Shown here: positions 1 through 64,000 of the stretch, one piece after another
Layout: each line of letters opens with the position of its first letter
Position numbering within the stretch: position 1 is the first letter of the stretch
Virus record (IMG/VR): IMGVR_UViG_3300017991_000003
Coordinates: 128,001 to 192,000 of that record
Origin: a virus
Reading direction: 5' to 3' (one strand)
DNA length: 64,000 nucleotides
Translations under genes and position numbers: made by a program
The notes under the pieces: model-generated
Told to the model about the DNA's origin: nothing
What the model saw: the letters and a program-made list of their open reading frames with translations, nothing else
Database searches by the model: none

Positions 1-118
1 GCATCTTGTAGAGCAGGGTGACAAGCTCGAGTTCCATCTCGAAGGCGAAGATCGCTGTGTTACTCATCGGGCATCTCCAGGCTCTGGAAGCAGTCTTCGG
101 TGCGTTTTCGGATAGTCA

Positions 119-355
119 TCAGGAGTCCTCGTCAAGCGGCCCAAGACCGAAGAAGTCGGGATCACAGGCGAGGGCTTCACAGGCCTCGTGTGCCGCTGCT
201 TCGGTCAGGATGCGGTGTTCCAGGACTTCCCAGGACAAGGCCCAGTCGCCCTGTTCGCTTTCGCGAACCATGTGCTCCAGGCTCGTGGCCTCCCACCTCA
301 TATCCCCTTCGGGAACGAGGAGGGTGACCGCGATCTGGATCTTCTGAAGGCCCAT
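119..355 (-). CDS. hypothetical protein (78 aa)
   Basis: Track ORF; its start overlaps the stop of the upstream leftward gene by 1 nt, consistent with translational coupling; no recognisable motif. Confidence 0.4.
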   Translation of the reverse strand: MGLQKIQIAVTLLVPEGDMRWEATSLEHMVRESEQGDWALSWEVLEHRILTEAAAHEACEALACDPDFFGLGPLDEDS

Positions 356-1530
356 TAGAAGGCGATCTTCTTGAGGACCTTGCCGCCGGCCGTCTCGAGG
401 GTGACCTTCTTGTCGCCGTGCGGGATGTCCCGCGCCAGCTCCGTCAGACCACCGACGAACGCCCAGGCCGTGAGGGGATCGCCGTAGCGGTCCTCACGCT
501 CAGCAGCACGATCGAGCCCGTCTCGGATCAGGCCGAGCGGGAGCCCGAGCTTCTTGTCCGAGAACAGGAAGTCCTCGGCCTCGTCACGATCGTCGCCCAG
601 CCTGAACCGGCGAGCCGCCTCGATGGCGTTCTCCTCCGTATCCGTTCGGCTGTTCATGTAGTTCGTGACCTTGCCGCGGGCCTCACCCCAGCGCGCTTTG
701 ACGCTGCCGACGTGACGCAGGCGGAACTCGAGGCTCTGCTGCACACCCCAGATGATGTGGTTGCCGCAGACGCCATCGAAGATGAACGCGAGGCCCACGA
801 GGGCACCGTCGCCCACCTCGGAGTTACGCCAGATCATGCCGCGCATGAACCTGTCCTCCTCCCCGAACGAGCGCTCGGGGTGGACCATCAGGAAGAAGCA
901 GTCGTGGTCCGACACGTAGACACCGGCGGGGGCGATCATGTCCCCCTCCTTCACCTGGATACCGCCCTTGTTGCCCTCGATCAGATCGTCGGCCGTAGCC
1001 GGGCGGGCACGCGGGTCGTCGGGGTTGGCCGGCCGTGCCGGCGGGACCTTCCAGCCCAAGTTGGTGAAGGGTAGCAGCCTGTCGGCCACCTCCCAGTTCC
1101 AGATGCGGGCGTACCGGTCAGACGTCCACGAACGCAGCGTCAGGACGTCCTCCCCGTCCTGGTGGAAGAGGAGCTGCTTGACGGGTTCGTCGTCGACGTC
1201 CTGGGCTTGGAGGTTGTAGTTGAGGTTCTGCGCGGCCATGGAAGTCGGCAGCCGGCGCATGTAGTCGGCAGGAACCCGCATGGATCGGCACAACTGCCCA
1301 AAGGCGTAGTGCGTCATCATCGCGGGCTGCCCGTTGGCGCCGACTAGGCGTAGGTCACGCTGGCCTTCGTCGCCCACCTCCCGCACACGCAGGACGCTGG
1401 GACGAGCAGCTGATTCGATAGCACGCTCGGCGTGCTCGTAGGCGGCGACGCGCGCTTCTTGAATGGTCCAGAAGCGCTCATCGTCAGGGCGGGTGAGCCA
1501 TTGGCTCGCCGCGGTCATGATCTCGGTCAT
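355..1530 (-). CDS. hypothetical conserved phage/plasmid-type protein (391 aa)
   Basis: Long ORF with GC3-rich codon usage, first gene of a leftward co-linear block; family assignment not possible by eye. Confidence 0.65.
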   Translation of the reverse strand: MTEIMTAASQWLTRPDDERFWTIQEARVAAYEHAERAIESAARPSVLRVREVGDEGQRDLRLVGANGQPAMMTHYAFGQLCRSMRVPADYMRRLPTSMAAQNLNYNLQAQDVDDEPVKQLLFHQDGEDVLTLRSWTSDRYARIWNWEVADRLLPFTNLGWKVPPARPANPDDPRARPATADDLIEGNKGGIQVKEGDMIAPAGVYVSDHDCFFLMVHPERSFGEEDRFMRGMIWRNSEVGDGALVGLAFIFDGVCGNHIIWGVQQSLEFRLRHVGSVKARWGEARGKVTNYMNSRTDTEENAIEAARRFRLGDDRDEAEDFLFSDKKLGLPLGLIRDGLDRAAEREDRYGDPLTAWAFVGGLTELARDIPHGDKKVTLETAGGKVLKKIAF

Positions 1531-1542
1531 ATTGTCCGTGGG

Positions 1543-2073
1543 TTAGATATCACAAGGACCCCAGTACAGCCGCTTGCGACGACGTGTTGAGAGGCCTGGG
1601 GGCGGTCGCAGTGTGGGGTCTTGCTGTAGCGCGTCGTACATTAGGTCTTGTACCTGCTCGCCTAGCTTGATTTCTGTGACCCCGTTCCTGGAGCAGAAGA
1701 AACCAGAAGCGCCCTGCTCGTAGGTTTTCAGGACTGCGGTGTAGCGCACCGCGATGAAGGTCACGACATCCGGAAGATCAAAAGTCTTCAGGAAGTCGTG
1801 GATGAGTTGAGCGGCAAACTGAGCTACGCCGTGTTGATCACCGTCGATACGTAGCCAGACATGTTGTGGGAGTGGCCTCTTGTCTTGATCGAGCATGGTA
1901 GGCTCAATAGTGATGATCAGGTCTTGCTGCGGCGTGCCCGCTCTTGGAGTCGCGCTGACGGAGTGCCTTTGATCTGTGCCGGGCCGCCATTGAGCGATCT
2001 GTTGCTGCCACCACTGAACGTGCGCTGGCGCTGGGGCGGGTACGGAGGTGCAGAGCTGTGTGTACCTATTCAT
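1543..2073 (-). CDS. hypothetical protein (176 aa)
   Basis: Track ORF in leftward block, tightly spaced with neighbours. Confidence 0.55.
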   Translation of the reverse strand: MNRYTQLCTSVPAPAPAHVQWWQQQIAQWRPGTDQRHSVSATPRAGTPQQDLIITIEPTMLDQDKRPLPQHVWLRIDGDQHGVAQFAAQLIHDFLKTFDLPDVVTFIAVRYTAVLKTYEQGASGFFCSRNGVTEIKLGEQVQDLMYDALQQDPTLRPPPGLSTRRRKRLYWGPCDI

Positions 2074-2518
2074 TGACCTGCTGCTGCTGTTGCCGGGCCT
2101 GCTCGCGTTGATTCAGGATGTACCGAACCCCGGCATCGCCTAGCTCGTGGATGCTCTTGAACTCGACCCCTTCTCTGCTGATGAGGGCGACGGACGCTAC
2201 CTGCTCATTGAGTGCCGGCTTAGAGCACCATCCCACGACGATCACGTACCTGACGTCGTTGCGGTTGAAGTACTCTAGAAACTCGCTGACCTTGTTGGCG
2301 GCGGGCTCTAGCTCCGAGCCCTGGTCGTCACAGTAGAACCACACCTGTTGCGTCTCGATCTCGAAGTCGAACCGCCACTCGTCATCGATGTCGTAGTCCA
2401 CCGCGTCGGCGTGCTCGGCGTGCTCAGCCTGCTGTGCCTTTACGTCGTACCACCAGTCGAGCTCCTCTTGATCGGTTACGGGGATCTCGAAGGAGAACTG
2501 GGAATAGTACTCAGCCAT
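2066..2518 (-). CDS. hypothetical acidic protein (150 aa)
   Basis: Track ORF; 8-nt overlap with downstream gene; acidic composition, Gln-rich C-terminus. Confidence 0.55.
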   Translation of the reverse strand: MAEYYSQFSFEIPVTDQEELDWWYDVKAQQAEHAEHADAVDYDIDDEWRFDFEIETQQVWFYCDDQGSELEPAANKVSEFLEYFNRNDVRYVIVVGWCSKPALNEQVASVALISREGVEFKSIHELGDAGVRYILNQREQARQQQQQVNE

Positions 2519-2795
2519 CAGCCGGCGCCTCCTCGGGCTTGTTCTTCTCGAGGAAGTCCTCGACGTACTCGTTGATGATGGTCATGGCCGACGCGGTGTC
2601 ACCGGTGTCCTTGATGAGATCGCTTGCCTTGAAGAGCACGTTGATCGGGCCCATGGCGTCGATCTTGTCGCGCGCCTCCATGAGCTCGCAGATCCAATCC
2701 ACGATCTGGTCGTGGCGTTGGCGGACGATGGTGGTGCACCCGAGGATCTCGGAGAGGCGCTTCTCGACTTCGGCTTTGTGCTTGCTGTTGGTCAT
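2511..2795 (-). CDS. hypothetical protein (94 aa)
   Basis: Track ORF; overlaps neighbours by a few nt. Confidence 0.5.
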   Translation of the reverse strand: MTNSKHKAEVEKRLSEILGCTTIVRQRHDQIVDWICELMEARDKIDAMGPINVLFKASDLIKDTGDTASAMTIINEYVEDFLEKNKPEEAPADG

Positions 2796-2797
2796 GA

Positions 2798-2959
2798 CTA
2801 ATCGGCCTCGGTGACGTCGACGGCCATGTGTACGGTGAGGGTGGAGGGGTCGTCTCCGCCGAGAATCTCTCGGATGGCCGCTTGCTGGTTCTCGGTCGGG
2901 ACGAGCGTGACAGCGTCGTCGGTGTTGTTGAGGATGACGATGGAGTAGATGATTTCCAT
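2798..2959 (-). CDS. hypothetical small protein (53 aa, MEIIYSIVILNN...)
   Basis: C-terminal in-frame portion of track ORF 2798..3430, whose upstream part is an Arg-rich read-through across the better gene 2962..3492; ATG fits the gap between neighbours. Confidence 0.3.
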   Translation of the reverse strand: MEIIYSIVILNNTDDAVTLVPTENQQAAIREILGGDDPSTLTVHMAVDVTEAD

Positions 2960-2961
2960 GA

Positions 2962-3492
2962 CTACATCTGGATCTTGACGGCGGCGATGAGCCCGGTGAG
3001 GACCGGGTCGCCCAGCTGGGCGGCGTACGTCTCGAGAGCCTCGAGGAGGGACGGCAGCGCGTCCGCGCTCTGGCCGTTGGTAGCGGGAGCGGCCTTGGCC
3101 GGCTTGTCGAAGTCGAGCTGCCCCTGCTTGGCGCCGGCGTAGCGCAGCGGGTCCGCGATGCGGCCGGCGTCCTCGGGCGAGTTGCCCTCGGCCAGGGCCC
3201 GCAAGTACGGCCACGCGAGCCTGTTGCGGTTGCGGTTGCGGTCGATCAGCGTCTGGCCAAGCTCGGTCAGCTTGACGTTGTGGAAGCGCGAGTACTCGAT
3301 TGCCCCCGTCTTGCGGATCTGATCCCGACGCGAGCCGGCGCTGCTCAGTCGGCGGAGCGGGTCGTCGGGGATGGAGAACTGCATGGCGTGGTTGTCCGGC
3401 CAGCTTCCGGTCATCTCCTTGTGGTGCCACATGAAGAGCAGGGCGGTCAGCAGGTTCTGGGTCACGGGCTTGGGCTTGTCTTGAGTGGTCAT
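2962..3492 (-). CDS. hypothetical protein (176 aa)
   Basis: Track ORF with balanced composition; preferred over the overlapping Arg-rich frame 2798..3430. Confidence 0.55.
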   Translation of the reverse strand: MTTQDKPKPVTQNLLTALLFMWHHKEMTGSWPDNHAMQFSIPDDPLRRLSSAGSRRDQIRKTGAIEYSRFHNVKLTELGQTLIDRNRNRNRLAWPYLRALAEGNSPEDAGRIADPLRYAGAKQGQLDFDKPAKAAPATNGQSADALPSLLEALETYAAQLGDPVLTGLIAAVKIQM

Positions 3493-3827
3493 AGGTGGTC
3501 GGGGTTCGGGACGGTGTTGGTGAGGAGGATGTGCATCCAGGTACGTAGGGACTGCCAGCAGGGGTCGATGTGCTTCCCTTGCTGTCTATCCCACGTCGCC
3601 AGGGCGTGGAGCGTGTTCATCAGATTCATGGGAGGGCCCGGCAGGTACTCATCATCTTCGAGATGCTTGGGGCGCGCCCCCTCGACTAGGGCGTCGTAGC
3701 CCTTCTCGGTCACGAAGGTGATTTCTTGGAGGGCTACTCCCTCCCAGGTCTCGCCTCCGAAGTCGACCTGGACCGGGATGATCGGCGTACCCGGCTCGAG
3801 GTTTTGAAAGGTGAGGCTCATACCCAC
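3489..3827 (-). CDS. hypothetical protein (112 aa)
   Basis: Track ORF; 4-nt overlap with upstream gene. Confidence 0.5.
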   Translation of the reverse strand: MGMSLTFQNLEPGTPIIPVQVDFGGETWEGVALQEITFVTEKGYDALVEGARPKHLEDDEYLPGPPMNLMNTLHALATWDRQQGKHIDPCWQSLRTWMHILLTNTVPNPDHL

Positions 3828-4357
3828 TTCTCCTCGATGAGCTTACGGAGGGCCTTCAGGCACATCCGCTGCCGACCGGCGGTCATACGCATCTTCGTGA
3901 ATCGGTGACTATCGATCAACCGATCAACAAGGATCAGGGCGAGGCCCTTGTTCTCGTCGCCCGCTTGAACAGGGATCGACATCTTCTTGGGCTTCTGCGC
4001 CTTCTTACGCCCTTTCTTGAGGGCCTTCACCGCAGCGGGCTCCGAGGCGTAGCGCATGGCGTGCTTGATGACCGGCCACTCGTCCGGGTGAGCTCCGACT
4101 TGCTGAGCCAGGCGTTTACCAAGCTCGGTCAGCTCGCCACGGTCCCGGCCCACCGTACGCATCAGGCCCATGTTCTTGAGCTCGGCCTTGTAGGTTCCGA
4201 CGGTCGACGCCTTGAGCAGCGTCTTACCAGTCCCGCGTGGGAACCGGCGTGTGATCTGAACGCAAGGCCATCGCTTGACCTGCTGCTGGTAGTGGTAGTA
4301 GAAGGCTAGCAGGTCCTGCTGCCGCTTGCTCAGCTCTCGGATTGTTTCGACAAGCAT
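3818..4357 (-). CDS. hypothetical basic protein, possible DNA-binding (179 aa)
   Basis: Track ORF; Lys/Arg-rich segments (KKGRKKAQKPKK); first gene after the promoter-like motif near 4391-4400. Confidence 0.55.
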   Translation of the reverse strand: MLVETIRELSKRQQDLLAFYYHYQQQVKRWPCVQITRRFPRGTGKTLLKASTVGTYKAELKNMGLMRTVGRDRGELTELGKRLAQQVGAHPDEWPVIKHAMRYASEPAAVKALKKGRKKAQKPKKMSIPVQAGDENKGLALILVDRLIDSHRFTKMRMTAGRQRMCLKALRKLIEEKWV

Positions 4358-4390
4358 GGGTAGGTGGTGGGGTAGAGGTGATCGACATGA

Positions 4391-4400
4391 GACTTATGCC
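4391..4400 (-). promoter_or_regulatory. GKCATRAGTC motif copy 1 (GGCATAAGTC on minus strand), ~33 nt upstream of start of 3818..4357
   Basis: Same decamer seen upstream of three other leftward gene starts at similar distance. Confidence 0.4.
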
Positions 4401-4411
4401 ACAGTCCCTGG

Positions 4412-4448
4412 TCTAAAAAGAGAGCCCAACCCGAGGGGGTTGAGCTCT
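4412..4448 (-). terminator. putative intrinsic terminator (leftward)
   Basis: Imperfect ~12-bp stem (AGAGCCCAACCC / GGGTTGAGCTCT) followed on the minus strand by a T-run (CTCTTTTTAG); lies between the tRNA unit and the next leftward promoter motif. Confidence 0.4.
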
Positions 4449-5003
4449 CTGGAAGTGCCCGGGCCCGCCCCTTTCATCGCAGTCCAACGAGTGGGACAAG
4501 GGGGATGCCGTAAGGGCCCGGGCTTGTAGGTGCGGAGCCGTGCCAGGATCACGGCCCCGCGGTGCTGTGGAAGTAGCTTGGCCCCCCAAGGAGGTGGGAT
4601 GAGCCGCCGTAGCTACGATGAGGCTCGCAGTCGGGCATGGTGCTACCCGGCCAACAGCGTGGCGATACGCCGAGACCCGGATCGCCGCCGGATAAGGTGG
4701 CCCCCGTCGTGACGTGCTCAGCTCACGCTCGAGGGGTTGGAAGACCTGCCATCTAGGATCAGTGGGATCCCCATCCCTTTGCACTCCTCGGAGAGTGTGC
4801 CGCTCCTGCGGCTGATGTGATGGCAGGTGGAAGACACCCACAGGTAGCAAGAACCGGCCTGGATGACCTCTTCGTTGCCCTAGGACCGGGGTCAGAGCCT
4901 TCCGGGCGCGCCTGTGGGTGATTGGGAAAGCCGAGCACGTCATCAACGCCGCTTGTGCGTCTGCTTGGTTGGTGGAGACGTGTGACGCTGCTCGGCTTTT
5001 GTA

Positions 5004-5090
5004 TGGTGCAGGAAGGGGGACTCGAACCCCCACGCCCGGGTGGGCACGTGGACCTAAACCACGGGCGTCTACCGATTCCGCCACTCCTGC
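5004..5090 (-). tRNA. tRNA-Leu (anticodon TAG)
   Basis: Minus-strand sequence folds as a cloverleaf: 7-bp acceptor stem GCAGGAG/CTTCCTGC, anticodon stem CGTGG/CCACG with loop TTTAGGT (anticodon TAG), long variable arm, T-arm GGTTCGAGTCC, encoded CCA. Confidence 0.8.
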
Positions 5091-5164
5091 ATGTAAAGGC
5101 ATCGATGACCCGTGGGAGAGTTTCCCCACTCTGTGTTGAGCCCACAGATCATCGATGTGATTGA

Positions 5165-5250
5165 TGGTGCGGGAGGAGGGACTCGAACCCTCACGCCCGA
5201 AGGCAGTGGATTTTGAATCCACCGTGTCTACCGATTCCAACCACCCCCGC
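5165..5250 (-). tRNA. tRNA-Leu (anticodon CAA)
   Basis: Minus-strand cloverleaf: acceptor GCGGGGG, anticodon stem GTGGA/TCCAC with loop TTCAAAA (anticodon CAA), long variable arm, T-arm GGGTTCGAGTCCC, encoded CCA. Confidence 0.8.
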
Positions 5251-5432
5251 AGAGGGAGTGCCCCGCCGGCCGGAGCCGACGGGGCGAGTGCCTGTCTTTC
5301 CAGACTGTCCGCCCCGTTCGTATCATGCGCTAGGGGCTCTCGACAGTTCACTACGCCGCCATGCGGACGTCGGTGTTGGCATTTGAAAGCCAGAAGGTAC
5401 AGACGCCACCGGGCAACTATTCTCTGCTCGTA

Positions 5433-5461
5433 ACTATACCCGCGAGCACGTCGGGTTGAAA
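5433..5461 (-). promoter_or_regulatory. candidate sigma70-like promoter for the tRNA unit (-35 TTTCAA, 17-nt spacer, -10 TATAGT on minus strand)
   Basis: Hexamers with canonical spacing read directly from the minus strand; about 180 nt upstream of the tRNA-Leu(CAA) 5' end. Confidence 0.25.
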
Positions 5462-5504
5462 GGTGGGCTGCCGAGGACGCGCCTCGACAGCCCGTGGGGG
5501 ATCA

Positions 5505-6125
5505 TCAGAAGTCGGGACGCAGCGTGTCTGCCGCGATCAACGTCAACTCCGGAGCGGACGGAGCTCCGGTCACGACAGCCTGGGGATCCATCTGCGCCAC
5601 GGAGTGCAGCTCGTGCGTCTCCATGAGTCTAAGTAGCGCAAAGAATCCGTAGGCGCGCAGCTCGTCCTCTTCTGAGTCGGAGCGCGGCGCGTGCCTGATG
5701 AGGGCCCCCGGGACGAGGTCTGCGTCGGACAGCACCACCCAGTGATCTGTCCAGACAATCGGCTCCAGTTGAGGAACCAGCTGCGAAGCCACCAGGTCGG
5801 CTAGCCCTTCACTCAGCGGGAAGGGACGCTGAGGAGCGCACAGGTGCGTAAGCTCATGTGCGATCACGAAGCGCTGCCGGTACGGCGGCTGATCAAGCCA
5901 GTTCGGATGGAGCACGAGGTAGACCTCGTCCGCGGCATGGGCCACCAGAGCAAGCCTGTCGATCTCACTCGACACGCACACCTGGGGGACCACACCTCGG
6001 TCATGCCCGATCATCTGCACCACCTGTGGACGCAGTTCATCGAGCAGACCCTCAGCACGCTCGACGGCTGGGTGAGCGCTGGCGCAGGCAGCCAGCGGCA
6101 GGCAGGAGATGATCAAGGACTTCAC
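5505..6125 (-). CDS. putative secreted Zn-metallopeptidase (HExxH motif), GTG start
   Basis: Contains VIAHELTHL (HExxH); N-terminus from the GTG start (VKSLIISCLPLAACASA) looks like a signal peptide; GTG overlaps the stop of the upstream lipoprotein gene; the longer track ORF 5505..6275 has an Arg-rich N-terminal extension judged spurious. Confidence 0.5.
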   Translation of the reverse strand: MKSLIISCLPLAACASAHPAVERAEGLLDELRPQVVQMIGHDRGVVPQVCVSSEIDRLALVAHAADEVYLVLHPNWLDQPPYRQRFVIAHELTHLCAPQRPFPLSEGLADLVASQLVPQLEPIVWTDHWVVLSDADLVPGALIRHAPRSDSEEDELRAYGFFALLRLMETHELHSVAQMDPQAVVTGAPSAPELTLIAADTLRPDF

Positions 6126-7024
6126 GGGATCGGAACCCCCTGCTTCTCGATGGTCAGCGGGGTCACGAACCGCTCGCCCTGCGCGTACTGCATCAGGTCG
6201 AAGCGGATGCTCTCGAGCAGTCCCTCGCTGCCGAGGGGTAGGAGGCCGGCGTCGATGACGACCTCGCTGCCCCACAGCGCGGAGCCGGCCCGGGTCTTGG
6301 ACCAGGCCAGGGCGTGCTGGCTGCCGTCTTGGTAGCCGAGGCTACCGCTGGCGACCATGTCGGAGCTGTCGTTCAGCGCCCGGATCAGGAGCTTGCCCTG
6401 CCCGTGGTCGACGTAGGCGGTGACGGTGTAGGCCCAGAGAACGTCGTCGATCAGCTGGTTGATGGCCCAGTCCTCGCCGCCTGTGAGGTACCAGGCCTGC
6501 ACGATGGCGTGGGCCTCGACCTCGCTGGCGGCGGTCACCAGGAACTCACCGTAGGCGTCCATGTCGTCCTGGTGGTCGTAGGCGTCCACGGACGTCAAGG
6601 AGACCAGGAACTGCTGGAGCTCGTGGGGCTTGCTGAGATCGATGATCACCTGGTTGCCGCCGAGGGGACCGGACGTGGGTCGGCCGACGAGCTCGAGCTG
6701 CTGGGTCGCGTCGGCCAAGGTGCCTGAGAAGGTGGTGACCACGGAGCCCTCCGGAAGGAGGACCGCCGTACCGGGGGCGTACACCCCGGCGTAGCGGGCG
6801 CCGGACTTGGTGATGACCTCGACCCGGAGGTTGGTCGGGATGTCGGCCGGCACGTCACCTTGGAGGGTGCCGTCACCCTTCTTCTCCAGGCTGGCTTCCC
6901 AGCCCGAGAGCTGGACGGTGATGCCGTCACCCTCTTCGAGGTCGAGGACTTCCTCAGTCGCCGTACAGGCGACGAAGCTGAACATCAGCAGGATGAGGAG
7001 GATGAACGTGTGTTGGATGCGCAT
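6122..7024 (-). CDS. putative secreted lipoprotein (300 aa)
   Basis: Start chosen at internal ATG giving MRIQHTFILLILLMFSFVAC (hydrophobic signal with lipobox-like Cys); the track ORF extends to 7129. Confidence 0.55.
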   Translation of the reverse strand: MRIQHTFILLILLMFSFVACTATEEVLDLEEGDGITVQLSGWEASLEKKGDGTLQGDVPADIPTNLRVEVITKSGARYAGVYAPGTAVLLPEGSVVTTFSGTLADATQQLELVGRPTSGPLGGNQVIIDLSKPHELQQFLVSLTSVDAYDHQDDMDAYGEFLVTAASEVEAHAIVQAWYLTGGEDWAINQLIDDVLWAYTVTAYVDHGQGKLLIRALNDSSDMVASGSLGYQDGSQHALAWSKTRAGSALWGSEVVIDAGLLPLGSEGLLESIRFDLMQYAQGERFVTPLTIEKQGVPIP

Positions 7025-7109
7025 GGCGTCTCCTGTTGGGTTGGGTGGGAACAGTGGAGGCTCGAAGCCTCGGGGTATCAGTAGACTCGTGACACAAACC
7101 CGATAAGGT

Positions 7110-7541
7110 TTACAGCGAATCCAGGGCATCTAGGGCGTCTGTGAGGCCCTCAGCAGCCTCTTGAGCAGCGTCCGCCTTGGCGCTCTTCTTCCGCTTCTTC
7201 CCCTTCTTCTTGTGATGCAGGGCGGCCAGGCGAGCCCCCTGCTCCCGCTGAGCGTCCGTCACGGACTCCTCGCATAGGGTCTTGTACTCCGCCTCGGTGG
7301 GGATGACGCCCTCGGGTCGCGTCTTGGTGTCCGCGTAGGGGCGGTGGGCCCAGAAGAAGCAGACGTGGTCCGGGCAGTTCTTGATGGCGTCCCGGTAGCC
7401 CTCGTTGCCGACACAGGCTCGGCAGTTGAGGTCGACAGCGGATCGGAGGCTGCTACCGTGATCAGCTTTGACGGCGACGGTGGGGCGGGCGAGGCGGACG
7501 TCGTTCTCGACGCAATCGATGATGTCAGGCTTGGTGGTCAT
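7110..7541 (-). CDS. hypothetical Cys-containing protein with Lys-rich C-terminal region
   Basis: Track ORF 7110..7550; ATG at 7541 preferred (MTTKPDIID); conserved ~25-nt element abuts the start. Confidence 0.5.
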   Translation of the reverse strand: MTTKPDIIDCVENDVRLARPTVAVKADHGSSLRSAVDLNCRACVGNEGYRDAIKNCPDHVCFFWAHRPYADTKTRPEGVIPTEAEYKTLCEESVTDAQREQGARLAALHHKKKGKKRKKSAKADAAQEAAEGLTDALDALDSL

Positions 7542-7567
7542 GTGTGGCACTGGCTAGGAGTGTCAGG
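7542..7567 (-). repeat. copy (a) of conserved element CTGACACT-N5-CCAGTGCCA (minus orientation)
   Basis: Minus strand reads CTGACACTCCTAGCCAGTGCCACAC immediately 5' of the ATG of 7110..7541; matches copies near 15076, 39081, 45321, 63303. Confidence 0.6.
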
Positions 7568-7589
7568 GTGGGAAAACTGTCTCCATATC

Positions 7590-7618
7590 TTGACAGAGGG
7601 GCGCCGGCTAGGCACGAT
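7590..7618 (+). promoter_or_regulatory. candidate sigma70-like promoter (-35 TTGACA, 17-nt spacer, -10 CACGAT) for the rightward operon; predicts near-leaderless mRNA
   Basis: Perfect TTGACA hexamer 17 nt before a weak -10 that ends ~7 nt before the ATG at 7626. Confidence 0.3.
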
Positions 7619-7625
7619 CCCTGGC

Positions 7626-8141
7626 ATGGAAACGACAACGACAGAGGCCCGCCCTGAGCTACAGCTTCGGCCGTTGGCCGGGCGGGTGATGATTCGAGTG
7701 GACGAGGCCCCCACGATGAGCGCAGGTACGCGAGGCCGTCAGGTCTATCTACCCGAGAGCGTCCAGAAGGAGGAGAAGGCGAACTACCGGTTCGGTACGG
7801 TCGTGGCCCTAGGGGACCCCGCGCTGCATCCGAAGACCGGCAGGCCGATCCCGTGGGCTGTGCATGTAGGCACCAAGGTCTGCTTCCAGTTCGGGGCTGA
7901 CCTTACAGGTGAGCGAGAGCTCCAGTACACAGGAGGCGTGGCCCATGCGGTGTGCTTTGCTGAGGATCTGATTTACGCCATCGAGGATGATTATGAGATT
8001 CAGCCGACTCCCGTATGCCCCAACAGCGTAGGGGTTGCGCTACGCCGCGCTCTGATGAACGACGACTGGCTGACCGAGGAGCAGGTTGACACCCTGAGCC
8101 GGCGGCTCGCGTGCACGATTGCCGGGGTTGTGCCCGCGTGA
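7626..8141 (+). CDS. GroES/Cpn10-like co-chaperonin with C-terminal extension (171 aa)
   Basis: Internal ATG of track ORF 7344..8141; sequence LRPLAGRVMIRVDEAP...SAGT...GTVVALGDPAL...VHVGTKVCFQFGA...EDLIYAIED parallels the GroES pattern (RPLxDRVxV...SAGG...GxVVAVGxG...VKVGDxVxF...SDILAIxE). Confidence 0.6.
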   Translation: METTTTEARPELQLRPLAGRVMIRVDEAPTMSAGTRGRQVYLPESVQKEEKANYRFGTVVALGDPALHPKTGRPIPWAVHVGTKVCFQFGADLTGERELQYTGGVAHAVCFAEDLIYAIEDDYEIQPTPVCPNSVGVALRRALMNDDWLTEEQVDTLSRRLACTIAGVVPA

Positions 8142-8776
8142 GAATCGGCCGCACTTCCGATCTAGCGCCCTGGCCGCTCTTCATCGGCTTCTACACCCCG
8201 GAGTACGAGGAAGAGGCCGGGGAGCTTCGTAAGACCCTGGACGCGTTCGGGCTGCCACACGAGATCGAACCCGTCGAGTCCACGGGTAGCTGGTGGCTCA
8301 ACACGCAGATCAAGGCTCAGATCATTTTGCTCAAGCTACGGGATCACCTGGGTCGACCGCTGGTCTACCTGGACTGCGATGCCCGAGTCAGGCAGGCTCC
8401 TACCTTGTTCCGCTCCCTGCATCACCAGTGCGACTTCGCGGCTCACTTCCGACCGGATCGACGATTCGAATGCGGTCGAGAGCTTTTGAGCGGGACGCTG
8501 TACTTCAGCGGCTCGCCGGCTTGCCAGGGCCTGGTACAGGCTTGGATCGATGAGAATGAGCGCCAGGCTGCGATCAAGAGTAGCAACAAGCTCCGCCTCA
8601 TGGATCAGAGAACCTTGCAGACGGTCCTGGCTAAGGAGATCGAGGAGTACGGTCTTATGTTCACCGAGCTCCCTGCTACCTACGTTCAGATCTTCGACAT
8701 CATGCGCGACGCCGGCGACCCGGTGATCGAGCATCTCCAGGCCAGCCGCCGATTGAGGAACAAGGTTGGTCACTAG
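8111..8776 (+). CDS. putative nucleotide-sugar glycosyltransferase (GT-A fold, GT8-like)
   Basis: LVYLDCD (DxD-like) and MDQRTLQTVL (DQxxLN-like) motifs; alternative GTG start at 8138 would overlap the upstream stop by 4 nt. Confidence 0.5.
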   Translation: MHDCRGCARVRIGRTSDLAPWPLFIGFYTPEYEEEAGELRKTLDAFGLPHEIEPVESTGSWWLNTQIKAQIILLKLRDHLGRPLVYLDCDARVRQAPTLFRSLHHQCDFAAHFRPDRRFECGRELLSGTLYFSGSPACQGLVQAWIDENERQAAIKSSNKLRLMDQRTLQTVLAKEIEEYGLMFTELPATYVQIFDIMRDAGDPVIEHLQASRRLRNKVGH

Positions 8777-8788
8777 ACTCATGACTCA

Positions 8789-9547
8789 ATGAAGCGACTG
8801 ATCTACCAGGTCTGCGTTGGCCCGCCTGACCCGCTCTACGACAAGTGCACGCGCACTGTTGCGGCCTACTGCAAGCGCCTCGGCATCGCGTACATCAAGC
8901 AGACCGAGCCGGTCCTGAAGATCCGCCCGAACCCCGCTACGAGCGGGAGAAGCCAGAACGCTGTTGAACGACTAGGGTACCTGCCGATCTTCGAGAAGGA
9001 GAACGCACTCGCCCACCTTGGTGAGTTCGATCAGGTGGCCATTATCGACTCCGATATCTGGATCAGGGAGGAGGCACCCAACATCTTCGAGGAGCTCGAG
9101 GAGGGTGTTGACTTCATGGGGGTGGTCGAGCGAACCGCACCCATCACGCCGCAGTATGATCGGAAGCTCAAGAGCTACGCGCGCGGCCAGTACGGTCGTC
9201 CGGACTTCCCCTTCATGAACATGGGGCTCATGCTCATGAACAAGAGCCTGCGCCGCTTCTGCCCCGAGCCTCCTCGGGAGTTTCTGGCGCGTCCGGAGTT
9301 CCAGGCCTTCGTGGATGGGCGGGGGGCCTACAAGTGGAGCACGGACCAGACCCTGCTCAACACCTGGTTGACCAGCGATCCCGACATGGTCGTGAAGCCT
9401 CTCGACTGGCGGTGGAACGCCCTGTACGGGGCGCTGGTGCCCGGGTCGATAGAACAGGCCCACTTCGTTCACTTCTTCCTCAAGAACCACCTGGATAGCC
9501 AGGATCCCGACAAGCTCCTTCAGACACAAGGCCGCAAACGCGTTTAG
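8789..9547 (+). CDS. putative glycosyltransferase (GT8-like, nucleotide-diphospho-sugar transferase)
   Basis: AIIDSDIW (DxD), STDQTLLNTWL (DQxxLN-like) and C-terminal HFVHFF, as in GT8-type enzymes. Confidence 0.55.
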   Translation: MKRLIYQVCVGPPDPLYDKCTRTVAAYCKRLGIAYIKQTEPVLKIRPNPATSGRSQNAVERLGYLPIFEKENALAHLGEFDQVAIIDSDIWIREEAPNIFEELEEGVDFMGVVERTAPITPQYDRKLKSYARGQYGRPDFPFMNMGLMLMNKSLRRFCPEPPREFLARPEFQAFVDGRGAYKWSTDQTLLNTWLTSDPDMVVKPLDWRWNALYGALVPGSIEQAHFVHFFLKNHLDSQDPDKLLQTQGRKRV

Positions 9548-9551
9548 CCCC

Positions 9552-10229
9552 ATGAGCAAAGTACCACCCCTATTCATTCACGTACCGAAGACCGGTGGCA
9601 TGTCCGTGCACCATGGACTAGGCCGCCTGATCCGAGAGACGCTGTCTCGAGACAAGCTGAAGTCTCTGGACTACGCGGCGACGATCGAGCAGCACATGCG
9701 CTCCAAGGGTGAGCCTACTCCGGGGTACCGTCATGCCCGGTGGCGTGACGTCAAGCCGGGGTGGCGGGATAAGGGCCGCTGTTTCACGGTGCTGCGCAAT
9801 CCGTGGTCCCGTGTGGTCAGTCGCTACCGGTTCGGACTCAATACCTGGGCGACGCGTCCCTACAACTACACGAACTTCGAGGAGTTTCTTGCGGAGCATG
9901 AGGAGTGGGGCCAAGAGCCGTACTACTGGCACCGCGCCGTGCGGGGCTGGTACCCTGCGGTGGATCACGTGACGGACGGCCAGGGCAACCTCAAGTGCGA
10001 TGTTCTGCGTACGGAGCACCTGGACGATGACATCTGGGCCTACTTCGGGAAGCGGCTACCTCCGCGCCGACGCAACGTCACGCGCGGCGATGCCGTGGAC
10101 TACAAGACCTTCTACGACGATCGAACCATCCAGCTGGTGGCAGACTGGTATGCCGAGGACATTGAGATGTTCGGCTTTGACTTCGACACGCCGGCGACGA
10201 AGAACCTGTGGGAGGGCCTAGGAGCATGA
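9552..10229 (+). CDS. sulfotransferase-family protein
   Basis: N-terminal FIHVPKTGG (5'-phosphosulfate-binding type motif) and VLRNPWSRVVSRY (3'-phosphate-binding RxPxxRxxS type motif). Confidence 0.7.
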   Translation: MSKVPPLFIHVPKTGGMSVHHGLGRLIRETLSRDKLKSLDYAATIEQHMRSKGEPTPGYRHARWRDVKPGWRDKGRCFTVLRNPWSRVVSRYRFGLNTWATRPYNYTNFEEFLAEHEEWGQEPYYWHRAVRGWYPAVDHVTDGQGNLKCDVLRTEHLDDDIWAYFGKRLPPRRRNVTRGDAVDYKTFYDDRTIQLVADWYAEDIEMFGFDFDTPATKNLWEGLGA

Positions 10230-10783
10230 TGGTTGGCAAGAACCAGGGCAGTCTCCTGGTTGTGCAGCAGATCCCAGAGAACAGCGTGGGTGCCGAGCTC
10301 GGCGTCTGGCGCGGGGACACATCAGCCCGCTTCCTAGCTAGCGGTAAGATCAAGCACTTGCACCTGGTGGATGCTTGGAGTCCCGACCCTTACTACGGCA
10401 TCGAAGGCTACCGAGAGAAGTACGCCAAGCTGGTCGGATCGGGTGATCTCGACGCCTTTCGCGCCTACTACGACGCGGTCCTAGCCGGTGTCCGCAGGCG
10501 GTTTCAAGGCCAGCCCGTTACGATCCACCAAACCACTGTGCACGAGTTTCTGACTGAGCCCCCGGAGGATCTCGACTGGGTCTACGTGGACGCGAGTCAC
10601 GAGTACCTCGACGTCCTTGATGATCTCGAGCGCTGTGCCCGTCACGTGGATCTGATCTTTGGGGATGACTACGGCAACAAGCCAGGGGTGGTTCGCGCTG
10701 TCGACGAGTTTGATCGGACGCACCCCGAGTGGCACCTCCAGGTCCTGGGCAAGAACCAGTACCGCCTCGATAGGAAGGTCTGA
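10226..10783 (+). CDS. class I SAM-dependent methyltransferase (TylF/macrocin-O-MT-like)
   Basis: GAELGVWRGDTSARFL glycine-rich SAM-binding region and VYVDASHEY; ATG overlaps upstream stop (ATGA). Confidence 0.6.
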   Translation: MMVGKNQGSLLVVQQIPENSVGAELGVWRGDTSARFLASGKIKHLHLVDAWSPDPYYGIEGYREKYAKLVGSGDLDAFRAYYDAVLAGVRRRFQGQPVTIHQTTVHEFLTEPPEDLDWVYVDASHEYLDVLDDLERCARHVDLIFGDDYGNKPGVVRAVDEFDRTHPEWHLQVLGKNQYRLDRKV

Positions 10784-11289
10784 TGCACCCATCAAGCAAG
10801 GCCAATATGAGGGAGGCCTGGGCACTCGTTCCCGACCCCCACCGCGTCGGGGACGTCCTTGATGTAGGCGGCGGTCGTGGCGGGGAATACCAGGAAATCT
10901 GGAAAGGGTGTGCTAGCTACCGAACGGCTGACATTGCAGGTGACTGCGACCTCTTGATGCCTGGTGAGTACGAGATTCCACTTCCGGATGATTCGATCGA
11001 TGTGGTGATTAGCGGCCAGACACTGGAGCATGTCCGCAACCCTTTCCGCCTCGTCACCGAGATGCGCCGGGTACTGAAGCCCGGTGGCTACGTGGTGATC
11101 ATCGCCCCGTCCGCGGGCCCGGCCCATTTCAAGATCGACTGCTGGCGCTTCGTCCGGGATGCGTTCCGGGCCATCGCCCACGAGTGCGATCTAGAGGTTG
11201 TTGCCGATTGGATCTATACCGGGGACTCTGGCCGAGGTCCTAACAAGCAGTGGAACGATCACACCTTCGTGGGGAGGAAGCCCGAGTGA
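10783..11289 (+). CDS. class I SAM-dependent methyltransferase
   Basis: VLDVGGGRG (motif I) and LKPGGYVVI (post-I) motifs; start overlaps upstream stop by 1 nt. Confidence 0.65.
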   Translation: MHPSSKANMREAWALVPDPHRVGDVLDVGGGRGGEYQEIWKGCASYRTADIAGDCDLLMPGEYEIPLPDDSIDVVISGQTLEHVRNPFRLVTEMRRVLKPGGYVVIIAPSAGPAHFKIDCWRFVRDAFRAIAHECDLEVVADWIYTGDSGRGPNKQWNDHTFVGRKPE

Positions 11290-11987
11290 ATGCGTATGCC
11301 ATCACGCTCTTCGGTAACGAGACCAGCACCCAGAGCGTTGACAAGCTCTTTGAGTCCCATGTGGCGCTTGAGCAGCATTTCGATCTGATCCGCTTCCCGG
11401 CCATCACTCCTGACCAGAACCAGGAGATCATGGCGGAGGAGCGCCTGGTGTGGACCTATCCCTGGGAAAACAACCGGCTGGATGGGATCACTGGCTTGAA
11501 GCTGCATCCCTACGCCACACGTGATCGGGGTGCGCGGATCGCCTGCTTCCTATCGCACTACCACCTCTGGAAGCTGGCCTGCGAGACTGGGGAGTGGGTG
11601 ATGATCCTGGAGGACGACACGGTATTCACCAAGCACCTAGACCTAGACAGCCTGCCTTACCGTGAGTGGAGCGCCGTCGGCATCAACAACCCACTAGGGG
11701 CGACGCGTCGAGCGCCTGTGTTCCACGACAAGGTCGTGGCGCAGCGTCCGACTCCGATCATCGAGACCCCGTGGGTTGATGATGAAGTCAGGACCCCGCA
11801 GGGGCTGGCCGGCCACAGTGCCTACATGATCAGCCCTGAGCTGGCTAAGGACCTGATCCATCGAGCCCGTCATGCGGGTTGCTGGCCTAACGACGCATTG
11901 ATGTGCAAGCAGCTGTACCCTGGGAAGCTCGGGGTCACAACCGAGTTCTACACCCGAGTCCAGCAGACCCCGAGTACTCTGGCATGA
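11286..11987 (+). CDS. glycosyltransferase family 25-like (LPS-type glycosyltransferase)
   Basis: GTG start giving VNAYAITLFG...; ACFLSHYHLWKL and ILEDDTVF resemble the GT25 signature; GTGA overlap with upstream stop. Confidence 0.6.
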   Translation: MNAYAITLFGNETSTQSVDKLFESHVALEQHFDLIRFPAITPDQNQEIMAEERLVWTYPWENNRLDGITGLKLHPYATRDRGARIACFLSHYHLWKLACETGEWVMILEDDTVFTKHLDLDSLPYREWSAVGINNPLGATRRAPVFHDKVVAQRPTPIIETPWVDDEVRTPQGLAGHSAYMISPELAKDLIHRARHAGCWPNDALMCKQLYPGKLGVTTEFYTRVQQTPSTLA

Positions 11988-12646
11988 AGGCGCGCGTCAT
12001 CACCCTGATCCACAACAAGCGATCTGTTCAGGTAGCGAATCGGTGCATTGAGAGCGCTGCAAGGTTCGGCGTTGAGGTTGATATCTTCCCGGCCATCAGG
12101 GCGGCGGATAACCCCAAGGCCCTGATGTTCGAGCGGAAGTTCTCGATGAAGGGGTTTGAGGACAATGAGTACTCGCGTCTTGAGCCGTGCCTGGCTACGT
12201 TCCTCTCCCACTCTCGCCTATGGGAGCTTGCGGTGCTGCTAAAGGAGGCAGTCCTGATCCTCGAGCACGACGCTGTGTTCCAGGCTCCGCTCCCGGAGAT
12301 GATCGAGGAGCGGGTGAAGATGCTCTGCAATCTGGGCAAACCGAGCTTCGGCTCCTTCAAGACCCCGAAAGAGGGGCTAGGCCCGTTCGTGTCCAAGCCC
12401 GGCGGCTATCTAGGCGGCGCCCACGCGTACCTGGTCCAGCCTGAGGCCGCTGAGGTGATGTTGGAGAAGGCCAAGACAGAGGCGGAGCCGGCCGATGTGT
12501 TCATCCAGAAGAAGCGCTTCCCCTGGATGACTGAGTACTACCCGTGGCCGGTGATCTGCGATGACTCCTTCTCCACCATCCAGAAGCCCGCAGGTTGCAC
12601 GGCCAAGCACAACAAGGTCGAGATCATCGATCAGGATGAATCGTGA
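11984..12646 (+). CDS. glycosyltransferase family 25-like, paralog of the preceding gene
   Basis: MKARVITLIHNKRS...ATFLSHSRLWEL...ILEHDAVF; ATGA overlap with upstream stop. Confidence 0.6.
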   Translation: MKARVITLIHNKRSVQVANRCIESAARFGVEVDIFPAIRAADNPKALMFERKFSMKGFEDNEYSRLEPCLATFLSHSRLWELAVLLKEAVLILEHDAVFQAPLPEMIEERVKMLCNLGKPSFGSFKTPKEGLGPFVSKPGGYLGGAHAYLVQPEAAEVMLEKAKTEAEPADVFIQKKRFPWMTEYYPWPVICDDSFSTIQKPAGCTAKHNKVEIIDQDES

Positions 12647-12879
12647 GGCTGCTAAGTCGCGCCTACTGGGCGGAGGTCGTCGAGTGCGACTACTGCCCTA
12701 ATCCTGAAGAACCGCCCGCGCTTGTTTGTGGTGTCTGCGGCGATACGGGGAAAGCCCCGCGATGGCGTCGGGCTTGGCGCGATGTCTTCCGGTGTAGTGC
12801 TCTGGTGGGCCATCCTGATAGGAGCCCTGCTTGTGGGGGCGTTGGCTCAGTAAAAACAACGCGTTGTTTTGTCGGGTAG
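12643..12879 (+). CDS. questionable small Cys-rich ORF (CxxC...CxxC)
   Basis: GTG-initiated ORF that reads through the first terminator palindrome; more AT-ending codons than neighbours; may be non-coding. Confidence 0.2.
   Translation: MRLLSRAYWAEVVECDYCPNPEEPPALVCGVCGDTGKAPRWRRAWRDVFRCSALVGHPDRSPACGGVGSVKTTRCFVG
12852..12869. terminator. perfect 18-bp palindrome AAAACAACGCGTTGTTTT (bidirectional intrinsic terminator candidate)
   Basis: Perfect palindrome with A-run and T-run flanks, at the convergence point of the rightward operon and the leftward block. Confidence 0.55.
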
Positions 12880-12883
12880 GTAG

Positions 12884-12903
12884 CTAAAACAACGTGTTGT
12901 TAG
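12884..12903. terminator. second near-palindrome CTAAAACAACGTGTTGTTAG
   Basis: Near-perfect palindrome 15 nt downstream of the first; tandem hairpins between convergent units. Confidence 0.45.
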
Positions 12904-12939
12904 GCACCCCAGCGCCCGAGGGCGCCGGGGGCCTGGTTC

Positions 12940-13197
12940 TCAGGGGCGGAGCCGCAGCCCCCGAGAGGTGACCAGCACCTTACGGTGCGGGACCTTGGGG
13001 AGCTTCGGCAGGGGCGGGAGGTCGACGTCGGTGTCGACGACCGCCTCCACCAGGGACTCGCCGTCCGCCCCGCTGATGTGGAGGCGGCGGTGCTCGCTGT
13101 TCTCGGTCACGTGGACCGAGCCCAGCGGGGTTTTGACCTTGGCGATGGTTCGCTCGGGGGCGATCCACGCCAAGATCTCGTCGAAGAACCCCATCAC
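12940..13197 (-). CDS. hypothetical protein (85 aa)
   Basis: Track ORF; last gene of leftward block before the terminators. Confidence 0.45.
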   Translation of the reverse strand: MMGFFDEILAWIAPERTIAKVKTPLGSVHVTENSEHRRLHISGADGESLVEAVVDTDVDLPPLPKLPKVPHRKVLVTSRGLRLRP

Positions 13198-13376
13198 TTG
13201 CAGAGCAGCGGGTTCTTCCCCCGCTGCTTGATGCGGCGCACCCTCGCGCGGAGGGTGTGCTCGATGGAGAGGGGCTGCCCGCGGAGGCGGGAGGTGACGG
13301 CGATGTCTAGGCCGCGCATGGGGGAGATCTTCCCCCGGCGGACCTTGAGCATCACCTGGCGACTGAGATTGCTCAT
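13194..13376 (-). CDS. hypothetical small basic protein (60 aa)
   Basis: Track ORF; 4-nt overlaps at both ends with neighbours. Confidence 0.4.
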   Translation of the reverse strand: MSNLSRQVMLKVRRGKISPMRGLDIAVTSRLRGQPLSIEHTLRARVRRIKQRGKNPLLCK

Positions 13377-13573
13377 GTGGTCAGGTGGTCGGCGAAGGCC
13401 CAGGTGACGGCCTCCGCGAAGTTGGGGGTGAGGGTGGCGTAGCCCGTCTCTACGTGGGAGACGTGGGACTGACTGAACCCGATACGCGCAGCGAACTGCG
13501 CTTGGGACAGGCCCAGCCCCTTCCTGATCCAGCGGACCAGGCGGGGGCTGAGCTCGACGGTGGTGGCGATCAC
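13373..13573 (-). CDS. XRE-family helix-turn-helix transcriptional regulator (66 aa)
   Basis: LGLSQAQFAARIGFSQSHVSHVETG matches the Cro/C1-type HTH pattern. Confidence 0.65.
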   Translation of the reverse strand: MIATTVELSPRLVRWIRKGLGLSQAQFAARIGFSQSHVSHVETGYATLTPNFAEAVTWAFADHLTT

Positions 13574-13857
13574 GACGCCTCCTCCGCGTCCGCCCAGGCT
13601 CGGGCGATCTGACGCATGGGAGCCCTCTGGGAGAGGGGCCGGACGGTCACGAGAGTGATGAGACGCTTGTGGCCGATCGTGATGAGCGGCTGCTCGTAGC
13701 CGCCCCGCGAGGCGGCCTCACGCACCTTCTTTTTGAAGGTGGTGAGCTGCGGGCTGTGAGCAGGCAGGCCGATCAGGGATTGACCTACTTCCTCGAACAC
13801 CTCGCAGATGACCTCGGGCATGAGGGGCCGCAGCGGTTCTCGCATGGGGTTCTTCAT
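13570..13857 (-). CDS. hypothetical protein (95 aa, MKNPMREPL...)
   Basis: Internal ATG of track ORF 13570..14244; upstream part is an Arg-rich read-through across the next gene. Confidence 0.45.
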   Translation of the reverse strand: MKNPMREPLRPLMPEVICEVFEEVGQSLIGLPAHSPQLTTFKKKVREAASRGGYEQPLITIGHKRLITLVTVRPLSQRAPMRQIARAWADAEEAS

Positions 13858-14198
13858 CGGATCTCGAACCCCAGCTTTTCGGCGAGTTCGACCGTGGCGG
13901 TGCGGCTCGTGTGGTGGCGGGAGAACGCCACCTCGCCGGTGGCGAGGTCCACGTACCAGCGGTTGCCGCCGCCAATGCCGTAGATCGTCACGTGACCGGA
14001 CTGGCCACGCATACGCAGGGCGTGGCCCCACGTGTATTGAGAGGACTCGGGGTCCTCGATGGAGTCCATCTGGCTCAGGAGCCAGGCGACCCCGTTTGCG
14101 TCGCGGCGCTCCTCGTCGTAGGTCGACGAGAAGCCCTCGACTTCTGCCATGTCGATGAGCGTCTCGGCGCTCATGATACGACCGGTCAGGGTGGTCAT
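13854..14198 (-). CDS. hypothetical protein (114 aa)
   Basis: Track ORF; preceded by the conserved 42-nt leader and the GKCATRAGTC motif. Confidence 0.55.
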   Translation of the reverse strand: MTTLTGRIMSAETLIDMAEVEGFSSTYDEERRDANGVAWLLSQMDSIEDPESSQYTWGHALRMRGQSGHVTIYGIGGGNRWYVDLATGEVAFSRHHTSRTATVELAEKLGFEIR

Positions 14199-14258
14199 GG
14201 TGTTGGGTGGTGAGGGTGTCTCCGGGTAGACATCCCCGGATCATTAGACTTATGCCCT
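14199..14258 (-). promoter_or_regulatory. shared leader (copy 1 of 42-nt direct repeat) plus GKCATRAGTC motif copy 2
   Basis: 42 nt identical to 15869..15910; contains TCCGGG/CCCGGA inverted repeat; GGCATAAGTC (minus) at ~14248-14257. Confidence 0.5.
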
Positions 14259-14357
14259 AACCTCTCCCCCTCCTGGCGCTTTTGGTCCATACTGGGGGCA
14301 CAACTTGACGCCCTTCGGGGCCGTCTCCCACGGATAACACAACTCCAGGAGAAGAGC

Positions 14358-15062
14358 ATGCTGCTCAACAACTTCAGCGTCCGCGTGCCTGAGGGACGCG
14401 AGCACCACCAGTACGTGGAGCTCCAGCACGACACCAAGTACAGCCTCGTCCTCGCCAACAAGAACACCGAGGACTGCGACGCCCGGGTAGAGATCGATGG
14501 GCAGGCTGTTGGGACCTGGCGGATCAAGGCCAAGTCCACGGTCCGGCTCGAGAGGCCGGTTGACTCGGAGGGTAGGTTTACCTTCTACAAACAAGGCACC
14601 GAGGAGGCGAGCAAGGCTCAGCTCGAGGCAGTCGGCGAGGACAAGCTCGGCCTGGTCTGCGTGTGGTTCACCCCGGCTAAGCGACAGCAGGTACCGCAGT
14701 GGATCAGTACCCCGCAGTGGGGCAGTCACTACCCGTCGCCTACGCCCCCGCCGATCCCCTTGGATTACCAAGTCGACTGCAACACGATCCAGACGGCTTT
14801 CTTCTGCGCGAGCTCTGCGGATATGCCTTCGATGAGCCAGAAGAGCGTGGGCTCGATCACGCGAGAGGCGCGCCTTATGTCTTCAGGAGGCACGGGCCTC
14901 TCGGGTAAGAGCACACAGCAGTTCGTTGAGGCTCAAGAGCTCGACCTAGACATGGATCGACAGACCTTCATCGCCCTGCGCCTCGTGTGCGTGGAGAAGG
15001 AGGAGTCGGACATCCGTCCTCTGGTGCAGCGAGCCACCCCTGTACCGCCGCCCCTGAAGTGA
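14358..15062 (+). CDS. hypothetical protein (234 aa)
   Basis: Isolated rightward ORF with SD-like AGGAGAAG upstream; Pro-rich central segment. Confidence 0.55.
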   Translation: MLLNNFSVRVPEGREHHQYVELQHDTKYSLVLANKNTEDCDARVEIDGQAVGTWRIKAKSTVRLERPVDSEGRFTFYKQGTEEASKAQLEAVGEDKLGLVCVWFTPAKRQQVPQWISTPQWGSHYPSPTPPPIPLDYQVDCNTIQTAFFCASSADMPSMSQKSVGSITREARLMSSGGTGLSGKSTQQFVEAQELDLDMDRQTFIALRLVCVEKEESDIRPLVQRATPVPPPLK

Positions 15063-15075
15063 GGCAAAAAAGAAG

Positions 15076-15105
15076 GCTGGCACTGGCTCCCAGTGTCAGT
15101 CTTCT
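15076..15105 (-). terminator. copy (b) of conserved element CTGACACT-N5-CCAGTGCCA followed by T-run (leftward terminator candidate)
   Basis: Minus strand reads CTGACACTGGGAGCCAGTGCCAGCC then TTCTTTTTT; sits between convergent genes. Confidence 0.5.
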
Positions 15106-15114
15106 TCTCGCGGC

Positions 15115-15483
15115 TCACTCGGAGACGGCTCCAGCGGCTCGCATGGCCAGCGAGTGCAGGTAGTCGTACCGGTCCTTGAAGACATCGAAGGCCACAGTGC
15201 GGAGCTCGGCCTGGACCCAGGTGGCGTACTCGACCGGCGGTTCTTTCTGGATCAGCTCTTCAACGATCTCCCGAGGGAGGTAGGCGATGATCCAGTTCAT
15301 GTCGTCCACGCGTCCCCCAGATCCCGGAGGTCCGAAGCCCAGCTGGTGCACAGCGTACTGAGCGCTTTCGATGAAGTCCTCGGGAACGTCGAAGTCGTCT
15401 CGCCGGCCAGCAGCGAGCACCATGGCGGCCCAAGCCGCGTGGATACCTTGCCGGTACCCGCGCAGGTATTCGTCTTTAGTCAT
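15115..15483 (-). CDS. hypothetical protein (122 aa)
   Basis: Track ORF; 8-nt overlap with upstream gene. Confidence 0.55.
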   Translation of the reverse strand: MTKDEYLRGYRQGIHAAWAAMVLAAGRRDDFDVPEDFIESAQYAVHQLGFGPPGSGGRVDDMNWIIAYLPREIVEELIQKEPPVEYATWVQAELRTVAFDVFKDRYDYLHSLAMRAAGAVSE

Positions 15484-15868
15484 GGTTAGGAGGGGTTTGG
15501 CAGGTCTGGTAGATGCGGGCCATCTGGTCGAGCGCCGTCAACCGGATGGTGATGATCTTGCGGGCCACGTTTGCGACGGTCGCGCCACTGCCCTGCCGCA
15601 TCGACAGCTTGTGCGGCCGGGTCTGAAGGAGCTCAACGAGGTCCGTGTGAGCGAGGCGCTCGCGGAGGTCGGTGACGTACTCCGTGAGGAAGCCCTGAAG
15701 CTCCCCCGGCGGGTTGGCGGTCAGGACTGCCTTGGCCCTCGTGGGCGCGGTCCCGTCGAGCTGGCTCTGGAGGCGATCCCCGAAGGGAATCTGGGAGACC
15801 AGCTCGGCCCAGAGCCAGTCCCGGGCCAGGACCGCTGCCTGGCTGTAGATCTTGTCGGCGTGCTTCAT
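15476..15868 (-). CDS. hypothetical protein (130 aa)
   Basis: Track ORF; preceded by copy 2 of the 42-nt leader. Confidence 0.55.
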   Translation of the reverse strand: MKHADKIYSQAAVLARDWLWAELVSQIPFGDRLQSQLDGTAPTRAKAVLTANPPGELQGFLTEYVTDLRERLAHTDLVELLQTRPHKLSMRQGSGATVANVARKIITIRLTALDQMARIYQTCQTPPNHD

Positions 15869-15922
15869 GTTGGGTGGTGAGGGTGTCTCCGGGTAGACAT
15901 CCCCGGATCAAAGGACTCATGA
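15869..15922 (-). promoter_or_regulatory. shared leader (copy 2 of 42-nt direct repeat) plus variant motif GTCATGAGTC
   Basis: Identical to 14202..14244 over ~42 nt; variant of GKCATRAGTC immediately upstream. Confidence 0.5.
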
Positions 15923-16050
15923 CAGACCCAAGAGATGGGTTTGGCCCGCTAGTCCCTGGCACACATCCCGGCCTAGGCCCTAGACTTAGGACGAACCCTA
16001 AGGGCTCTTTCTGGGCCCCAAGTCCCCTTCTAACCGGATCCTGAGACACC

Positions 16051-16320
16051 ATGGACGCCGCCACTCTGTTCGAATCCCAGCTCCGCGAGAGCCTGGAGCG
16101 CCACAACACCCCCTCCATCATGGACAAGATCGCCGCTTTCCACGCGGAGCAGGGCGATCTCGTCGAAGACGTTGTTGAGGAGCTCCCCCTGGAAGACCGA
16201 CTCGCCAAGGTCGCTGAGGCCATCTCTGCTCGCCTGAACAGCGAGCCCGAGGAGCCCGAGGAGCCCGGGGAGGTCGAGGAGACCCCCGAGCAGAGCCTGC
16301 TCGAGCGCCTCCGCGGCTAG
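16051..16320 (+). CDS. hypothetical acidic protein (89 aa)
   Basis: Track ORF, first gene of the rightward structural block; Glu/Pro-rich C-terminus. Confidence 0.5.
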   Translation: MDAATLFESQLRESLERHNTPSIMDKIAAFHAEQGDLVEDVVEELPLEDRLAKVAEAISARLNSEPEEPEEPGEVEETPEQSLLERLRG

Positions 16321-16324
16321 ACCG

Positions 16325-16729
16325 GTGGATCTGGGGGTCGTTCAGGTCTCTGATCAAGTCCTGACCCCGGGCCTGGGGGACGCTCCGGTCCGGGTGTCAG
16401 GTCTTCGTGCCCTCGTACAGCAGGCGGTCATCGAGCTCATCTCGAACCCCCTGCCGGAGCGAGGGCGCGGGGCTGGGCTAGCTCAGCTCGTTGCAGCCCT
16501 GCCTCCCCAGAACCAGGCACAAGCTCGTGGCACCTTTGCGCAGGCCGTGAGCTCCGCCAAGACGCACATCTTGGCCAACCAGCGCTACGCTTCCAACCTC
16601 ACCGCGAACGAGCGGCTGCAAGACATGACCCTGCTTCGGGCCGAGCTCAATGGGCTCGTCTGGGAGATCGACATCAGGATCACCAACGTAGCCGGCGAGT
16701 CCGCCACCTTTGCCCTGCCGGTCAGCTGA
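16325..16729 (+). CDS. hypothetical protein (134 aa), GTG start
   Basis: Track ORF directly following previous stop. Confidence 0.5.
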   Translation: MDLGVVQVSDQVLTPGLGDAPVRVSGLRALVQQAVIELISNPLPERGRGAGLAQLVAALPPQNQAQARGTFAQAVSSAKTHILANQRYASNLTANERLQDMTLLRAELNGLVWEIDIRITNVAGESATFALPVS

Positions 16730-17796
16730 TGACGTCCCACAAGAGTACCCACAAGGACAAACTACCCGGCGGACTTGCGGACAAGATGCGAGATGCCGTC
16801 TTCGCGGCCTCCGCCCTCAAGGCGGGAACCAAGGTGGAGATGGAGCATACTGATGATCCGCAGCTAGCCAAGGAGGTAGCTAAGGACCATCTCGCCGAGG
16901 ATCCGCAGTACTACAAGAAGCTGCGGAAGATGGAGAAGAAGGCCGGTGGCTACGCCACCGGCTCGGTTGAGGTCGCCTCGCAGGTAGGTCGTAGGGTCTT
17001 GCCCGCCTGGAGCCGGTCGAAGAAGATTCCCGCGGGAGCGAAGCGTGCCGCAGGTATGGTTAGGCAGCAGCCGTTCGCCCCTGGTGGGAAAAACAGCCTG
17101 ATCCCCGCTTCGTCGACGACTCGCAAGCCGCTCCCGACCTTCACCTCGACATCCAAGCCGATGAGCATGGCCAAGGCCGCGATGCTGCAAGGCATGGTGA
17201 ACACGCTGGCTAAAGAGGCGGGGTGGGTGGATAAGCTCAAAGGCGGAGCCAAGAAGGCTCCCGGTGTGATCGCCCGAGAGGGCGCAGGCATCGCAACGTG
17301 GGGAGTCGGGGAAGGGGTGGCCAACAAGCTCATTCCCCGGTGGAAGCCCCCGACCCCGCGCGTGAAAGTGGCTGGGGTTGATAAGGAGGCCATCCTTCAG
17401 GCCTTGCTATGGGCGCCGGCCCTGTATGAAGGGGCCAAGGCCGCCGGCCGCGTAGCGGCTAAACCGTTCAAATCCCTCAAGCGTGGGCTAGCCCCGAAGA
17501 GCCCCAAGATCCAAGGACCGCACCCTGAAGTGCGCGCTGCGAACACCCCTGAGGTGGCTAAGGTCGCGGTATGGGGGACGCTCGCCCGTGTGGCTACTAA
17601 GCTGGCCCCTCGATTGGCTAAGGTGGCTCCGAAGACGAGTGCCCGTCTAGCGACGGCTACGCCGCAATCTACCAAGGCGCTCGCAGGACGCGCCGGTAAG
17701 GCGGCTGCTAGGGATGCGGCGCTGGGAGCCGGTACGATGGGCGCAGCTAACGCGGCAAGCCACGTGGCCCGACCGAAACGCCCTAACCCTCTGTAG
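16729..17796 (+). CDS. hypothetical Lys/Ala-rich basic protein (355 aa), possible internal virion or DNA-associated protein
   Basis: Track ORF; low-complexity K/A/P-rich C-terminal half; start overlaps upstream stop. Confidence 0.6.
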   Translation: MTSHKSTHKDKLPGGLADKMRDAVFAASALKAGTKVEMEHTDDPQLAKEVAKDHLAEDPQYYKKLRKMEKKAGGYATGSVEVASQVGRRVLPAWSRSKKIPAGAKRAAGMVRQQPFAPGGKNSLIPASSTTRKPLPTFTSTSKPMSMAKAAMLQGMVNTLAKEAGWVDKLKGGAKKAPGVIAREGAGIATWGVGEGVANKLIPRWKPPTPRVKVAGVDKEAILQALLWAPALYEGAKAAGRVAAKPFKSLKRGLAPKSPKIQGPHPEVRAANTPEVAKVAVWGTLARVATKLAPRLAKVAPKTSARLATATPQSTKALAGRAGKAAARDAALGAGTMGAANAASHVARPKRPNPL

Positions 17797-17805
17797 GGAT
17801 TAGAG

Positions 17806-20800
17806 ATGGCTGAGTTCAAGGACTGCCAGAGCCCGAGCCCCCTGACCGGGCGGATCGGCCCCGATCTGATCGAAGAGGTTGGCGGGGTCTCTCTGGCAGG
17901 TGTGTTGGCAGGCACGGAGACGCTGCCGGTTGGTGCAATCCCTGTCACAGCCCCGCTTTATGACAGTCCGAGCCCTACAGGTACGGCTATTGGACTGCGG
18001 TTGGATTCGAGCCTGACGGTTGATGCCCAGGGCCGGCTCAGTATTGCTGGAGCCCCATCGCCCGCGGCCCACGCCTCGAGCCACGAGCCTGGCGGGTCTG
18101 ATCCGATCACCCCTGCTGCCTTTGACGGGCTTATCACCCCGCCGGTCGCCACGACGGTTGTCCTTGGCGGTGTCAAGGACGGTGACGGCGTCTCGATCGC
18201 CGGTGACGGCACCCTGACCCTCGATCTGGCCGCCGCCAGTGGCCTCGAGATCAGCGGCGGGACCCTGAGACTGGCACTGGGTACCGGTGTCAGCTTCAGC
18301 GGCAACGATCTGGTCCTGGACGAGGCCACGGACTCCACGCTGGGCGGCATCATCGCCGGCACGGGTCTATCAGTCAGCTCGGGTACGGCGAGCCTCAACG
18401 CCCCCCAAGTCACGGGAGCCTCCCTAGCGGGCAGCACTCTGGTCTGGGATACCAGCCCGAGTGCCCAGAGTCCCAGCCCTGCTCTGAGGCTTCCGGCGAG
18501 CTTCACGTACACCAAGGCGATCCCGCAGTCGCAGCTGCCGACCGCGGCCTACGGCAGCCCGGGCAGCTCGAGCCCCAGCCCGCAGCTCGGCCTTGTCCGC
18601 ATCTATGGCCCGAGCGAGGGCCTGACGCTTAGCGATGGGCTCCTGTCGCTGGCGACTCCGATCAGCACGGATCACCTACCCACCGCTACTGGTCTAGGTG
18701 GGCGAGGCATCGTCCGCGCGGGCCTACTTGACGGTACGGGCGTCTACGTCTCCAACAGTACGACCGGCCAGCTGGCGATCCTGATTGACGCCACGTCGGA
18801 CACGTTGGCGTTGTCGTCGAGCGGGATCAAGGTCAAGTCCAATCGCTTCCTGGCGCTGACTGGCACCGGTAACCTCCCCAGCCCCGCGGCGAGCCCGAGC
18901 CCGGGGACTGACGGCTGGATGACCGGGTCGGTTCGATTCACCAACGACCTGGGTGAGCCTGCGATCCGCACCGGTAACCAGCGGATCCGCTACGAGTTCG
19001 GGGCCAGCCCGTCTCCCGGGGCGATCCTGGCATCGGCTGATCTAAGCGATCTACTAACGTACCAGGAGATCAGCACACTCATCTCCCAGGCTGAGCTTGG
19101 TGTCGAGGTTTGGACTCCTGGGCGACCTGTGCAGGCAGAGCCGGGTACGAGCCTAGGTGCGTTGGCGGAGCTCTCGGCCGGGGATCGGTTCCTTACGAGC
19201 ACGTCGTCCAACACCAACCCCGGCGGTGACTGGAATGCGCACAACTGCGTGTTCGCGGTCTGGACGGAAACGGCTCCCGATACCTTTACCTGGGTCTATG
19301 AGACCCCCACGGTCAACACCTGGTTCACAGACGACGTAACTGGGGACACGTGGGCTGTTGTTGTCGGCTCCCCCTCCCCGAAGTCGCCCTCACCGAACCC
19401 GTCGCGAGAGGCTTTCCGGTATCGCGCTCGTCAAGATGACACAGCATCGACGGCCCGAGCTGGTCGCGTGCGTGTCCCGACGACCAGTGGCCTCGTCATG
19501 GACGGCGAGGATATTCGGCTATCCCTCGCCTCGGACATCGGGGTCAGTACGGGCCTGCGTCTGATCACCCGAGCTCGCAACAACGCGCTAGCTCTCGATC
19601 TCAGCCGGTCCCAAGGGATCTTGGAGCTCAACTCCGACGGGCGCCTTCAGGTTGCCGCGTCCTCGATCCAGGCCACGGAGATCGCGGACAACACCATCGT
19701 CCTCGACAACCTGGCCGCGGATCAGGTGACAGGCGGTACCAAAGACTTCATCGCCACGCAGTACGACGGGCTATCCGTCCGGCTGGTGGGGGACTCGGAA
19801 GACTTCCGCGTCACTGGGGCGCCTGTCAGCACGGCTACGACCATTCTGATCCACACCGAGGACGGTATCGGTGTGGCGGAGGAGTCGATCAACACTGACG
19901 CTCTCTCGGACGAGGCGGTTAGCTACAGCAAACTCCTGATGCCCACGGCCTCCGGTCTGGAGGACAACGGGCAGGACAAGGTCCGGGTCAAGCTCCAGAC
20001 CCGCAGCGGCCTCGAGCGAACGGTGGATGGCCTGGCGGTCAACATCCATGACGTGGTGGACGATGCCACGATTGAGCTCGACACATCCACGGGCGGCTTG
20101 CGCGTCAAGACAGGTAGCCTGACGTCGTCGTACTTCGCGTCGGGCCTGGCGATCTCGGCCTCGGTCCTCACGCTGGGAGCCCCTATGCTCTCGTCGAGCG
20201 GGCTCCTGACCTTCTGCTACCAGAGCCCTCTGGTCCTGACCGGCAGCCCCGGCTGCTTGACGATCGGCGAAGGCTTGATCAGCTCGCCGTATCTCGGCAC
20301 CGGGTCGGTCAGCTACGCCAAGCTCAAGCTGGCGAGCCCCTCCGGCATCACGCAGACGGCCGGCGGTATCAAGGTCGACATCTCGACGGGTCTCGCCTTC
20401 AGCGGCAACCAGATCGTGGTCGACCAGGTGCCGGCAGACGCGATGGCACTGGATGCGGATTCGGCGTTGTACGCCGCTAGCCCGACCAGTCCGCTGACGC
20501 AGCTGGAGCTGAGCATCCGGGTCAGCAGCCCGTTCACGCAGACGGGTGGTACGCTGGATCTAGCGGACGAGGGTGTTCAGGTGAGTCACCTGGATCGCTC
20601 CAAGCTGCGCGGTAGCTTCCTGGCCAGCGGCCTCGAGGCCGGCCTAGGTACCCAGACCAGTCCCTTCGACTCTTGGGTCACGAGCCCGGCGTTCTACACC
20701 GGCTCGGACGCCCCGGGTATGCGGGTGGCTACGCGGACGCGATCCGATCACGACTACCTGGATGCGGCGGGTCAGGGACAAGGCACGTTCGAGCCCTATA

Positions 20801-21594
20801 GCTTGACGCTGCTTCAACTTGGTGGCACGCCCTCGGGCAGCGACTACCAGAACCGACTGGCCCCGACGCTCAACAGCATCGGTCTTCCGCACCTAGCCCT
20901 CGGCAACGAGACCCTGGCCCCCACGGACTCCGATCGGCTGCCGACTGGTTTCGGTAGCTACAAGGCGCTGGTCCAGAGCGGGAAGCTGCCCACGAGCCCG
21001 GTGACGAGCCGCGGCTGGGCAGTGGCTAACCTGTCGGAGAACATCCCAGCTGTCCGAGTCGGTCCGGGCCTCAGCATCACGGCTGCGGGCTTCGTGGTTC
21101 CGAGCGATGTCCAGGCGGATCAGATCCTCCTGGGCACCACGTCTCGCGAGACCAGTCCGCGCGGGGTCTCGAGTCTTGCGCTTGTGCGTGACGGGGGATT
21201 GAGCAGCCCGGTCACGGATGGGGCGCTGGCGCTCGGCTACGACGTATCGGACTTCGAGGTCACCTCGGCGCTTGGCCTTGGCCGACGTCAGGCGTACCAA
21301 GAGGAGTACACGGGCGCCTCGGTTCCCGCAGCGGCGAGCGGGTACTACACCTTCGCTCTGACGCTGGGGAGCTCGCAAGGCCTTGTGCCCGGCACGGTGT
21401 CGGTCCACGTCAACGGCCTACGTCTCGAAAGCCCCTTCTTCAGCTACACCAGCCCCTCGATCACCTCGAAGGAGGTGTACCTCAACGAGTCGGCAAGCCC
21501 TGGCCCCAACCTGGCCTACACGTTGAGCCAGTCTACTAGCCCGGACGTTCTTGACCGGGTTGTCATTCGCTATCGAACCCGTCCGACCTCATGA
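17806..21594 (+). CDS. large fibre-like structural protein (1262 aa)
   Basis: Repeated G-L-x-x-x-x-G-x-L-x-V type segments typical of fibrous phage proteins; numerous SPSP motifs. Confidence 0.75.
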   Translation: MAEFKDCQSPSPLTGRIGPDLIEEVGGVSLAGVLAGTETLPVGAIPVTAPLYDSPSPTGTAIGLRLDSSLTVDAQGRLSIAGAPSPAAHASSHEPGGSDPITPAAFDGLITPPVATTVVLGGVKDGDGVSIAGDGTLTLDLAAASGLEISGGTLRLALGTGVSFSGNDLVLDEATDSTLGGIIAGTGLSVSSGTASLNAPQVTGASLAGSTLVWDTSPSAQSPSPALRLPASFTYTKAIPQSQLPTAAYGSPGSSSPSPQLGLVRIYGPSEGLTLSDGLLSLATPISTDHLPTATGLGGRGIVRAGLLDGTGVYVSNSTTGQLAILIDATSDTLALSSSGIKVKSNRFLALTGTGNLPSPAASPSPGTDGWMTGSVRFTNDLGEPAIRTGNQRIRYEFGASPSPGAILASADLSDLLTYQEISTLISQAELGVEVWTPGRPVQAEPGTSLGALAELSAGDRFLTSTSSNTNPGGDWNAHNCVFAVWTETAPDTFTWVYETPTVNTWFTDDVTGDTWAVVVGSPSPKSPSPNPSREAFRYRARQDDTASTARAGRVRVPTTSGLVMDGEDIRLSLASDIGVSTGLRLITRARNNALALDLSRSQGILELNSDGRLQVAASSIQATEIADNTIVLDNLAADQVTGGTKDFIATQYDGLSVRLVGDSEDFRVTGAPVSTATTILIHTEDGIGVAEESINTDALSDEAVSYSKLLMPTASGLEDNGQDKVRVKLQTRSGLERTVDGLAVNIHDVVDDATIELDTSTGGLRVKTGSLTSSYFASGLAISASVLTLGAPMLSSSGLLTFCYQSPLVLTGSPGCLTIGEGLISSPYLGTGSVSYAKLKLASPSGITQTAGGIKVDISTGLAFSGNQIVVDQVPADAMALDADSALYAASPTSPLTQLELSIRVSSPFTQTGGTLDLADEGVQVSHLDRSKLRGSFLASGLEAGLGTQTSPFDSWVTSPAFYTGSDAPGMRVATRTRSDHDYLDAAGQGQGTFEPYSLTLLQLGGTPSGSDYQNRLAPTLNSIGLPHLALGNETLAPTDSDRLPTGFGSYKALVQSGKLPTSPVTSRGWAVANLSENIPAVRVGPGLSITAAGFVVPSDVQADQILLGTTSRETSPRGVSSLALVRDGGLSSPVTDGALALGYDVSDFEVTSALGLGRRQAYQEEYTGASVPAAASGYYTFALTLGSSQGLVPGTVSVHVNGLRLESPFFSYTSPSITSKEVYLNESASPGPNLAYTLSQSTSPDVLDRVVIRYRTRPTS

Positions 21595-22130
21595 CTCTCA
21601 AGCGCGTCACTTGGGTAGGTGATCGTCACCGCCCCCGTCCTCGCTACCGCGGTTTCCGTCGCGGCGTCCCTCAGCTAGTGACCAAAGAGGTTGCTGATCT
21701 CATGATTCGGGATCACGGTCCTGATGTGATCGTGGCTGATCGACTAACTAAGGTGGCTGAGCATGTGGGCGTTGATGTCGAGCGTCGCGAGTTTGAGCAG
21801 ACTACCCGCGGCGAGGGCGATGAGCGTCCGCGGTGGCGCGGTCCTGAGGCTAACGCTCCCGCGTACCGAGGCACCCCATCGCACCGGATCAACTTCTCGT
21901 GGTCGGCTCGAGGAGCTACCTTTCGGCCTGTGCAATACCGAGTGTACCGCGGGACAAGCCTGGATAACCTCCAGCTCCTGACCACGCAGGACGCTGACTC
22001 AGCTCGAGTGAGCGTTGATACCACAGTCGCGGGCCGCACGACGTACTACTACGGTGTGTCCTATGTCGACAACCGCGGCTTCGAGAGCGAGATCACGATC
22101 GCTGGATCAGCCACCACACCCACTTTCTGA
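21591..22130 (+). CDS. hypothetical structural protein with C-terminal Ig/FN3-like region (179 aa)
   Basis: Paralog of the next gene (shared KRVxWxGDR...LVVADxxTxVAEHxGxxVxRxEF); YRVYRGTS...TTYYYGVSYVD beta-sandwich-like motif. Confidence 0.6.
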   Translation: MTLKRVTWVGDRHRPRPRYRGFRRGVPQLVTKEVADLMIRDHGPDVIVADRLTKVAEHVGVDVERREFEQTTRGEGDERPRWRGPEANAPAYRGTPSHRINFSWSARGATFRPVQYRVYRGTSLDNLQLLTTQDADSARVSVDTTVAGRTTYYYGVSYVDNRGFESEITIAGSATTPTF

Positions 22131-22149
22131 CCTCTAACCCCACAGACTC

Positions 22150-22692
22150 ATGACGACCTCTATTCGAAAGCGGGTGAGCTGGTTCGGTGACCGGACCACG
22201 CGCATCCCCAAGCATCGCGGGCTTCACCCGAGCGGTACTCCGACGGAGATGCCTGAAGATGATGCCAACGACCTGATCCGAGACTATCCCAGTCACCTCG
22301 TGGTGGCTGACCCGATCACGTTGGTTGCGGAGCACATCGGTGAAGAGGTGGACCGGAAGGAGTTCTACGACGCTGGATACCGCTCCTACGGTACGCAGCC
22401 TGTGAAGTGGAAAGGCCCTGCGGTGACCTCGGTCACGCCGACGGCCAGCCCGGCTACGTCGCCTACGATCGTGTGGGACGCGATGCCCGCTCGGTTTGCT
22501 CCTCAGAGCTATCAGCTGTACCGAGGTACCGCGGCAGCGCCGAAAACGACGCTGGTGGGCTCGACTACCCTCCTGACGCTCAGCGAGGCCCCGCCGGCTC
22601 AAGGCACCTACATCTACAGCGTGACCTACACGGATCCCCACGGGTATGAGAGCGACGTCGGTACGTCGGTGTCTCACTACTCGTCTCCGTGA
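22150..22692 (+). CDS. tandem paralog of 21591..22130 (180 aa)
   Basis: Clear similarity to the preceding product along its length. Confidence 0.6.
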   Translation: MTTSIRKRVSWFGDRTTRIPKHRGLHPSGTPTEMPEDDANDLIRDYPSHLVVADPITLVAEHIGEEVDRKEFYDAGYRSYGTQPVKWKGPAVTSVTPTASPATSPTIVWDAMPARFAPQSYQLYRGTAAAPKTTLVGSTTLLTLSEAPPAQGTYIYSVTYTDPHGYESDVGTSVSHYSSP

Positions 22693-22715
22693 TACGATCC
22701 CACTAACGACACGTC

Positions 22716-23738
22716 ATGGTCCACATCAAACAGGTTCGTGGGGTCCCCAGCTATCTGAGCTTGGCGACCCCGCTCACCCCGCAGGGTGACACGGTGACCC
22801 AGGTCATCACTGGGCAGAAGACGTGGACCACGAGCGCGAGCACTAACGACCGTAGCGCGCTGGCCGCTAGTGTCCCCGGACGCTTCGACTCGAACGGTAC
22901 GGACGAGGCTGCTGCGGCGTTGTTCGGGGCCTCAAGCGGTATCTTCCGCTCGACGCTCGGGTTCTGGGGTAACAGCGAGGCCAATGGCATGCTGTCCTGG
23001 GCGCCGATCGCCACCCCGGTCAATCAGGACTTCGGCCGGTTCATGATCACCAACAGCCGCACGGCTACTGGTGATGCTTGGGACCCCGCGACTAATGGTG
23101 GTGCGGATACCGGCGTCAGCGGCTTGGTGCAGTACTACGCGGAGTTCCCGGCGCTGCGGCAGTCCGTGCCTGTGGCTTCGCCATCTGACTACGCAGATGA
23201 GACGGGGCTACCGGCGCCTCCTCTTACTTTCGGCCACCTCAAGCTGTTCGCTCGTCAGGGCAACCCAGCCTACGGGTATGAGGCAAGCCCTGGGCGGGAG
23301 TTCGGGCTTAGCTACCTGTCCTACAGCGTTCCTTCGGGATCGATCGAAGAAGACATCGCGACATATCAGCGCGCTGATGTGCGGTACGGGGCGGCTCAGG
23401 TATCGCACATCCATGTGGACACGTGGAGCCCGTCGACCACGATCTACCCCTTCGTGGCTCCGGGAGACGTTCGCATCACGCAGCTTGCTCTCATCGGGTC
23501 AGCAACCGTAGCCACATCTACCCTATCTGGCTACAACCACGCGCAGGTGAGTCCGGGCTACCTCTTCTCCGCAAGCCCTGTGTCGGCTATTGGCGCCGGC
23601 TCCCCGGTGAGCTACTCGCCTGATCAGTACCGAACGATGGCCCAGGGGGATTGGCTCAGCCTTAGCTGGGCCGGCTCCTCGAGCCCCCTCACCAACCTGA
23701 CGATCAGCGTCTCCTATAACCCCATCTATCCGAGCTGA
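22716..23738 (+). CDS. hypothetical structural protein (340 aa)
   Basis: Track ORF in the structural block; Ser/Thr/Gly-rich. Confidence 0.6.
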   Translation: MVHIKQVRGVPSYLSLATPLTPQGDTVTQVITGQKTWTTSASTNDRSALAASVPGRFDSNGTDEAAAALFGASSGIFRSTLGFWGNSEANGMLSWAPIATPVNQDFGRFMITNSRTATGDAWDPATNGGADTGVSGLVQYYAEFPALRQSVPVASPSDYADETGLPAPPLTFGHLKLFARQGNPAYGYEASPGREFGLSYLSYSVPSGSIEEDIATYQRADVRYGAAQVSHIHVDTWSPSTTIYPFVAPGDVRITQLALIGSATVATSTLSGYNHAQVSPGYLFSASPVSAIGAGSPVSYSPDQYRTMAQGDWLSLSWAGSSSPLTNLTISVSYNPIYPS

Positions 23739-23740
23739 CT

Positions 23741-26029
23741 ATGTCGAAGAACCCCCTGAACCTGGGTAAGCACGCGGCACACTACGGTCAGATCGAAATG
23801 ATCGACGGGGCCTACCTGCTGAAAGGCACCGCCACCACGTACATGGTCCTGTACGGTGCCGGCACTGCGCTGGATCGGGGTCAGGTGACTGTGCTGGACG
23901 CTATTTCCGGTTACGCAGTGATCGACCGAGCTCTGGTAGGGGTACGCGGGGCTGGTAAGCTCAAGCCCGCAGCGCCGGTCGCGGCGATAAGCCATGAGGT
24001 CAAGGTGAGCGCTAAAGGCCCCATCCTGTCGACCTTGTATGAGGATGTCATTGACGGCATCACCCGCCGCCGGGAGCACGCCTACTGGGTTGAGGGTAAC
24101 TGCGTGCATGTGCTGATCTCTCAGCAGGGCGCGGGATCAACCGAGTATGAGTCCAACTACTCAGGGGTCTACGGCGGTCGCTTTGATGATGAGCTCGCCG
24201 CGGATCTGGTGGAGATGACGGGCACGCTGACGGTCCCCACTGTGTCGGCGATGATCAAGGAGTCGGGAGAGCCCGAGAAGCCGCGGTTCTTCTCGCACAT
24301 GATGGACCTTGGCTGGTCACACGCTTCGGCGTTTGATCTGCCTAACCCAGCTGTGGTCGAGGATCCACACGCCTGGACGTACTCTACTGCGGGTAAGTAC
24401 AAGAAGAACACCGCTGGAGCCCTGCAAGGGCCTCTTCAAGAGATGCTGCTGGGGTCCGCGTCGTATGACATCGTCGACTGCTTGGTCCACCCAGCACAGT
24501 CCGCTCCCCGTATTCCCAAGCGATCACTACAGCCTTGGACGCTCTTGACCAGTCGCGGCGAGTCGTGGGATCACTTCGAGAAGTACCTCGAGTGGCGTGC
24601 GGAGATGGGTATGACCAGTGGGGTGATCTACCCCATGTTCTGGTGGCAGGAGATCAACTACCCTCCGAGCGTGGTTCAGGCCAACGGCCAGCACTGGTAT
24701 CCCGCCGGCGATCACGAGGGTTTCGCCAGCTTCTGCGCTATGGCCCGTGCGCTTGGCTTCGACGTCGGCGGCTACACCTTGTGGGGCATTCAGAAGGAGA
24801 CTGTCCCTAACTACAACCCAGGTGATCGGGTACTCGAGAGCAGCGGTGCCCCGCGCCCGTCGGTGTGGGAGTCCAATGTGTGGCTTAGTCGGGAAGAGCA
24901 GACGCAGAAGTACATGGACCTGTACCTGCCTAAGCTTCGAGATGAGTACCACTGGAGCATGATCTTCTACGACGTGGAGACCTACGCAGATCCCACGCAC
25001 GGCAACGGGGATCACGTGGACATGACGGCCGGCAGCCTGTGCGGAACGCTGGCTGGCTGCATCGCTGCGCGTCGAGAATGGATGCAGTACGGACAGGACG
25101 TCCTAGGCCCGGACGCGTTTGCTCATGGCGAAGGTAGTCGAGGCGGCTACCTAAATGATCAGGAGTACCTGTGGGCCGGTGTGATGACTGGCTTGAACAA
25201 GTCGATCAACACCAACAGCGGTAAGGAGGAGATCCAGACCACCGACCCTGATCGCACGATGCTCAGCTGGCCTATGGCTCTTGAGTACGTGTGGGCCGTG
25301 GAGAACCAGGTGTTCGCTCATACGCCTAACTTCCCAGGACGCACCTTCTCCCCCAACGACGCGAGTCTCCAAGACCCCGGAGTCGGCGGCCTCTTCCCAT
25401 TCAGTGTGAAGATGGTGGATGCGCTACGAGCTGTGAACTTGATGCACGGCCGTATGGGTGCTCTTCCGATCAATGGACAAGGGCACGAGGCTTTCCTGTC
25501 AAAGCGCGAGCAGGTCAAGGAGTACTACATCGCCTCGGCGATCTCAGCCTTCACGCGTGACCTCAGCGTCCCCACGATCCACTACCACAGCGACGAGCAC
25601 GGCTATGAGACCTTCTCGCAGCGCTACGCTCGTACAGGTCTAGACGGCTTCCGCCGTACACGTGTACGCCTGGTCTTCGAGTCAGGTCTCGAGGTCTATG
25701 TGAGCCTGGACAAGCAGCCGTGGGTTCTGCCTGACCGGTTTGGTGTGACGATCGAGGAGTTCGGCTACTTCTGCTTTGGGTCGGTCAACAACACGCTGGT
25801 GGTGGGCGGTAGTTGCTCCGCTCCCGTCACAGGCAACAAGCGGGTTGACTTCGTCATGATCCCCGGCGTGCTCACGGCGGTGGATGGTCGCGGTGAGGTG
25901 ACGAACTTCCTCGGCATGCCCGTGCCCGGAGGCCGGCTAGTGGTGCGCGACTACAAGAGGCAGTTCGTGATCAATGAGGGCACTGACGGGGTGCTGCACA
26001 AGTCGCTGACTACCTCGCACGGGTTCTAG
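23741..26029 (+). CDS. hypothetical large protein (762 aa), function unknown
   Basis: Long ORF, aromatic-rich globular composition, last gene before the convergent terminator. Confidence 0.65.
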   Translation: MSKNPLNLGKHAAHYGQIEMIDGAYLLKGTATTYMVLYGAGTALDRGQVTVLDAISGYAVIDRALVGVRGAGKLKPAAPVAAISHEVKVSAKGPILSTLYEDVIDGITRRREHAYWVEGNCVHVLISQQGAGSTEYESNYSGVYGGRFDDELAADLVEMTGTLTVPTVSAMIKESGEPEKPRFFSHMMDLGWSHASAFDLPNPAVVEDPHAWTYSTAGKYKKNTAGALQGPLQEMLLGSASYDIVDCLVHPAQSAPRIPKRSLQPWTLLTSRGESWDHFEKYLEWRAEMGMTSGVIYPMFWWQEINYPPSVVQANGQHWYPAGDHEGFASFCAMARALGFDVGGYTLWGIQKETVPNYNPGDRVLESSGAPRPSVWESNVWLSREEQTQKYMDLYLPKLRDEYHWSMIFYDVETYADPTHGNGDHVDMTAGSLCGTLAGCIAARREWMQYGQDVLGPDAFAHGEGSRGGYLNDQEYLWAGVMTGLNKSINTNSGKEEIQTTDPDRTMLSWPMALEYVWAVENQVFAHTPNFPGRTFSPNDASLQDPGVGGLFPFSVKMVDALRAVNLMHGRMGALPINGQGHEAFLSKREQVKEYYIASAISAFTRDLSVPTIHYHSDEHGYETFSQRYARTGLDGFRRTRVRLVFESGLEVYVSLDKQPWVLPDRFGVTIEEFGYFCFGSVNNTLVVGGSCSAPVTGNKRVDFVMIPGVLTAVDGRGEVTNFLGMPVPGGRLVVRDYKRQFVINEGTDGVLHKSLTTSHGF

Positions 26030-26030
26030 C

Positions 26031-26056
26031 TAAAAAAGAGCCCCGAAGGGCTCCTA
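26031..26056. terminator. bidirectional intrinsic terminator candidate (AAAAAAGAGCCCCGAAGGGCTC)
   Basis: 6-bp GC-rich stem with CGAA-type loop preceded by an A-run; between convergent genes 23741..26029 and 26075..26578. Confidence 0.5.
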
Positions 26057-26074
26057 GACCTTGTTCGGGCCTAA

Positions 26075-26578
26075 CTAGGGCGAGCTCTCGTTGATGCGTA
26101 GCTGGGCTACGATCGGCCAGTACAGGCAGTTCGAGACGCTGTTGTAGACGACATACGAGATGTGATCTCGAGGCTCAGCTCGTCGATTGACGCTCTGCGC
26201 AATGAAGCGAGCTTGTCGGCAGTCTGCACGCTGTAGCGCGGGAAGCAGCCAACCAGCAGGCTCTGTGCGGGATCCCTCTTTCCGTGGGACGCGTCCGGCT
26301 TCGATCGTGGCGACGACCGTACCTGTTCGACGACCTGTCTTGGACGAGGGTCGCCAAACCACCTGATCCCCTACCGCGAAGTCCGCGTAGCCACGCAAGG
26401 CTGGGAGGATCGGAACAGGTTGAAGGTACCAATACACGGTGGCGTCTGTGGCGTAGCGCGGGTTCGTTTCGTAGTAGCGCTTCTTGGCCATGTCCAGGCG
26501 GCGGATGGCCGCGGCCTCTGAGTACAGAACGACACCGATGGGGGTGTCGTTCTGCATCAGAACGTATGCGAGCTTCAT
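26075..26578 (-). CDS. hypothetical protein (167 aa), paralog of 26974..27531
   Basis: Shares VxWxSSKTGxxTGxVVAxxxAGxxP and HxSYxVxxxxNxLYWP segments with the downstream paralog. Confidence 0.55.
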   Translation of the reverse strand: MKLAYVLMQNDTPIGVVLYSEAAAIRRLDMAKKRYYETNPRYATDATVYWYLQPVPILPALRGYADFAVGDQVVWRPSSKTGRRTGTVVATIEAGRVPRKEGSRTEPAGWLLPALQRADCRQARFIAQSVNRRAEPRDHISYVVYNSVSNCLYWPIVAQLRINESSP

Positions 26579-26730
26579 CCTTGATCAGCGTCGCAGTTGG
26601 TGCACAGCTTGACCGGAGCGGTCTTGCAGCCGTCGTCGACCGCAGCGTCCTCCTCTACGTGCCCGCAGTACAGGCACTTGAAGACGAGGACCTCGTAGTG
26701 GTCTTCCGTTCGGATGGTGTCGAGGTACAT
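26575..26730 (-). CDS. small zinc-ribbon-like protein (51 aa, CxxC...C...CxxC), not in ORF track
   Basis: Translated by hand from minus strand (MYLDTIRTEDHYEVLVFKCLYCGH...KLCTNCDADQG); GC3-rich codons; stop overlaps ATG of 26075..26578. Confidence 0.4.
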   Translation of the reverse strand: MYLDTIRTEDHYEVLVFKCLYCGHVEEDAAVDDGCKTAPVKLCTNCDADQG

Positions 26731-26753
26731 GGGTGGTGTCAAGGGATGGGCGG

Positions 26754-26984
26754 TCAGAGGGAGTACCGACTCGGCCGGCCGCAGTGCTTGCAGTACATCT
26801 GGCTGTACAGCCGGAACTTGAGCATGACGAGCTCGCCTGAGTCACCGGGCCGCGGCATCTCCGCCCCGGAGGGTTGGATGCCTTCGTCGGCCTTACAAGT
26901 CCAACTGTGGTTGCCGAACAGACAGCCAAGGGCGACTCCTAGGCGTTTGATGCGCGCCCAGAGCCTGGTGAGCCTAGCAGACAC
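26754..26984 (-). CDS. small Cys-containing protein (76 aa)
   Basis: Track ORF with spaced Cys residues (C...WTC...CKHCG); occupies the gap between paralog genes. Confidence 0.35.
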   Translation of the reverse strand: MSARLTRLWARIKRLGVALGCLFGNHSWTCKADEGIQPSGAEMPRPGDSGELVMLKFRLYSQMYCKHCGRPSRYSL

Positions 26985-27531
26985 GATCGACCTCCTTCAT
27001 GTAGGGCTCCTTGTGAGTGTGCCGGCCGGTCATGGTCTGGCAGTCGATGAGGCGAGCAGGCCTGAGAGCCGATACACGCGGCCAGTACAGGTGGTTACCG
27101 ACGAGGACGAGGTAGGACACGTGATTGCGTCCGTACCCGCCTCCGAGCTTGGCAGTGCTGTAGCGATCGAGGCCCAATCTCTTGAGCTTGTCGTTCAGCA
27201 GCCCGCCGTGAGAGCACTGACCACGTGTCGGACGCACGCCTGCCGGGACGATCGCAACGACCTGTCCGGTCTTCTGAGTGGTGTAACCACTTGAGGAACT
27301 CTTCCAGGTCACCCTGGACCCGACGATGAAGTCAGACTGCAACTCCTCTGTGTGCTGCTTAGCCAGAAGGAGGAGCTTCTCGACACCGCGCGGAGCGTGC
27401 TTCTTGAGGAACTCATCGAGCTCTCGTAGGTGTATCGTCTCGGTCGCGCAACCAGTAGCTGCGATCGTGAGGCGGGGAGGCAAGATCACATCGTCTTGGA
27501 TGTGAACTTGGTCAGTGAAGTGGTGCTCCAT
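26974..27531 (-). CDS. hypothetical protein (185 aa), paralog of 26075..26578
   Basis: Internal ATG (MEHHFTDQVH) of track ORF 26974..27906; its start overlaps the stop of the lipoprotein gene. Confidence 0.55.
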   Translation of the reverse strand: MEHHFTDQVHIQDDVILPPRLTIAATGCATETIHLRELDEFLKKHAPRGVEKLLLLAKQHTEELQSDFIVGSRVTWKSSSSGYTTQKTGQVVAIVPAGVRPTRGQCSHGGLLNDKLKRLGLDRYSTAKLGGGYGRNHVSYLVLVGNHLYWPRVSALRPARLIDCQTMTGRHTHKEPYMKEVDRVC

Positions 27532-28145
27532 CAGAAGCCTCCGAACAGGGAGTTGGCATTGTCGATCCGCAGCGCCGCGGCCACGGTTTCGAAGCCTCCG
27601 GAGAACTCGCTTAGGGCGCGAGCGATCAAGGCATCGGCATCGGCGGCAGTCATGGGGCTGTTGAGATCCCGACAGATAAACACGCCAAAGAAACCACCGC
27701 CATCCTCGAAACTGGAGAACGTCAGCCGCGTGACGCCGCTGATGTTGTTGTAGGTGACCAAGGCGCGCTCCCGCTGGGACTCGGTCAGCAGCGGGTTGAG
27801 GGGGCGGGCGGCCATCAGGAGCAGTCGGGGCACCTCGTTCTCTACCTGAGGCTCGTCGATCGCGCCGCTGAGGAAGAAGAGGGTGCCTTCGACTCGTTCG
27901 GTCCACCCGAAGGCGGTGCTCTGGTCTTCTCCCTCGGTGATGGGGATGACGGCCTCGCGGTGCTTGAAGGCTTTCGAGATCTCGCGAGCGTTGGCCTTGG
28001 TCGTGAAGTCCTCGTTGTAGTAGTAGGTGTCCTTCTCAGCCGGCACGACTGCCAGCTGACCTTGGAGAGGCGACTTCTGGTCGGAGGACAGGCAGGTGAT
28101 GAAGAGCGAGGCGACGAGCGTCAGTGCGAGGTTGGTGTATTTCAT
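27531..28145 (-). CDS. putative lipoprotein (204 aa)
   Basis: N-terminus MKYTNLALTLVASLFITCLSS: hydrophobic signal followed by lipobox-like Cys. Confidence 0.6.
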   Translation of the reverse strand: MKYTNLALTLVASLFITCLSSDQKSPLQGQLAVVPAEKDTYYYNEDFTTKANAREISKAFKHREAVIPITEGEDQSTAFGWTERVEGTLFFLSGAIDEPQVENEVPRLLLMAARPLNPLLTESQRERALVTYNNISGVTRLTFSSFEDGGGFFGVFICRDLNSPMTAADADALIARALSEFSGGFETVAAALRIDNANSLFGGF

Positions 28146-28186
28146 GGTTGGGTAGTGTTGTTAGGCGTTGGGGTTTACTGTGTGGG

Positions 28187-28372
28187 TCACGGCCTCACCC
28201 CACGGATCTTGTAGTAGGCCAAGGCGCAGGCCCCGAGGGGCCATAGCGCGACGGCACTGAAGGTCGGGGTGCCCTTCATCCGGGCACGGTCACAGGTCTT
28301 GGCGAGGGCCAGGAGTTCGTGGGAGACGACGGCTCCAAGGGCGTAGAGGGTGGTGAGGGCGAGGTAGATCAC
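28187..28372 (-). CDS. small putative membrane protein (61 aa, two hydrophobic segments), GTG start
   Basis: In-frame C-terminal part of track ORF 28187..28618 (VIYLALTTLYALGAVV...FSAVALWPLGACALAYY); GTG overlaps upstream stop. Confidence 0.3.
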   Translation of the reverse strand: MIYLALTTLYALGAVVSHELLALAKTCDRARMKGTPTFSAVALWPLGACALAYYKIRGVRP

Positions 28373-28761
28373 GGCTTGTCCTCCGGTGCGGGTGTAGGTG
28401 GGGCGGGGATGGGGAGGTAGCCGACGTACCAGGAGTCGTCCGCGTTGAAGTACTCTCCGTAGCGACAGGTAGATGTCCATTCGGTTCCGTCCCACCGGGC
28501 GACAACACAGGCCAGGGAGTCGCGCTCGCATAGCAAGACCTCGCGCCCGTCCCGAGGCGCACTCTCCATGTCCCGCCACTCGGTAGCCTCGGCAAGCTGG
28601 CGGCGGGCCTCGCGCCACATCTTCATCGCGGCCCTCCGGCGCTCTTGGTCGTGCTGGGCGTCGGCCTCCAGGTCGGCCACTAGGGCCAGGAGGGCACCGC
28701 GGCGCCCCGTGAACATGGTGGCCTTGGCCAGCAGCGCCCGCGCCTCGTCGAGCCTACTCAT
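28369..28761 (-). CDS. hypothetical protein (130 aa)
   Basis: Track ORF 28369..28806 trimmed to the ATG at 28761, which abuts the upstream stop. Confidence 0.45.
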   Translation of the reverse strand: MSRLDEARALLAKATMFTGRRGALLALVADLEADAQHDQERRRAAMKMWREARRQLAEATEWRDMESAPRDGREVLLCERDSLACVVARWDGTEWTSTCRYGEYFNADDSWYVGYLPIPAPPTPAPEDKP

Positions 28762-29413
28762 CGCTTCCTCCCAGGCCAGCGGCCCGTGCGGCGGCGCGGG
28801 CTTCAAAGAGACTGTTGTAGTGGATGTGGGGTTCGTCGAGCCACCGCTCGACCTTGCCGAACAGCTCCTCCCCCGCCGCGACCTTGGCCCTCAGGGCGGC
28901 CCAGGCTTCACGCGGGTTGGCGTTGGGGCACAGGTCTTCGTGCATCACGGAGTCGCAGCCGTCCAAGCAGTCAGGCCCCTCGTTGATGATGGCGGTCAGC
29001 CGTTCGACCTCGGCGCGGGTTTCGGCAAGCTGCGCGGAGGCTTTGACCGCTTCGTCCCAGCCGCGCTCGGGCTCGGTGTGGGCGAGGGCGGCGTCGATGT
29101 CGTCGATCCTCCCGGTGTCGTCGTCGCAGAAGTCGCACTCGTAGAACTTGGCGAGGAGCCAGCGAACGTCCTCCTCTAGCACCCGGACGCGCTCGGCCAG
29201 GGCGTCGCGATCGCGCCAGAGCCCGGCCAGAGCCTCATTGGAGATCGGGGACTCGACGACCCGCTCGCGCTCGGTGGATTCGCGGGCGATAGCGTCTCGG
29301 AGGGCCCGGCGATCCGACGCCATCTCGGGCGAGTCCTCGTCGTAGTTGATCGCGGTGCAGATCAGGTTGTCGATGCACTCCTCGACGCTCGGGGTGGAGT
29401 GATTAGTGGTCAT
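28754..29413 (-). CDS. hypothetical Cys-containing coiled-coil protein (219 aa), member of 3-gene paralog family
   Basis: Internal ATG (MTTNHSTPSVEE) of track ORF 28754..29629; CxxC-like motifs (CDFCDDD, CLDGCD); N-terminus similar to the next two upstream genes. Confidence 0.55.
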   Translation of the reverse strand: MTTNHSTPSVEECIDNLICTAINYDEDSPEMASDRRALRDAIARESTERERVVESPISNEALAGLWRDRDALAERVRVLEEDVRWLLAKFYECDFCDDDTGRIDDIDAALAHTEPERGWDEAVKASAQLAETRAEVERLTAIINEGPDCLDGCDSVMHEDLCPNANPREAWAALRAKVAAGEELFGKVERWLDEPHIHYNSLFEARAAARAAGLGGSDE

Positions 29414-30377
29414 TTTGAATCTCCGGGGCGGTGTGGTCAGTACAGAAACGGCTACCCTCAATGGTGTCGGCGTTGCACCGGGGCTCCCCGATAGGGTGGA
29501 CGGGACACTTGCCCGGGGCGGCGGGCTCGGTGCGGGCGGCCTCCTCGTCGAGGCGCTCCTCGTCGTCCACGAACTTGCACGACGGGCAGAACGGGCCGGG
29601 GTGGTTATGCCCGGCGGTGAACGGACCAACCGTGTCGTCGCAGGACACGCAAGTCAGGGGCCCATCCGGGGCGGCGGGGCGGTTATCCCACCATGCAGCA
29701 CCTTTCGGGTTGCCGTGGCCGCACCCATCCTCCGAGGAGCCGCACTCCTCACAGAAGGTGTCGCCCGGCAGCGGCTGATCATGCAGGTCGCACGGCCCCG
29801 CCTCGAACGGTAGGCGTTTGAAGCGGGTGGCGTTCACCGCCTCGATGGCTCGCTCGGACCACGGGTTGACCTCGGGCTCGGTGCGGGCCAGGGCGGTGTC
29901 GAGGCGTTCCCAGAAGTCCCCAGGCGCGGGGCGGGAAAAGTAGCTCATCTTGGGCGACCGGGAGTGCTGTTTCATCTCGGCACCAAGCGCCTCCAGCGCC
30001 CGGATCCGCTCGGCCAGGGCGTTGCGCTCGGCTTCGAGTTCCCGCTCGCGCTCGGCGGACTCGACGCGGAGTTTGACGTACCCAGCGCCCACCTCTTCGA
30101 GCTTGCGTTGGAGGTCGGCCTCGCGTTCGGCGGACTCCTCGACCTGTACGGCCATGACCTTCACGCAGTCGTTCACGTTGTCGTGCGGGCAGTCGCCGGT
30201 CGCGCAGCCGTGCCATTGGGGCTCGCGCTCGGCGGGCTCGCGGCCAGCACGGATCAGGCGGGCGGCATTGTGGTAGTTAGCCTGGTCCTCCGTGTTGCCT
30301 TGTAGGCGCGACTCCTCCTCTCGGAGCGCCAGGAACTCCAGCGTCCACTCGAGGCTCGGGGTGGGGTGGTTACTCAT
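29403..30377 (-). CDS. hypothetical multi-Cys (zinc-binding-like) protein (324 aa), paralog family member
   Basis: Internal ATG (MSNHPTPSLEW) of track ORF 29403..30833; at least eight CxxC/CxnC pairs; the Arg-rich N-terminal extension is judged spurious. Confidence 0.55.
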   Translation of the reverse strand: MSNHPTPSLEWTLEFLALREEESRLQGNTEDQANYHNAARLIRAGREPAEREPQWHGCATGDCPHDNVNDCVKVMAVQVEESAEREADLQRKLEEVGAGYVKLRVESAERERELEAERNALAERIRALEALGAEMKQHSRSPKMSYFSRPAPGDFWERLDTALARTEPEVNPWSERAIEAVNATRFKRLPFEAGPCDLHDQPLPGDTFCEECGSSEDGCGHGNPKGAAWWDNRPAAPDGPLTCVSCDDTVGPFTAGHNHPGPFCPSCKFVDDEERLDEEAARTEPAAPGKCPVHPIGEPRCNADTIEGSRFCTDHTAPEIQNDH

Positions 30378-30534
30378 CGGTCTGCTCCGGTGTGTAGGGG
30401 TTGTCGGTCGGGTCCTGGCCGAAGGCGTGGTTCCACCCCAAAGCGTACGCCTCGGCCTTCGCGGCCTGGATCGCGGCGTAGAGGGCGGACTCGGCGGCGT
30501 CGCGGTCCCGCATCCTCCAAGGGCGTGGGTCCAT
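30370..30534 (-). CDS. questionable small ORF (54 aa)
   Basis: C-terminal in-frame part of track ORF 30370..30912 starting at MDPRPWRM; fills the gap between neighbours. Confidence 0.2.
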   Translation of the reverse strand: MDPRPWRMRDRDAAESALYAAIQAAKAEAYALGWNHAFGQDPTDNPYTPEQTDE

Positions 30535-30592
30535 GCAATACTGCGACTGCGCCGAGATGGCCTGGCGGACCTCCTTCTCGCACGGTCGGGGG

Positions 30593-30916
30593 CTATCCAC
30601 GGGCGGCCTCCTGCGCGGCCCGACGGACCGCATCCAGCTCCTTCTTCCTGGTTGCCGCCCAGTCCTTCGCTTTGAAGTAGGCGGACTCGGCCACGCGCAG
30701 CGCCCGGTCCCACGCCTCGGCCTCCGTCGGACACCAATCCTCGATCGAGACCGTGGTGAGGTGCTCGGTGGCGCGGCACCGCTCCACGCGGATCTGCTTC
30801 GCGGTCCGCTTGAGGACGGGGACGACGAAGCACTTGGGTGTCGGGTCGTTGTAGCTCGCGGACCGCACAACGTAGTGGAACTCTTCGTCTTGGTTCGGGG
30901 TCGGTTGGTCACTCAT
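30593..30916 (-). CDS. hypothetical protein (107 aa), paralog family member
   Basis: Internal ATG (MSDQPTPNQDEE) of track ORF 30593..31036; 5' end similar at DNA level to the 29403..30377 start region. Confidence 0.5.
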   Translation of the reverse strand: MSDQPTPNQDEEFHYVVRSASYNDPTPKCFVVPVLKRTAKQIRVERCRATEHLTTVSIEDWCPTEAEAWDRALRVAESAYFKAKDWAATRKKELDAVRRAAQEAARG

Positions 30917-30953
30917 CGGTCTTGTCCTCCTTGGGGTCGAGCCAGGGGGCGGC

Positions 30954-31151
30954 TCATTGGAAATCCTCATGCCCCGAGTCGCGGAGCCTCTTGATTTCGC
31001 CCTGTGCCCAGTCCAGGCACTCACGAGAGTGGGCAATCAGCGCTTCAGCCTTGTGAATCGACTCCCTGTGCTTCTTGACCCATGCTGTGAGGCTGTCACG
31101 TATGGATTCGTCGCGCGGGCGAAGCCCATGGAATCTGTAGAAGGCGATCAT
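30954..31151 (-). CDS. hypothetical small protein (65 aa)
   Basis: Track ORF; 4-nt overlap with upstream gene. Confidence 0.4.
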   Translation of the reverse strand: MIAFYRFHGLRPRDESIRDSLTAWVKKHRESIHKAEALIAHSRECLDWAQGEIKRLRDSGHEDFQ

Positions 31152-31393
31152 CGCGGGCCCTCCTGCTCCAGGTGGGCGTCGATCAGGTCCAGCATTTCCA
31201 GGGCATCCTGGAGGGCTTCCTCCTTAGAGTAGCGCCACTCCCTCTCCCCGCTGTAGGAGAGGAAACCCTGCCAGAACCCGCCGGCCATGCGGTCGAGGCG
31301 GTCTCGGCGGACTTCTTTCGGAGATTGAGGGGCCGGCAGGACCCCCTCGGCGACGAGGTTCCTCACGACAAACTCAATGTCATTGCTATTCAT
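31148..31393 (-). CDS. hypothetical protein (81 aa)
   Basis: Track ORF; overlaps both neighbours. Confidence 0.45.
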   Translation of the reverse strand: MNSNDIEFVVRNLVAEGVLPAPQSPKEVRRDRLDRMAGGFWQGFLSYSGEREWRYSKEEALQDALEMLDLIDAHLEQEGPR

Positions 31394-31757
31394 CGCTTCC
31401 CCCCTGCTCCCCGAGGAGCGCGGCGAGGCGAGTTGAAACGGTAGCGGTGTGGTTCGTCTTCATTGGATACCCCACGTGGTGCAGGAAGGGTTGCAGCTGG
31501 AACAACACCTCCCGGGCCTCAAGGGCGTAGGCCAGGAGGGCGGGGGCGGCGGCAAGAAGTGCGACGAAAGCGTCCAACTCTTTACGAGGCACATCATGAG
31601 GCGCACTACACGACGCCATGAACTTGTTCTCCTTCGTGGGCTTGTCTAGCCGCACGGAGTCGCGAAGCGTGTAGATCAGGCGGTCTTCGACAAGGAGTTC
31701 GGGTATGTGTCCGGCCAGTGCGTCCAGGTCGAGCTCGTTGTAGTGGGTGGGGTTCAT
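31386..31757 (-). CDS. hypothetical protein (123 aa)
   Basis: Track ORF 31386..31826 trimmed to internal ATG (MNPTHYNELDL) so that the conserved upstream motif is non-coding. Confidence 0.5.
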   Translation of the reverse strand: MNPTHYNELDLDALAGHIPELLVEDRLIYTLRDSVRLDKPTKENKFMASCSAPHDVPRKELDAFVALLAAAPALLAYALEAREVLFQLQPFLHHVGYPMKTNHTATVSTRLAALLGEQGGSDE

Positions 31758-31787
31758 TGTTCGGTCCGTGGTAAGAGAAACAGGCGT

Positions 31788-31805
31788 CAGTGGACTTATG
31801 CCACG
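31788..31805 (-). promoter_or_regulatory. GKCATRAGTC motif copy 4 (GGCATAAGTC on minus strand), ~35 nt upstream of start at 31757
   Basis: Same decamer and spacing as copies at ~4391, ~14248 and variant at ~15912. Confidence 0.4.
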
Positions 31806-31838
31806 GACGCCTGCTCTATCTGGCACTGGTACCTAGTG

Positions 31839-32039
31839 TCAGCCTTCGTACAGCTTCTGGACCGATGTCCCCAGCGCCTTGGCGATCTTGCTCATGGTCG
31901 GCCACTTAGGGATGAAGCGGCTGTGCTCGGCAGCGTTGATGTACTGACGCTCTTTACCTACACGTCGACCCAGCTCAGCTTGGCTCATATTTTTAGCCTC
32001 GCGTAGCTGGGCGATTCGATCTCCGGGGGAGTCACTCAT
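31839..32039 (-). CDS. XRE-family helix-turn-helix transcriptional regulator (66 aa)
   Basis: MSQAELGRRVGKERQYINAAEHSRFIPKWPTMSKIAKALG matches the Cro/C1-type HTH pattern; lies immediately upstream of the promoter-like motif. Confidence 0.65.
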   Translation of the reverse strand: MSDSPGDRIAQLREAKNMSQAELGRRVGKERQYINAAEHSRFIPKWPTMSKIAKALGTSVQKLYEG

Positions 32040-32043
32040 GGGG

Positions 32044-32901
32044 CTACAGCAGGCTCGAGAACTTCAGTTGATCACCCGCGATGCTGACCGTGGGCTCAAC
32101 GCCTGTGATCTCTGCGTAGGCAGAGACCATTCCAGCTAGCTCCATCACAGGTAGTACGTCCTTGTCGTTGTGGACCCAGGCCTGAAGACATAGGCGCCGG
32201 GTCCGGTTTTCTCCATGAACACCCGCGACCGTGGTCTGAAGGACGATCGACGGGCTTAGGAGGCCTAGATCGGCCAGCTGTCCCAGAATATTGCGAAGGA
32301 CTCCTGCGAGGTCCTTCTCCTCCGTGTTGGCAGGTTCCGCAGTATCGGGATCTTCCGCCTCGGTGTCCCACGAGCTGAGAGCGTCAAGCGTGTCCTCAGC
32401 GGCCAGAGGCTCGTCATCCTCGTCATCAGCCGGACCCAGGTCTGGGACAGGCCGGCGATCGCCAAGCTCGTTGAGCCACAACCACGTTGTGGCGTAGGCA
32501 ATAAGGACCCCCGTGTGGAACGGATGCTCCTCGAGCCTGCCGATCGTGTCTGCGATGCCGGGGAAGGCCTCGATCATTGCCTGAGCCAGCGGAGTCGAGG
32601 TCTCGGAGTGGCTTAGCTGATCATCGGCCTCGGCTTGATCACTGAGGGTAGGGCCTTCGACGCCGAGGCTACCGAAGGGGTTATCTCCAAACTCGGCCTC
32701 GAGGGCGCCGTGAATGTGTTGGAAGCCGGCAAGCCGTCCGCGGGTCTCATCATCACCGTCAGGACCGAAGCCCTTGGCAATCTGCCCGAGCAGAGGGAAG
32801 TCCTGACTGGTGAGCGAGATATCGAGAGAATCGAGCTCGTGCTCGGGATTACGCGGCGGGTCCGCCAGGGCGATGGCGTTGATGAGTGGTTGGATGTCCA
32901 T
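32044..32901 (-). CDS. hypothetical acidic protein (285 aa)
   Basis: Track ORF; Asp/Glu-rich; first gene of the leftward block, divergent from the structural operon. Confidence 0.55.
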   Translation of the reverse strand: MDIQPLINAIALADPPRNPEHELDSLDISLTSQDFPLLGQIAKGFGPDGDDETRGRLAGFQHIHGALEAEFGDNPFGSLGVEGPTLSDQAEADDQLSHSETSTPLAQAMIEAFPGIADTIGRLEEHPFHTGVLIAYATTWLWLNELGDRRPVPDLGPADDEDDEPLAAEDTLDALSSWDTEAEDPDTAEPANTEEKDLAGVLRNILGQLADLGLLSPSIVLQTTVAGVHGENRTRRLCLQAWVHNDKDVLPVMELAGMVSAYAEITGVEPTVSIAGDQLKFSSLL

Positions 32902-32989
32902 GGGCTGGTCTTAGGAGGAAGGCCTGGCTCGCAGTGCAAGATAGACACCGCTACGAGGCTTGTCAACATTCCTATACGACCTTCTAGGC

Positions 32990-35047
32990 ATGGTTCCTGG
33001 CCGACTCGGTGTCTATAATCCGTTGAGCCTGCGCACCTTAGACCCGGAGCACGCAAACAAGATGGCGGCCGAAACTCCGAATAGGTTCAGTGTCCCAGTT
33101 GAGACGCTGATCCTTCAACTGCTCGAGGAGCAGCACCCTCAACTACATGTCGCCCCCGGGTCGGCTACCTATGACACCCTCGTCACCCCGATGGCGTTGG
33201 TGCTTCAGCCGTTCCGCGACTACCTGCGCGTGATTCAGAGGAACCAGAGCCTCAAGAACGCGCAGACCATGCTGCCCGAGGAGCTGGACCGCCTGGCCAG
33301 TAACTTCCTGGTCGACCGTCGCCAAGGTACCAAGGCACTCGGGGTTCAGCGGGTGCTTTTCCCCACGCTCCAGCAGGTGTCCGTGCCGGCTTCCGCGCGC
33401 TTCACGGACGACAACGGCAACAGGTACCAGCCGGTGACCTCGGTTCAGGTGAGCACCACCACCTTGGCTAATAACGTGGTGGCTGCTACCGGGGAGTACT
33501 ACGTGGATGTCCCGGTCATCGCTGAGCAGCCTGGGGAGGGCAGCGCCGCCCTCGCCGGGGCTGTGACCCAGTTCAGCGGTATTCCCGGAGCGGCACGTAC
33601 GTTCAACGCGTCTGACTACTTCCAGGGCTCGGCTGGCGAGAGCAACAGCCAGCTCGTGGCCCGCATCAAGAGCAGTGTGGCTAACCGAGAGCTGGTCAAG
33701 GCCGCCTCGATCGAAGCCCTCCTGCTTGAGACTTTCCCCAGCATCAGGGACCTGGCTGTCCGGGGCTATGGGGATAGTCTGATGACCCGCGATACGGTGG
33801 ATGTGGTCCTGGCCAGCCACAAGCTGTTCGAGCAGAGCTTTGCCCAGAAGGTGAACCTACCTCTGGACTCTGAGGGCGAGGTTCAGTGGATCACGGACGC
33901 TGGAGAGGAGATCACGGCCCCCATCGGCGGGTTCGTGGGCGCTGTCTACGACCTGACGGGTAAGGACTTCAACGCCCTCAACGTCACCTTGGACGGCCAG
34001 ATCTACGAGGTCGTGAGTGCCCAGCCGGGCAACAAGCTCCGCTTCCTGAACTCGGACGACCCCGACGCGGTCAACAACGATTACCGCATCACCCGCGTCG
34101 AGGAGGTGCCTGTGGCCCCCGGCGGGGACGCTGTGAAGGTCTTGCGGCTCGATCGAGCGCTCTCTGATACCGCTGAGGTCGACGTCTCCACCAATCTCGA
34201 CAGCGTGCCGTATACCGTGATCGGCCGGTTCAATACCAGCCGCTTCCATGTGGGCGGTAAGGTGGATGTCTACGTGGACTCCACAGCTGATATCGAGCAG
34301 ACGGTCACGGTCAGCAACCTACCCGCGGTCAACGACCAGACCCTGGATGTGGGCGAGATCCCGCTGACTCAGAGCTTCATCAACGACAACGGCGCCAACC
34401 TTTTCGAAGGTAACACAGGCTTTACAGCTCCGGTAATCGCTGTGACCAAGGTCGAGCAGCTGGATCCCACCAACAGCAGCGTAGTGATTCGGGAGCTCAC
34501 CCCTGACGTCCACTACGTCCAGGTCACCGCAGCGAGCCGCGGCCGCTTCACGCAGGCCACCAACGACGTACTGGTCATCCGAGGTACCGAGGTTGACCCA
34601 GTCACCGGCGAGGAGGTCCCTCTCTTCGTGGGGCAGCGGCTCAAGGTCACCTACATCACCAACCCGGACATTCCTTTGATTCAGGACTTCGTAGATGCCT
34701 CGGATCAGAGGGACTTGACCAAGGACATTCAGATCCTCACGCCGACCGTGGTGCTCTTGAATCTGGATCTTGAGTACGCAGGTACCTTGCCTGTGGGTGA
34801 TGTTCAGACGATCATCAGGGAGTACATCGAATCCAAGGGCCTCGGCGCCTCGGTCTCGGTGAACGAGATCGTCACGGTCCTCTCTTACTTCGGGGTTACG
34901 GACGTCACCATGCCGGTACGCCTACGCAGCCGACAGGCCACAGGAAGCGGCTCCTTCACTTTCAACGAGAGCGAGGATCGCCTCTCCGTCGACAGCAACT
35001 CGGTGTTCGTGCCTGACTCGGGCCTGAACATCACCAAGGTCGGGTAA
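32990..35047 (+). CDS. putative baseplate-type structural protein (assignment tentative)
   Basis: Long ORF directly preceding the giant fibre gene; start ambiguous (track TTG 32960, ATG 32990, ATG 33062); baseplate call based on gene order and loose resemblance only. Confidence 0.5.
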   Translation: MVPGRLGVYNPLSLRTLDPEHANKMAAETPNRFSVPVETLILQLLEEQHPQLHVAPGSATYDTLVTPMALVLQPFRDYLRVIQRNQSLKNAQTMLPEELDRLASNFLVDRRQGTKALGVQRVLFPTLQQVSVPASARFTDDNGNRYQPVTSVQVSTTTLANNVVAATGEYYVDVPVIAEQPGEGSAALAGAVTQFSGIPGAARTFNASDYFQGSAGESNSQLVARIKSSVANRELVKAASIEALLLETFPSIRDLAVRGYGDSLMTRDTVDVVLASHKLFEQSFAQKVNLPLDSEGEVQWITDAGEEITAPIGGFVGAVYDLTGKDFNALNVTLDGQIYEVVSAQPGNKLRFLNSDDPDAVNNDYRITRVEEVPVAPGGDAVKVLRLDRALSDTAEVDVSTNLDSVPYTVIGRFNTSRFHVGGKVDVYVDSTADIEQTVTVSNLPAVNDQTLDVGEIPLTQSFINDNGANLFEGNTGFTAPVIAVTKVEQLDPTNSSVVIRELTPDVHYVQVTAASRGRFTQATNDVLVIRGTEVDPVTGEEVPLFVGQRLKVTYITNPDIPLIQDFVDASDQRDLTKDIQILTPTVVLLNLDLEYAGTLPVGDVQTIIREYIESKGLGASVSVNEIVTVLSYFGVTDVTMPVRLRSRQATGSGSFTFNESEDRLSVDSNSVFVPDSGLNITKVG
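33015..33024 (+). promoter_or_regulatory. candidate -10 element TATAAT for the rightward structural operon
   Basis: Perfect TATAAT in a GC-rich divergent region ~40 nt upstream of the ATG at 33062; no convincing -35; could instead lie inside the CDS if the start is 32990. Confidence 0.25.
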
Positions 35048-35053
35048 CCCTAC

Positions 35054-38000
35054 ATGACTTCGGACAAGGTCTTTCAGTCGGACTCGCTCTTCGACTACCT
35101 CCCCAGCTACTGGAAGAGCTCGTTCGGCGACCGCCCGGTCCTCGAGACGGTCTACGAGGCCCTCGTGCGGTCCATGGACGTGGACTGGGTGCGCCTATTC
35201 GCTGCTAACGACACGCGCGAGCTCGCCACCACTCCTGTCACCACCACCCACACGCTAGTCCACCAGCCTCTGGGCAGCTGGACGAGCCTAGAGGTGGCTC
35301 ACGGTCACTACCATACGTGGCTGGACTGGCCGGCGGCCACTGGGAGCCCCGAGACCTATGTGATTCGACTGGAGGACCACGTCCTCACGCGTCCGCGGCT
35401 GTTCTTCGACGGCCGGGCCATCCCCAGCTTCCTCTATCGCCTGGATACGAGCCACTGGTCTAGTGGCGGCTCGGTGGTCTACGGCACCACCATCACGTTC
35501 GACAAGGCTCAGCTCGATTCCTTCCTCGACGGTAGCTATCTGAGCCTGCAAGGCCAGTCAGGCGAGAATACGAGCCAGGAGTGGACCCCTGCTGATGTCA
35601 TCGAGCGGCTCGGGATCCTCGCCTACAGGGATCAGCGCCCCTTCACGGGGTCTGGAGACGCCTCCACCACCGCGTTTGAGTTCACGATCGGAGGGTCCGC
35701 GGCTGTCGTAGAGGCTTTTGACGCAATGGCTTACGTCGAGAGCATCGACGTCACAAGCCGTGTCACGGTCGCCGCCGTTACAGGCGGTTTCAGCATCACT
35801 CCCAAGCCCGCAGGCGGCTTTGGGGCCGGGATGCTGCTTCAAGCCACGTTTGACGACGACTCCCAGCAGCTCGTTGAGCTCGACAGCGGTACCGGTTCTG
35901 TGACACTACGAACCAGTGCCAGCTCCGTGACTGGGGTTCGGCTCTTCGTGAACATCCCCCTGGGGGAGCAGCACTACACCGTCACCTCGAGCGCTGTTGA
36001 GCTGCTCGGTGGCGCTGTGTTCCCTGGCGGTACGATCCTCAGAGTCAAGGACGCCAAGGGCATCCAGTCCAAGACGCTCACCGAGCCGCGCTCCCGGGTC
36101 ACCTTTGACCGGGACATCGACACCAACAGCGCTCAGGTCCTCTACCAGGGCACCGATGTGCTCGCCACCGAGGTCTCGACCAGCGGCATCACCTTCGAGC
36201 GCCCCCTCAATAGCGGCGCCCGATGGCGTGTGGATGCTCCTGTGGTGGTGGATCACGACCACGCCCTCTACCGCACAGCTACGGACGGTACGGCCAACAT
36301 CGCTATCCCCACGGCCCGCCCGCTGACACTGGCAGGCAGTGCCACAGATGAGGATTACCCCATCCTCCTGTTCGTGGACGGCGTGCTTCAGGACCCGAGC
36401 ACCTACAGTCCCAGCTCCACGGTCAACCTGGTCCTCCAGTCGCCGCTCCCCTCGGGAATCCCAGTGGATGTGTGGTACGTGGACCAGGAGGAGCCGGCTG
36501 AGCACCTGCACAGCGAGCTCAGTGATGTGGTCCCCCTCTCGGTCCCCGAGCAGTACAGCGTCAGCTACAGTCAGGCTGAGACCTTCGACGACACCACCTG
36601 GCCCCTCACGGTCTTCAGGGACGGCTTCCTGGAGAACGACCCTGACCAGATCCGCACGGTCGACGGCCAGTTCCTTCAGTTCACTGACGCGCTGACCCCG
36701 GGCATCAGGGTGGCGGCCGACGGTCTGCGCACAGAGTTCCGGTACGCCCACACCATCCCCCATAGGGAGGACCTGGACTACGGCTACCGTGGGGACATCC
36801 AGGAGATCGGCACGCTCCAGGACGGGGTGATGAGCCCCAGCTCGGTCAAGAGCCCGGACACCGGCTTCAGCCTCACCCCAGCGGCCAGCCCGGCTGAGAC
36901 AGCTACCCTCAAGGCGTCCATCACCTGGGACGAGGCGTGGCTAACCGGTGTGAAGGTGGATGAGCACCTGCTCGAGACCACCTGGGGTGATCCTGTGGGT
37001 ATCAAGCGACCGGTCAGCTCGACCCGCTACCGCAACCTGCTCATGGCTGTGTACGCAGCCTACCGCGGCCCCAGCTTCGTCGACAGCCTCGTCAACGTCA
37101 GCTCTATCCTCCTAGGCTCGGCCTTCCTACCCACCGCTGGCGTGAGTGGGGGCATCACGCGCTCCTCCACCGGCGTCCAAGTCCTCATCGAGCCCACGGA
37201 CCCCAAGGAGAGCCCGTACACCGTTGACCTGCTCCCTGGTGAGGAGCATCGCATCCTGCCGGCTCCCCGTGAGATGTCTCGGCTCCGCGCGGTCAACAGC
37301 CTCGCCACTGTTAGTGACCGTAGTCTGGACGACATCCCCTGGCTCGCCTTCATGGCCCAGGACGTGGCTGAGGACTACTCGTACGCCAAGCGGCTGGATG
37401 TCAGGAGCTCGAGCAGCTTCAGCAGCATCCCGGCCGGCTACGACAAGACCACCGGCCACCTCACCGACTACAGCGTCAACTACAACGACCAAGAGGTGTG
37501 GGTCGGTGATCTCATCAAGCTGACACTGGTTGCCAGTGCCAGTCCCACGTCTATCATTCAAACCTACACGAGTGATGGCACGTCTCCTCAACAGGTGCAG
37601 CGGCTCGTCTACGACTCGAGCCAACCGACAGCCCGCCTCAGGGCGCATGTCGCCTCACCGGCGGTAAGTACTTACAAACCCGGCCATTACGTCAATCTAG
37701 AGGGTGCTGGGAGCCCCTGGGACACCCTCACCGGCGAGTACTACCAGCTCACCAACGTCAGCCCCGGCTACGCAGCTAGCACTACCAGGCTCACGGCTGA
37801 GTGGATCAGCAGTCACGCTGCTCCCACCATCACGGCTGTCGACTACACGGCGTCTCCTTATCCCGAGCTCCAAGGCTACAACCTCAGCCAGAGCACGAGC
37901 ACGCCTGACTTCCAGTCCTACACGCAGTTCACCACGGTGCAGGAGGTCCTCGGGGATCACACCATCCGGGTGAGCTTCGACGCTACCAGTGAGGTCACCG

Positions 38001-41000
38001 GCTACGGCGATGAGACTTACGGTGAGCTAGGCTTCGGCGGTGGGGTGCTGGACCCTGTGCCCTCGGCCTACACCATCTGGAGCCGGCGCACCCGCCAGCT
38101 AGACACCTACCTATCCCTGGACCAGGCGCTCGATGAGAGCGTGGCCCTGGTCCCTGGTGAGACGGTCCAGATCCTCAACGAGGAGCTCAGCGCTCTCCTG
38201 TCCACCCACGTCTTCGCCATGGAGCTAGCGTGGGATCGGATGACGGACCGGGAGACCCTGGAGGACCTCAAGGTCGTCATCGACCGCATCCGGCCTGCTG
38301 AGACGCGCGCCCTGGTCTACACCGAGGGCTTCCCGACCCTCAGCCTGGAGATGACTGGCTCGCTCATCGGAGGCAGCCCCGACATCACCGAGACCCTGGC
38401 CGACTCGCTCTTCCTGGAGGAGAGCTGGATGGGCACGGGGTCGACCGCACTGCTCACCCCGGAGCTCAACTACCTCTACCGCCCCTGGCAGCACCGCTTC
38501 GGTCCTCGCCTCGAGTCCCAGCTCAAAGAGCCGCCGGCAAGTCCTGTGGTGGGTGGCTTCTACGCCGTGGCTCCCGTAGGCCAGGCCAGCCATCTTGGCG
38601 TGTGGGCCAGTGTGTACGGATCCAAAGGCCTGGAGGGCCAGGTCCTCCGCCGCGGGTCCCCGGATGAGTGGTTGGTTGACAGCGGCTTCAGTCCCGCTCC
38701 GGGGTGGGCGCTCGATTTCAGCTCGGGTGTGCGCCGGCTCAACTCCGGCCCCTTCACCCACAACGAGGGCAGCCCGCTCACCATGCGGGCCCTGGTCTAC
38801 GTCCCCAGTGGTAGCTACAGCGAGGCAGGCACGGTCTATGTGGGCCAAGCGAGCCCCATGCTGCCCTTCGGCTTCGAGGTCCAGAGCCCTGGCCTGACCC
38901 TGGCGCCCTTCTTCCAAGTCCACAGCAGTGAGACCAAGGCACTGGGTAGCCCCACCAACTACTACGACCGCTGGCTGGATCTGGTGGGCGTGTACCGAGA
39001 GGGTGCGGCCAGCTACTGGTACACCGACCTGTACCTGGATGGGACGCTGATCGCCACGAGCAGCCCCACGGGCGCCGCGTCTCTGACACTGGCTCCCAGT
39101 GCCACATTCAGCCTCACGCTGGGTGGCACGACCCAGTCGACCCCCACCCAGAGCCCCAGCTTCAAGGGCTACCTGGACGAGTACCGCCTGTACCTGGGTA
39201 CCGAGCTCTCGAGCCCCGAGATCACGACCCTGTACAACGCCGGCTCCCCTGTGATGCCCTCGATCGGGGTCACGGACGCTGGTAGCCCCATCGCACCGGC
39301 CGGGATCACCGCCTGGTACGTGGGCCAGGAGCATGATCCGGCTACGGTCATCGATCTGAGCGGTAATGGGTACAACGCTAGCCGCCAGACGGCCACGCTG
39401 GGCGACGAGAACCAGGACTGGCGGGTGGCCGGGTACCTTCAGACCCGCTACCGCCTCTTCGGCGACACCTACGAGATCAAGCTGGGCGGCTACTACGTCG
39501 ACCAGGGCAAGCTCACGACCACGCTGCTCGGTACGCCCCCGAGTCTGCTTAGCGACTCGCCTGACTCGCAGACCGCCGCTATCGATGCTGGCGGCCAGCC
39601 TCTCCTGATCCCCGGGGTCTTCGGCTTCAAGGACGTGGTCTACACGAACCAGACCCGCTGGCTGCACTACAAGGACCTCGAAGGCTGGATCATCACCCTG
39701 GCTAACCCCCAGGCGCCAGGCTCGGCTATCTCGGTGGACCAGGAGGGCAACCTAGGCTCCCAGAGCCCCACCACGGCCCTTGCCTCGCCCCTGAGCATCA
39801 CCGGTAGCCGCCTGACCCTCACCTGCGCCGCGGGTAGTGGTGGTGCTGTGACCCAGCTGGAGCTCGATGGTAGCCCGCTGCTGGTCAACACCCTCAAGGG
39901 CCAGCTGACCCAGTGGTCCTGCCGCTACCTGGGCAGGGGCTTCGAGCGTACTGTGAGCGAGGCCGGCAAGATCAGCCGCCCCGTGGCTCAGCCGTCCAAC
40001 TCCGACTTCATCTCCAAGGAGTCCGGGGACACGGCGATCCGCACGGCGAGCTACCTCGGCAACATCCAGGGCACGATGACCTACGACGGGACGCTCTACG
40101 ACTCGAGCGCCACCCGCCTGGACAAGCTCATGGAGGTCGGCTTCAACGCCAACCCCAACGTGATCCGCGTCGACGCCATCTTCGATCGGGATCAGAGCAC
40201 CAAGGACGGCTCCTGGTACAGCCAGTTCACCATGAGCCTGGTCCCGGAGCTCAACGTGGCCTGGCTCTACCAGCCTGGGGTCGACTCCGTGCCGCTCCCC
40301 GCCGTGTTCAACGGCGACGTGAACTACCAGACCAACTGGGTGGGTGGTGCGATCTACACCAACGCGGCCCAGGACAAGGCTGTGGGCGTGTTCCACCGCC
40401 GGCCGAACACGGATACGGGCTGGTTCCAGTCCCAGGTGCTCCCGGCCCCTGCGTCGGCTGTTTCCAAGAGCAGCCCGGGCAGCACGTCGTATTCGGTGCT
40501 CAACGATCAGGAGTTCCTGGGTGATTACCCCGGCGCGGCTGACAGCATCTGGCGCACGGAGCGCTACATCGTGTCCGGTACGCTCACAGAGGTCGTCGGG
40601 GGGTTCAACCAGCTCGCCTATGAGCTGGAAGGCATTGAGCCCATCGTTACGGGGCCCGAATCGGCCACCTACATCGAGTTCACAAGCCTCCCGGACCCTC
40701 TGACGCTCGGCGACACCTTCTCGGTGACCGCTCAGGCCTTTGGTCCGGGCGGGTTGATCGACCCGAACTTCGATCGGCAGGCCTATCTGACCCTCCTGAC
40801 GCCTGGTGGCACGCTCACGGGCACCACTACGGGTACGTTCGCCTCCGGTGAGGTCACGTTCAGTGGTCTCGAGGTCTCCCCGGGCGGTACCTGGTTCCTC
40901 CAGGTCGACTCGGGCGGCCTAGCGCCAGGCCAGGCAGCCATCCAGGTCAACAACCCCGCTCCGTACGCCTCGAACCCCACGGCTTGGGCCATCAGCCCGG

Positions 41001-44000
41001 CCCAGGTGCCTCTCACGCTGTACGGTACGGACTTCCTGGACACCTCGTTCGTGGTCTACTCGAACTGGGGCGGTACTCCGAGCCCCTATCCGTCGACGCT
41101 GACCTACGTGAGCCCGGGTGAGGTGCAGTTCACGCCTCCCCAGGAGATCCTGGACAGCTACCCGAACACGCTGACGCTCTCGGTCCACAACCCCGGGCCT
41201 GGTGGCGGCTCTACGGGTGAGCTCCCGCTTACGATCGGCAGCCCCGGCGTACCGAGCCCGGTTGTCCCGAGCCCCGTGGCCGACTTGCTGCTGTTCACGG
41301 CCCCGCCTAGCCTGCCCATCACCCCGCGCGTGGGTGAGAACACGCTGATTGGCGGTTATGCGGCGGACTCCACGCTGTCTCTGGCGCTGGATGTGGACGC
41401 TACGGGCGCCGTGACGGTCAGCCCGAGCGCCCAGCCGGCGGGTTCGAGCATCGGCGGCACCCTGACCCAGTCCCTGGGCGCCTCGATCCCCGGTTACGTG
41501 TTCTTCCCGAACCTAACCTTTGATACCGCAGGCACTTACACGCTCAACCTGGTCCACGAGAGCCCCGCGGTCATCGCCCAGACGCCGTTGGCGCTCAACC
41601 TGAGCGTCCTGAACCCGGTCCCGACGCTCACTAGCATCGACCCGGACAACATCGACCAGGGTGCGCAGACCCTGACGCTACGGGCGCTGGGCTCGAACTT
41701 CGTGAGCGGTGACTCCAGCATCTACTGGAACGGTCTCCAGCGGACCACGACCTATGTGAGCCCAGGTGAGCTACGTACTACGCTGACCGCGGCGGACTTC
41801 CTGGTGCCCCAGGTGGTGGGTGTGAAGGTCAACACGGCCCAAGGCGGTGGTGACTCGAGCACGATCCCCTTCACCATCAACGGCGCGCCTGGCTCTGGCC
41901 TCACTGAGGAGGACCTGAGCCCCACGATCATCGTCCTGAGCCCCTCGGCGTACCAGCGGGTGCTGCCCACGCAGGGTCCTGTGATCACTACCGAGGAAGG
42001 TGTGTCCCTGCACCGGGCCTTGGAGCAGACTGGCCTCGCTACGGCAGGCACTCCTATCCACGCCTACGACGGATCGGTGGGCGCTATCGAGGTCGTCGAG
42101 GTCCGAGCCGGTGCCTACAAGGCGATGGCCACCGGTGACGACGTCTTCAAGAGCGACAAGAACCGCAACGTGGCGGTCCCGCACGCGCCTGATTCCGACC
42201 ACCCGCTCATCATCCGAGCGGCCAAGTGGTCCGCGGCTCGTGCCCCTGAGCCGGACATGGTGGGTGATCCTGAGCCGTACGTGCTCGTGGCCCGTTTCCC
42301 TGACTTCGGTAGCGAGGACGTGATCTTCCACGACCGGTCGCTCGAGAGCAGTCATTGGCACTGGTACGACCCGATCCTGTTCCTGGGTAGCCGGGGCGGG
42401 ATGCTGATCGCCGACAACAAGATCTACGGCGCCAACGACCCCACCATCCCGTGGCTGGGCTGGCACATGTACCGGCCGAAGGTCCTGGGCCGCTACGACC
42501 ACCGGGTGTACCGCCTGGATTCGGATCGCTGGATCGTGGGCCCGGGCCCTGACACAGCCTCGATCACCCAGTACGACACCACGGGCGTCGAGATCAGCCC
42601 CAAGTCCTGGGACCTCGATGACCTGCACCGGGCTCGCTTCGGCAAGCGCCTGACCAGCTCCAACGGCATCACGTCGGGCTTCGCTTCGCTGACCTCGGTG
42701 CCTGCGGGCCAGATCACGGCCACCCACGTGGGCGTGTTCGGCAACGATGCGGACACGCTCTACCGCGTGGGCGTGGCTAGCACGGCCGGCGGCCTGATCC
42801 AGACCGATCTGGGTCTCCTGAGCGTCTTCTCGTCTGATGCGGCCCTGACGACTAGCGACTTCATCGCCTCGGCGCCCTTCGATCCCATCACGAGCCCCAA
42901 CCAGTACGCCAGCCCTCCGTCCCTGAGCTACAGCATGGACGTGACCTGGCAGTCCAGCAGTACGTTTGATGCTGTGCCCGGGGCCGGGGGTACGATCCAG
43001 TTCTACGACCGCAAGGATGACGAGACCCTGTCGCCCAGCACGCTGCTCACCGCGGGCGGTACGGTCAACGTGCCCCTCGAGCAGGGCATCGGCGCCGCTT
43101 TCATGGCCTTCACGGGCCGTGGCTGCTACGTCCTCAAGACCACGGTCAAGGACGAGTGGGGCAACCCGGTCCCCGACCCGGAGGACCCGGATAAAGATCT
43201 GACTCGGAACAGCATTATCCAGGTCACGAACCACGGGATGAGCGACAGCCCGACGAGCCTGGAGGTGGTCTATGACCTGCCTGATCAGGAGATGCTGTGG
43301 TTCTCCAACATCACCTGGGCCGCAGGGCAGAACATCGGCTTCATGGGCCCGTTCAGCCTGCTGCTGGAGGCGCGCACGAGCTCGGGCGCCCTCTCGATGG
43401 AGGTGGACGGTACGGTCCAGGTTCTGATCGACAGCTTCGAGACCGTGGAGGGCACCGCCATCGGCACGCCCTTCCTCTCCTCGAACGAGATCACGCACAT
43501 CATGCGCGGCGGGGTCTGCCACATCCGGGACCTGCACCCCTACATCACGAGCATCAACCCCGAGTCCTTCCAGGCGTTCCTGGATCAGAACTCGGCCTCC
43601 AACTACGCGATCCTCACCCTCACCCTCACGCCGTTCGGCACGGGCACGGGGCTAGACAGCCAATCTACTACTTACCAGATCGGCGTGTGGCCTCCGGGGG
43701 CCCAGCGCGGTGAGAGCCCGGGCTCGATCCCTGTGCCCTTCTCGGTCTATCCGTGGGGCGCGCGTCTGACGGACAAGGAGTGGCTAGGCCCGAACCTCAA
43801 CGAGTTCGCGCTCACTCTGGCGCCCTCGGACACGATCCAGGGCATGGAGAGTGGTGCACCGGTCAACGCCAAGGTCAAGACGGCTATCGGCCTGCCCTTC
43901 TGGGCCGGCTGGCCGGGCTCGCCTGGGCACCCCAACTACCGCCCGGGTTACGAGAACATCTGGCCCAAGCCCGAGCACACGCCTGGGCTCGAGTACATCG

Positions 44001-45274
44001 GCTACCCGACCTTCGACGTCCAGCCCAAGTGGGGTCTCGCGCCCTTCTACACGAGCGACTGGATTTTCGACGGCGGTGTGATCATGAACGTGGGCGTCGA
44101 GCATGGCGTCTACCTCCACAACACGGTCGGCGACACGCGCTTCAGCAACACGATCATCACTCGCGTGGGTCGGACGGCCATCCAGAAGGCCGATCGACGC
44201 ATCGAGAACCCCTACGACCCGGTCCTTGTCGGCACGGGCGGGGACACGGGCGGCCCAGGTCAGGGTCAGGTCATCTACCGCAACGTGCAGGCATCCGAGA
44301 CGGCGCTGAACGACGGTGGCGGGTCCTACACCATCGTGGGCCACGGCCCCGACGGGCAGATCACGATGGAGAACTGCTCCATCCGGCAGGGCTTCGACGA
44401 CCAGCTTGCCGCTCACCGCTACATCAGCGGCAACGGCATGTTCGGCACCATGTTGACGGTCTGGGGCGGCTGGTTCCCGGGCTACTCGGACCATAGCTTC
44501 TGCCTGACGGGCATGGGCTATCAGTTCGACGGCCTGCGCCGGTGGCATCCGTTCTTGCGTAAGGCCGACGGTAGTTCGGTGTTCACCAACGACGAGTACC
44601 TCACCCACCTGACCAACAAGTACGACGTGCTGGGTCTTTCGGGCGTGCTTGGGGACTACGGTGGTGTCCCGGTTCCGACACCTCCCCACTACACCAACCT
44701 GCTCTACGGCGCCCCGATGTTCTCCTACGGGGGCGTGCAGGACCTGGGCCTGACTCTGGGCCAGGAAGCGGCCGGTATTCGCGAGCCCGTCTTCACGGGT
44801 ACGGACGCGACCTACGGGATGGGTAGCCCCACCTACGCGAGCTTCCATCAGACGGGCACGCTCACGATCACGGGGTGCCTCTTCGAAGCTAACCACCCGA
44901 ACGCCACGAGCGACGCCGAGGTTACCTGGTCGCAGCCCCTGCCCAGCCTCAACCCCTACGGCTCGATCTACAAAGGCGGTACCTACAGCTCGGCGCCGGC
45001 GCTGCTCGTCAGTGACGTGCGCATCCTGACCCTCCAGGACAACATCATTCACCAGACGGGCAACCAGGCGATCCAGTTCGACGAAGTGGCCTACGTCTGG
45101 GACAGCCCCCAAGCCAAGGCCACGGGCAAGGCGACGAAGCTCATCACCAAGAACGCCGCTATCTGGCAGATCCTGGGCGGCAACAACGAGCTGATCTCCG
45201 CCGCGGTGGTCAAACGCTATGGCCAAGACGCTCCGGCGGAACTTGTGAGTCAGCTAACGAGCCCGAGCACCTAA
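35054..45274 (+). CDS. giant multidomain fibre/adhesin-like structural protein (3406 aa)
   Basis: Uninterrupted 10.2-kb ORF; LamG/concanavalin-like motif (FKGYLDEYRLYLGTELSSPEITTLYNAG), repeated IPT/TIG-like Ig segments (NPVPTLTSIDP...YVSPGE...), C-terminal beta-helix-like repeats (NIIHQTGNQAIQF); frequent [A/S/G]SP motifs. Confidence 0.8.
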   Translation: MTSDKVFQSDSLFDYLPSYWKSSFGDRPVLETVYEALVRSMDVDWVRLFAANDTRELATTPVTTTHTLVHQPLGSWTSLEVAHGHYHTWLDWPAATGSPETYVIRLEDHVLTRPRLFFDGRAIPSFLYRLDTSHWSSGGSVVYGTTITFDKAQLDSFLDGSYLSLQGQSGENTSQEWTPADVIERLGILAYRDQRPFTGSGDASTTAFEFTIGGSAAVVEAFDAMAYVESIDVTSRVTVAAVTGGFSITPKPAGGFGAGMLLQATFDDDSQQLVELDSGTGSVTLRTSASSVTGVRLFVNIPLGEQHYTVTSSAVELLGGAVFPGGTILRVKDAKGIQSKTLTEPRSRVTFDRDIDTNSAQVLYQGTDVLATEVSTSGITFERPLNSGARWRVDAPVVVDHDHALYRTATDGTANIAIPTARPLTLAGSATDEDYPILLFVDGVLQDPSTYSPSSTVNLVLQSPLPSGIPVDVWYVDQEEPAEHLHSELSDVVPLSVPEQYSVSYSQAETFDDTTWPLTVFRDGFLENDPDQIRTVDGQFLQFTDALTPGIRVAADGLRTEFRYAHTIPHREDLDYGYRGDIQEIGTLQDGVMSPSSVKSPDTGFSLTPAASPAETATLKASITWDEAWLTGVKVDEHLLETTWGDPVGIKRPVSSTRYRNLLMAVYAAYRGPSFVDSLVNVSSILLGSAFLPTAGVSGGITRSSTGVQVLIEPTDPKESPYTVDLLPGEEHRILPAPREMSRLRAVNSLATVSDRSLDDIPWLAFMAQDVAEDYSYAKRLDVRSSSSFSSIPAGYDKTTGHLTDYSVNYNDQEVWVGDLIKLTLVASASPTSIIQTYTSDGTSPQQVQRLVYDSSQPTARLRAHVASPAVSTYKPGHYVNLEGAGSPWDTLTGEYYQLTNVSPGYAASTTRLTAEWISSHAAPTITAVDYTASPYPELQGYNLSQSTSTPDFQSYTQFTTVQEVLGDHTIRVSFDATSEVTGYGDETYGELGFGGGVLDPVPSAYTIWSRRTRQLDTYLSLDQALDESVALVPGETVQILNEELSALLSTHVFAMELAWDRMTDRETLEDLKVVIDRIRPAETRALVYTEGFPTLSLEMTGSLIGGSPDITETLADSLFLEESWMGTGSTALLTPELNYLYRPWQHRFGPRLESQLKEPPASPVVGGFYAVAPVGQASHLGVWASVYGSKGLEGQVLRRGSPDEWLVDSGFSPAPGWALDFSSGVRRLNSGPFTHNEGSPLTMRALVYVPSGSYSEAGTVYVGQASPMLPFGFEVQSPGLTLAPFFQVHSSETKALGSPTNYYDRWLDLVGVYREGAASYWYTDLYLDGTLIATSSPTGAASLTLAPSATFSLTLGGTTQSTPTQSPSFKGYLDEYRLYLGTELSSPEITTLYNAGSPVMPSIGVTDAGSPIAPAGITAWYVGQEHDPATVIDLSGNGYNASRQTATLGDENQDWRVAGYLQTRYRLFGDTYEIKLGGYYVDQGKLTTTLLGTPPSLLSDSPDSQTAAIDAGGQPLLIPGVFGFKDVVYTNQTRWLHYKDLEGWIITLANPQAPGSAISVDQEGNLGSQSPTTALASPLSITGSRLTLTCAAGSGGAVTQLELDGSPLLVNTLKGQLTQWSCRYLGRGFERTVSEAGKISRPVAQPSNSDFISKESGDTAIRTASYLGNIQGTMTYDGTLYDSSATRLDKLMEVGFNANPNVIRVDAIFDRDQSTKDGSWYSQFTMSLVPELNVAWLYQPGVDSVPLPAVFNGDVNYQTNWVGGAIYTNAAQDKAVGVFHRRPNTDTGWFQSQVLPAPASAVSKSSPGSTSYSVLNDQEFLGDYPGAADSIWRTERYIVSGTLTEVVGGFNQLAYELEGIEPIVTGPESATYIEFTSLPDPLTLGDTFSVTAQAFGPGGLIDPNFDRQAYLTLLTPGGTLTGTTTGTFASGEVTFSGLEVSPGGTWFLQVDSGGLAPGQAAIQVNNPAPYASNPTAWAISPAQVPLTLYGTDFLDTSFVVYSNWGGTPSPYPSTLTYVSPGEVQFTPPQEILDSYPNTLTLSVHNPGPGGGSTGELPLTIGSPGVPSPVVPSPVADLLLFTAPPSLPITPRVGENTLIGGYAADSTLSLALDVDATGAVTVSPSAQPAGSSIGGTLTQSLGASIPGYVFFPNLTFDTAGTYTLNLVHESPAVIAQTPLALNLSVLNPVPTLTSIDPDNIDQGAQTLTLRALGSNFVSGDSSIYWNGLQRTTTYVSPGELRTTLTAADFLVPQVVGVKVNTAQGGGDSSTIPFTINGAPGSGLTEEDLSPTIIVLSPSAYQRVLPTQGPVITTEEGVSLHRALEQTGLATAGTPIHAYDGSVGAIEVVEVRAGAYKAMATGDDVFKSDKNRNVAVPHAPDSDHPLIIRAAKWSAARAPEPDMVGDPEPYVLVARFPDFGSEDVIFHDRSLESSHWHWYDPILFLGSRGGMLIADNKIYGANDPTIPWLGWHMYRPKVLGRYDHRVYRLDSDRWIVGPGPDTASITQYDTTGVEISPKSWDLDDLHRARFGKRLTSSNGITSGFASLTSVPAGQITATHVGVFGNDADTLYRVGVASTAGGLIQTDLGLLSVFSSDAALTTSDFIASAPFDPITSPNQYASPPSLSYSMDVTWQSSSTFDAVPGAGGTIQFYDRKDDETLSPSTLLTAGGTVNVPLEQGIGAAFMAFTGRGCYVLKTTVKDEWGNPVPDPEDPDKDLTRNSIIQVTNHGMSDSPTSLEVVYDLPDQEMLWFSNITWAAGQNIGFMGPFSLLLEARTSSGALSMEVDGTVQVLIDSFETVEGTAIGTPFLSSNEITHIMRGGVCHIRDLHPYITSINPESFQAFLDQNSASNYAILTLTLTPFGTGTGLDSQSTTYQIGVWPPGAQRGESPGSIPVPFSVYPWGARLTDKEWLGPNLNEFALTLAPSDTIQGMESGAPVNAKVKTAIGLPFWAGWPGSPGHPNYRPGYENIWPKPEHTPGLEYIGYPTFDVQPKWGLAPFYTSDWIFDGGVIMNVGVEHGVYLHNTVGDTRFSNTIITRVGRTAIQKADRRIENPYDPVLVGTGGDTGGPGQGQVIYRNVQASETALNDGGGSYTIVGHGPDGQITMENCSIRQGFDDQLAAHRYISGNGMFGTMLTVWGGWFPGYSDHSFCLTGMGYQFDGLRRWHPFLRKADGSSVFTNDEYLTHLTNKYDVLGLSGVLGDYGGVPVPTPPHYTNLLYGAPMFSYGGVQDLGLTLGQEAAGIREPVFTGTDATYGMGSPTYASFHQTGTLTITGCLFEANHPNATSDAEVTWSQPLPSLNPYGSIYKGGTYSSAPALLVSDVRILTLQDNIIHQTGNQAIQFDEVAYVWDSPQAKATGKATKLITKNAAIWQILGGNNELISAAVVKRYGQDAPAELVSQLTSPST
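39081..39106 (+). repeat. copy (c) of conserved element CTGACACT-N5-CCAGTGCCA embedded inside the giant CDS
   Basis: CTCTGACACTGGCTCCCAGTGCCACA matches the intergenic copy at 45321..45346 at 23 of 26 positions; encodes SLTLAPSAT. Confidence 0.55.
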
Positions 45275-45320
45275 CCTCTGAGTACGGCTTCCCTTACACT
45301 AACCCCCGGTAGGCACCAGT

Positions 45321-45346
45321 CTCTGACACTGGTAGCCAGTGCCACA
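45321..45346 (+). repeat. copy (d) of conserved element CTGACACT-N5-CCAGTGCCA (intergenic, 3' of giant gene, ~17 nt before next start)
   Basis: CTCTGACACTGGTAGCCAGTGCCACA; CACTGG/CCAGTG can form a 6-bp stem with 3-nt loop. Confidence 0.6.
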
Positions 45347-45363
45347 CTCCTGAGAACGACCCA

Positions 45364-46803
45364 GTGAAGAAGCTCCGATTCGCCGATGGCCTGAAGCCGC
45401 TCACGTCGGACATGGACTCCATCCATGACCTGACGGAGGATGCGCTGGGTACCGTGATCCAGGCCCTTACCAGCGGCTCCAGCGGTAAGGTGCTGTTCGA
45501 CAACGTACCGCCGTCCGGTACGTATGACTCGGGAACCGGTACGATCACGGTCACCGTCCAGGCGCAGTACTATGCGGTGGGTGGTGTGGTGCTTCAGCAG
45601 CCCGAGACCGAGATCAGCGTGGCGGCCGGCACGACAGACATGCAGATCGGCGTCTTCCTCGTGGCGGGGACGGAAGGCACTCAGGCTCTGCGGAACTTCC
45701 TCTCGATCGACCCCGATACCGCTCAGGTCATCCAGCAAGACCTCAACCATGAGATCTTCGTCTCGGACGCCTCCCGAGTGGTCCTGACAACGGTCTCCGA
45801 TCTTGTGTCCAGCGTGCCGGAGCCTACTCTGGCGGCTGACGACAGCGGCTGGGTCCGTGTGGGCACCCTCCGCTTTACCGTGGCTACGGGTGCCATTACG
45901 GTGTCGAAGAACACGACCGACGTGTACACCCTGCCGGGTGGTACGACGGTCCCGGTCGCAGACCATGGTGAGACCCACCTTCCGGATGGCGCTGATCCCC
46001 TCCCTGTGAGCGCCTTGAGTGGCGGAGCTTCGGGTGGTAGCACCGCTGGTCTACTCCCGGAGGGTGGTCTCACCGCTTTGCTAGACGCTGTGCAGTCCGT
46101 GCTCCCTGCGGACTCGGCGCCCTACATCCAGGTCCTGACGACCGGCGACAACTCGGTCGACGGCTCGGACATCGACTCCAAGACGGTCACCCTCGACCTC
46201 AAGCTGCACGAGTCGATCACCACCAAGGACTCTGGTGGCACAACCAAGCTCGCCGTCAACCACGCCCCGGCCTCTGCGCTGAAAGGCACGAGTGACAGGA
46301 GCGCGCGTGAGGACCACATCCACCCCCTCGTGGAGTCGGGGTTCATCTTCCAGCAGATCACCCTGGACCTCACCACGGACAAGCTCGGCACGGTTATTCC
46401 CTACACGGTGACTGCCGCGGCTTCCGGTCAGCCCACCGCGACCGTGGCCAAGATCCTCTCGGTCACGGCCATGTGGCAACCACCCAACATCAAGGCGGGT
46501 TACGAGAACCGCAGCGTGGATAGTGGCTGGAACGTCGTGAGCTACGCTGGCTCCCTGGGGACGCTGGGATGCCGCGCCCTTGTGACTGGCAAGAACACCT
46601 TCGAGCTCGAGGTCGGCACTCTCGGTGCTGCGCACGCCTCAGATGCGGCCATTCAGGCCATCAACGACTCGGACGGCGACGGCTCTGACGCCTGGACCAA
46701 CCCCATCTACCCCACAAGCGGCGAGTTCGCCAAGACCGGCAAGATCTTCCTCTTCGTGCTTGCCTTGCGGGCCGGCTCGGTGGTCCTTGAAGACGGTCAG
46801 TGA
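45364..46803 (+). CDS. tail-fibre-like protein (479 aa), GTG start
   Basis: Ser/Thr/Gly-rich fibrous composition; location after giant fibre gene. Confidence 0.65.
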   Translation: MKKLRFADGLKPLTSDMDSIHDLTEDALGTVIQALTSGSSGKVLFDNVPPSGTYDSGTGTITVTVQAQYYAVGGVVLQQPETEISVAAGTTDMQIGVFLVAGTEGTQALRNFLSIDPDTAQVIQQDLNHEIFVSDASRVVLTTVSDLVSSVPEPTLAADDSGWVRVGTLRFTVATGAITVSKNTTDVYTLPGGTTVPVADHGETHLPDGADPLPVSALSGGASGGSTAGLLPEGGLTALLDAVQSVLPADSAPYIQVLTTGDNSVDGSDIDSKTVTLDLKLHESITTKDSGGTTKLAVNHAPASALKGTSDRSAREDHIHPLVESGFIFQQITLDLTTDKLGTVIPYTVTAAASGQPTATVAKILSVTAMWQPPNIKAGYENRSVDSGWNVVSYAGSLGTLGCRALVTGKNTFELEVGTLGAAHASDAAIQAINDSDGDGSDAWTNPIYPTSGEFAKTGKIFLFVLALRAGSVVLEDGQ

Positions 46804-46804
46804 C

Positions 46805-47104
46805 ATGGACATCTACTGGTACAAAATCCCGGCCATTGAGAACTGGTTCGGGATGATCCCTAAGAGCGCTGTCCCGCCCTCCATGCTCGATGACGTTATA
46901 GACGCCGCTGAGGCTGCTTTTTCGGCAAATGGGTGGGATATGAGCATCAAGAGTGGGCCGTACTTCTTTGCCATCCCTGCGCCGACGTATGTGGGGATCG
47001 GCTACCTAGTCCAGCAGGCGGATGGGCTAGTGTACGTGGGCTCGGAGTACCCGTTCACACATCTAGAGAGCGCGGCCATCGCTCACGGAGTAGAGACAGT
47101 CTGA
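46805..47104 (+). CDS. hypothetical protein (99 aa)
   Basis: Internal ATG (MDIYWYKIPAIENWF) of track ORF 46625..47104, placed right after the upstream stop. Confidence 0.45.
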   Translation: MDIYWYKIPAIENWFGMIPKSAVPPSMLDDVIDAAEAAFSANGWDMSIKSGPYFFAIPAPTYVGIGYLVQQADGLVYVGSEYPFTHLESAAIAHGVETV

Positions 47105-47652
47105 TGGACGCCTCCTCCAGCATTCAATCGGCCATGACTGGTCGGTTGCGGCTCTACAAGAGCACCGAGCGGCCAACGCTGGACGGTTGGGAGGACCTGG
47201 ACCTCGTCCTTGACCGACCCAACCTCGTGGTGGATACCGCTCAGACGGCCCTTCTGGGCCTTCTTCAGCGTCAGTTCACTGACTACGCCCCGGCGTACAT
47301 CGTTCTGGGAGCGGGTGGCGACCTTGAACAGGTCTCGAAACAGGACTTCGGATCTCGCGTTGCCCCTGCGGTCACCGATACGGAGGTCCGAGAAGTCGTC
47401 GCCCGTCTTCCTATCCTTCAAATCACCCCAGACGACTCTGACGACACGAGCTGGGACTACGTGACCATCGCGCGGCCCCACGAGGCCAACACCACAAGCC
47501 TCAATGAGCTGGGGCTGGAGACGGCGAACAACACGCTGATCGCCCACGTGGTCACTGATCCTGACGCCGGCGAGTCCCGCGCCAAGAAGTACGTCAAGAG
47601 CAGCCTCGAGTACCTCGTGGTCCGGTGGACCATGACCTTCACCCTGAGCTAA
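47104..47652 (+). CDS. hypothetical tail-associated protein (182 aa)
   Basis: Internal ATG (MDASSSIQSAM) of track ORF 46933..47652; 1-nt start/stop overlap. Confidence 0.5.
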   Translation: MDASSSIQSAMTGRLRLYKSTERPTLDGWEDLDLVLDRPNLVVDTAQTALLGLLQRQFTDYAPAYIVLGAGGDLEQVSKQDFGSRVAPAVTDTEVREVVARLPILQITPDDSDDTSWDYVTIARPHEANTTSLNELGLETANNTLIAHVVTDPDAGESRAKKYVKSSLEYLVVRWTMTFTLS

Positions 47653-49994
47653 TGTCCCAGTCGATCTCCACTGCCTATCACGCGCTCGACACGTCGAGGC
47701 TCCAGAACACGCGCTTCGATGGCGTGGTGCAGCCCGGGGTCTATGAGGGCTACAGAGCGCGCGCCAACTCGGGCCAACAGAACCTGATCGACCTCACGAC
47801 CGGAGACGATGACGCGAGCGTCCTTGTTACCTCCGAAGGTGTGCGCGTTGAGGAGAGCGCTACGGTCTTTGCCGCGGTCCAGGTCGATTCGGCCGATCCG
47901 AGCCTGACCCGCATCGATCTGCTCGTGGCTGAGTACCAGTACACGACGGACACGACGCAGACGCAGACCTACAAGCTCATCAAGGGCAAGAACCAGACGA
48001 ACCTGAGCGCTGACCCCGTGCGCCCCACGGTGGAGAGTGACTATCAGGTGGCCCTGGCTTGGATCACGGTCCGTCCCCAGAAGAGCACTGGCGGGGCCAT
48101 CCAGGCGAAGATCGAGAACACCGACATCATCCACGTCCCCAAGGCGGCGTGGGCAGAGGCTCCTTCGGAGCTGTCGGGCCTCAAGCCGGAGATCGATCCC
48201 AACGACGCGCGCCGGCTCTTCGTCCATCAGGGTGTGATGCCCAACGTGGACGGCACCCGGGTCATCCAGTTCCTGGGCGGCTACAGCGACGTCATCGACC
48301 CGGACACCCTCGATAACCTCCAGGAGTACTGGTACACGTTCGGCGTCGATGATCAAGGCGATGTGGAGGTCATCGGCTCGGCGGCCACCCAAGCGGCTCT
48401 GCCTGACCTCACCAACAGCAGCCTGCCTGTGGCTCAGGTGCGGGCGCAGAAGATCGGTGGCCAGATCCAGCTCCAAGAGCTGGTGGACATTCGCTTCTCG
48501 TTCAGCCGTCAACTGGCCCAGGACCAGGAGGGCTACAACTACCGGGACCTTCTGGCCAACTCCGTCTTCCGGTACCTGCGGGTCGACACGTTCACGGACG
48601 ACTCGCTGCTTGATCTCGACTCCGTGGAGCTAGCCACAACTGAAGATGCTAGTGACCTCACGGCTGAGATTGATAGCAGCGACACCAGCCTGACCGTCAC
48701 GTGGTCAGGAACGACGTCGGTGCCGTCCGAAGAGGTGGCTATCGTCACCACGAACCTGCTCTCCGGCACTGCGATCTCCAAGATCGAGCACTTCATGCTT
48801 GCCGTGGAGGCCGGCTTCGAGAACCTCGAGTTCCGCTACAGCACGAGCTCGGCTACGAGCGGGTTCAGCACTACGCGGCACAGCCCCGGCGAGATCGTCC
48901 GCATCCCGTTCAACGGCGCGACCAAGCTCTACATCAAGTTCCTGATCCCCGTCTCGGGGTTCAGCTCGGGCGAGGCCAAGATCTTCAGCTACGGCGCCCT
49001 GATCAACTTGAGTGGTGGCGCTGTCAACGCGACGACCCTGGGTGACCTAGGTCTCCTGGCTTTCCCCTACTCGGTCAACAACCTGGTGGCCAACGGCAGC
49101 TTCTACTACTGGAGCCGGCCGCTGTCCGACGGGACCGAGCCTGACCTGACCAGCCAGGATGAGCAGAGCTTCGCGCTCAGCTCCGAAGACGACTATCCGC
49201 TGGTGGCCGACGGCTGGCAGATGACCAAGTTCCCGACCCCTGTGGCCGGTGAGGTGGTCAAGCGCATCATTCGGGACCAGGGCGATAACACCGCTGCTAC
49301 GGCGATCGAGATCACGACCTCGGCCGCTGACGAGGCTGGCGCGGTCAACGTCATGGAGTACCGGATCCCGGTGGGCGCGGAGATGCAGGGGCAGTACCTG
49401 ACCCTAGCCGCGGCCTTCGAGACCACGACGCCCCAGTCCCTTGCTGTGGGGCTCGCCATGTACCGGCGCACCTCCAGCGGCCTGACGCTCAAGGAGAAGG
49501 ACGAGACCTACGCCAAGACAACCAGCGGCGAGATCTACGTGCGCTCCAGCTCTGCCATCGGCCCCGACGTGGACCAGATCAGCGTCTACGTGCTCATGAT
49601 CGCCAGCACGGCCGAGGTCACGCATAGGCTCTGGGATGTGCGCACGGCGGCTGGTGAGTTCTCGAGCCTCCCGATGCTCAAGGTGGTCGATGCCCCTGAC
49701 GTCCTGCGCCAGTACTACGAGCGTGGGCGCATCTACACGGCGCAGAACGTCACCGAGAACGTCCAGGTAGGCGCCGCGACCCAGTTCGGGGCCACCAAAG
49801 CCGAGAGCCTCGGCACCCTGGTGGGGCGCACGGTGCCTGTGAGTAGCGCCAACCGCTCGACCAACGTCGGCGACCTCATCTACTCGGCGGATCGTCACGG
49901 TCTGCTCATCACCGCAACCTCGAGCTCTTCGGGCGTGTCCACTGTGGACGCTGATTGGGAGAGCTTCGTCAAGTTCGAGTCCAGCGTCCTATGA
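47652..49994 (+). CDS. tail-fibre-like protein (780 aa)
   Basis: Internal ATG (MSQSISTAYH) of track ORF 47625..49994 overlapping upstream stop; contains NLVANGSFYYW carbohydrate-binding-module-like motif. Confidence 0.65.
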   Translation: MSQSISTAYHALDTSRLQNTRFDGVVQPGVYEGYRARANSGQQNLIDLTTGDDDASVLVTSEGVRVEESATVFAAVQVDSADPSLTRIDLLVAEYQYTTDTTQTQTYKLIKGKNQTNLSADPVRPTVESDYQVALAWITVRPQKSTGGAIQAKIENTDIIHVPKAAWAEAPSELSGLKPEIDPNDARRLFVHQGVMPNVDGTRVIQFLGGYSDVIDPDTLDNLQEYWYTFGVDDQGDVEVIGSAATQAALPDLTNSSLPVAQVRAQKIGGQIQLQELVDIRFSFSRQLAQDQEGYNYRDLLANSVFRYLRVDTFTDDSLLDLDSVELATTEDASDLTAEIDSSDTSLTVTWSGTTSVPSEEVAIVTTNLLSGTAISKIEHFMLAVEAGFENLEFRYSTSSATSGFSTTRHSPGEIVRIPFNGATKLYIKFLIPVSGFSSGEAKIFSYGALINLSGGAVNATTLGDLGLLAFPYSVNNLVANGSFYYWSRPLSDGTEPDLTSQDEQSFALSSEDDYPLVADGWQMTKFPTPVAGEVVKRIIRDQGDNTAATAIEITTSAADEAGAVNVMEYRIPVGAEMQGQYLTLAAAFETTTPQSLAVGLAMYRRTSSGLTLKEKDETYAKTTSGEIYVRSSSAIGPDVDQISVYVLMIASTAEVTHRLWDVRTAAGEFSSLPMLKVVDAPDVLRQYYERGRIYTAQNVTENVQVGAATQFGATKAESLGTLVGRTVPVSSANRSTNVGDLIYSADRHGLLITATSSSSGVSTVDADWESFVKFESSVL

Positions 49995-50626
49995 GCCAGG
50001 TTCAGCCAGTTCGCAGCGGTACTGTCGTACTAAGCGGCGTCTTCGAGAAGATCACCACGGAGGGTGACAGCTCGAACTTCCTAGGCTCCAACGCGGGCCT
50101 CAGCCAACTTTTCCGTGCCACTGAGGACACTGGGAGCTCGGTCGACCACAGCTACGGCGTGCTGGTCACCGATGTTGACTCGGTTACGGACGGGTATGGC
50201 AACACCCTCTACACCTACGACTTCACGCTGGACTTCAACTACTTGGTTGGTGCCAAGCAGCTGATCGTGCAGCTCAAGACCACGCCTACGGCCACCCAAC
50301 CGGTCGCAGGCTTTGTGACGCTCCCCTCCAAGGAGCTGATCGACACGGACCCCGCAGCCAATGCTTGGGATCCCTACTACGAGGAGATCGACTCGACCAC
50401 CGTGCGGGTTCACAACATCCTCGACTCGCGCATCATCCTTGCGCTGATTCCGCACACGGCCATCCCGGCTACCAACAAAGAGAAGATCACGGTCCAGAAT
50501 CAAGGCAACAACGAGGCTATCGAGCTCGAGGGTGCTGGTGACGGCGTGATCTTCCGAACGCCTAACGGGAGCCGCTGGTTGTTCCGAATCGATGATTCTG
50601 GAACCACTGCCATCGTGCCCCGGTAA
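49991..50626 (+). CDS. hypothetical tail protein (211 aa)
   Basis: Internal ATG (MSQVQPVRSG) of track ORF 49955..50626; ATGA overlap with upstream stop. Confidence 0.55.
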   Translation: MSQVQPVRSGTVVLSGVFEKITTEGDSSNFLGSNAGLSQLFRATEDTGSSVDHSYGVLVTDVDSVTDGYGNTLYTYDFTLDFNYLVGAKQLIVQLKTTPTATQPVAGFVTLPSKELIDTDPAANAWDPYYEEIDSTTVRVHNILDSRIILALIPHTAIPATNKEKITVQNQGNNEAIELEGAGDGVIFRTPNGSRWLFRIDDSGTTAIVPR

Positions 50627-50629
50627 GTC

Positions 50630-51346
50630 ATGTGCGACGTCATCGCCCCTCTTGGAGTCAGCCTGTTCTTGATGACGGCTGCTTTCATCTATGCTGTTTT
50701 TCAGAACAAGAAACTACGGCAGGCTCCAAGGTGCATATTCCCCTCGTCGGCCTGCCCGCATGACGGTCACAAGAACAAGGTGATGCGTGAGAAGGCCGTG
50801 GCCTTCGAGGCCGCTTTCAACAACGCGGCACACGGCATGGCGGTCGTCGACATCGACGGGAGCTGGGTACGCGTGAACGATGCCCTTATCGACATGCTTG
50901 GGTACACGCGAGAGGAGCTCGTGTCCGGGATGACGTTCCAAGACGTCACGCATCCGGACGATCTCGACAAAGACCTGAAGCTGATGCAAAAGCTCCAGGA
51001 CGGTCATATTCGGAAGTATCACCTGGCCAAGAGGTACATCCGCAAGGACGCTCACGTGATCTACATCATGCTGTCCGTCAGCCTGATCCGTAACCTGAGT
51101 GATCATCCGCTGTTCTATGTCTCGCAGATTATCGAGCGCACCGCAGACCAGGTGGAGCTCGATCGACTGCGGGAAGAGGCCCGCCGGTGGCGTTCTGAGG
51201 CGCTTTTGTGGGAGCAGCGCCTAGAGTCTACCCGGCAGCGCCATAACGAGGCGTTGGATCGGCTGATCCAGCCCTCGAGTGCTCCCTCCGTCGAAGAGCC
51301 GAGCACGTCTCAGCCGTCCACTAAGCCGCACCAGGATCATGACTAA
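50630..51346 (+). CDS. membrane-anchored PAS-domain protein (238 aa)
   Basis: N-terminal hydrophobic helix (VIAPLGVSLFLMTAAFIYAVF) followed by a PAS-like region (FEAAFNNAAHGMAVVDIDGSWVRVNDALIDMLGYTREELVSGMTFQDVTHPDDLD...). Confidence 0.6.
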   Translation: MCDVIAPLGVSLFLMTAAFIYAVFQNKKLRQAPRCIFPSSACPHDGHKNKVMREKAVAFEAAFNNAAHGMAVVDIDGSWVRVNDALIDMLGYTREELVSGMTFQDVTHPDDLDKDLKLMQKLQDGHIRKYHLAKRYIRKDAHVIYIMLSVSLIRNLSDHPLFYVSQIIERTADQVELDRLREEARRWRSEALLWEQRLESTRQRHNEALDRLIQPSSAPSVEEPSTSQPSTKPHQDHD

Positions 51347-51761
51347 CGAACCGGCCTCAAGACAACAAGTGGATACGCTGATCAAAGCTGTAGAGGGGCT
51401 CGCAGCCAAGGTAGACGCAAATACCGTGGCCATCGCCGAGCGTGGTTCGGACTTCCGAGCTATGAAGGCGGAGCTTGAGCGTGTGCGCCAGCAGGTGCAT
51501 GACACCCATCAGTACATCCACACAGGCAATGGTCGTGAGGCCTTGTCGACGCGGATGCTTGTGGCGGAGCGTGAGTTGGCCGAGCTTGTGGCCAAGGCGC
51601 TAGCCAGGGAGCAGCTGGAGGCTGAGGAGCGCCTCACCAAGGACGCGGAGGCCCGGGCCTACGCCCGCAGCATCCGAATCGCCATCTTGACGAGTGCTGC
51701 GGCCCTACTAGGGGTGGGGATCAACATCGTGTACTTGATGGCGTCCGGGGGCGCGTCGTGA
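51339..51761 (+). CDS. coiled-coil protein with C-terminal transmembrane segment (140 aa)
   Basis: Internal ATG (MTNEPASRQQ) of track ORF 51279..51761; C-terminal IAILTSAAALLGVGINIVYLMA hydrophobic segment. Confidence 0.5.
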   Translation: MTNEPASRQQVDTLIKAVEGLAAKVDANTVAIAERGSDFRAMKAELERVRQQVHDTHQYIHTGNGREALSTRMLVAERELAELVAKALAREQLEAEERLTKDAEARAYARSIRIAILTSAAALLGVGINIVYLMASGGAS

Positions 51762-52081
51762 TTGAGCACCTGCTAGCTGGCCTACTCGATGGACTCGAGA
51801 AGGAGGCCGGCCGTGCGCCGCGTGCTCCTGAGTACAAGGTCCTCGATAAACATCGAGTTGCCTTGACGCCTGGCGAGCGCGCCTACGTCATGGACAACAA
51901 GGCCGTCTGGCACCGCGCGTGGAAGAACGGCAAGCAGGTGCCCAGTCCTGCTGTCTGGAAGGCTGTCATGCCCGACGGTAAGGTTTGGTACGTGACCAAC
52001 ACGCATCGGGTTATGAACGCGCGCCCCACGGTGCGTGGGGCTGTTAGCCGCTACCACAAGTTCATCAAGACCACGGCATGA
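51758..52081 (+). CDS. hypothetical protein (107 aa), GTG start
   Basis: Track ORF; GTGA overlap upstream and ATGA overlap downstream. Confidence 0.45.
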   Translation: MIEHLLAGLLDGLEKEAGRAPRAPEYKVLDKHRVALTPGERAYVMDNKAVWHRAWKNGKQVPSPAVWKAVMPDGKVWYVTNTHRVMNARPTVRGAVSRYHKFIKTTA

Positions 52082-53160
52082 GCCAGCGCTTCGCCACCAC
52101 CCACCAGGCGGTCAACCTCCTGCGTAACGGGAGCCTCGAGATGGTCGAGGCCCTGGACAGCGGTGCGCAGAAGCCCCATTTCTGGTCATTCGACGCCCTG
52201 ATCCACGAGGCGCTTCAAGATGCGGTCGTGGTAAACACCTTCGAGGTCCTTCAGGAGGATCCTGGACCGGCCCCGGCTAGCCGGTTTCGTGTGGAGCTTG
52301 TCACGGGCGAGCCCTCCAAGCTCTATCAGGACACGACCCGGGACGCCTCGGTCCACGTCCAGGATTTCCCGGTCCCGCTAGCGCCGTCGTTGAAGCCGGC
52401 GCTGCCGCAGGGCCACTTTTCTACCGAGGTCCACGCCCTCCCCAAGGGGGATTACACGCTCTCCTTCGATGTTCGGGCCTACCAAGGCACCGTGTCGATC
52501 GATCCAGCTGCTTGGGACCTCGTCGGAGCGGTGCAGACGCCGACCTACCCCACTGGCCAGACTTCCGTGACACTGGGAGCTAGTGCCATCTGGCGCCGGA
52601 TCACCATCCAGTTCTCGGTCGACTACGCCCTGGGCGGTGTCGGGCTCCAACTAGAGCGCACAACGTCCTCCGGTCTGGCTGTGGTAGAGATCGGCAACGT
52701 CATGTTGGCTCAGGGGCACTACCGCTACCTTCCGTACACCGGCGACCCGCTCCTCTCGGCCATCCCCAAGGGGGCGATCATCCTCACCATGGGGTCTGTG
52801 TGCCCTCCTGGCTTCGAGGAGATCGGCGAGGATGGTCTTGAGCCTCTGCCTGAGTGGGTGGCTGATGAGCCCAACATCCTGGCACGCAAGGGTAACTACC
52901 CGCGCGAGGGCACGGAGCTAGTGGGAACGACCTCGCATACTGTGGATGCTGTCGAGATCACTCCGGGCACCACGGATGCGCTCGAGTTCTCCGGTCCCGA
53001 CAGCAAGGTGGTTGATGGGACTCTCGTCGACACCTCCAAATCCAATCCGGCGACGGACGAGCCCGGCGGGTCTCAGGGCGTCCCGGAGCATGATCACACG
53101 ATTGAGACGGCAGGTACGCGGCCGGTGAGCCGCGGCTACCTCCTTTGCCGGCGCATCTGA
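52078..53160 (+). CDS. tail-fibre protein with CBM-like N-terminus, collar-like domain and C-terminal HxH motif (360 aa)
   Basis: AVNLLRNGSLE (carbohydrate-binding-module-like start), IILTMGSVCPPGFEE (tail-collar-like), PEHDHT near C-terminus; paralogous to the next two fibre genes. Confidence 0.7.
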   Translation: MSQRFATTHQAVNLLRNGSLEMVEALDSGAQKPHFWSFDALIHEALQDAVVVNTFEVLQEDPGPAPASRFRVELVTGEPSKLYQDTTRDASVHVQDFPVPLAPSLKPALPQGHFSTEVHALPKGDYTLSFDVRAYQGTVSIDPAAWDLVGAVQTPTYPTGQTSVTLGASAIWRRITIQFSVDYALGGVGLQLERTTSSGLAVVEIGNVMLAQGHYRYLPYTGDPLLSAIPKGAIILTMGSVCPPGFEEIGEDGLEPLPEWVADEPNILARKGNYPREGTELVGTTSHTVDAVEITPGTTDALEFSGPDSKVVDGTLVDTSKSNPATDEPGGSQGVPEHDHTIETAGTRPVSRGYLLCRRI

Positions 53161-56100
53161 TGGAAGTGAACACCCTCAACCAGCGCAACGCGCTGAACCT
53201 CCTGCGTAACGGCTCCTTCTCGCAAGGAGTCGCGCACTGGTGGGGGAGCTATCTACGCCACAAGCGCAGCTCCGGAGGCCAGACGCTGGGCTCCAATGCT
53301 CCTGAGTATGCTCTGGAGGTCTTCCAGGCCCAGGACACGAGCTATCCAGACTCGGTGACGCCCGGGGCGCATCAGTGGGTGGATCGCCCGGATCTATTCA
53401 CCTATCCCAGCCAGCGGCTGGTGAGCGGCCTGCGCCTCATTCCTTTTACGGATGATCGAGCGCTGCTCCAGGTCGTGCCGGAGCTGACGGCGATGGATGG
53501 GGTCGTCCTCGCTGAGCCGGACGCTGCGGAGATCCCGACCTACTCCGATATCTTCCAGCACCCGTTCGTGCACCTGGAGCCGGATGGGACGCGTGTGAAC
53601 ATCGAGGCGGGTTCGGTCCTGCCTCTCACGGATACCCGGCGCCCGGAGTCGAGCGGCCTGTACCGTGTGGGCTCCTTCCTGGAGAACCGGAATGGAACCG
53701 GTGTGGCGTCGGACTATGACCCGTCCAACTACCACGAGTACACCTACCACGGCCTGGAGATCAATCCGCTGAGCGGAGGCTCGTACAAGGCTCTGATGAC
53801 CCACGAGACGAGCGGCGTGGTCACGGCCGCCATCACCGCGGAGGCGTCGGGCCTGTACACCGTGGTGACGATCTCGGTCGACAAGGACGTGGTGCGCGGC
53901 TTGGATCGCGAGCAGCCTGGGTACACCCCGGAGCTTGGCTTGGCGGTCGGTGATGTGTTCACCATGACCGAGCCGGTGCTGCGCTCGGGCGTGATCACTC
54001 AGGTGGCGATCTCGGACGACCAGACGGTCGTGACGCTCATCCCACTCGCTAACTATGGCGACTACGTGGTCACCCCGTTCGTGGAGGACGTGACCCCGGA
54101 GGCCTGGTCGATCTACGCCACGTCGGTCGCTACGGTGCGGCGCACCATGCCGCTGTACGCCTACGACTTCACCCTGGGCTACACCTGCCGGATCAACGAC
54201 GGCTACTCAGCCCCGGCCGAGACCTCGATGGTGGCCCGGACTCTTTCGGGCACGGGGACTCTTGTGGGCACAGGCACGGTCGGCGCTGAGATCCCGCGCA
54301 TCGGCGGCAAGCGCAAGATCGTCAACCTCCTAATCGACGAGGACACGGTCGACGGGGCGTGGCAACGCCGGCTCGAACGTCACTTCCGGGAGGCCTCGGC
54401 TCCGCTGGAGGGGCGTATCGACCTCTCGGTCCTGCCCCCGGCCGGCTCCGAAGACAGCTACCCCACTCCAACCAGCAAGCTGCCTGACTCGGTCTACTGG
54501 TACTTCTTCACGGACCTGGATGGGGAACTTCCGAACCTCAACGATCCGCCGGAGTCGATCGAGGACACGCCGCACTTCCAGATCAACATCCCGGTCGACG
54601 AGAACAACCTGCCTCCGGCTGAGTGGCTGGCCGGCAACAAGGAGTTCACGGTCACGCCCTTCGGCGACACGTCCGAGCTCGAGGAGCAGTTCTCCTGGAT
54701 CATTCCGCTGCTGCTCGTTCCTAGCTTCACGGCGCAGGCAGCGCTGCTAGAGGTCCCCGACGAGACCTATCCGGCTCTGCTGAAGCTCTACGTCGCCTGG
54801 GATACCGACGAGTTCGGCGCCTTCCCTAGCGTGGATGGCTTCAACATCGGCTGGAACAGCACAGTGACGGCTACCTGGGGCTTCAACGTCAAGGGTCTGA
54901 ACGGCTCTGGTGCGCGCGCTCTGGTCTCGGACGTCTTCATGACCCACGGGGATCAGGCGCAGCGGCTCGAGAAGCTCGATGACACGGCCCTGCCTGTCAC
55001 AGGCCCGCTCACCGATGATGTCTCGATCGATCCCCTGCGCCACGGGGTCGATCTCTTGGAGAACGTGATCCCGCCCGGGGCGGTGGTCCTCTACGCCGGC
55101 GGCGGTACCTGCCCTCCGGGCTTCAAGCGAGTGGAGAGCTTCCCCGACGCCGCTGTAGCGGGAATCGGCTCGGACGCTGATCTGACCCTCACTGACGCAA
55201 CCGTCGTCTACGACACGGCCCGTGATCGGACCAAGATCACCTGGACGGGTCGGGAGTTCCCGCTCTATGACGATGACGGGGGTGTGATCCCGATCCCTGA
55301 GCTCGCTCTCTCGGTCAGCAAGCCGATTCCAGGCATCCCGGACTCTCTCCAGGAGGTCAAGTTCACGCCGAGCCAGCAGGTGGTACAGCCGGGCATGGCG
55401 GTTCGTGTCCCTGAGTTCCTCATGGACTCGACGATCACCGAGACCGACCCGCTGTTCTCTTCGGAGACCCTCGGCAAGGCCATGCGCGCTGTAGGTGGCT
55501 GGGCGCAGCTGCATCGCCCCGAGGAGCCACTATTCAGCCGACTCGGTGTCGAGCTGTGGTTCCAGACCCAGAGCAGCATCACGACTTCTGGCGATGAGCG
55601 CCTGTCGTGGATCTTCCGCCAGGCCAAGAAGGTCGGCGATGATGTGATCAGCTGGGGCCTTCTGTACGTCACGTCTGGCACGGACGGGGGCAAGCTCGAG
55701 TGGCGTGTCGAGACGGTCGGCTCCCTGGGTGCCCGCACAGACGTCTATCGCATGACCACGGCGGCCCTTCCGGTTAGCGGATTCGCCGGTGACTGGATGC
55801 ACATCATCGTGGAGTTCAGCGCGCCCAACTCCGGTACGGTCGGCGAGCCGGGCCAGGGCGTGACCCCTGATGTGCGCATCACCTTCAGCGATACGGAGGA
55901 CTCCTACGGCACGCTGATCGAGAGCCACAACTTCGGCGTGGTACAGGCAGGGGCTGATCTGGCCAAGGGCGCCGTGCTGCGGCTAGGCCACACCCCCGAG
56001 GTAGATGGCGCGCTGGGGACGAGCTCCTATACCGACCCGGTGACCGGGAACCTGATCACCCTGGCCGCCAAGCACATCGACAACTTCCGCGTCTTCGATC

Positions 56101-57377
56101 TCTCTAGTCAGGAGATGACCGAGTCGGAGCGTGTGGCTCTGTGGAATAGCGGGAAGGGTCTGGCCCTGGCACCGGCCGAGCTCCAGAGTCGTCTTGTCAC
56201 CGAGGTGCGCTTCGATGAGGGCTACGGCTCCACGGCTGTGGACTCGGCCCCGGTCAACTGGACAGAGCCCGTCCAGCTGCAAGGCGCCGCCTCGTGGACT
56301 ACGGGTCACGTGCTGGCCTTGGGCGGCTCAGACTTCGGGACGGACGACTACCGCGCGCCCTTCGAGGACAAGGCGCGTAGCTACCTCGTCACCAAGGTCG
56401 AGTCGATTCTGGTCGAGGCCGAGGGCGCCTTCGCCAGCGGCATCCCCTACAACCCCTCGGCCAACCCGGTTGGTAACGGGCTCGGGGACGTGCTGTACCC
56501 CTTCTCGGTGTCTGAAGACGATCTGATGGAGGGGGATAAGACCATCATGCCGCTCGGCCCGGGCCTCACAGGCCAGTCGGCCACCTTCGATGGTGGGGCG
56601 GTGCTTTCTGGGCAGTTCTGGAACGGCACGTCGAGCGGAGGGCTGTTCTCGACGATCACGATGCGGAACTTCGGATCGCAGCCGTCAGATTGGAACCCGC
56701 AGGTGGGCGACGTCTACTTCCTCCAGTGGGAGAGCTCAGACAACCCCGGCCTGGCCCTCGGATGGTTCCCGGCACGTCTGACCGACATCACGATCGAGAC
56801 GGGTATCCCGGTGTACCGCTACTACACCTTCCAGCGGTATGACGGGCGCAAGATCCAGCTGACCCCGGCCGAGTACCAGCAGCTCAGTTACGAGGACGCG
56901 TTGTCCGGGGACAAGGGCACGATCACGGTCCGCCCGGTCAAGCTCTTTGGCGACGGGGAGCAGGTTGTGGCATCGGAGACCGGTGCCATCACTCCGCAGG
57001 CTGTGACCATCTCGGAGACCTTCTACAACTCGACGCGCTACTGGGTGGTACGCCGGCTGAGCAACAACCTCGAGCTCGAGGTCAAGGGCGACCTATCCAT
57101 CCCCACCGGTCAGACTGAGATCCATGTCGAGGCCACGGGCTATCTGCGCTACGATGATCCTGAGGACAAGATGGACTACGGCGCAGGCGGACACAGTCAC
57201 CGGGTGGGTGGCGCTCTCACGGCTACCGACGATTTGATCCCCAGGATCTCCGAGACCGGTTCCCTGGCGTCCGAGCCCTATCAGGCTGTGGCGCAGGATC
57301 ACGACCATGGGTTCCAGAGCGTCTTCCGGTTCCCGCTGCCCAAGTTCCGCCTATTCACGGCCTGCCAGAAGCTCTAG
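53160..57377 (+). CDS. large tail-fibre protein paralog (1405 aa)
   Basis: Internal ATG (MEVNTLNQRN) of track ORF 53145..57377; LNLLRNGSF, VVLYAGGGTCPPGF collar-like motif, C-terminal GGHSHR and DHDHG. Confidence 0.75.
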   Translation: MEVNTLNQRNALNLLRNGSFSQGVAHWWGSYLRHKRSSGGQTLGSNAPEYALEVFQAQDTSYPDSVTPGAHQWVDRPDLFTYPSQRLVSGLRLIPFTDDRALLQVVPELTAMDGVVLAEPDAAEIPTYSDIFQHPFVHLEPDGTRVNIEAGSVLPLTDTRRPESSGLYRVGSFLENRNGTGVASDYDPSNYHEYTYHGLEINPLSGGSYKALMTHETSGVVTAAITAEASGLYTVVTISVDKDVVRGLDREQPGYTPELGLAVGDVFTMTEPVLRSGVITQVAISDDQTVVTLIPLANYGDYVVTPFVEDVTPEAWSIYATSVATVRRTMPLYAYDFTLGYTCRINDGYSAPAETSMVARTLSGTGTLVGTGTVGAEIPRIGGKRKIVNLLIDEDTVDGAWQRRLERHFREASAPLEGRIDLSVLPPAGSEDSYPTPTSKLPDSVYWYFFTDLDGELPNLNDPPESIEDTPHFQINIPVDENNLPPAEWLAGNKEFTVTPFGDTSELEEQFSWIIPLLLVPSFTAQAALLEVPDETYPALLKLYVAWDTDEFGAFPSVDGFNIGWNSTVTATWGFNVKGLNGSGARALVSDVFMTHGDQAQRLEKLDDTALPVTGPLTDDVSIDPLRHGVDLLENVIPPGAVVLYAGGGTCPPGFKRVESFPDAAVAGIGSDADLTLTDATVVYDTARDRTKITWTGREFPLYDDDGGVIPIPELALSVSKPIPGIPDSLQEVKFTPSQQVVQPGMAVRVPEFLMDSTITETDPLFSSETLGKAMRAVGGWAQLHRPEEPLFSRLGVELWFQTQSSITTSGDERLSWIFRQAKKVGDDVISWGLLYVTSGTDGGKLEWRVETVGSLGARTDVYRMTTAALPVSGFAGDWMHIIVEFSAPNSGTVGEPGQGVTPDVRITFSDTEDSYGTLIESHNFGVVQAGADLAKGAVLRLGHTPEVDGALGTSSYTDPVTGNLITLAAKHIDNFRVFDLSSQEMTESERVALWNSGKGLALAPAELQSRLVTEVRFDEGYGSTAVDSAPVNWTEPVQLQGAASWTTGHVLALGGSDFGTDDYRAPFEDKARSYLVTKVESILVEAEGAFASGIPYNPSANPVGNGLGDVLYPFSVSEDDLMEGDKTIMPLGPGLTGQSATFDGGAVLSGQFWNGTSSGGLFSTITMRNFGSQPSDWNPQVGDVYFLQWESSDNPGLALGWFPARLTDITIETGIPVYRYYTFQRYDGRKIQLTPAEYQQLSYEDALSGDKGTITVRPVKLFGDGEQVVASETGAITPQAVTISETFYNSTRYWVVRRLSNNLELEVKGDLSIPTGQTEIHVEATGYLRYDDPEDKMDYGAGGHSHRVGGALTATDDLIPRISETGSLASEPYQAVAQDHDHGFQSVFRFPLPKFRLFTACQKL

Positions 57378-57380
57378 GTC

Positions 57381-58499
57381 ATGGCGACTCCAGACGTACC
57401 CACGTACCACAACCTCGCTGCCAGCAGCCGTAGCCGGCTGAATCTGGTGAGCAACGGGGGCTTCACGGCCTACTCCGGGGGGTTGGGCGTCGTGGAGGAC
57501 ACGTTGGCGCTTCGTAAGGGCGGGGATGCCGAGGTCGTGCGGCAGGATCTGATCGACAAGCGGCTCTACCAGGACGTGAGTGCCTCGTTCTCGGTCCCTG
57601 CGGAGGCTGGTGGAGAGAACATCCTGGGCCATTGGGACATCTACGGCACCGATGGCGCTCTCGAGGTCGCCCCTGTCGACGACCAGACCGACCAGGTGAT
57701 CCCTTCGCAGGACGGAGGCAACCTGATGCGGGTTTCCTTCACGTCCGCGGGCACGATCACCATGGATCAGCGGCTCGAGGACACCGCTCCGCTGCGTGGA
57801 CAGATCCTGAGCGTCACGTACACGGGTCGCAGCTTCACTCAATCCGTGCTGGTCGACGCCCAGGTGGTCGTTGACGGCGAGGTGGTCTCCAATCTACAGC
57901 AGCAGTCCAAGACCTTCGGTGCCCGGCGCCGGCCGCTCTTCACAGCGACCATTCCGAGCACTGCCAAGGAGGTCCTGATCCGCTTCGAGCTCTCTGGAGG
58001 GCCTGGAAGCGCGGTTGGATTCGCTGGAATCGCCGTTTTCCTGGGGGATACGGGCCCGACGGCGGCCTACACCCCTAGCGTGGCTGATCTCACAGTGTCC
58101 TCGGGCACGGTGATCCTGTGGAGTGGTGAGACCTGCCCGGCGGGGTACCGTACCCTGCCTGGGAGCACGGAACGCATGGCCTTGCTCACGGGGGGACCGG
58201 CAAACTTTATGTCGGCCGGGGGCGAGGCCACCTTCACCGGTGGTCAGGACACCCATGATCACCACCCTGATGGGGCCGCAGATACTCTGGAAGCCCCTTT
58301 GACAAGCGCACACGACACCGACACGCCGATCCCCTTCGAGAAGCAGACCGCGGTCCACGGTGTGGAGTTCGGATCTCAGGATCAGTACCCCGGTGAGAAG
58401 CCCGTGTACGCTCTAGGCGTCGAGCACACCCACAAGACGCGCTCGGACATGACGTCGATCCCACCCTGCTTCCCGGTGCGCTACTGCGTCAAGATCTGA
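57381..58499 (+). CDS. tail-fibre protein paralog (372 aa)
   Basis: LNLVSNGGF N-terminal motif, VILWSGETCPAGY collar-like motif, C-terminal THDHH and EHTHK. Confidence 0.7.
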   Translation: MATPDVPTYHNLAASSRSRLNLVSNGGFTAYSGGLGVVEDTLALRKGGDAEVVRQDLIDKRLYQDVSASFSVPAEAGGENILGHWDIYGTDGALEVAPVDDQTDQVIPSQDGGNLMRVSFTSAGTITMDQRLEDTAPLRGQILSVTYTGRSFTQSVLVDAQVVVDGEVVSNLQQQSKTFGARRRPLFTATIPSTAKEVLIRFELSGGPGSAVGFAGIAVFLGDTGPTAAYTPSVADLTVSSGTVILWSGETCPAGYRTLPGSTERMALLTGGPANFMSAGGEATFTGGQDTHDHHPDGAADTLEAPLTSAHDTDTPIPFEKQTAVHGVEFGSQDQYPGEKPVYALGVEHTHKTRSDMTSIPPCFPVRYCVKI

Positions 58500-58768
58500 T
58501 GGCCCGTCCTGCTGTAACCCTCTACTACCAGAGCAACTGCGGTTTCTGCCCAGATGCGATTGAGGGGTGTGCGGGCCTCGTAGAAGCCCTGGGTGCTCCT
58601 ATCCTTATTCGTAAGCCGACTTTGCAGGAAATGAAGTCCGGGCAGATCCCTGGCTATCCCGCCCTGTTCGTGCCGGCTGGGGTCCGAGGCCTCACCCGCC
58701 CCTATCTCCTGGTAGGTGCGGCCCTCCCCGACCTCCTTGACCAGTTGCTGAGCTCCACGGATGGCTGA
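58499..58768 (+). CDS. glutaredoxin/thioredoxin-fold small redox protein (89 aa)
   Basis: TLYYQSNCGFCPDA: CxxC active-site-like motif in a beta-alpha start typical of glutaredoxin-like proteins. Confidence 0.55.
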   Translation: MARPAVTLYYQSNCGFCPDAIEGCAGLVEALGAPILIRKPTLQEMKSGQIPGYPALFVPAGVRGLTRPYLLVGAALPDLLDQLLSSTDG

Positions 58769-61700
58769 CCTCCGGATTCTCACCGAACTCCTTCCCCTGG
58801 CCTTCGCCGGCGAGGCGTACTCTGTGCGCCTTCAGGCGCGGGGCGGGACCGCTCCGTACACCTGGTCGGTTCAGTCGGGCACCCTGTTCACCGGGATGTC
58901 GCTGGATTCGAGCACTGGAGAGCTCACCGCGGCTGCCAGCGCGCTACTAGGTACCGAGGTAGGGGATCGTACGATCACGTTCCGCGTCACGGACAGCCTA
59001 GCGGCTACGCATGACCTCGAGGTGACGCTGACGCTGCGCCCGGCGAACTACCGCCGAGCCACGGCGCTCATGCTGGACCCGCGCCTGGAGCGCATGCTGT
59101 CCATCTGGGATGTCGGCGTGGCCACCCGCGCTCAGATCACGGCACACTTCGCCCAAGGGCCGAAGTTCACCAGCATCACGCCGGCGGGGACATTCAAAGA
59201 GGACGTCTGCGTTCACTACGCGGACCAGATCTGCTACGGCCAGACTCCCGCCAGCCCCGCGAGCCCCGGTGCGAGCCCCGGCCAGACGGTCTGGGACAAG
59301 ATCCAAGAGCTCGATGGCGGCGGTAAGGTCCTCGCCGAGCCCAAGATCATCACGGTCAGCGCCTACAGCTCGACCGAGATCAATACGAGCCCGCAAGAGG
59401 TGGTGGGTTTTGGGCCTGACGACGATCTCTTGGGCGAGGGCCTGGGTGTGCGCGTCGTCGGTATGGACGAGGGTCCGGTCTACGGTAGCCCTGAGAACAC
59501 GCTGGGCTATTTCGCCCTGGGCCAGCGCTTCACGCTTCCGGCTGAGGCGAGCCCCTCGAGCGTCACCCTGTACCTCAACCGGTTCAGCAGCCCCGCCAGT
59601 CCGGGTAACCTGACCGTCGGCCTGTCGCTGGCGAGCCCGGGTAACATCCAGATCCCCGCTGGTTCGTCCTACGCTGCGTTCGGCGACGGCTCCGCGGTGG
59701 TGGCCTCCGGTACGCTGAGCCTTGCGACGGTCTCGAGCGACGCCTCCCGAACCAGCTGGACCTCGGCGCACGCCTACGACATCCCCCTCACGCTTCAGAG
59801 CCCTTTCACGGGTCTGGATGCGAACCGCAACTACTACCTGACGATCGCTGCTGACTTCGCCGGCAGCCCGTTCCTGGAGATTGCGGCCAGTGTGGACGAC
59901 GTGACGAGCCTTGTGGCGGGCAGCGAGGCCATCGCCCTCACCACGGCCTTCGCCACCTCGAGCCCGTACTACAGCCCCACCTCGGCGGCGAGTCCTGCCC
60001 TCAAGGCGCCCTTCGAGCTTGCTACTAGCCCGCAAAACGTGACCGGGTTGGCCTTCGGTCTCAACGCTGGCTGGACCGGTGCGACTGTCGGCATCGTCAC
60101 GCTTGCCGAGGTGGATCCCTACTCCGGGAGCCCGGCGACCAACGACCGGTACTGGGTGGGTGAATCCACGGCCACGGCCGCCGATGTGCGGGCCATGGCC
60201 TTCCAGTTGATCGACGGCTACGACCGCACCGGCTCGAGCCCGGTCCTGGACAAGACCAACTTCAACGAGTACGTCGATGCGTACGGCAACCAAGCCAGCA
60301 TCGTCGAGGCTCAAACCACCGCAGGGGCTGAGATCAACCCCAGCGGCGGTGGACAGACAGACGCCGACGGCTTTCTCTCGTCCGGTGGCGCGAAGCTCAG
60401 GGTCCAACTTCTTCCCAACTCTCGCGGTACTGTTCCTGAGCTTCCCTTCCGAGTGCTTGCGGGAAGCCGTCGGCTGCTTTCCAACCTAGGCGCGGACAGC
60501 CTGATCCGCACCGCCAACAAGACCGGCTCGACCGATGCTGAGGTCCTGGCGGCGCTGAACCTCACGAGCGCTTCCAACCCGCTTCTCAGTCTCAGCCAGA
60601 CGCTCAAGCCTGACTCCTCGGGCAACCTGGAGCTCACGGTCAACAGCGGTGCGTTGGCGTGGAACCTGAACCCCGGCTCCTACACGGCTGAGCTTCAGTT
60701 CAACGCCCAGCTCCGGGCGGCGGCTCTTGGAAGCCCCTCCGGCTCGGTCGACTTCGACAGCAACGGTGTTCTGACTCTGGACGCGGCGGACAGCACGATC
60801 ACGCTGACACCGGTTCCCGGTTCCAACAAGATCCAGATCGCTGCCCAGGTCGGCATCACGACCCTCAACACCGTCGACCCCGACGGCTCGGGCAACCTGA
60901 CCCTGGTGGCGGACGAGGACTCGAGCCACGCAGGCCAGACCTTCATCACGGTCTCGGCTGGCTCGGCCCCCAACACCGTCGAGATCGGCACCGCCATTCC
61001 GGACGCCACGACCAGCCTCGCTGGTCTGCTCTCCACCACGGACAAGCAACGCCTGGACGCGCTGTACGCTGGTAGCGACGACGTGACGACGGCAGGCACT
61101 GGTGCGCTGGCTGGTGGTCATGCCCACGAGGCCACTGCGCTCAACCTGGGCCGCACGCTGACCGGCTATTCGACGCTCCTGAGCTCGATGAACATCGCCG
61201 ATGCGCTCGAGGCCCTGAACATGGTGCTCTACGCCCAGTTCAGCCCGGCGTCCGAGGCTCCGAACCTCGCCACGGCGACCACGAGCTTCTCGGCCTTTGC
61301 TACCGGCTACCTAGCGGACGACTCGAGCACCATCGACTACTCGAGCCCCGGCTACGCGGCTGGTGATCTAGTCACCACGCTGGTCGAGAGCACCGCTGCG
61401 ACGGTCTTCACGGTCACCAGCGCCCCCTTCGGTAACCCGGGCAACTCCGGTACGGTCAAGGCCCAGCTCTATGACAGCCCCGGCGCTACGAGCCCTTGGG
61501 TCACGCTAGACACCATCGATCTGGACCAGACCTACTCGAACTCCCTGTCGGCGATCGGAGGCAGCCCGCCGAACTACACGTCGGTGGCGAGCCACATGCA
61601 GGCCAACCCGCTCAACGAGGCGGGCAGCCCGACCACCAAGATCAGCTTCCAGGCGGTCTCCTATAGTGGCCTGAGCACGGCCGGCGCCCCTGTCTTCCAG

Positions 61701-63299
61701 CTCCAGGTCAAGACGACCCCGGTGCTGTCGGACATGCAGAACGCGCTTGGCTACAACCAGGTGCGCCTGTTCCAGGACACCGGTGCGACGACCCATGCCT
61801 CGACCGCGGTCACGCTGGTCAAGGACAACTACCAGGGTGTGAGCGATCCGATCATCAACCAGTCGGACCTCGTACCGCTCTCGAGCGTCACTCCCGTGTG
61901 GGTCAGTGGTGTGCCGCACTACGCCGCGGCGACCGATCCGGCTTTCCGCGTGGATGCGGACAGCTTGTTCGACATCGCGTACATCCAGCAGCCTGTGCGG
62001 GTCTGGGATACGGCGGACAGCCCGACCGAGATCACGTTCAACTACTACGATGCGGCTGCTGCCAGCCCGTCGGACGCTACCTGGATCCCGAGCCCCTCGA
62101 CGCCCTTCCGTCTGGGTGTCGTGGGTGAGCCGTATGCGGTGACCGCTGAGGACATGACCTTCCTGGTCGGTACCGATGAGGTCTCGAGCCGGCTCCTGAC
62201 CCTGGAAGTCTCCGATCCGCACGGCGTCCAAGCCTCCCAGGCCTTCGCCTACTTCGATGCGGCGTCCAGCCCGGGCCGCCTGATGCACTTGGGTCGTGGC
62301 GGCCTCTCGAGCGGCAACCTGACGACCGAGTACTTCACCAACGAGAAGTACCGCCTGGACATCAATGACTACGCCGGGGTCGACTTCGCAAGCCCCGTGG
62401 CTAGCCCGAGCTTCACGTCGATCACCGTCCAGCCCTCTGGCAACGGCACGACCGATGCGGACACCTACGGCTGGCCCAACGAGTACGCGCTGACCACCTT
62501 CTCGGCCACGAACACCTGGAACGCGACGACCGGTAGCCCCAGCGCCGAGTTCCGAAGCGGTGTGAGTGTGACCTACGCGGCTGGTACTCTCAGCAGCCTG
62601 CCTGCTGCGGTGACCGACTTGGGTCTTGTGCACCCTGGCTACTGCTCGCTCTACAACTTCGACGAGAACCTGTACGCCCCGGCGGCTGCGAGTCCCTACA
62701 ACACGTACGCGGCCCACAGCAGCCCGCTGGGCTACTACGACGCTTACAGCGCGCAGGGCTCGGTGGTCTACCACCGCCTCTTCCAGAGCTCGACGGCCAC
62801 CAACCAAGGGCGTCTCAGGATCTACGGCTACAAGCGCGGTACGGCCAGCCCGACGCCGACGGTCCTCTCCTATGAGAACGTCGGCAGTCCGATCACGCTG
62901 AGCGACTTCACGGGATCCTTCCTCAATGTCGGCCCGGCTTCGAGCCCGACCCCGACGATGAGCGGTATCAGCCTTGAGGTCAAGTTCCCGAGCGCCACCA
63001 AGACGCCCAAGGACAACCCTGGCGCGACTGGCTGGCTCGACATGCTGACGACCCCCGGCTCGAGCCTCTACGCGCTCGGCGAGGACGGCTACGGGTGCGC
63101 TGACACCTCGGTCCACAGCCCCGGCATGGTCCAGGGCGCTGGCTACGTGGATGTCTACTGGCGCTCCGGCTCCTTCACCACCGGCCTGAGCAGCAACCAG
63201 GCGGTGGTTCGTGTGGGCATCCACGACAAGGAGTGGGTGATCACCAACATGCAGATGCTCAACCAGAGCACGGACACCCCCTGGACCAACGGCGCCTGA
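58761..63299 (+). CDS. giant structural protein with N-terminal Ig-like domain (1512 aa)
   Basis: N-terminus (AGEAYSVRLQARGGTAPYTWSVQSGTLFTGMSLDSSTGELT) resembles the putative-Ig/cadherin-like surface domain; remainder is Ser/Thr/Ala-rich with many [A/S/G]SP motifs. Confidence 0.8.
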   Translation: MADLRILTELLPLAFAGEAYSVRLQARGGTAPYTWSVQSGTLFTGMSLDSSTGELTAAASALLGTEVGDRTITFRVTDSLAATHDLEVTLTLRPANYRRATALMLDPRLERMLSIWDVGVATRAQITAHFAQGPKFTSITPAGTFKEDVCVHYADQICYGQTPASPASPGASPGQTVWDKIQELDGGGKVLAEPKIITVSAYSSTEINTSPQEVVGFGPDDDLLGEGLGVRVVGMDEGPVYGSPENTLGYFALGQRFTLPAEASPSSVTLYLNRFSSPASPGNLTVGLSLASPGNIQIPAGSSYAAFGDGSAVVASGTLSLATVSSDASRTSWTSAHAYDIPLTLQSPFTGLDANRNYYLTIAADFAGSPFLEIAASVDDVTSLVAGSEAIALTTAFATSSPYYSPTSAASPALKAPFELATSPQNVTGLAFGLNAGWTGATVGIVTLAEVDPYSGSPATNDRYWVGESTATAADVRAMAFQLIDGYDRTGSSPVLDKTNFNEYVDAYGNQASIVEAQTTAGAEINPSGGGQTDADGFLSSGGAKLRVQLLPNSRGTVPELPFRVLAGSRRLLSNLGADSLIRTANKTGSTDAEVLAALNLTSASNPLLSLSQTLKPDSSGNLELTVNSGALAWNLNPGSYTAELQFNAQLRAAALGSPSGSVDFDSNGVLTLDAADSTITLTPVPGSNKIQIAAQVGITTLNTVDPDGSGNLTLVADEDSSHAGQTFITVSAGSAPNTVEIGTAIPDATTSLAGLLSTTDKQRLDALYAGSDDVTTAGTGALAGGHAHEATALNLGRTLTGYSTLLSSMNIADALEALNMVLYAQFSPASEAPNLATATTSFSAFATGYLADDSSTIDYSSPGYAAGDLVTTLVESTAATVFTVTSAPFGNPGNSGTVKAQLYDSPGATSPWVTLDTIDLDQTYSNSLSAIGGSPPNYTSVASHMQANPLNEAGSPTTKISFQAVSYSGLSTAGAPVFQLQVKTTPVLSDMQNALGYNQVRLFQDTGATTHASTAVTLVKDNYQGVSDPIINQSDLVPLSSVTPVWVSGVPHYAAATDPAFRVDADSLFDIAYIQQPVRVWDTADSPTEITFNYYDAAAASPSDATWIPSPSTPFRLGVVGEPYAVTAEDMTFLVGTDEVSSRLLTLEVSDPHGVQASQAFAYFDAASSPGRLMHLGRGGLSSGNLTTEYFTNEKYRLDINDYAGVDFASPVASPSFTSITVQPSGNGTTDADTYGWPNEYALTTFSATNTWNATTGSPSAEFRSGVSVTYAAGTLSSLPAAVTDLGLVHPGYCSLYNFDENLYAPAAASPYNTYAAHSSPLGYYDAYSAQGSVVYHRLFQSSTATNQGRLRIYGYKRGTASPTPTVLSYENVGSPITLSDFTGSFLNVGPASSPTPTMSGISLEVKFPSATKTPKDNPGATGWLDMLTTPGSSLYALGEDGYGCADTSVHSPGMVQGAGYVDVYWRSGSFTTGLSSNQAVVRVGIHDKEWVITNMQMLNQSTDTPWTNGA

Positions 63300-63302
63300 T
63301 CA

Positions 63303-63324
63303 CTGACACTGCTGGCCAGTGCCA
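63303..63324 (+). repeat. copy (e) of conserved element CTGACACT-N5-CCAGTGCCA (3 nt after stop of 1512-aa gene)
   Basis: CTGACACTGCTGGCCAGTGCCA. Confidence 0.55.
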
Positions 63325-63367
63325 GCTATCAACCCTCTTGATATCCTCCGGATATACCGAAAACGCT

Positions 63368-63598
63368 ATGAAACACGTTGATCAACTCCTCTTCGGCTTC
63401 GTCGACGGTCTGGAGAAGCTAGCTCTAGATGAAGACGGCGGCTCCGACACCATGATGCCTCCCTCGACCAAGACCATGGGCGAGGAGAAGGAGTCCAAGC
63501 TCAAGCGCAAGAAGCGCAAGCAAGAGGACGAGATGAAGGGCAAGCAGACCAAGGAGACCGAGGTCGAGGACGAGGAGGAGCGTGGCGACGATGACTGA
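63368..63598 (+). CDS. hypothetical charged low-complexity protein (76 aa)
   Basis: Internal ATG (MKHVDQLLFGF) of track ORF 63233..63598; Lys/Glu-rich C-terminus. Confidence 0.35.
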   Translation: MKHVDQLLFGFVDGLEKLALDEDGGSDTMMPPSTKTMGEEKESKLKRKKRKQEDEMKGKQTKETEVEDEEERGDDD

Positions 63599-64000
63599 TC
63601 ACGACAAGCAGAAGGCCAAGAAAGACGCCTATCGAGGTGCCGCAGGCGCCGTTGGTGGGGCAGGCCTAGCCGCCGCGAGCTGGAAGGGTCTTTCCAAGCT
63701 GTACGAGAGCGGGCGGGTCGGGAAAACCATGCAGCGCGGTATGCGGGGCTTCTCCCCAAAGAAGCGGAGAGCCGCGATGGCCGCTGTGATGACTGCTGGG
63801 GCTGTGGACGGTACTCGGTGGGCTGCTCGTCAAGCGGCCAAGGACAGCGAGAAGACCGCTGCCCTACTCGAAGGCTTCCTCTCCAAGCTGGCCGAGGCCG
63901 TGGGGGAGGAGGAGACGACTGAGTCCGTGACCGAAGGCGCTCCTACTACGCCAGAGCCTGAGAAGGCCAAGCCGAGTGAGGATCCCGCCGCGCTCGAGAA
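63588..64000 (+). CDS. hypothetical protein, 5' part only (runs off the window end)
   Basis: Hand translation from ATG at ~63588 (MTDHDKQKAKKDAYRGAAGAVGG...) stays open to the window end; not in the ORF track, presumably because it lacks a stop. Confidence 0.35.

What the first reader, a model, noticed from the sequence alone, without database searches (positions are those of the whole stretch)
4391..31805. GKCATRAGTC motif 33-48 nt upstream of four leftward gene starts; two units share an identical 42-nt leader
On the minus strand GGCATAAGTC occurs upstream of the starts at 4357, 14198 and 31757, and GTCATGAGTC upstream of 15868. The units starting at 14198 and 15868 additionally share an identical ~42-nt segment (contains a TCCGGG/CCCGGA stem and a C-rich tract ending at the ATG) although their proteins are unrelated. 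No canonical -35 sits at a fixed distance, so this may be a promoter for a non-standard sigma/RNA polymerase or a regulator binding site; the shared leader could be a translational operator. The leaders lack Shine-Dalgarno sequences.
Basis: seen in the sequence. Interest (0 to 1): 0.55.

Follow-up and report, generated by a model that had tools for sequence, protein, structure and literature searches.

The report
Phage-specific promoter-like motif heading leftward operons
A short, sharply defined DNA motif sits in front of the leftward gene blocks of an uncharacterised high-GC phage and of its relatives. It is most likely a phage-specific promoter that does not match the standard bacterial type, which is a real but fairly ordinary kind of phage regulatory signal.

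Summary
The window is about 63% GC and comes from a tailed phage with almost no recognisable genes.

- **Sites.** GKCAYRAGTC occurs 7 times, not 4. The full form is GKCAYRAGTC-YNN-TGAY. All sites are on the minus strand, all are intergenic and all lie in the left arm. A weight matrix separates them cleanly from everything else.
- **Position.** Five sites lie 33-59 nt upstream of minus-strand starts. They follow terminators or sit in divergent gaps. Two sites lie antisense, in 12- and 19-nt gaps between plus-strand genes.
- **Conservation.** Related phages carry the motif at the orthologous place after a conserved HTH gene, and again after a terminator, although the downstream genes are unrelated.
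- **Shared leader.** It is 43 nt and 100% identical. The identity begins at the conserved TGA.

Best reading (confidence about 0.55): a phage-specific promoter with a single -10-like element and no -35, starting at the TGA. It is read by an unidentified factor and is organised as composite terminator/promoter cassettes that resemble T4 PeSLs. Rivals are an asymmetric regulator site (stoperator-like), an RNA signal, and a nick site.

Missing Shine-Dalgarno sequences are genome-wide here (26% of genes have one), so they are not special to these leaders. The translational-operator idea is unsupported. Interest is moderate.

The parts
4384..4400 (-). M1 site GGCATAAGTC-TCATGTC. It lies 33 nt upstream of the ATG at 4357 and heads a 12-gene leftward operon.
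   Evidence: 22.1 bits. It lies about 14 nt downstream of the intrinsic terminator's T-run.
4414..4450 (-). Intrinsic terminator: a 14-bp stem followed by a CUCUUUUU run. It ends the tRNA unit just upstream of the M1 site at 4391.
   Evidence: -26.4 kcal/mol, z = -2.3. Sequence.
7077..7093 (-). M1 site GTCACGAGTC-TACTGAT. It lies between the stop at 7110 and the start at 7024, and is followed by the 5' hairpin GAGGCU-UCG-AGCCUC.
   Evidence: 24.6 bits.
8769..8785 (-). M1 site GTCATGAGTC-TAGTGAC in the 12-nt gap between plus-strand genes 8138-8776 and 8789-9547. It is antisense to the local genes.
   Evidence: 27.7 bits. It shares AGTCTAGTGACC with the M1 site at L015 14485.
14240..14256 (-). 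M1 site GGCATAAGTC-TAATGAT in the divergent gap 14199-14357. It heads the operon that starts at 14198.
   Evidence: 28.2 bits.
14201..14243 (-). Shared 43-nt leader, copy 1. It begins at the TGA of M1, carries the hairpin UCCGGG/CCCGGA (14221-14240), and continues as an unstructured C-rich tract to the ATG.
15907..15923 (-). M1 site GTCATGAGTC-CTTTGAT in the divergent gap 15869-16050. It heads the operon that starts at 15868.
   Evidence: 24.1 bits.
15868..15910 (-). Shared 43-nt leader, copy 2, 100% identical to 14201-14243.
15976..15992 (-). Weak M1-like sequence GTCCTAAGTCTAGGGCC in the same gap. It is the only other matrix hit above 9 bits.
   Evidence: 10.2 bits. Its status is uncertain.
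22138..22154 (-). M1 site GTCATGAGTC-TGTGGGG in the 19-nt gap before plus-strand gene 22150-22692. It overlaps that gene's ATG and is antisense to it. It is the weakest member of the set.
   Evidence: 15.1 bits. Both the gene and the site are absent from relative L007.
31786..31802 (-). M1 site GGCATAAGTC-CACTGAC, 35 nt upstream of the ATG at 31757 and downstream of the HTH_3 gene. It is conserved at the orthologous place in L015, L016 and L019.
   Evidence: 27.3 bits.
31778..31816 (-). A 16-bp hairpin that encloses the M1 core and is followed by UGUUUCUCUU. It is probably a terminator or operator overlapping the promoter.
   Evidence: z = -3.7, and -4.6 and -5.9 in the relatives; 4 of 16 pairs show compensatory changes among 3 phages.
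31821..31840 (-). M2 palindrome GACACTAGGTACCAGTGCCA. Its TGA is the stop codon of the HTH gene. It lies directly upstream of the M1 hairpin.
31839..32039 (-). HTH_3 (Cro/cI-type) regulator gene, the second gene of the P_L operon. It is a candidate regulator of the adjacent site.
   Evidence: PF01381, E = 3.9e-7. It is conserved in the relatives.
32938..32966 (-). P_L, a canonical sigma-70-like promoter TTGACA-17-TATCTT in the divergent switch region. It shows that the host-type promoter differs from M1.
   Evidence: The TTGACA is conserved in L015.
26036..26055 (-). Intrinsic terminator that ends the leftward unit starting at the M1 site at 31793.

Best explanation
M1 (GKCAYRAGTC-YNN-TGAY) is most likely the core of a phage-specific promoter class for the leftward early or middle operons of an uncultured tailed phage.

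**Proposed mechanism (inferred).**
- It is a single-element promoter. CAYRAG sits where a -10 hexamer would be, with the A at -11 kept and G in place of T at -7.
- An invariant G lies at the extended -10 position, with T before it in 4 of 7 sites.
- There is no -35 element.
- Transcription starts at the conserved TGA, 6-7 nt downstream.
- The promoter is not read by the host housekeeping holoenzyme alone. That enzyme presumably serves the TTGACA-17-TATCTT promoter P_L and the tRNA promoter. M1 is read by host RNA polymerase redirected by an unidentified phage factor, or by an unidentified phage polymerase.

**Organisation.**
- M1 forms composite terminator/promoter cassettes. At 4391 and at L015 14485 it follows an intrinsic terminator.
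- After the HTH gene it sits inside a conserved hairpin followed by a U-rich tract. Transcripts from P_L would form the hairpin and stop. Transcripts started at M1 would lack the 5' arm of the hairpin and continue.
- The two 43-nt identical leaders are a duplicated 5' UTR that begins at the predicted start.
- The two antisense copies would make antisense RNAs across plus-strand gene islands.

**Status.** The motif, its placement and its conservation are shown. The start site, the factor that reads it and the antisense RNAs are inferred.
For: 1. All 7 sites are intergenic, on one strand and sharply separated from background.
2. Three sites head units where a promoter is required, and no sigma-70-like promoter was detected there. 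The gaps 14199-14357 and 15869-16050 are divergent. The site at 4391 lies about 14 nt after the T-run of a strong terminator, and the 64 nt before the ATG contain no TAnnnT hexamer.
3. The spacing from the -10-like core to the invariant TG(A) fits a start 6-7 nt downstream.
4. The identity between the two leaders starts exactly at that TGA. The 13 nt upstream differ only at the degenerate positions of the motif.
5. Relatives keep M1 after the HTH gene, GTGGCATRAGTCCACTGAC, although the downstream genes are not homologous.
6. L015 repeats the order palindrome, terminator, M1, C-rich leader, ATG.
7. L016 has GGTATAAGTA-CTC-TGAT at that place, which is closer to TATAAT.
8. Canonical sigma-70-like promoters exist elsewhere in the phage and differ from M1.
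9. Three of five leaders begin with a hairpin within 3-9 nt of the TGA. From general knowledge, 5'-terminal hairpins can stabilise mRNAs.
Against: - There are no transcription start data.
- No sigma factor, RNA polymerase or activator was identified. Pfam, PHROGs and PDB sequence searches gave nothing, the DxDGD motif is absent from the giant proteins, and the AlphaFold model of the first P_L gene product was unusable.
- Two of 7 sites are antisense, in tiny gaps between plus-strand genes with no minus-strand gene nearby.
- In L019 the motif lies inside a called 64-aa ORF.
- The L007/L017 lineage lacks M1 at the orthologous place.
- The 17-mer has partial dyad symmetry (CA..AG-T-CT..TG), as a dimer binding site would.
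- At the post-HTH site the motif is embedded in a covarying palindrome that could be the actual functional unit there.
- The host is unknown.
Confidence: 0.55

Rival explanations
1. M1 is an asymmetric binding site for a phage regulator, acting as an operator and as a roadblock like the stoperators of cluster A mycobacteriophages. Candidates are one of the two HTH_3 proteins or an unrecognised repressor. Binding would shut off or block transcription through the left arm, and the real promoters would be separate or overlapping elements.
For: - The sites are short, asymmetric and placed in short intergenic spaces, including 12- and 19-nt gaps inside operons. This matches the published description of L5-type sites (PMC9283540).
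- The phage has a divergent switch region with HTH_3 genes.
- The post-HTH copy lies in a covarying palindrome typical of an operator.
- The 17-mer has partial dyad symmetry.
Against: - Stoperator orientation follows the direction of transcription. Here 2 of 7 sites are reversed relative to the local genes.
- There are only 7 sites, all in one arm, and none in the 31-kb right arm or in 13 kb of flanking sequence.
- Three sites head units where no other promoter candidate is seen.
- The left half of the motif is much better conserved than the right, and the palindrome is present at only one site.
- No L5 gp71-like repressor was detected.
Confidence: 0.2
2. M1 acts in RNA, as a processing, stability or antitermination signal within transcripts that start further upstream. 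The model would be a linear box followed by a hairpin, like a nut site, or a loop-displayed motif as at the post-HTH site.
For: - At the post-HTH site the motif sits in the apical part of a strongly predicted, covarying hairpin in three phages.
- At 14247, 15914 and 7084 a hairpin follows the motif.
- All copies lie on the strand that leftward transcripts would carry.
Against: - In the two divergent gaps and after the strong terminator at 4419-4450 there is little or no room for an upstream promoter.
- There is no common secondary-structure context across sites.
- The leader hairpin is not more stable than in shuffled sequence.
- No Rfam family matches.
Confidence: 0.1
3. M1 marks site-specific single-strand nicks in virion DNA, as in T5, phiKMV-like and tf/LUZ24-like phages.
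For: - All copies are on one DNA strand regardless of local gene orientation.
- The reverse complement, GACTYRTGMC, resembles the tf nick consensus TACT/RTGMC (PMC3517423).
Against: - The resemblance needs one extra base and a different first base. The tf paper reports that substitutions at positions 1, 3 and 4 abolish nicking.
- Nick sites have no reason to be strictly intergenic, to lie 33-59 nt before start codons, to follow terminators, or to be confined to one arm.
- Conservation together with the leader and hairpin context points to gene expression.
Confidence: 0.05
4. M1 is mainly a recombination boundary sequence that mediates cassette shuffling, with no direct role in expression.
For: - Homology between relatives ends at or just after M1. 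This holds at the post-HTH junction and at the L015/L016 breakpoint just upstream of M1.
- The M1 site at 22145 sits at the edge of a gene that is absent from L007.
- The leader is duplicated.
Against: - A 10-17-nt element is short for homologous exchange.
- The strict orientation and the spacing to start codons are better explained by expression.
- In T4 PeSLs, shuffling is a by-product of promoter/terminator cassettes (PMC2839356).
Confidence: 0.05

Closest known systems
PeSL (promoter-early stem-loop) regulatory cassettes of T4-like phages (PMC2839356, PMC4122927)
   Same: - Small repeated intergenic cassettes that combine a promoter with a stem-loop or terminator.
- They flank small genes of unknown function.
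- Unrelated genes share near-identical cassette sequence.
- Homology between related phages breaks at the cassettes.
   Different: - PeSL promoters are strong sigma-70-like early promoters. M1 has no -35 and a non-canonical -10.
- Only one clear cassette duplication is seen here.
- The phage is unrelated to T4.
- Promoter and terminator activity were shown experimentally for PeSLs and not here.
Single-element promoters read by phage-redirected host RNA polymerase, such as T4 late promoters (TATAAATA with gp55) and the -35-less middle and late promoters of Thermus phage P23-45. Both examples are recalled from memory and were not checked here.
   Same: - A short conserved -10-region element with no -35.
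- Many copies, all pointing in the direction of the genes they serve.
- Distinct from the host-type promoters used for the earliest genes.
   Different: - The sequence is unrelated.
- No gp55-like or other specificity factor was identified.
- The temporal class is unknown.
Stoperators and operators of cluster A mycobacteriophages such as L5 (PMC9283540)
   Same: - Asymmetric sites of about 13 nt in short intergenic spaces.
- Some sites overlap promoters.
   Different: - More than 20 sites spread genome-wide, against 7 in one arm here.
- Stoperator orientation tracks the direction of transcription. Two of 7 M1 sites violate this.
- No gp71-like repressor was found.
Localized nick consensus of Pseudomonas phage tf, 5'-TACT/RTGMC-3' (PMC3517423)
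   Same: - All sites lie on one strand.
- The M1 reverse complement GACTYRTGMC shares ACT and RTGMC with the tf consensus.
   Different: - M1 has one extra base and a different first base.
- M1 is strictly intergenic and tied to start codons.
- Physical nicks have not been tested.

Membership tests
Sigma-70 (housekeeping) promoter | A -35 hexamer close to TTGACA, 16-18 nt upstream of the -10. | tested here: not met
   No conserved column appears upstream of the motif in the 7-site alignment. The consensus scan finds no such promoter at any M1 site.
Sigma-70 (housekeeping) promoter | A -10 hexamer TAnnnT, with A at -11 and T at -7. | tested here: not met
   The best register is CAYRAG. The A at -11 is present, but -12 is C and -7 is G in all 7 sites. 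Only the L016 variant reads TATAAG.
Sigma-70 (housekeeping) promoter | A mapped transcription start 6-8 nt downstream of the -10. | not testable with these tools
   A conserved TGA lies at the right distance, but no RNA data are available.
Sigma-54 promoter | A GG at -24 and a GC at -12 separated by exactly 10 nt (TGGCAC-N5-TTGC). | tested here: not met
   TGGCAT is present at only 2 of 7 sites. No site has GC at the required spacing, and the GTCATGAGTC variants lack the GG (inspection).
T7-like single-subunit RNA polymerase promoter | A conserved block of about 20 bp, together with a phage gene for a T7-like polymerase (Pfam PF00940). | tested here: not met
   The conserved block is 10-17 nt. 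No PF00940 hit was found in any large ORF of the window, and none is listed in the precomputed Pfam calls for the contigs that cover the left part of the window and 13 kb of flanks.
PeSL-type promoter/stem-loop cassette | A composite of a promoter and a stem-loop or terminator, repeated in intergenic regions. | tested here: met
   A terminator precedes M1 at 4391 and at L015 14485. A hairpin encloses M1 at 31793. M1 is followed by a hairpin at 14247, 15914 and 7084.
PeSL-type promoter/stem-loop cassette | The promoter part is a strong sigma-70-like early promoter. | tested here: not met
   See the sigma-70 rows above.
PeSL-type promoter/stem-loop cassette | The cassettes are points of exchange between otherwise unrelated genes in related phages. 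| tested here: met
   The post-HTH cassette is conserved while the downstream genes are not homologous in the window, L015 and L019. L015 and L016 diverge just upstream of M1. The 43-nt leader is shared by unrelated genes.
Stoperator (cluster A mycobacteriophage) | Asymmetric sites of about 13 nt in short intergenic spaces and at promoters. | tested here: met
Stoperator (cluster A mycobacteriophage) | Site orientation correlates with the direction of transcription, and there are more than 20 sites across the genome. | tested here: not met
   Two of 7 sites oppose the local genes. There are 7 sites, all in the left arm.
Stoperator (cluster A mycobacteriophage) | A monomeric gp71-type repressor binds the site. 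| not testable with these tools
   Only short HTH_3 proteins were recognised.
Localized nick site (tf type) | The consensus TACT/RTGMC. | tested here: not met
   The M1 reverse complement is GACTYRTGMC, with one extra base and G at position 1.
Localized nick site (tf type) | Physical nicks on one strand of virion DNA. | not testable with these tools
   All sites are on one strand, but no virion DNA or read-level data are available.

The most novel reading that the evidence does not exclude
M1 is the promoter of a previously unknown transcription system. An unrecognised phage-encoded specificity factor or polymerase, hidden among the ORFans or giant proteins of this lineage, would read a single 10-17-nt element. 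The system would also fire antisense into the plus-strand islands for tail-fibre-like and glycan-modification genes, with the M2 palindromes as the downstream ends of these units. Each M1 site is followed on the same strand by an M2 palindrome or an intrinsic terminator, except the site at 14247, for which none was identified.
Probability: 0.2. Interest if true: 0.7.

Novelty: new variant of a known kind. Interest (0 to 1): 0.4.

Why it matters
If M1 is a promoter class, it gives a first regulatory map of a tailed-phage lineage from hypersaline and aquatic metagenomes in which almost no gene can be annotated.

- It separates host-type transcription units (P_L, P_R, the tRNA genes) from phage-specific ones.
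- It predicts a missing specificity factor that could be searched for among the first P_L genes.
- It offers a second, independent example of terminator/promoter cassettes acting as seams of gene shuffling outside T4-like phages.

In practice, the 17-mer is specific enough to mark operon starts in related contigs.

Tried and rejected
**Searches that found nothing**
- No DNA or protein similarity to cultured phages.
- No relatives in the species-representative genome collection.
- Three of the four viral-collection protein or DNA-pattern scans aimed at left-arm or M1 sequences returned nothing.
- Homology searches for the 300-aa and 285-aa proteins returned only the proteins themselves.
- The exhaustive HMMER search gave 3 homologues of the 285-aa protein. 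These led to the informative relatives.
- Full-text searches for the motif sequence returned only primer sequences.
- A search for phiC31 early promoters and conserved inverted repeats found no paper in the library.

**Analyses that did not help**
- AlphaFold of the 285-aa product of the first P_L gene gave pLDDT 43, so no fold search was run.
- Pfam, PHROGs and PDB sequence searches of the large and early proteins found no sigma factor or polymerase. DxDGD is absent from the giant proteins.

**Readings rejected**
- Sigma-54, ECF-type, T7-like and archaeal TATA-box promoters were rejected by inspection. The spacing or the defining bases are absent, and the tRNA genes look bacterial.
- Chance was rejected.
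- Avoidance of the motif in coding sequence because of its stop codons was considered. It affects only one reading frame per strand and cannot explain 7 of 7 sites being intergenic.

**Host not identified**
- The M2 palindrome gave 20 single hits in unrelated taxa in the genome collection, which is about what chance predicts.

Full report
**Setting**

The window is about 63% GC and comes from an uncultured tailed phage. A baseplate-wedge family hit is almost the only structural annotation. There are giant ORFs of 3406, 1512, 1405 and 1262 aa with no Pfam, PHROG or PDB sequence match. There is no similarity to cultured phages. Two tRNA-Leu genes look bacterial, with encoded CCA ends.

Genes diverge from a switch region near 32.9 kb. 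The right arm is entirely plus-strand. The left arm is mainly minus-strand, with three plus-strand islands at 7716-12646, 14358-15062 and 16051-26029. Independent gene calls on identical JGI and ENA contigs agree with this map for the part of the window they cover, about 1-17200 and 53100-64000.

**The observation**

The two proteins behind the shared leader are unrelated.

Aligning all seven extends the motif to GKCAYRAGTC-YNN-TGAY, with nothing conserved upstream.

- All seven sites are on the minus strand, and all fall in the 6.2% of the window that is intergenic.
- For the three sites that played no part in defining the motif, the chance of being intergenic and on that strand is about 3e-5.
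- Among 2755 10-mer words that occur three or more times, only the two M1 variants and one word of a different palindrome are wholly intergenic.
- One-mismatch variants are not enriched.
- A weight matrix scores the seven sites at 15-28 bits and nothing else above 10.2 bits on either strand.
- No further copies occur in 3.9 kb to the left or 9.3 kb to the right of the window.

The motif is real, sharply defined and confined to the left arm.

**Context of each site**

- **4391.** It lies about 14 nt after the T-run of a strong intrinsic terminator that closes the tRNA unit. It heads a 12-gene operon.
- **14247 and 15914.** Both lie in divergent gaps where the upstream neighbour is on the other strand, so a promoter must be present. 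The sigma-70 scan finds none there.
- **7084 and 31793.** Both lie between co-oriented genes.
- **8776 and 22145.** They lie in 12- and 19-nt gaps between plus-strand genes and point against them.

Canonical promoters do exist in this phage, and M1 is a different kind of signal from them. P_L is TTGACA-17-TATCTT at 32966-32938. A TATAAT lies at about 33014 for the right arm. TTCAAC-16-TATAGT lies upstream of the tRNA genes.

**Comparative evidence**

The first relative found, IMGVR_UViG_3300008255_000132 (identical to Ga0210043_1000064), is collinear in the right arm at 55-78% amino-acid identity. It shares no left-arm early genes beyond the 285-aa and HTH genes, and it has no M1 after its HTH gene.

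An exhaustive search with the first P_L gene product found three homologues. Their contigs all show the same module: a baseplate-like gene facing a 285-aa-like gene, an HTH_3 gene and then early genes.

In two of these three lineages the gap after the HTH gene contains M1 at the orthologous position:
- window: GGCGTCcGTGGCATAAGTCCACtGACGCC
- L015 and L016: GGGCGTCtGTGGCATGAGTCCACtGACGCCC
- L019: GGGTGTCcGTGGCATGAGTCCACtGACACCC

The only change inside M1 is at its degenerate R position. The genes downstream are not homologous.

L015 has a second copy, GGCATAAGTCTAGTGAC. Its context runs in this order: the stop codon inside a palindrome, an intrinsic terminator, M1, a 52-nt C-rich leader without a Shine-Dalgarno sequence, and the ATG. 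L016 shares the sequence up to just before this point and then carries GGTATAAGTA-CTC-TGAT, which is closer to TATAAT.

**What it most likely is**

The simplest account is a promoter.
- In the register where CAYRAG is the -10 hexamer, the A at -11 is invariant, a G occupies the extended -10 position (with T before it in 4 of 7 sites), and the invariant TG(A) falls where transcription should begin.
- The -7 position is G, not T, and there is no -35. Housekeeping holoenzyme alone is therefore an unlikely reader.
- The 43-nt identity between the two leaders begins exactly at the TGA. The 13 nt upstream differ at five positions, all of them degenerate in the consensus. This is what is expected if the duplicated unit is a 5' UTR placed behind two variant promoters.
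- Three of five leaders would start with a hairpin a few nucleotides from the 5' end. The remainder of each leader is G-poor and unstructured.

After the HTH gene, M1 lies in the apical part of a 16-bp hairpin followed by a U-rich tract. The hairpin is strongly predicted in three phages (z = -3.7 to -5.9). Four of its 16 pairs show compensatory changes. A transcript coming from P_L would form this hairpin. A transcript starting at the TGA inside its 3' arm could not. This reading makes the element a terminator with a promoter built into it, but the same palindrome could equally be an operator for the adjacent HTH protein.

**The two antisense sites**

These sites are the weak point of the promoter reading. 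The site at 8776 matches the full 17-mer and shares 12 nt with the well-placed L015 copy. The site at 22145 is the weakest member and abuts a paralogous extra gene that L007 lacks.

On the minus strand each M1 site is followed by either a second motif (M2, see below) or an intrinsic terminator, except 14247:
- 22145 by M2 at 18272
- 15914 by M2 at 15078
- 8776 by M2 at 7545
- 4391 by M2 just beyond the window
- 31793 by the terminator at 26055
- 7084 by the terminator at 4450

For the site at 14247 no downstream M2 or terminator was identified. The pattern is compatible with discrete leftward units, two of them antisense, but this is an inference.

**Rivals**

- **Asymmetric regulator site (stoperator-like).** This explains the tiny-gap sites well (PMC9283540). 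It fails on orientation and on site number, and it leaves three operons without a promoter.
- **RNA signal.** This fits the hairpin-embedded copy. It does not fit the sites that have no room for an upstream start.
- **Nick site.** This is suggested by the single-strand distribution and by the resemblance of the reverse complement GACTYRTGMC to the tf consensus TACT/RTGMC (PMC3517423). The match needs an inserted base, and nicking does not explain the intergenic placement or the spacing to start codons.

Only 17 of 66 genes have a Shine-Dalgarno core at -17 to -4. The lack of one is therefore a property of the genome and presumably of the host. The 7024 leader has AGGAG.

The leader hairpin (-12 kcal/mol) is not more stable than in shuffled sequence (z = -0.7). 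Nothing supports a translational operator beyond the fact of identity.

**Comparison with known systems**

The closest analogue in organisation is the PeSL cassette of T4-like phages (PMC2839356, PMC4122927). The closest analogues in logic are the single-element promoters read by phage-redirected host polymerase. These are recalled from memory and were not tested here. M1 is not a member of the sigma-70, sigma-54 or T7-type promoter families, and it does not meet the stoperator or tf-nick definitions.

**Verdict**

M1 is a real, conserved regulatory motif. It is most probably a phage-specific promoter class arranged as terminator/promoter cassettes. The factor that reads it and the host are both unknown. 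It is a new variant of a familiar kind of phage signal, and its interest is moderate.

Noticed in passing
window 7545-7564(-), 15078-15097(-), 18272-18291(-), 31821-31840(-), 35902, 36325, 37522, 39085, 45325, 52569, 63305 (+); L005 18140: A second motif, M2: (C)TGACACTGGnnnCCAGTGCCA, a near-palindrome with a 6-9 bp stem and a 3-nt loop.
- There are 11 sites, against 0.64 expected by chance.
- Orientation follows the genome arm, not the local gene strand.
- Several sites sit right at gene 3' ends, with the motif's TGA serving as the stop codon.
- Five sites lie inside plus-strand ORFs, four of them in the 3406-aa gene, and all five are in the same codon phase.
   Followed up: partly
L001 1585, 7856, 21501; L015 5354, 11241, 14397; L019 1259: Relatives carry different palindromes at the positions equivalent to M2. 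Examples are CTGGTACCGGnnnCCAGTACCA and CTGATACTGGnnnCCAGTATCAG, including one inside the giant-gene orthologue (L001 1585, equivalent to window 39085). The stems co-vary, which implies selection at the DNA or RNA level that overrides the protein sequence.
   Followed up: partly
L009 9510, L010 6135, L011 5736 (IMGVR_UViG_3300018080_003942, 91.6 kb): An unrelated phage from the same sample, with similar GC content and no protein homology to the window, carries exact M2 copies at gene 3' ends or convergent junctions. M2 is not multi-copy in any species-representative genome (20 single hits, about the chance level).
   Followed up: partly
window 32902-33061; L007 about 9900-10000; L015 9907-10000: The divergent switch region. 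P_L (TTGACA-17-TATCTT) and the rightward TATAAT both follow GGTGTCTAT. TATAATCCGTTGAGCC and the P_L TTGACA are conserved in relatives.
   Followed up: partly
window 22150-22692 (+): This 180-aa gene is a diverged paralogue of the preceding 179-aa gene (21591-22130). It is absent from relatives L007 and L016. The antisense M1 copy sits exactly at its 5' junction and overlaps its ATG.
   Followed up: partly
window 7716-12646 (+): A plus-strand island inside the leftward arm. It encodes two GT25 glycosyltransferases, three methyltransferase-domain proteins and a faint sulfotransferase hit. It is probably a glycan or LPS modification cassette, and a TTGACA-17-CACGAT promoter-like site lies upstream at about 7570-7600.
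   Followed up: no
window 35054-45274 (+) and other giant ORFs (17806-21594, 53160-57377, 58761-63299; a 1724-aa ORF in L012): A 3406-aa ORF and four other ORFs longer than 1200 aa have no Pfam, PHROG or PDB sequence match. The 3440-aa orthologue in L015 has only a weak Laminin_G_3 hit. No terminase, portal, polymerase or integrase was recognised in about 77 kb.
   Followed up: partly
window leaders of the starts at 7024, 14198, 15868 and 28145: A recurrent CCACCCAAC-like tract lies 0-18 nt upstream of these start codons. Leaders are G-poor (0-16% G), and only 26% of genes have a Shine-Dalgarno core. This suggests a host with little Shine-Dalgarno use, or Shine-Dalgarno-independent initiation.
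   Followed up: partly
window 5004-5090, 5165-5250 (-), promoter about 5433-5460, terminator 4414-4450: Two tRNA-Leu genes (anticodons TAG and CAA) form their own small unit with a sigma-70-like promoter and a strong terminator.
   Followed up: partly
window 5505-6275 and 6122-7129 (-): Two overlapping minus-strand ORFs lie downstream of a protein with a weak small-terminase hit (7110-7541). They could be a split or frameshifted gene. Neither has a Pfam hit.
   Followed up: no
L007 4250-4950 and 7620-7950: The relative has 85-nt repeats about 600 bp apart, and clusters of CCTTTGCTAA / CCTTTACTAA direct and inverted repeats in its non-homologous left arm. These may be iterons or an origin.
   Followed up: no

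What the first reader, a model, noticed from the sequence alone, without database searches (positions are those of the whole stretch)
7626..12646. Eight-gene translationally coupled operon: GroES-like co-chaperonin plus a glycan synthesis and decoration cassette
Gene order is GroES-like, GT-A/GT8-like, GT8-like, sulfotransferase, SAM methyltransferase, SAM methyltransferase, GT25-like, GT25-like. Almost every junction is an ATGA/GTGA-type start-stop overlap, so the genes are probably co-expressed. Four glycosyltransferases plus sulfation and methylation capacity suggest synthesis of a decorated oligosaccharide. The target is unknown: it could be the virion itself or a host surface polysaccharide (receptor masking, superinfection exclusion). 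Sulfotransferases in phage-like elements are uncommon, and the pairing with a dedicated co-chaperonin is unusual.
Basis: partly seen in the sequence, partly recalled or inferred. Interest (0 to 1): 0.75.

Follow-up and report, generated by a model that had tools for sequence, protein, structure and literature searches.

The report
Phage glycan-building operon led by GroES
A large uncultured phage carries a tightly packed eight-gene operon: a GroES-like co-chaperonin, four sugar-adding enzymes, a sulfate-adding enzyme and two methyl-adding enzymes. Its six-gene core is a sugar-chain module found in hundreds of uncultured aquatic phages but in no cultured phage or isolate bacterium, and its target is still unknown.

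Summary
Eight same-strand genes at 7626-12646 are coding-like and tightly packed: five 1- or 4-nt overlaps and two gaps of 4 and 12 nt.

- **Enzyme assignments:** six are confirmed by Pfam above its cut-offs (Cpn10, Sulfotransfer_2, Methyltransf_24, Methyltransf_11, two Glyco_transf_25). Gene 2 is a GT-A enzyme nearer PF03407 than GT8. Gene 3 is a GT8-clan retaining GT-A by predicted fold (pLDDT 92.9).
- **Localisation:** all eight proteins are soluble. No flippase, polymerase or lipid-carrier enzyme is present.
- **Conservation:** the operon is conserved in two sister lineages, with a conserved promoter-like element placed 7 nt before the GroES start codon.
- **New point:** genes 3-8 are a virus-restricted module. 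A GT8-like gene sits first and a GT25 pair last, with a variable middle of sugar-nucleotide, methyl- and sulfotransferase genes. At least 545 IMG/VR loci carry the GT8-like gene, mostly from uncultured T4-like aquatic phages. None of the 79 fetched outside this clade has GroES or gene 2.

The GroES pairing is therefore synteny specific to this clade, not part of the module. Overlapping junctions are a habit of the whole genome.

The target is unresolved. I favour virion proteins (about 0.4) over host envelope glycolipid (about 0.3) and DNA glycans (about 0.1).

The parts
7590..7618 (+). Promoter-like element: TTGACA (7590-7595), 17-nt spacer, CACGAT (7613-7618). It ends 7 nt before the g1 ATG, so the mRNA may be leaderless or nearly so.
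   Evidence: Read from the sequence. The TTGAC/TTGAT hexamer, the spacing and the CAC..T hexamer are conserved upstream of g1 in L006 and L004. It is the only exact match in the window. The strict sigma-70 scan did not call it. Function is inferred, not shown.
7626..8141 (+). g1: GroES-like co-chaperonin, 171 aa. Residues 13-120 form a complete GroES domain whose mobile loop is 4 residues longer than in E. coli GroES. Residues 121-171 are a tail with no counterpart in GroES.
   Evidence: Pfam Cpn10 27.7 bits against a 21.1 cut-off. PDB sequence hits to Cpn20 and Cpn10. hhalign of the g1 family against a GroES profile: 99.4%, E 5e-22, over the whole of GroES. Alignments. The AF2 model failed (pLDDT 40 from a 3-sequence alignment).
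8138..8776 (+). g2: GT-A nucleotide-sugar glycosyltransferase, 212 aa, PF03407 (Nucleotid_trans)-like. DxD motif at D79/D81.
   Evidence: No Pfam hit of its own. 185 homologues, many carrying PF03407. D79, D81 and H199 are invariant. No transmembrane segment.
8789..9547 (+). g3: retaining GT-A glycosyltransferase of the GT8 clan, 252 aa. DxD motif at D87/D89. It is the 5' 'bookend' of the widespread viral module.
   Evidence: More than 2000 homologues, a few carrying PF01501. Invariant DxD. AF2 pLDDT 92.9. Foldseek top PDB matches: XXYLT1, UGGT catalytic domain, PBCV-1 A64R, WbbM and LgtC. Viral GT8/GT34-like matches.
9552..10229 (+). g4: PAPS-dependent sulfotransferase, 225 aa. It has the 5'-phosphosulfate loop HVPKTGGMS and the 3'-phosphate motif RNPWSRVVSRY.
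   Evidence: Pfam Sulfotransfer_2 27.0 bits against a 22 cut-off. phrog_3347, E 4e-9. Both motifs are invariant or nearly so in 13 viral orthologues.
10226..10783 (+). g5: class I SAM methyltransferase, 185 aa, Methyltransf_24 (the TylF/CmcI sugar-O-methyltransferase neighbourhood).
   Evidence: Pfam 35.2 bits against a 26.3 cut-off, with a weak TylF match. Orthologue in T4-like locus L010 at 38% identity, in the same position.
10783..11289 (+). g6: class I SAM methyltransferase, 168 aa, Methyltransf_11. Motif I is VLDVGGGRG.
   Evidence: Pfam 52.6 bits against a 21.2 cut-off. In L010 the same position holds an unrelated methyltransferase.
11286..11987 (+). g7: GT25-family glycosyltransferase, 233 aa, with an ILEDD motif. 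First gene of the 3' 'bookend' pair.
   Evidence: Pfam Glyco_transf_25 49.1 bits against a 24 cut-off. Weak PDB hits to GT25 proteins and COLGALT1. Motif conservation in 45 orthologues.
11984..12646 (+). g8: GT25-family glycosyltransferase, 220 aa, with an ILEHD motif. It is a paralogue of g7 at about 26-28% identity.
   Evidence: Pfam 38.4 bits against a 24 cut-off. The EHD motif is invariant in 25 orthologues. Paralogy shown.
12853..12935 (.). End of the operon. Two copies of the 16-nt palindrome AAAACAACGYGTTGTT (12853-12868 and 12886-12901) can pair into a 16-17 bp stem. A GC-rich hairpin follows. The region lies between two convergent transcription units.
   Evidence: fold z-score -4.6; 3 pattern matches against 0 expected by chance. 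L006 has GC-rich hairpins at the same place. A terminator or operator role is inferred.

Best explanation
This is one transcription unit of a large uncultured contractile-tailed phage, of about 175-193 kb.

**What it encodes**
- A phage GroES-type co-chaperonin.
- A self-contained, soluble glycan-building set: four Leloir-type GT-A glycosyltransferases (one PF03407-like, one GT8-clan retaining, two GT25), one PAPS-dependent sulfotransferase and two SAM methyltransferases.

**What is shown**
- The gene structure.
- The enzyme families, with intact catalytic motifs.
- The absence of transmembrane segments.
- The absence of any initiating phosphoglycosyl transferase, flippase or polymerase.

**What is inferred**
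- During infection the enzymes work in the cytoplasm on an acceptor that already exists.
- They add a short oligosaccharide of up to about four sugars from host nucleotide sugars, then cap it with O-methyl and sulfate groups.
- Genes 3-8 are a virus-restricted module. It has fixed first and last glycosyltransferases and an exchangeable middle, so different phages would make different glycan 'types'.

**My best guess for the acceptor**
It is the phage's own virion proteins, as in mycobacteriophages, chloroviruses and mimiviruses. Expression would coincide with morphogenesis, when a GroES-type factor is needed to fold the capsid protein. I read the GroES gene as sharing the promoter, not as part of the glycan chemistry.

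**Confidence**
About 0.85 for the enzymology and the operon, and about 0.4 for the virion target. The 0.4 in the confidence field is for the full statement.
For: **Gene structure and families**
- Structure, packing and coding signal.
- Families.
- Motifs.
- No hydrophobic 19-mer above 1.22 on the Kyte-Doolittle scale.

**One unit with its own signals**
- The conserved promoter-like element is kept in three lineages even though the upstream neighbours differ in L004.
- Hairpins lie at the 3' end.

**A virus-restricted module**
- All eight genes are collinear in L006 at 53-75% identity. L004 keeps g1, g2, g3, g7 and g8 and swaps the middle.
- L010, which shares its gene order with a 72-kb T4-like contig (PhoH, RNR, RNaseH), has g3-g4-g5-[another methyltransferase]-g7-g8 at 38-51% identity. 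T4-like L008 has g3...g7-g8 with a different middle.
- At least 545 IMG/VR loci encode a g3 relative. In most of the fetched loci that hold at least about 6 kb downstream, a g7 or g7/g8-like gene follows g3.
- The variable middle is a sugar toolbox: NDP-sugar epimerases and dehydratases, RmlD, a DegT aminotransferase, UDP-galactopyranose mutase, further GT8 and GT25 genes, three sulfotransferase families, and CmcI-, FkbM- and MT11-type methyltransferases.
- Only 13 loci were found in 185,579 species genomes. All are MAG contigs of GC 0.31-0.43 labelled with unrelated phyla, and most carry the same module.
- There is no g3 homologue in 50,697 GenBank phage records.

**Pointers to a virion target**
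- g2-like genes (45-47% identity) sit about 1 kb downstream of a Mu-gpT-like major capsid gene in three small high-GC phage contigs (L091, L092, L114). Tail-tube genes were detected downstream in L092 and L114. Other sugar-modifying genes lie beside the g2-like gene in L091 and L092.
- The cassette always lies just upstream of the block that holds the 1262-aa protein, the baseplate wedge and the giant fibre-like proteins.
- PBCV-1 A64R, a capsid-glycosylating enzyme, is among the best structural matches of g3.
- A virus-restricted module with conserved end enzymes, spread across phages of GC 0.31-0.63, suggests an acceptor supplied by the virus rather than by very different hosts. This last point is inference.
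Against: - No virion protein in the window could be identified as capsid or tail tube. No glycosylation-prone tail or collagen-like repeat was found.
- The characterised bacterial members of GT8 and GT25 build LPS/LOS outer cores on the cytoplasmic face of the membrane. They are also soluble or peripheral, so the lack of transmembrane segments does not discriminate.
- In T4-like phages the module sits among replication and nucleotide-metabolism genes (gp32, RNR, RNaseH, PhoH), not among head genes.
- The capsid-adjacent evidence concerns g2 only, in 3 of the 82 loci examined. My structural seeds could detect only one type of head module.
- GT8-like GT-A enzymes with the same top PDB match (A64R) are known to extend glycans on 5hmC in phage DNA.
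- Nothing here measures expression timing.
Confidence: 0.4

Rival explanations
1. Host envelope remodelling. The enzymes act at the inner face of the host membrane on lipid A-core (LOS/LPS) or another lipid-linked glycan. They add a methylated, sulfated outer-core extension, which the host's own machinery exports. This changes the cell surface during infection: it could exclude superinfecting phages, or stop progeny adsorbing to infected cells and debris.
For: - GT8 (LgtC, WaaI/J/O) and GT25 (LgtB/LgtE, Lic2A, LpsA) are the classical LOS/LPS outer-core families (established knowledge). LgtC and WbbM are among the fold matches of g3.
- This is the published reading of GT8-rich clusters in pelagimyophages and cyanomyophages (PMC7029224; PMC12801897).
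- The variable-middle, O-antigen-like toolbox is what diversifying selection on a receptor glycan would produce.
- The early-region location in T4-like phages suits an early-acting function.
Against: - The module is virus-restricted. It is essentially absent from 185,579 species genomes, rather than repeatedly captured from host LPS loci.
- The same end enzymes occur in phages of GC 0.31 to 0.63, whose hosts should have very different cores.
- The host of this phage is unknown and may lack LPS.
- g2-like genes sit inside head modules.
- There are no membrane or export components.
Confidence: 0.3
2. DNA glycan hypermodification. [quoted passage not shown]
For: - Phage GT-A enzymes of GT8-like fold, whose top PDB match is PBCV-1 A64R as for g3, add second and third sugars to 5hmC-linked glycans (Pyle et al. 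preprint).
- DNA would be an acceptor common to unrelated phages.
- In T4-like phages the module lies in the replication and nucleotide-metabolism region.
- g5 matches a PHROG labelled 'DNA methyltransferase'.
Against: - No TET/JBP-type dioxygenase, ThyA-type hydroxymethylase or C5-cytosine methyltransferase hits the window's larger ORFs: all but one of the called ORFs of at least 200 aa (27531-28145, minus strand) were scanned. None lies within 10 kb of the cassette in any annotated relative. Such pathways are usually clustered.
- The only thymidylate synthase nearby is a ThyX, about 16 kb away.
- Neither GT25 enzymes nor sulfotransferases are mentioned in that preprint (zero occurrences of either term), and I know of none in other DNA hypermodification pathways.
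- g5 and g6 are small-molecule or sugar-type methyltransferases.
- No enzyme here resembles a base-recognising first glycosyltransferase.
Confidence: 0.1
3. Functional GroES-glycan coupling. The GroES-like protein, with its extra C-terminal tail, is a dedicated folding or assembly factor for the transferases or for their glycoprotein substrate. On this reading the eight genes are one functional machine.
For: g1 heads the cassette with start-stop overlap in all three sub-lineages. It stays with the cassette although the upstream neighbours differ in L004. The g1 family has a C-terminal tail absent from GroES.
Against: - None of the 79 fetched viral loci outside this clade, and none of the 13 MAG loci, gave a g1 hit by tblastn. 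In the two loci whose upstream gene I translated (L008, L010), that gene is not GroES-like.
- None of the 79 fetched g2-like loci outside this clade gave a g1 hit.
- Overlapping junctions are the norm in this genome.
- The known role of phage GroES (T4 gp31) is capsid folding with host GroEL. GroES-only phages are common.
Confidence: 0.07

Closest known systems
LPS-like glycosyltransferase clusters of pelagimyophages and cyanomyophages (PMC7029224; PMC12801897)
   Same: These are clusters of soluble GT8, GT25 and other glycosyltransferases, with sugar-nucleotide enzymes, in large aquatic T4-like phages. Their function is untested. The g3...g7/g8 module found here lives largely in such uncultured T4-like phages.
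   Different: Those papers do not describe this architecture: a GT8-like gene first, a GT25 pair last, and a variable middle. 'Sulfotransferase' does not occur in either paper. No cultured phage in the 50,697-record collection has a g3 homologue. The present phage is not T4-like by sequence, has GC 0.63, and adds a GroES-like gene and a PF03407-like glycosyltransferase in front.
Virion glycosylation by virus-encoded enzymes: mycobacteriophage capsid and tail-tube glycans (Freeman et al. 2023, as summarised in PMC12619734), chlorovirus PBCV-1 A64R, mimivirus fibril glycans
   Same: Soluble, virus-encoded GT-A enzymes act in the cytoplasm on structural proteins. PBCV-1 A64R and mimivirus R699 are structural matches of g3. 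From my own knowledge, methylated sugars occur in chlorovirus capsid glycans.
   Different: No glycan has been demonstrated here. To my knowledge GT25 enzymes and sulfation are not reported for any virion glycan. Sequence identity to those enzymes is only 10-17%.
Bacterial LOS/LPS outer-core glycosyltransferases: LgtC and WaaJ/O (GT8); LgtB/E, Lic2A and LpsA (GT25)
   Same: The same CAZy-type families, the same DxD-type motifs, and soluble or peripheral enzymes that use nucleotide sugars.
   Different: Identity is about 10-14%. g3 has no sequence-level PDB or Pfam hit. The viral families are essentially absent from bacterial genomes. There are no waa-type neighbours.
Phage co-chaperonins: T4 gp31 and virioplankton GroES (PMC5649160)
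   Same: A GroES-only gene in a phage, with a Gly-containing mobile loop followed by a hydrophobic triplet (VYL). The loop is 4 residues longer than in E. coli GroES. From my own knowledge, gp31 also has a lengthened loop.
   Different: It has a C-terminal tail of about 50 residues and an 8-residue insertion not seen in GroES. The family is tiny: 3 homologues above 45% identity among 1.8 billion representatives. Its neighbours are glycan enzymes, not the kinesin-like and head genes reported for virioplankton GroES.
Phage DNA-glycan hypermodification clusters (Pyle et al., bioRxiv 10.1101/2023.12.21.572611)
   Same: Several successive GT-A enzymes, some of GT8-like fold, lie next to sugar-nucleotide enzymes in uncultured phages.
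   Different: The defining partners are missing near the cassette: a 5-methylpyrimidine dioxygenase or ThyA-like hydroxymethylase, and a C5-methyltransferase. That preprint mentions neither GT25 nor sulfotransferases (zero occurrences of either term).

Membership tests
GroES / Cpn10 co-chaperonin (g1) | Sequence membership: a Pfam PF00166 score above the gathering cut-off, and alignment over the whole domain | tested here: met
   27.7 bits against 21.1. hhalign 99.4%, E 5e-22, with g1 residues 13-120 covering GroES residues 2-96. NCBIfam equivalog cut-offs are not reached, so it is a distant member.
GroES / Cpn10 co-chaperonin (g1) | A mobile loop with a conserved Gly followed by three hydrophobic residues that bind GroEL | tested here: met
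   The loop reads ...TMSAGTRGRQVYLPE, with SAG followed by VYL. It aligns with KSAGGIVL of E. coli GroES.
GroES / Cpn10 co-chaperonin (g1) | A beta-barrel fold, a heptameric dome, and binding to GroEL | tested here: inconclusive
   The AF2 model from a 3-sequence alignment has pLDDT 40. Oligomer state and GroEL binding cannot be tested here. No GroEL gene was found among the window ORFs scanned.
Glycosyltransferase family 8 clan, retaining GT-A (g3) | Pfam PF01501 membership of the protein itself | tested here: not met
   No Pfam hit at E up to 1. Only about 5 of the 120 listed homologues carry PF01501. A profile search against PDB sequences found nothing.
Glycosyltransferase family 8 clan, retaining GT-A (g3) | A GT-A Rossmann-like fold with a DxD metal and nucleotide-sugar site, closest to retaining families | tested here: met
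   Model pLDDT 92.9. Foldseek probability 1.00 to XXYLT1 (GT8), UGGT (GT24), A64R, WbbM, LgtC and GT6 enzymes, with TM-scores of 0.47-0.57. D87 and D89 are invariant.
PF03407 Nucleotid_trans (GT77-like) GT-A (g2) | Pfam membership and a DxD motif | tested here: inconclusive
   g2 itself has no Pfam hit. About a quarter of the 120 listed homologues (40-50% identity) carry PF03407. D79 and D81 are invariant. No structure was predicted.
PAPS-dependent sulfotransferase, PF03567 (g4) | A Pfam score above the cut-off, plus the 5'-phosphosulfate-binding loop (PKxGxT/S) and the 3'-phosphate-binding motif (RxPxxRxxS) | tested here: met
   27.0 bits against 22. PKTGGMS and RNPWSRVVS are both conserved in 13 orthologues. 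The acceptor and activity were not tested.
Class I SAM methyltransferases (g5 PF13578, g6 PF08241) | A Pfam score above the cut-off and a glycine-rich motif I | tested here: met
   35.2 bits against 26.3, and 52.6 against 21.2. Motif I reads ELGVWRGD in g5 and VLDVGGGRG in g6. A sugar O-methyl acceptor is inferred only from the weak TylF/CmcI neighbourhood.
Glycosyltransferase family 25 (g7, g8) | A Pfam PF01755 score above the cut-off and the E-D/H-D acidic motif | tested here: met
   49.1 and 38.4 bits against 24. The motifs are ILEDD in g7 and ILEHD in g8. EHD is the viral consensus, invariant in g8 orthologues. PDB sequence matches to GT25 proteins are only marginal (E 0.07).
Wzx/Wzy- or ABC-dependent surface polysaccharide locus; gtrABC-type seroconversion | An initiating phosphoglycosyl transferase, flippase, polymerase or transporter, or membrane Gtr proteins | tested here: not met
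   None of the eight proteins has a hydrophobic 19-mer above 1.22. No such Pfam family appears in the operon, or among the 25 most frequent of the 62 families found in 88 representative genes of the module's variable middle.
Phage DNA-glycan hypermodification cluster | A neighbouring 5-methylpyrimidine dioxygenase or ThyA-type hydroxymethylase, with or without a C5-methyltransferase | tested here: not met
   No such family hits the window's larger ORFs; one called ORF of 204 aa (27531-28145, minus strand) was not scanned. None lies within 10 kb of the cassette in annotated relatives. A ThyX lies about 16 kb away. About 110 kb of the genome was not seen.
Operon (single transcription unit) | Same strand, short or overlapping junctions, a promoter at the front and a terminator at the end, and co-transcription | tested here: inconclusive
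   Strand and spacing are met. A promoter-like element conserved in three lineages and 3' hairpins are consistent. Co-transcription cannot be tested with these tools.

The most novel reading that the evidence does not exclude
Genes 3-8 represent a virus-restricted, modular glycosylation system that is so far uncharacterised. The first (GT8-like) and last (GT25 pair) enzymes are conserved, and the middle is exchangeable. On this reading the system gives phage particles, or phage DNA, type-specific glycans that are methylated and, in some lineages, sulfated. It would act as a viral 'serotype' layer, spread by transfer between unrelated lineages of large aquatic phages. Sulfated glycans on a virion would be new for bacteriophages.
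Probability: 0.35. Interest if true: 0.7.

Novelty: new variant of a known kind. Interest (0 to 1): 0.5.

Why it matters
Glycosyltransferase clusters in large marine phages are usually filed as 'LPS-related auxiliary genes' and left there.

The data here show something more specific. One architecture recurs in hundreds of uncultured viral contigs: a GT8-like gene, a variable set of sugar, methyl and sulfate enzymes, then a GT25 pair. It crosses unrelated phage lineages with GC from 0.31 to 0.63. It is essentially missing from cellular genomes and from cultured phages.

That distribution makes the open question testable: are these glycans for the host surface, the virion or the DNA? Any one phage carrying the module, or the operon expressed in a surrogate host, would do. 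If virions prove to be coated with sulfated, methylated glycans, views of adsorption, particle stability and recognition of phages in aquatic systems would change.

The GroES pairing itself is of minor importance.

Tried and rejected
- **Ninth gene (12643-12879, GTGA overlap, CxxC pairs):** rejected. Its GC1/2/3 pattern is not coding-like, and neither the public gene calls for this contig nor those for the L006 relative include it.
- **Structure of g1:** the AF2 model was unusable (pLDDT 40), because only three homologues may be submitted. I used hhalign instead.
- **Sequence and profile searches against PDB:**
  - The g3 and g2 families gave nothing.
  - g5 gave nothing.
  - g4 gave spurious designed-TIM-barrel hits and one weak SULT1C2 hit.
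- **DNA or protein similarity to 50,697 GenBank phage records:**
  - None for the cassette DNA, g1, g3, a T4-like-phage g3 homologue (P0104) or the 340-aa neighbour.
  - Only weak hits for g7, g4 and g2.
- **Collagen-type acceptor for the GT25 pair (by analogy with COLGALT1 and mimivirus L230):** no G-X-Y repeats in any real frame of the window, and no 2OG oxygenase in the operon.
- **Identity of the neighbouring structural genes:** PHROGs, Pfam and PDB searches found only a baseplate-wedge match at 32960-35047 and a weak tail-fibre match. I could not locate a capsid, portal, terminase or tail tube in the window.
- **'Moraphage' lineage (PMC12619734):** considered as the source clade and set aside. 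Its predicted hosts are mostly Bacteroidota and its genomes reach 307 kb. I saw nothing linking it to this GC-0.63 phage of about 175-193 kb, and I did not test the link directly.
- **A shared promoter class elsewhere in the window:** the conserved upstream motif has no other convincing copy.
- **Horizontal-transfer signal in base composition:** the cassette (GC 0.61) is within the range of the window.
- **Strict sigma-70 and terminator scans:** uninformative.

Full report

Yes. Between 7626 and 12646 the + strand carries eight consecutive ORFs. All have the codon-position GC pattern of real genes in this genome, which is 63% GC: GC3 is 0.72-0.83 and GC2 is 0.37-0.48.

The junctions are GTGA, a 12-nt gap, a 4-nt gap, ATGA, TGATG, GTGA and ATGA. 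That makes five overlaps out of seven.

A ninth ORF overlaps the stop codon of g8 (12643-12879). Its GC1/2/3 is 0.66/0.61/0.57, and neither the public gene calls for this contig nor those for the L006 relative include it. I reject it.

Overlapping junctions are not special to this block. Roughly 17 of 43 other same-strand junctions in the window have 1- or 4-nt overlaps.

**2. What the genes are**

Pfam supports six of the eight above its own cut-offs: Cpn10 (g1), Sulfotransfer_2 (g4), Methyltransf_24 (g5), Methyltransf_11 (g6) and Glyco_transf_25 (g7 and g8).

*g1.* This is a complete GroES domain. hhalign of its small family against a GroES profile gives 99.4% probability and E 5e-22 over g1 residues 13-120. 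The mobile loop keeps SAG followed by VYL and is four residues longer than in E. coli GroES. Residues 121-171 are an extra tail. The family is tiny: only three homologues above 45% identity among 1.8 billion representatives. Its AF2 model failed. The ATG at 7626 is the right start, because relatives begin there and the public call at 7716 removes the first strand.

*g2.* It has no Pfam hit. It has 185 homologues, many of which carry PF03407, and an invariant DxD.

*g3.* It has no Pfam or PDB sequence hit. Its model is confident (pLDDT 92.9). The model matches retaining GT-A enzymes of the GT8 clan: XXYLT1, the UGGT catalytic domain, PBCV-1 A64R, WbbM and LgtC. It also matches viral GT8/GT34-like proteins. 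Its DxD is invariant.

*g4.* It keeps both PAPS-binding motifs.

*g7 and g8.* They keep the E-D/H-D motif.

None of the eight proteins has a membrane-spanning segment.

**3. Boundaries and context**

Upstream, g1 diverges from a minus-strand block. The 75-nt spacer holds TTGACA-N17-CACGAT, which ends 7 nt before the ATG. The hexamers and the spacing are conserved in two sister lineages, so a leaderless or near-leaderless start is plausible. That is an inference.

Downstream, two copies of a 16-nt AT-rich palindrome and a GC-rich hairpin sit between convergent units. L006 has hairpins at the same place.

The window belongs to a contractile-tailed phage:
- A baseplate-wedge match of E 1.4e-17 lies at 32960-35047. 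Giant ORFs follow it.
- Relatives are in IMG/VR.
- The longest contigs that carry these genes are 175-193 kb.
- Most of the remaining genes have no match in Pfam, PHROGs or PDB.
- Replication and nucleotide genes (RNaseH/exonuclease, ThyX) lie to the left of the window.
- More giant ORFs lie to the right.

**4. Relatives**

Two sister lineages keep the operon.
- L006/L007 have all eight genes in order, at 53-75% identity.
- L004/L005 keep g1, g2, g3, g7 and g8. They replace the sulfotransferase and one methyltransferase with a GT8-like gene, a GT25-like gene and an unknown gene.

Uncultured T4-like aquatic phages also carry the core.
- L008/L009 (with gp32, gp51/gp53 baseplate genes and the gp33 co-activator nearby) have g3...g7-g8 with a different middle.
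- L010 has a collinear g3 - sulfotransferase - MT24 - another methyltransferase - g7 - g8 at 38-51% identity. It shares this gene order with a 72-kb contig that also carries PhoH, RNR and RNaseH.
- These loci have no GroES-like gene and no g2. In the two loci where I translated the upstream gene, it is unrelated.

Distribution of the module:
- A scan of IMG/VR found at least 545 loci with a g3 relative.
- In most of the 80 fetched loci that hold at least about 6 kb downstream, g3 is followed within 2-7 kb by a g7 or g7/g8-like gene.
- The stretch between them varies. It holds NDP-sugar epimerases and dehydratases, RmlD, a DegT aminotransferase, UDP-galactopyranose mutase, further GT8 and GT25 genes, three sulfotransferase families and several methyltransferase families.
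- The module is essentially virus-restricted. Only 13 loci occur in 185,579 species genomes. All are short MAG contigs of GC 0.31-0.43 labelled with unrelated phyla, and most carry the same module.
- No GenBank phage record has a g3 homologue.

g2 has a separate history.
- 191 IMG/VR loci in very diverse phages carry a relative.
- In three small high-GC contigs (L091, L092, L114) it lies about 1 kb downstream of a Mu-gpT-like capsid gene.
- In L091 and L092 its neighbours are GT2-like, pyruvyl-transferase-like and MT11 genes. A tail-tube gene lies further downstream in L092 and L114.

**5. Mechanism**

Shown: four nucleotide-sugar transferases, one PAPS sulfotransferase and two SAM methyltransferases are encoded. 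Their catalytic motifs are intact. All are soluble. No lipid-carrier initiation, flipping or polymerisation function is present.

Inferred: a short oligosaccharide is assembled and capped in the cytoplasm on a pre-existing acceptor.

The acceptor is not determined. I rank the candidates as follows.
- **Virion proteins, about 0.4.** The arguments are the capsid-adjacent g2 relatives, the position of the operon next to the structural block, co-expression with a capsid-folding-type co-chaperonin, the virus-restricted distribution, and the A64R-like fold.
- **Host LOS/LPS or another envelope glycolipid, about 0.3.** The arguments are the classical roles of GT8 and GT25, and the published reading for pelagimyophages (PMC7029224).
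- **Glycans on modified DNA bases, about 0.1.** GT8-like enzymes do this in some phages. However, no hydroxymethylase, dioxygenase or C5-methyltransferase lies near the cassette.

**6. The GroES pairing**

The pairing is conserved within this phage clade. It is absent from the other loci I fetched that carry the core module or g2. GroES-only phages are common (PMC5649160). The simplest reading is a shared promoter and shared timing, not shared chemistry. A dedicated role for the unusual C-terminal tail is possible but unsupported.

**7. Novelty and score**

Phage glycan gene clusters are a known kind. This one is a new variant in two respects. It adds sulfation and double methylation to a GT8/GT25 set. 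It also belongs to a recurrent, virus-restricted architecture that the papers I searched or read do not describe.

Function is untested, and the target cannot be decided from sequence. Interest is 0.5.

Noticed in passing
window 12853-12901 (and the GC-rich hairpin to about 12935): Two copies of an AT-rich 16-nt palindrome, AAAACAACGYGTTGTT, lie 33 nt apart in a 63%-GC genome. They occur nowhere else in the window (3 matches against 0 expected). They could be a bidirectional terminator stem or a pair of operator sites for the HTH protein encoded just downstream (13373-13573, minus strand).
   Followed up: partly
L011-L090, L173-L185 (IMG/VR and MAG contigs): The g3...g7/g8 glycan module, with its variable middle, occurs in at least 545 IMG/VR loci. 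Thirteen 'bacterial' MAG contigs assigned to unrelated phyla (Verrucomicrobiales, Rhodobacteraceae, Microbacteriaceae, Flavobacteriaceae and others) encode a g3 relative at GC 0.31-0.43, and most carry the same module. They look like phage contigs that were binned wrongly.
   Followed up: partly
L091 7006-7869; L092 8001-8546; L114: Homologues of g2 sit directly after a Mu-gpT-like major capsid gene in small high-GC phage contigs. In L091 the called protein P0137 even combines a capsid fragment with the glycosyltransferase, which may reflect a frameshift or a gene-calling fusion. A radical-SAM/SPASM gene lies nearby in L091.
   Followed up: partly
window 35054-45274: A 3406-aa ORF lies immediately after the baseplate-wedge gene. 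Its only match is a weak IPT/TIG hit. Further giant ORFs of 1410, 1512 and (beyond the window) 1724 aa follow. They are presumably fibres or host-recognition proteins, and would be candidate glycan acceptors.
   Followed up: no
window 50630-51346: A 238-aa protein with a clear PAS domain (E 8e-11) is embedded in the block of giant structural-looking genes. A sensor domain is unusual in that position.
   Followed up: no
window 5004-5250 (minus strand): Two tRNA-Leu genes (anticodons TAG and CAA) lie side by side. They overlap the long ORF 4413-5351, which one of the two public gene callers annotates as a 312-aa protein and the other as 177 aa.
   Followed up: no
window 7626-7715: The public (JGI/ENA) gene call for the GroES-like gene starts at 7716 and omits the first 30 residues. 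These include the conserved RPLAGRVMI strand. Relatives and the profile alignment support 7626.
   Followed up: yes
window 5505-6275 (minus strand) and 13373-13573 (minus strand): A protein with a weak IrrE/Peptidase_M78 motif and a small HTH_3 protein flank the operon on either side. Pairs of this kind often form phage or prophage switches. They are not adjacent to each other here.
   Followed up: no
LR756500.1 134035-137964; L153 (429-kb contig, GC 0.22): Uncultured huge phages of more than 400 kb carry a g2-like glycosyltransferase and a g4-like sulfotransferase within about 3 kb of each other. Sulfotransferase-containing glycan cassettes therefore also exist in megaphage-sized genomes.
   Followed up: no
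L187 18752-19609 (about 8.5 kb left of the window start): A ThyX-type thymidylate synthase and an RNaseH/exonuclease gene mark the replication and nucleotide region of the same phage. The glycan operon sits between that region and the structural block.
   Followed up: partly

What the first reader, a model, noticed from the sequence alone, without database searches (positions are those of the whole stretch)
35054..45274. 10.2-kb single ORF encoding a 3406-aa multidomain fibre/adhesin
One of the largest proteins expected in a phage-like element. It combines a LamG/concanavalin-like lectin motif, several IPT/TIG-type Ig repeats and a C-terminal beta-helix-like region suggestive of a polysaccharide-binding or depolymerase tip. 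Antisense ORFs over 400 codons inside it are high-GC artefacts.
Basis: partly seen in the sequence, partly recalled or inferred. Interest (0 to 1): 0.5.

Follow-up and report, generated by a model that had tools for sequence, protein, structure and literature searches.

The report
Giant phage baseplate arm protein
A real 3406-residue gene of an uncultured large phage encodes a giant tail protein that sits next to the baseplate wedge gene and carries a lectin domain, an Ig-like stalk and a sugar-enzyme-like beta-helix, most likely to grip or cut host surface polysaccharide.

Summary
The ORF is exactly as described: 35054..45274, + strand, 3406 aa, with no stop codon. It shows a strong coding signature (GC3 0.85). 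Orthologues of 3435-4231 aa are uninterrupted in independent metagenome assemblies and always lie directly after a gp6-like baseplate wedge gene.

- LamG: Pfam Laminin_G_3 at 37.5 bits, above the 27.6 cutoff.
- Ig repeats: two duplicated two-domain units, each pairing an Ig-like domain with a TIG/CoaZ domain.

The long antisense ORFs are mirror artefacts of the sense GC3.

New here: the N-terminal ~1100 aa is the conserved part of a nearly orphan family, with 39 hits among 1.84 billion representatives. The distal part is modular, with 2 or 4 TIG units, and a 1774-aa relative lacks the stalk and helix. One block matches the syntenic gene of Vibrio phage D181.

My best reading is a baseplate-anchored arm occupying the gp7/gpI position, with a glycan-binding or glycan-cleaving tip. 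The gp7 equivalence is inferred from gene position and was not shown by any profile or fold match. Enzyme activity is untested.

Verdict: a moderately interesting new variant of a known kind.

The parts
32960..35047 (+). Upstream gene (695 aa): gp6/J-like baseplate wedge subunit. It is co-oriented with the giant gene and its stop lies 6 nt before the giant gene's ATG.
   Evidence: It matches phrog_6 'baseplate wedge subunit' at E 1.4e-17. Orthologues from relatives match Bacillus phage G gp188 'baseplate wedge subunit' by tblastn at E 2e-9. It precedes the giant gene in every relative.
35054..45274 (+). The giant gene: 3406 aa plus the stop codon.
35054..35278 (+). aa 1-75: family-wide N-terminal signature LF(D/S)YLPS(Y/I)W followed by a predicted long helix (aa 27-50). 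This is the proposed wedge-docking element.
   Evidence: It is conserved in all giants. The helix appears in the AlphaFold model, but at low confidence. By eye it resembles the N-terminus of Vibrio phage D181_0015. That resemblance is not significant on its own.
35303..36733 (+). aa 84-560: a run of small beta-sandwich domains inserted between the two conserved N-terminal blocks.
36911..37213 (+). aa 620-720: second conserved block, W..D..VDE..L...WG.P.G...SS..YR..L.A.YAAYRGPSF.DSL.N..SILLGSAF.
   Evidence: It is invariant or nearly so in 5 family members. It matches aa 149-196 of the syntenic 974-aa protein of Vibrio phage D181 (hhalign E 0.0035, probability 9%). A spliced HMM scores that protein at 17.3 bits against 3.1 bits for the best decoy.
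37922..38353 (+). aa 957-1100: conserved module of unknown fold. The stretch before it, aa ~830-955, is a lineage-specific insert absent from P0012 and P0013.
   Evidence: BLASTP layout shows 39-46% identity to P0012 and P0013.
38768..39223 (+). aa 1239-1390: LamG / concanavalin-A-like lectin domain.
   Evidence: Pfam PF13385 Laminin_G_3 scores 37.5 and 36.3 bits against a cutoff of 27.6.
39251..40753 (+). aa ~1400-1900: conserved beta-rich region of unknown fold. The truncated family member P0015 begins at the equivalent of aa ~1585.
   Evidence: Conserved in P0012-P0015. There is no Pfam or PDB sequence match.
40760..41323 (+). aa 1903-2090: Ig stalk unit 1, made of an Ig-like domain plus a TIG/CoaZ domain at aa ~1982-2069.
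   Evidence: NCBIfam CoaZ_rpt_PGGG, a family HMM, and the duplication with unit 2.
41324..41893 (+). aa 2091-2280: Ig stalk unit 2, made of an Ig-like domain plus a TIG/CoaZ domain at aa ~2187-2280.
   Evidence: Bacterial surface proteins match only this stretch.
41891..45271 (+). aa 2280-3406: C-terminal module. It is a right-handed parallel beta-helix split by a ~450-aa insertion, with the proximal rungs at aa ~2330-2500.
42923..43225 (+). aa ~2624-2724: Ig-like beta-sandwich within the insertion in the beta-helix module.
   Evidence: AlphaFold model residues 345-445 are all-beta with pLDDT 60-83.
44021..44473 (+). aa ~2990-3140: beta-helix core shared with ~34 small (about 150-730 aa) proteins, several of which begin with signal-peptide-like sequences.
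   Evidence: Exhaustive HMMER hits fall at query positions 705-850. Some of those proteins hit Pfam Beta_helix or Chondroitinase_B. Model pLDDT is 73-91 here.
44099..44185 (+). aa 3016-3044: EHGVYLHN...GRTAIQ, the most conserved motif of the beta-helix family and a candidate substrate or catalytic site.
   Evidence: H3017 and G3039 are invariant. K2992, W2993, E3016, Y3020, R3040, T3041, Q3044 and R3048 are at least 90% conserved in 40 sequences. The sequence was verified.
44843..45271 (+). aa 3264-3406: terminal beta-helix rungs and a C-terminal cap helix.
   Evidence: Model residues 985-1127 have pLDDT 60-95.

Best explanation
The gene encodes a virion tail protein of about 370 kDa. It is anchored in or on the baseplate wedge and projects a modular arm toward the host surface.

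Shown:
- It is one real, conserved gene.
- It always directly follows, and is probably co-translated with, the gp6-like wedge gene.
- Its N-terminal ~1100 aa plus the LamG domain are the conserved part of the family.
- Its distal part is modular. It consists of two or four Ig-like + TIG units followed by a pectin-lyase-fold beta-helix, and a 1774-aa relative lacks both.

Inferred:
- The N-terminal helix (aa ~10-50) and the block at aa 620-720 take the place of the gp7 / P2 gpI-class subunit. In known contractile baseplates that subunit bundles with two gp6-like subunits in each wedge. This would give about six arms per virion.
- The LamG lectin and the beta-helix bind, and possibly cleave, a host capsular, LPS or EPS glycan.
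- The Ig units act as a spacer whose length is tuned to the thickness of the host envelope.
- Because the receptor-binding tip and the wedge anchor are one polypeptide, glycan engagement could be passed directly to the baseplate switch.
For: Reality and conservation of the gene.

Upstream gene is a baseplate wedge subunit: phrog_6 at E 1.4e-17, and Bacillus phage G gp188 at E 2e-9.

Synteny of the wedge gene followed by the giant gene holds in six independent contig lineages, spanning GC 51-62%.

In the cultured phages carrying the nearest wedge homologues, the next gene is also a large protein. It is 1109 aa in phage G (gp189) and 974 aa in Vibrio phage D181_0015. D181_0015 shares the aa 628-674 block.

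[quoted passage not shown] P2 and T4 show the same gene order.

Domain evidence:
- LamG.
- Ig/TIG.
- Beta-helix homology.
- Beta-helix fold.

Modularity of the distal part.
Against: No profile or fold evidence links the N-terminus to any gp7/gpI family:
- Pfam, NCBIfam and PHROGs scans were negative.
- hhalign against P2 gpI, T4 gp7 and phage G gp189 was negative.
- PDB profile searches were negative.

The D181 link is short and weak (hhalign probability 9%).

Other limits:
- No sheath, tube or gp25-like gene was identified in the window, so even a contractile tail is inferred only from the wedge gene.
- No catalytic residues of a known lyase or hydrolase family were recognised, and Foldseek against the PDB found nothing significant.
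- Presence in particles is untested.
Confidence: 0.55

Rival explanations
1. It is a conventional homotrimeric tail fibre or tailspike that hangs on the baseplate through an N-terminal adaptor domain. A separate, unrecognised small protein would then fill the gp7/gpI role.
Against: There is no room for a separate gene between the wedge gene and this one: the gap is 6 nt here, and in L013 the two ORFs overlap at their junction. The architecture is LamG, Ig and TIG beads, typical of monomeric strings. The closest sequence relatives of the helix are small stand-alone proteins of about 150-730 aa, not tailspikes. The conserved part is ~1100-1500 aa long, far larger than a fibre adaptor.
Confidence: 0.28
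2. It is a virion protein located somewhere other than the baseplate (head or neck decoration fibre), or a non-virion secreted or lysis-time glycanase.
For: Ig-like, LamG and CoaZ/TIG domains are also common in capsid decoration proteins and bacterial surface proteins. The small homologues of the helix appear to be secreted bacterial proteins, with signal-peptide-like N-termini seen.
Against: The gene is strictly linked to the wedge gene in all lineages. It has no signal peptide. The conserved N-terminal module is shared with the gene after the wedge gene in a cultured Vibrio phage.
Confidence: 0.1
3. It is an assembly or annotation artefact in which several genes are fused into one ORF by chance in GC-rich DNA.
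For: High-GC DNA gives long spurious ORFs. The antisense strand of this same gene holds open frames of up to 626 aa.
Against: GC3 is 0.85 in this frame only. The identical protein occurs in separate assemblies. Collinear orthologues at 31-56% identity, with almost no gaps, exist in genomes of 52-62% GC.
Confidence: 0.01

Closest known systems
T4 gp7 / P2 gpI / Vibrio phage XM1 gp17 class of baseplate wedge subunits (the single-copy partner in the (gp6)2-gp7 module)
   Same: It is encoded immediately after the gp6/J-like wedge gene. It has a predicted helical N-terminus. It carries the peripheral, host-facing parts of the baseplate. Size is highly variable in the class: 176 aa in P2, 242 aa in XM1 and 1032 aa in T4.
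   Different: No sequence, profile or fold match was obtained. It is 3.3 times longer than T4 gp7. It would combine in one chain what other phages split between gp7-like, adaptor and spike or fibre proteins. The proposed docking element is split by a ~570-aa insertion.
Phage tailspike / capsule depolymerases with a pectin-lyase-like beta-helix (e.g. HK620 TSP 2vji, Klebsiella Kp32gp38 9qrm, cyanophage Pam1 7eea, Geobacillus virus E2 ORF18 7chu)
   Different: Sequence identity is only 4-15%. The helix is interrupted by a ~450-aa insertion containing an Ig-like domain. No trimerisation or chaperone module was recognised. Its sequence relatives are small proteins of about 150-730 aa with an EH..Y.HN / GRT..Q motif and no assigned function.
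Vibrio phage D181 protein VPHD181_0015 (974 aa) and Bacillus phage G gp189 (1109 aa)
   Same: Each is the gene directly after the nearest cultured homologue of the wedge gene. D181_0015 shares the W..D.EVDE...G..(V/I)G....Y(K/R)..L...Y block.
   Different: They are a third of the size. No LamG, TIG or beta-helix similarity was detected. gp189 shows no significant similarity at all. Both are themselves unannotated.
Bacterial surface proteins with CoaZ_rpt_PGGG / IPT-TIG repeats
   Same: The TIG/CoaZ domains share 38-49% identity with them.
   Different: The similarity covers only 6-8% of the queried C-terminal 1206 aa, which is under 3% of the whole protein. It is a shared stalk domain, not family membership.

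Membership tests
Laminin_G_3 / concanavalin-A-like lectin (Pfam PF13385) | Profile match above Pfam's gathering score. | tested here: met
   aa 1239-1390 score 37.5 and 36.3 bits against a cutoff of 27.6 when scanned as segments. The match was missed when the whole 3406-aa protein was scanned.
IPT/TIG (Pfam PF01833) and CoaZ_rpt_PGGG (NCBIfam NF058597) | Profile match above the curated cutoff. | tested here: met
   NF058597 scores 90 bits against a cutoff of 30, with two stretches. Pfam TIG itself reaches only 19.4 bits against 20.9 in this protein, but reaches E 5e-14 in family members.
Pectin-lyase-like right-handed parallel beta-helix superfamily | Right-handed parallel beta-helix fold. | tested here: met
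Pectin-lyase-like right-handed parallel beta-helix superfamily | Sequence-profile match to Pfam Beta_helix (PF13229) or a related model. | tested here: inconclusive
   The window protein gives no hit. Its small homologues do: P0016 scores 27.2 bits against 25.9, and P0019 hits Chondroitinase_B at 26.3 bits against 24.
A specific polysaccharide lyase / glycoside hydrolase family (depolymerase) | Recognisable catalytic residues or membership of a CAZy-type family. | not testable with these tools
   Conserved EH..Y.HN and GRT..Q motifs were found. They could not be mapped onto any characterised active site, and the best structural neighbours span GH87, GH110, PL6, epimerases and tailspikes.
gp7 / P2 gpI-like baseplate wedge subunit | Gene adjacent to and downstream of the gp6/J-like wedge gene. 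| tested here: met
   The gap is 6 nt here. The same arrangement occurs in all relatives. The reference gene orders in P2 and T4 were checked.
gp7 / P2 gpI-like baseplate wedge subunit | Sequence or profile similarity to known members (Tail_P2_I, TIGR02242-type, T4 gp7). | tested here: not met
   NCBIfam, Pfam and PHROGs were negative. hhalign against P2 gpI and T4 gp7 was negative.
gp7 / P2 gpI-like baseplate wedge subunit | N-terminal helix-turn-helix that bundles with two gp6-like chains. | tested here: inconclusive
   Helices are predicted at aa 10-13 and 27-50, but with pLDDT below 40. No complex prediction was available.
gp7 / P2 gpI-like baseplate wedge subunit | Physical location in the wedge, one copy per wedge. 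| not testable with these tools
   This needs cryo-EM or quantitative virion proteomics.
Baseplate wedge gp6 / Baseplate_J class (upstream gene 32960-35047) | Profile match to the family. | tested here: met
   phrog_6 at E 1.4e-17. tblastn of orthologues to Bacillus phage G 'baseplate wedge subunit' gives E 2e-9. Pfam, the PDB profile search and pairwise comparison with T4 gp6 were negative.

The most novel reading that the evidence does not exclude
An uncultured clade of ~150-190 kb phages, possibly infecting Rhodobacterales, would have replaced the usual set of gp7-like subunit, adaptors and separate spikes by a single 3.4-4.2-thousand-residue polypeptide per wedge. One chain would then be at once the wedge core partner, a lectin, an Ig spacer of adjustable length and a monomeric beta-helix glycan enzyme. 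That enzyme domain belongs to a small family of uncharacterised small proteins, several of them with signal-peptide-like N-termini. This would be the largest gp7-class protein known and a direct mechanical link between glycan engagement and baseplate triggering. The arm may in addition be decorated at its conserved, over-represented Ser-Pro sites.
Probability: 0.3. Interest if true: 0.6.

Novelty: new variant of a known kind. Interest (0 to 1): 0.4.

Why it matters
Receptor-binding proteins decide phage host range. Baseplate wedges are the conserved trigger of all contractile injection machines.

A family in which the wedge-position gene has grown to 3400-4200 residues, ending in a glycan-enzyme-like module, shows how far this subunit can be elaborated. 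It gives a marker gene for a clade of large, uncultured phages that has no cultured relative. It also defines a small, uncharacterised beta-helix family (EH..Y.HN / GRT..Q motif) worth testing for a new polysaccharide specificity.

It does not overturn any principle. Giant multidomain tail adhesins with lectin, Ig and beta-helix parts are an established theme.

Tried and rejected
Family and structure-sequence scans that gave nothing useful:
- Whole-protein Pfam and PHROGs scans gave almost nothing. Only cutting the protein into 500-aa pieces revealed LamG.
- tblastn of the giant, the wedge protein and three neighbouring large proteins against 50,697 phage records found no match.
- IMG/VR pattern scans with the N- and C-terminal parts found none.
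- PDB sequence and profile searches of four segments, of the wedge family, and of D181_0015 and phage G gp189 found nothing significant.

Word-indexed protein searches:
- The whole-protein query timed out.
- aa 1-1000 and the 5-sequence N-terminal alignment returned nothing.
- The C-terminal query returned only TIG repeats.
- This tool missed family members that the exhaustive HMMER search later found, so its negatives are weak.

Tests of the idea, recalled from memory, that the N-terminus carries a P2 gpI / TIGR02242-type signature:
- NCBIfam scan of the first 150 aa of three orthologues.
- hhalign against P2 gpI, T4 gp7 and phage G gp189.
- PHROGs scan of five family members.
- A spliced-motif HMM.
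- Only the Vibrio phage D181 neighbour scored, so membership is not claimed.

Structure prediction and other checks:
- Self-BLASTP found no internal repeats at E below 0.01. The Ig-unit duplication appeared only in a direct pairwise comparison.
- The fused-ORF artefact was considered and rejected (see rivals).
Full report
**Observation.** Codon-position GC of 0.61/0.50/0.85 is the coding signature of this 63% GC genome. The ATG lies 6 nt after the stop of the upstream gene. No terminator-like site interrupts the gene.

The identical protein is encoded on ENA metagenome contigs from at least two assemblies (ERZ27256773, 174,660 bp; ERZ27256796, 39,895 bp). A search with the upstream gene found relatives at 77-78% identity in JGI, ENA and IMG/VR contigs. 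In each, the next gene is a collinear, uninterrupted giant ORF. The complete IMG/VR orthologue is 3435 aa, 56% identical and almost gap-free along its whole length. The gene is therefore real and constrained throughout, and the frameshift or assembly-error refutation fails.

The antisense ORFs of 214-588 aa all sit in the one antisense frame whose first codon position mirrors the sense third position (GC1 0.83-0.91). No antisense open frame of 300 aa or more is present in the L006 and L007 orthologues, and L008 has only one of 327 aa.

**Domains.**
- *LamG.* Scanned whole, the protein gives almost nothing. Scanned in 500-aa pieces, aa 1239-1390 match Pfam Laminin_G_3 above threshold (37.5 bits against 27.6).
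- *Ig stalk.* NCBIfam's CoaZ_rpt_PGGG model, a TIG-like repeat of bacterial surface proteins, scores 90 bits with two stretches. Pfam TIG is just sub-threshold here but clear in family members. The two TIG domains each follow another Ig-like domain, and the two ~190-aa two-domain units are a tandem duplication (32% identity, E 5e-6).
- *C-terminal module.* I searched aa 2280-3406 exhaustively against 1.84 billion cluster representatives and found only 39 proteins at E of 0.001 or better.
  - Five of the hits are giants. P0011 (3440 aa), P0012 (4168 aa), P0013 (4231 aa) and P0014 (3636 aa) share the whole architecture. P0015 (2239 aa) lacks the N-terminal part.
  - Apart from one 1367-aa protein (P0018) that also carries a TIG unit, the rest are mostly small proteins of about 150-730 aa that match only aa ~2985-3130. 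Several begin with signal-peptide-like sequences. Some hit Pfam Beta_helix or Chondroitinase_B, and none has an NCBIfam name.
  - A 40-sequence alignment shows that the giant's helix is split. N-terminal rungs at aa ~2330-2500 and the core from aa ~2990 are separated by a ~450-aa insertion. The near-invariant motifs are KW, EH..Y.HN and GRT..Q...R.
  - AlphaFold with that alignment gave a mixed model (mean pLDDT 51.5), but the helix core and terminal rungs reach 70-95, and an Ig-like domain in the insertion reaches 60-83.
  - Foldseek on the whole model was negative.

The beta-helix call is therefore confirmed at the fold level. The enzymatic activity is not.

**Context.** The upstream 695-aa gene matches PHROG 6, 'baseplate wedge subunit', at E 1.4e-17. 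Its orthologues from more distant relatives hit Bacillus phage G gp188, annotated as baseplate wedge subunit (E 2e-9), and a protein of ~187-kb Vibrio phages. Nothing else in the neighbourhood matches any cultured phage, so this is a dark lineage.

The order 'wedge gene, giant gene, ~470 aa, ~185 aa, ~780 aa' is kept in contigs of 149 and 183 kb with GC 52% and 59%.

A 189.9-kb contig binned with an uncultured Rhodobacterales MAG carries a wedge gene at 50% identity. It is followed by a 1774-aa gene whose start abuts the end of the wedge ORF. That gene is homologous to giant aa 3-1487 only, which is the N-terminal module plus LamG, with no Ig stalk and no beta-helix.

Among the giants, the number of TIG units is two or four, and a stretch at aa ~830-955 is lineage-specific. 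So the N-terminal ~1100-1500 aa is the constant part and the distal part is exchangeable. This is the pattern expected of an anchor plus a host-recognition module.

**Mechanism.** In all studied contractile baseplates each wedge is built on a (gp6)2-gp7 module. [quoted passage not shown] It ranges from 242 aa (XM1 gp17) to 1032 aa (T4 gp7) and is encoded next to the gp6-like gene (PMC10457771, read; gene orders in P2 and T4 checked).

The giant gene occupies that position, with no room for another gene. All family members start with LF(D/S)YLPS(Y/I)W followed by a predicted 24-residue helix. They share a second strongly conserved block at aa 620-720.

In the cultured phages with the nearest wedge homologues, the next gene is also large: 1109 aa in phage G and 974 aa in Vibrio phage D181. 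The D181 protein shares the second block (hhalign E 0.0035; spliced HMM 17.3 bits against 3.1 for the best of several hundred decoys). By eye, it also shares the N-terminal motif.

I therefore propose that the protein is the gp7-position wedge partner. It would be extended into an arm made of beta-sandwich domains, a LamG lectin, an unknown ~500-aa module, an Ig spacer and a glycan-binding or glycan-cleaving beta-helix, with about six copies per virion.

This step is inference. Every direct test of gp7/gpI membership was negative or inconclusive. I give the baseplate-arm reading about 0.55. The conventional trimeric fibre or spike on an adaptor gets about 0.28, another location or role about 0.1, and an artefact about 0.01.

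**Comparison and novelty.** Lectin, Ig and beta-helix modules on phage tail proteins are well known, so the kind is familiar. Four things are unusual:
- the size, 3.3 times that of T4 gp7;
- the apparent fusion of the wedge-position subunit with the receptor-binding and enzyme tip;
- the split beta-helix drawn from a tiny uncharacterised family;
- the near-orphan status of the whole family.

I rate it a new variant of a known kind, with interest 0.4.

**Limits.**
- aa 700-1240 and 1400-1900 were not modelled.
- The N-terminal model is unusable.
- No sheath or tube gene was identified in the window.
- The host assignment rests on one binned contig.
- The word-indexed homologue search returned nothing for sequences that do exist in the representative library (against 51), so its negatives carry little weight.

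Noticed in passing
window 17806-21594, 22716-23738, 35054-45274, 58761-63299 versus 32960-35047, 45364-46803, 53145-57377: The Ser-Pro dipeptide is bimodal among the large + strand proteins. It is 2.3-3.6 times over-represented in four of them: 36 observed against 10.1 expected, 8 against 3.4, 53 against 22.6, and 37 against 10.6. It is absent from others, including 0 against 7.0 expected in the 1410-aa protein and 0 against 2.6 in the wedge protein. The context is [A/G]-S-P-[S/G], with SPSP runs in 17806-21594. In the giant, 28 of 53 sites are conserved in the 56%-identical orthologue, against ~17 expected. The enrichment persists in most family members, including P0013 from a 52% GC genome (0 of 500 shuffles reach it), though it is weak in P0014. 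This may be a modification site or a linker signature. The cause is unexplained.
   Followed up: partly
window 9552-10229 and 11250-11987: There are weak PHROG matches to a galactose-3-O-sulfotransferase-like protein (E 4e-9) and to a 2OG-Fe(II) oxygenase / glucosyltransferase-like protein (E 5e-5). These are candidate protein- or glycan-modifying enzymes that might relate to the Ser-Pro sites. That link is pure speculation.
   Followed up: no
window 52078-53160, 53145-57377, 57381-58499: Three consecutive proteins carry, in their C-terminal parts and by eye, a 'G..CP(P/A)G(F/Y)' motif and His-x-His motifs (HDH, HSH, HTH), reminiscent of fibre-tip domains. BLASTP finds no paralogy between them.
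   Followed up: partly
window 50630-51346: A 238-aa protein within the row of structural-looking genes carries PAS domains, according to the precomputed Pfam listing for the identical contig. This is unusual for a phage tail module.
   Followed up: no
window 21591-22130 and 22150-22692: These are tandem paralogues of 179 and 180 aa, 33% identical (E 1e-21). The same pair of short genes sits between the 1262-aa and 340-aa genes.
   Followed up: no
window 5004-5090 and 5165-5250 (- strand): Two adjacent tRNA-Leu genes, with anticodons TAG and CAA.
   Followed up: no
window 26075-32901 (- strand): A block of small minus-strand genes, including an HTH protein, separates the 762-aa + strand gene from the wedge gene and so interrupts the + strand run of large genes. 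A similar but shorter minus-strand block precedes the wedge gene in the relatives L007 and L008.
   Followed up: no
L013 (CAZCPY010000001.1, 189,901 bp) 9995-17301: This is a contig binned with an uncultured Rhodobacterales MAG that is probably a whole phage genome. It is the only host hint for the clade. Here the gene after the wedge gene is only 1774 aa and lacks the Ig stalk and the beta-helix.
   Followed up: partly
L012 (Vibrio phage D181, OZ196140.1) 11947-16499: This cultured ~187-kb Vibrio phage has the nearest recognisable pair of wedge gene plus following gene (540 aa and 974 aa, both annotated as hypothetical). It could serve as an experimental proxy.
   Followed up: partly
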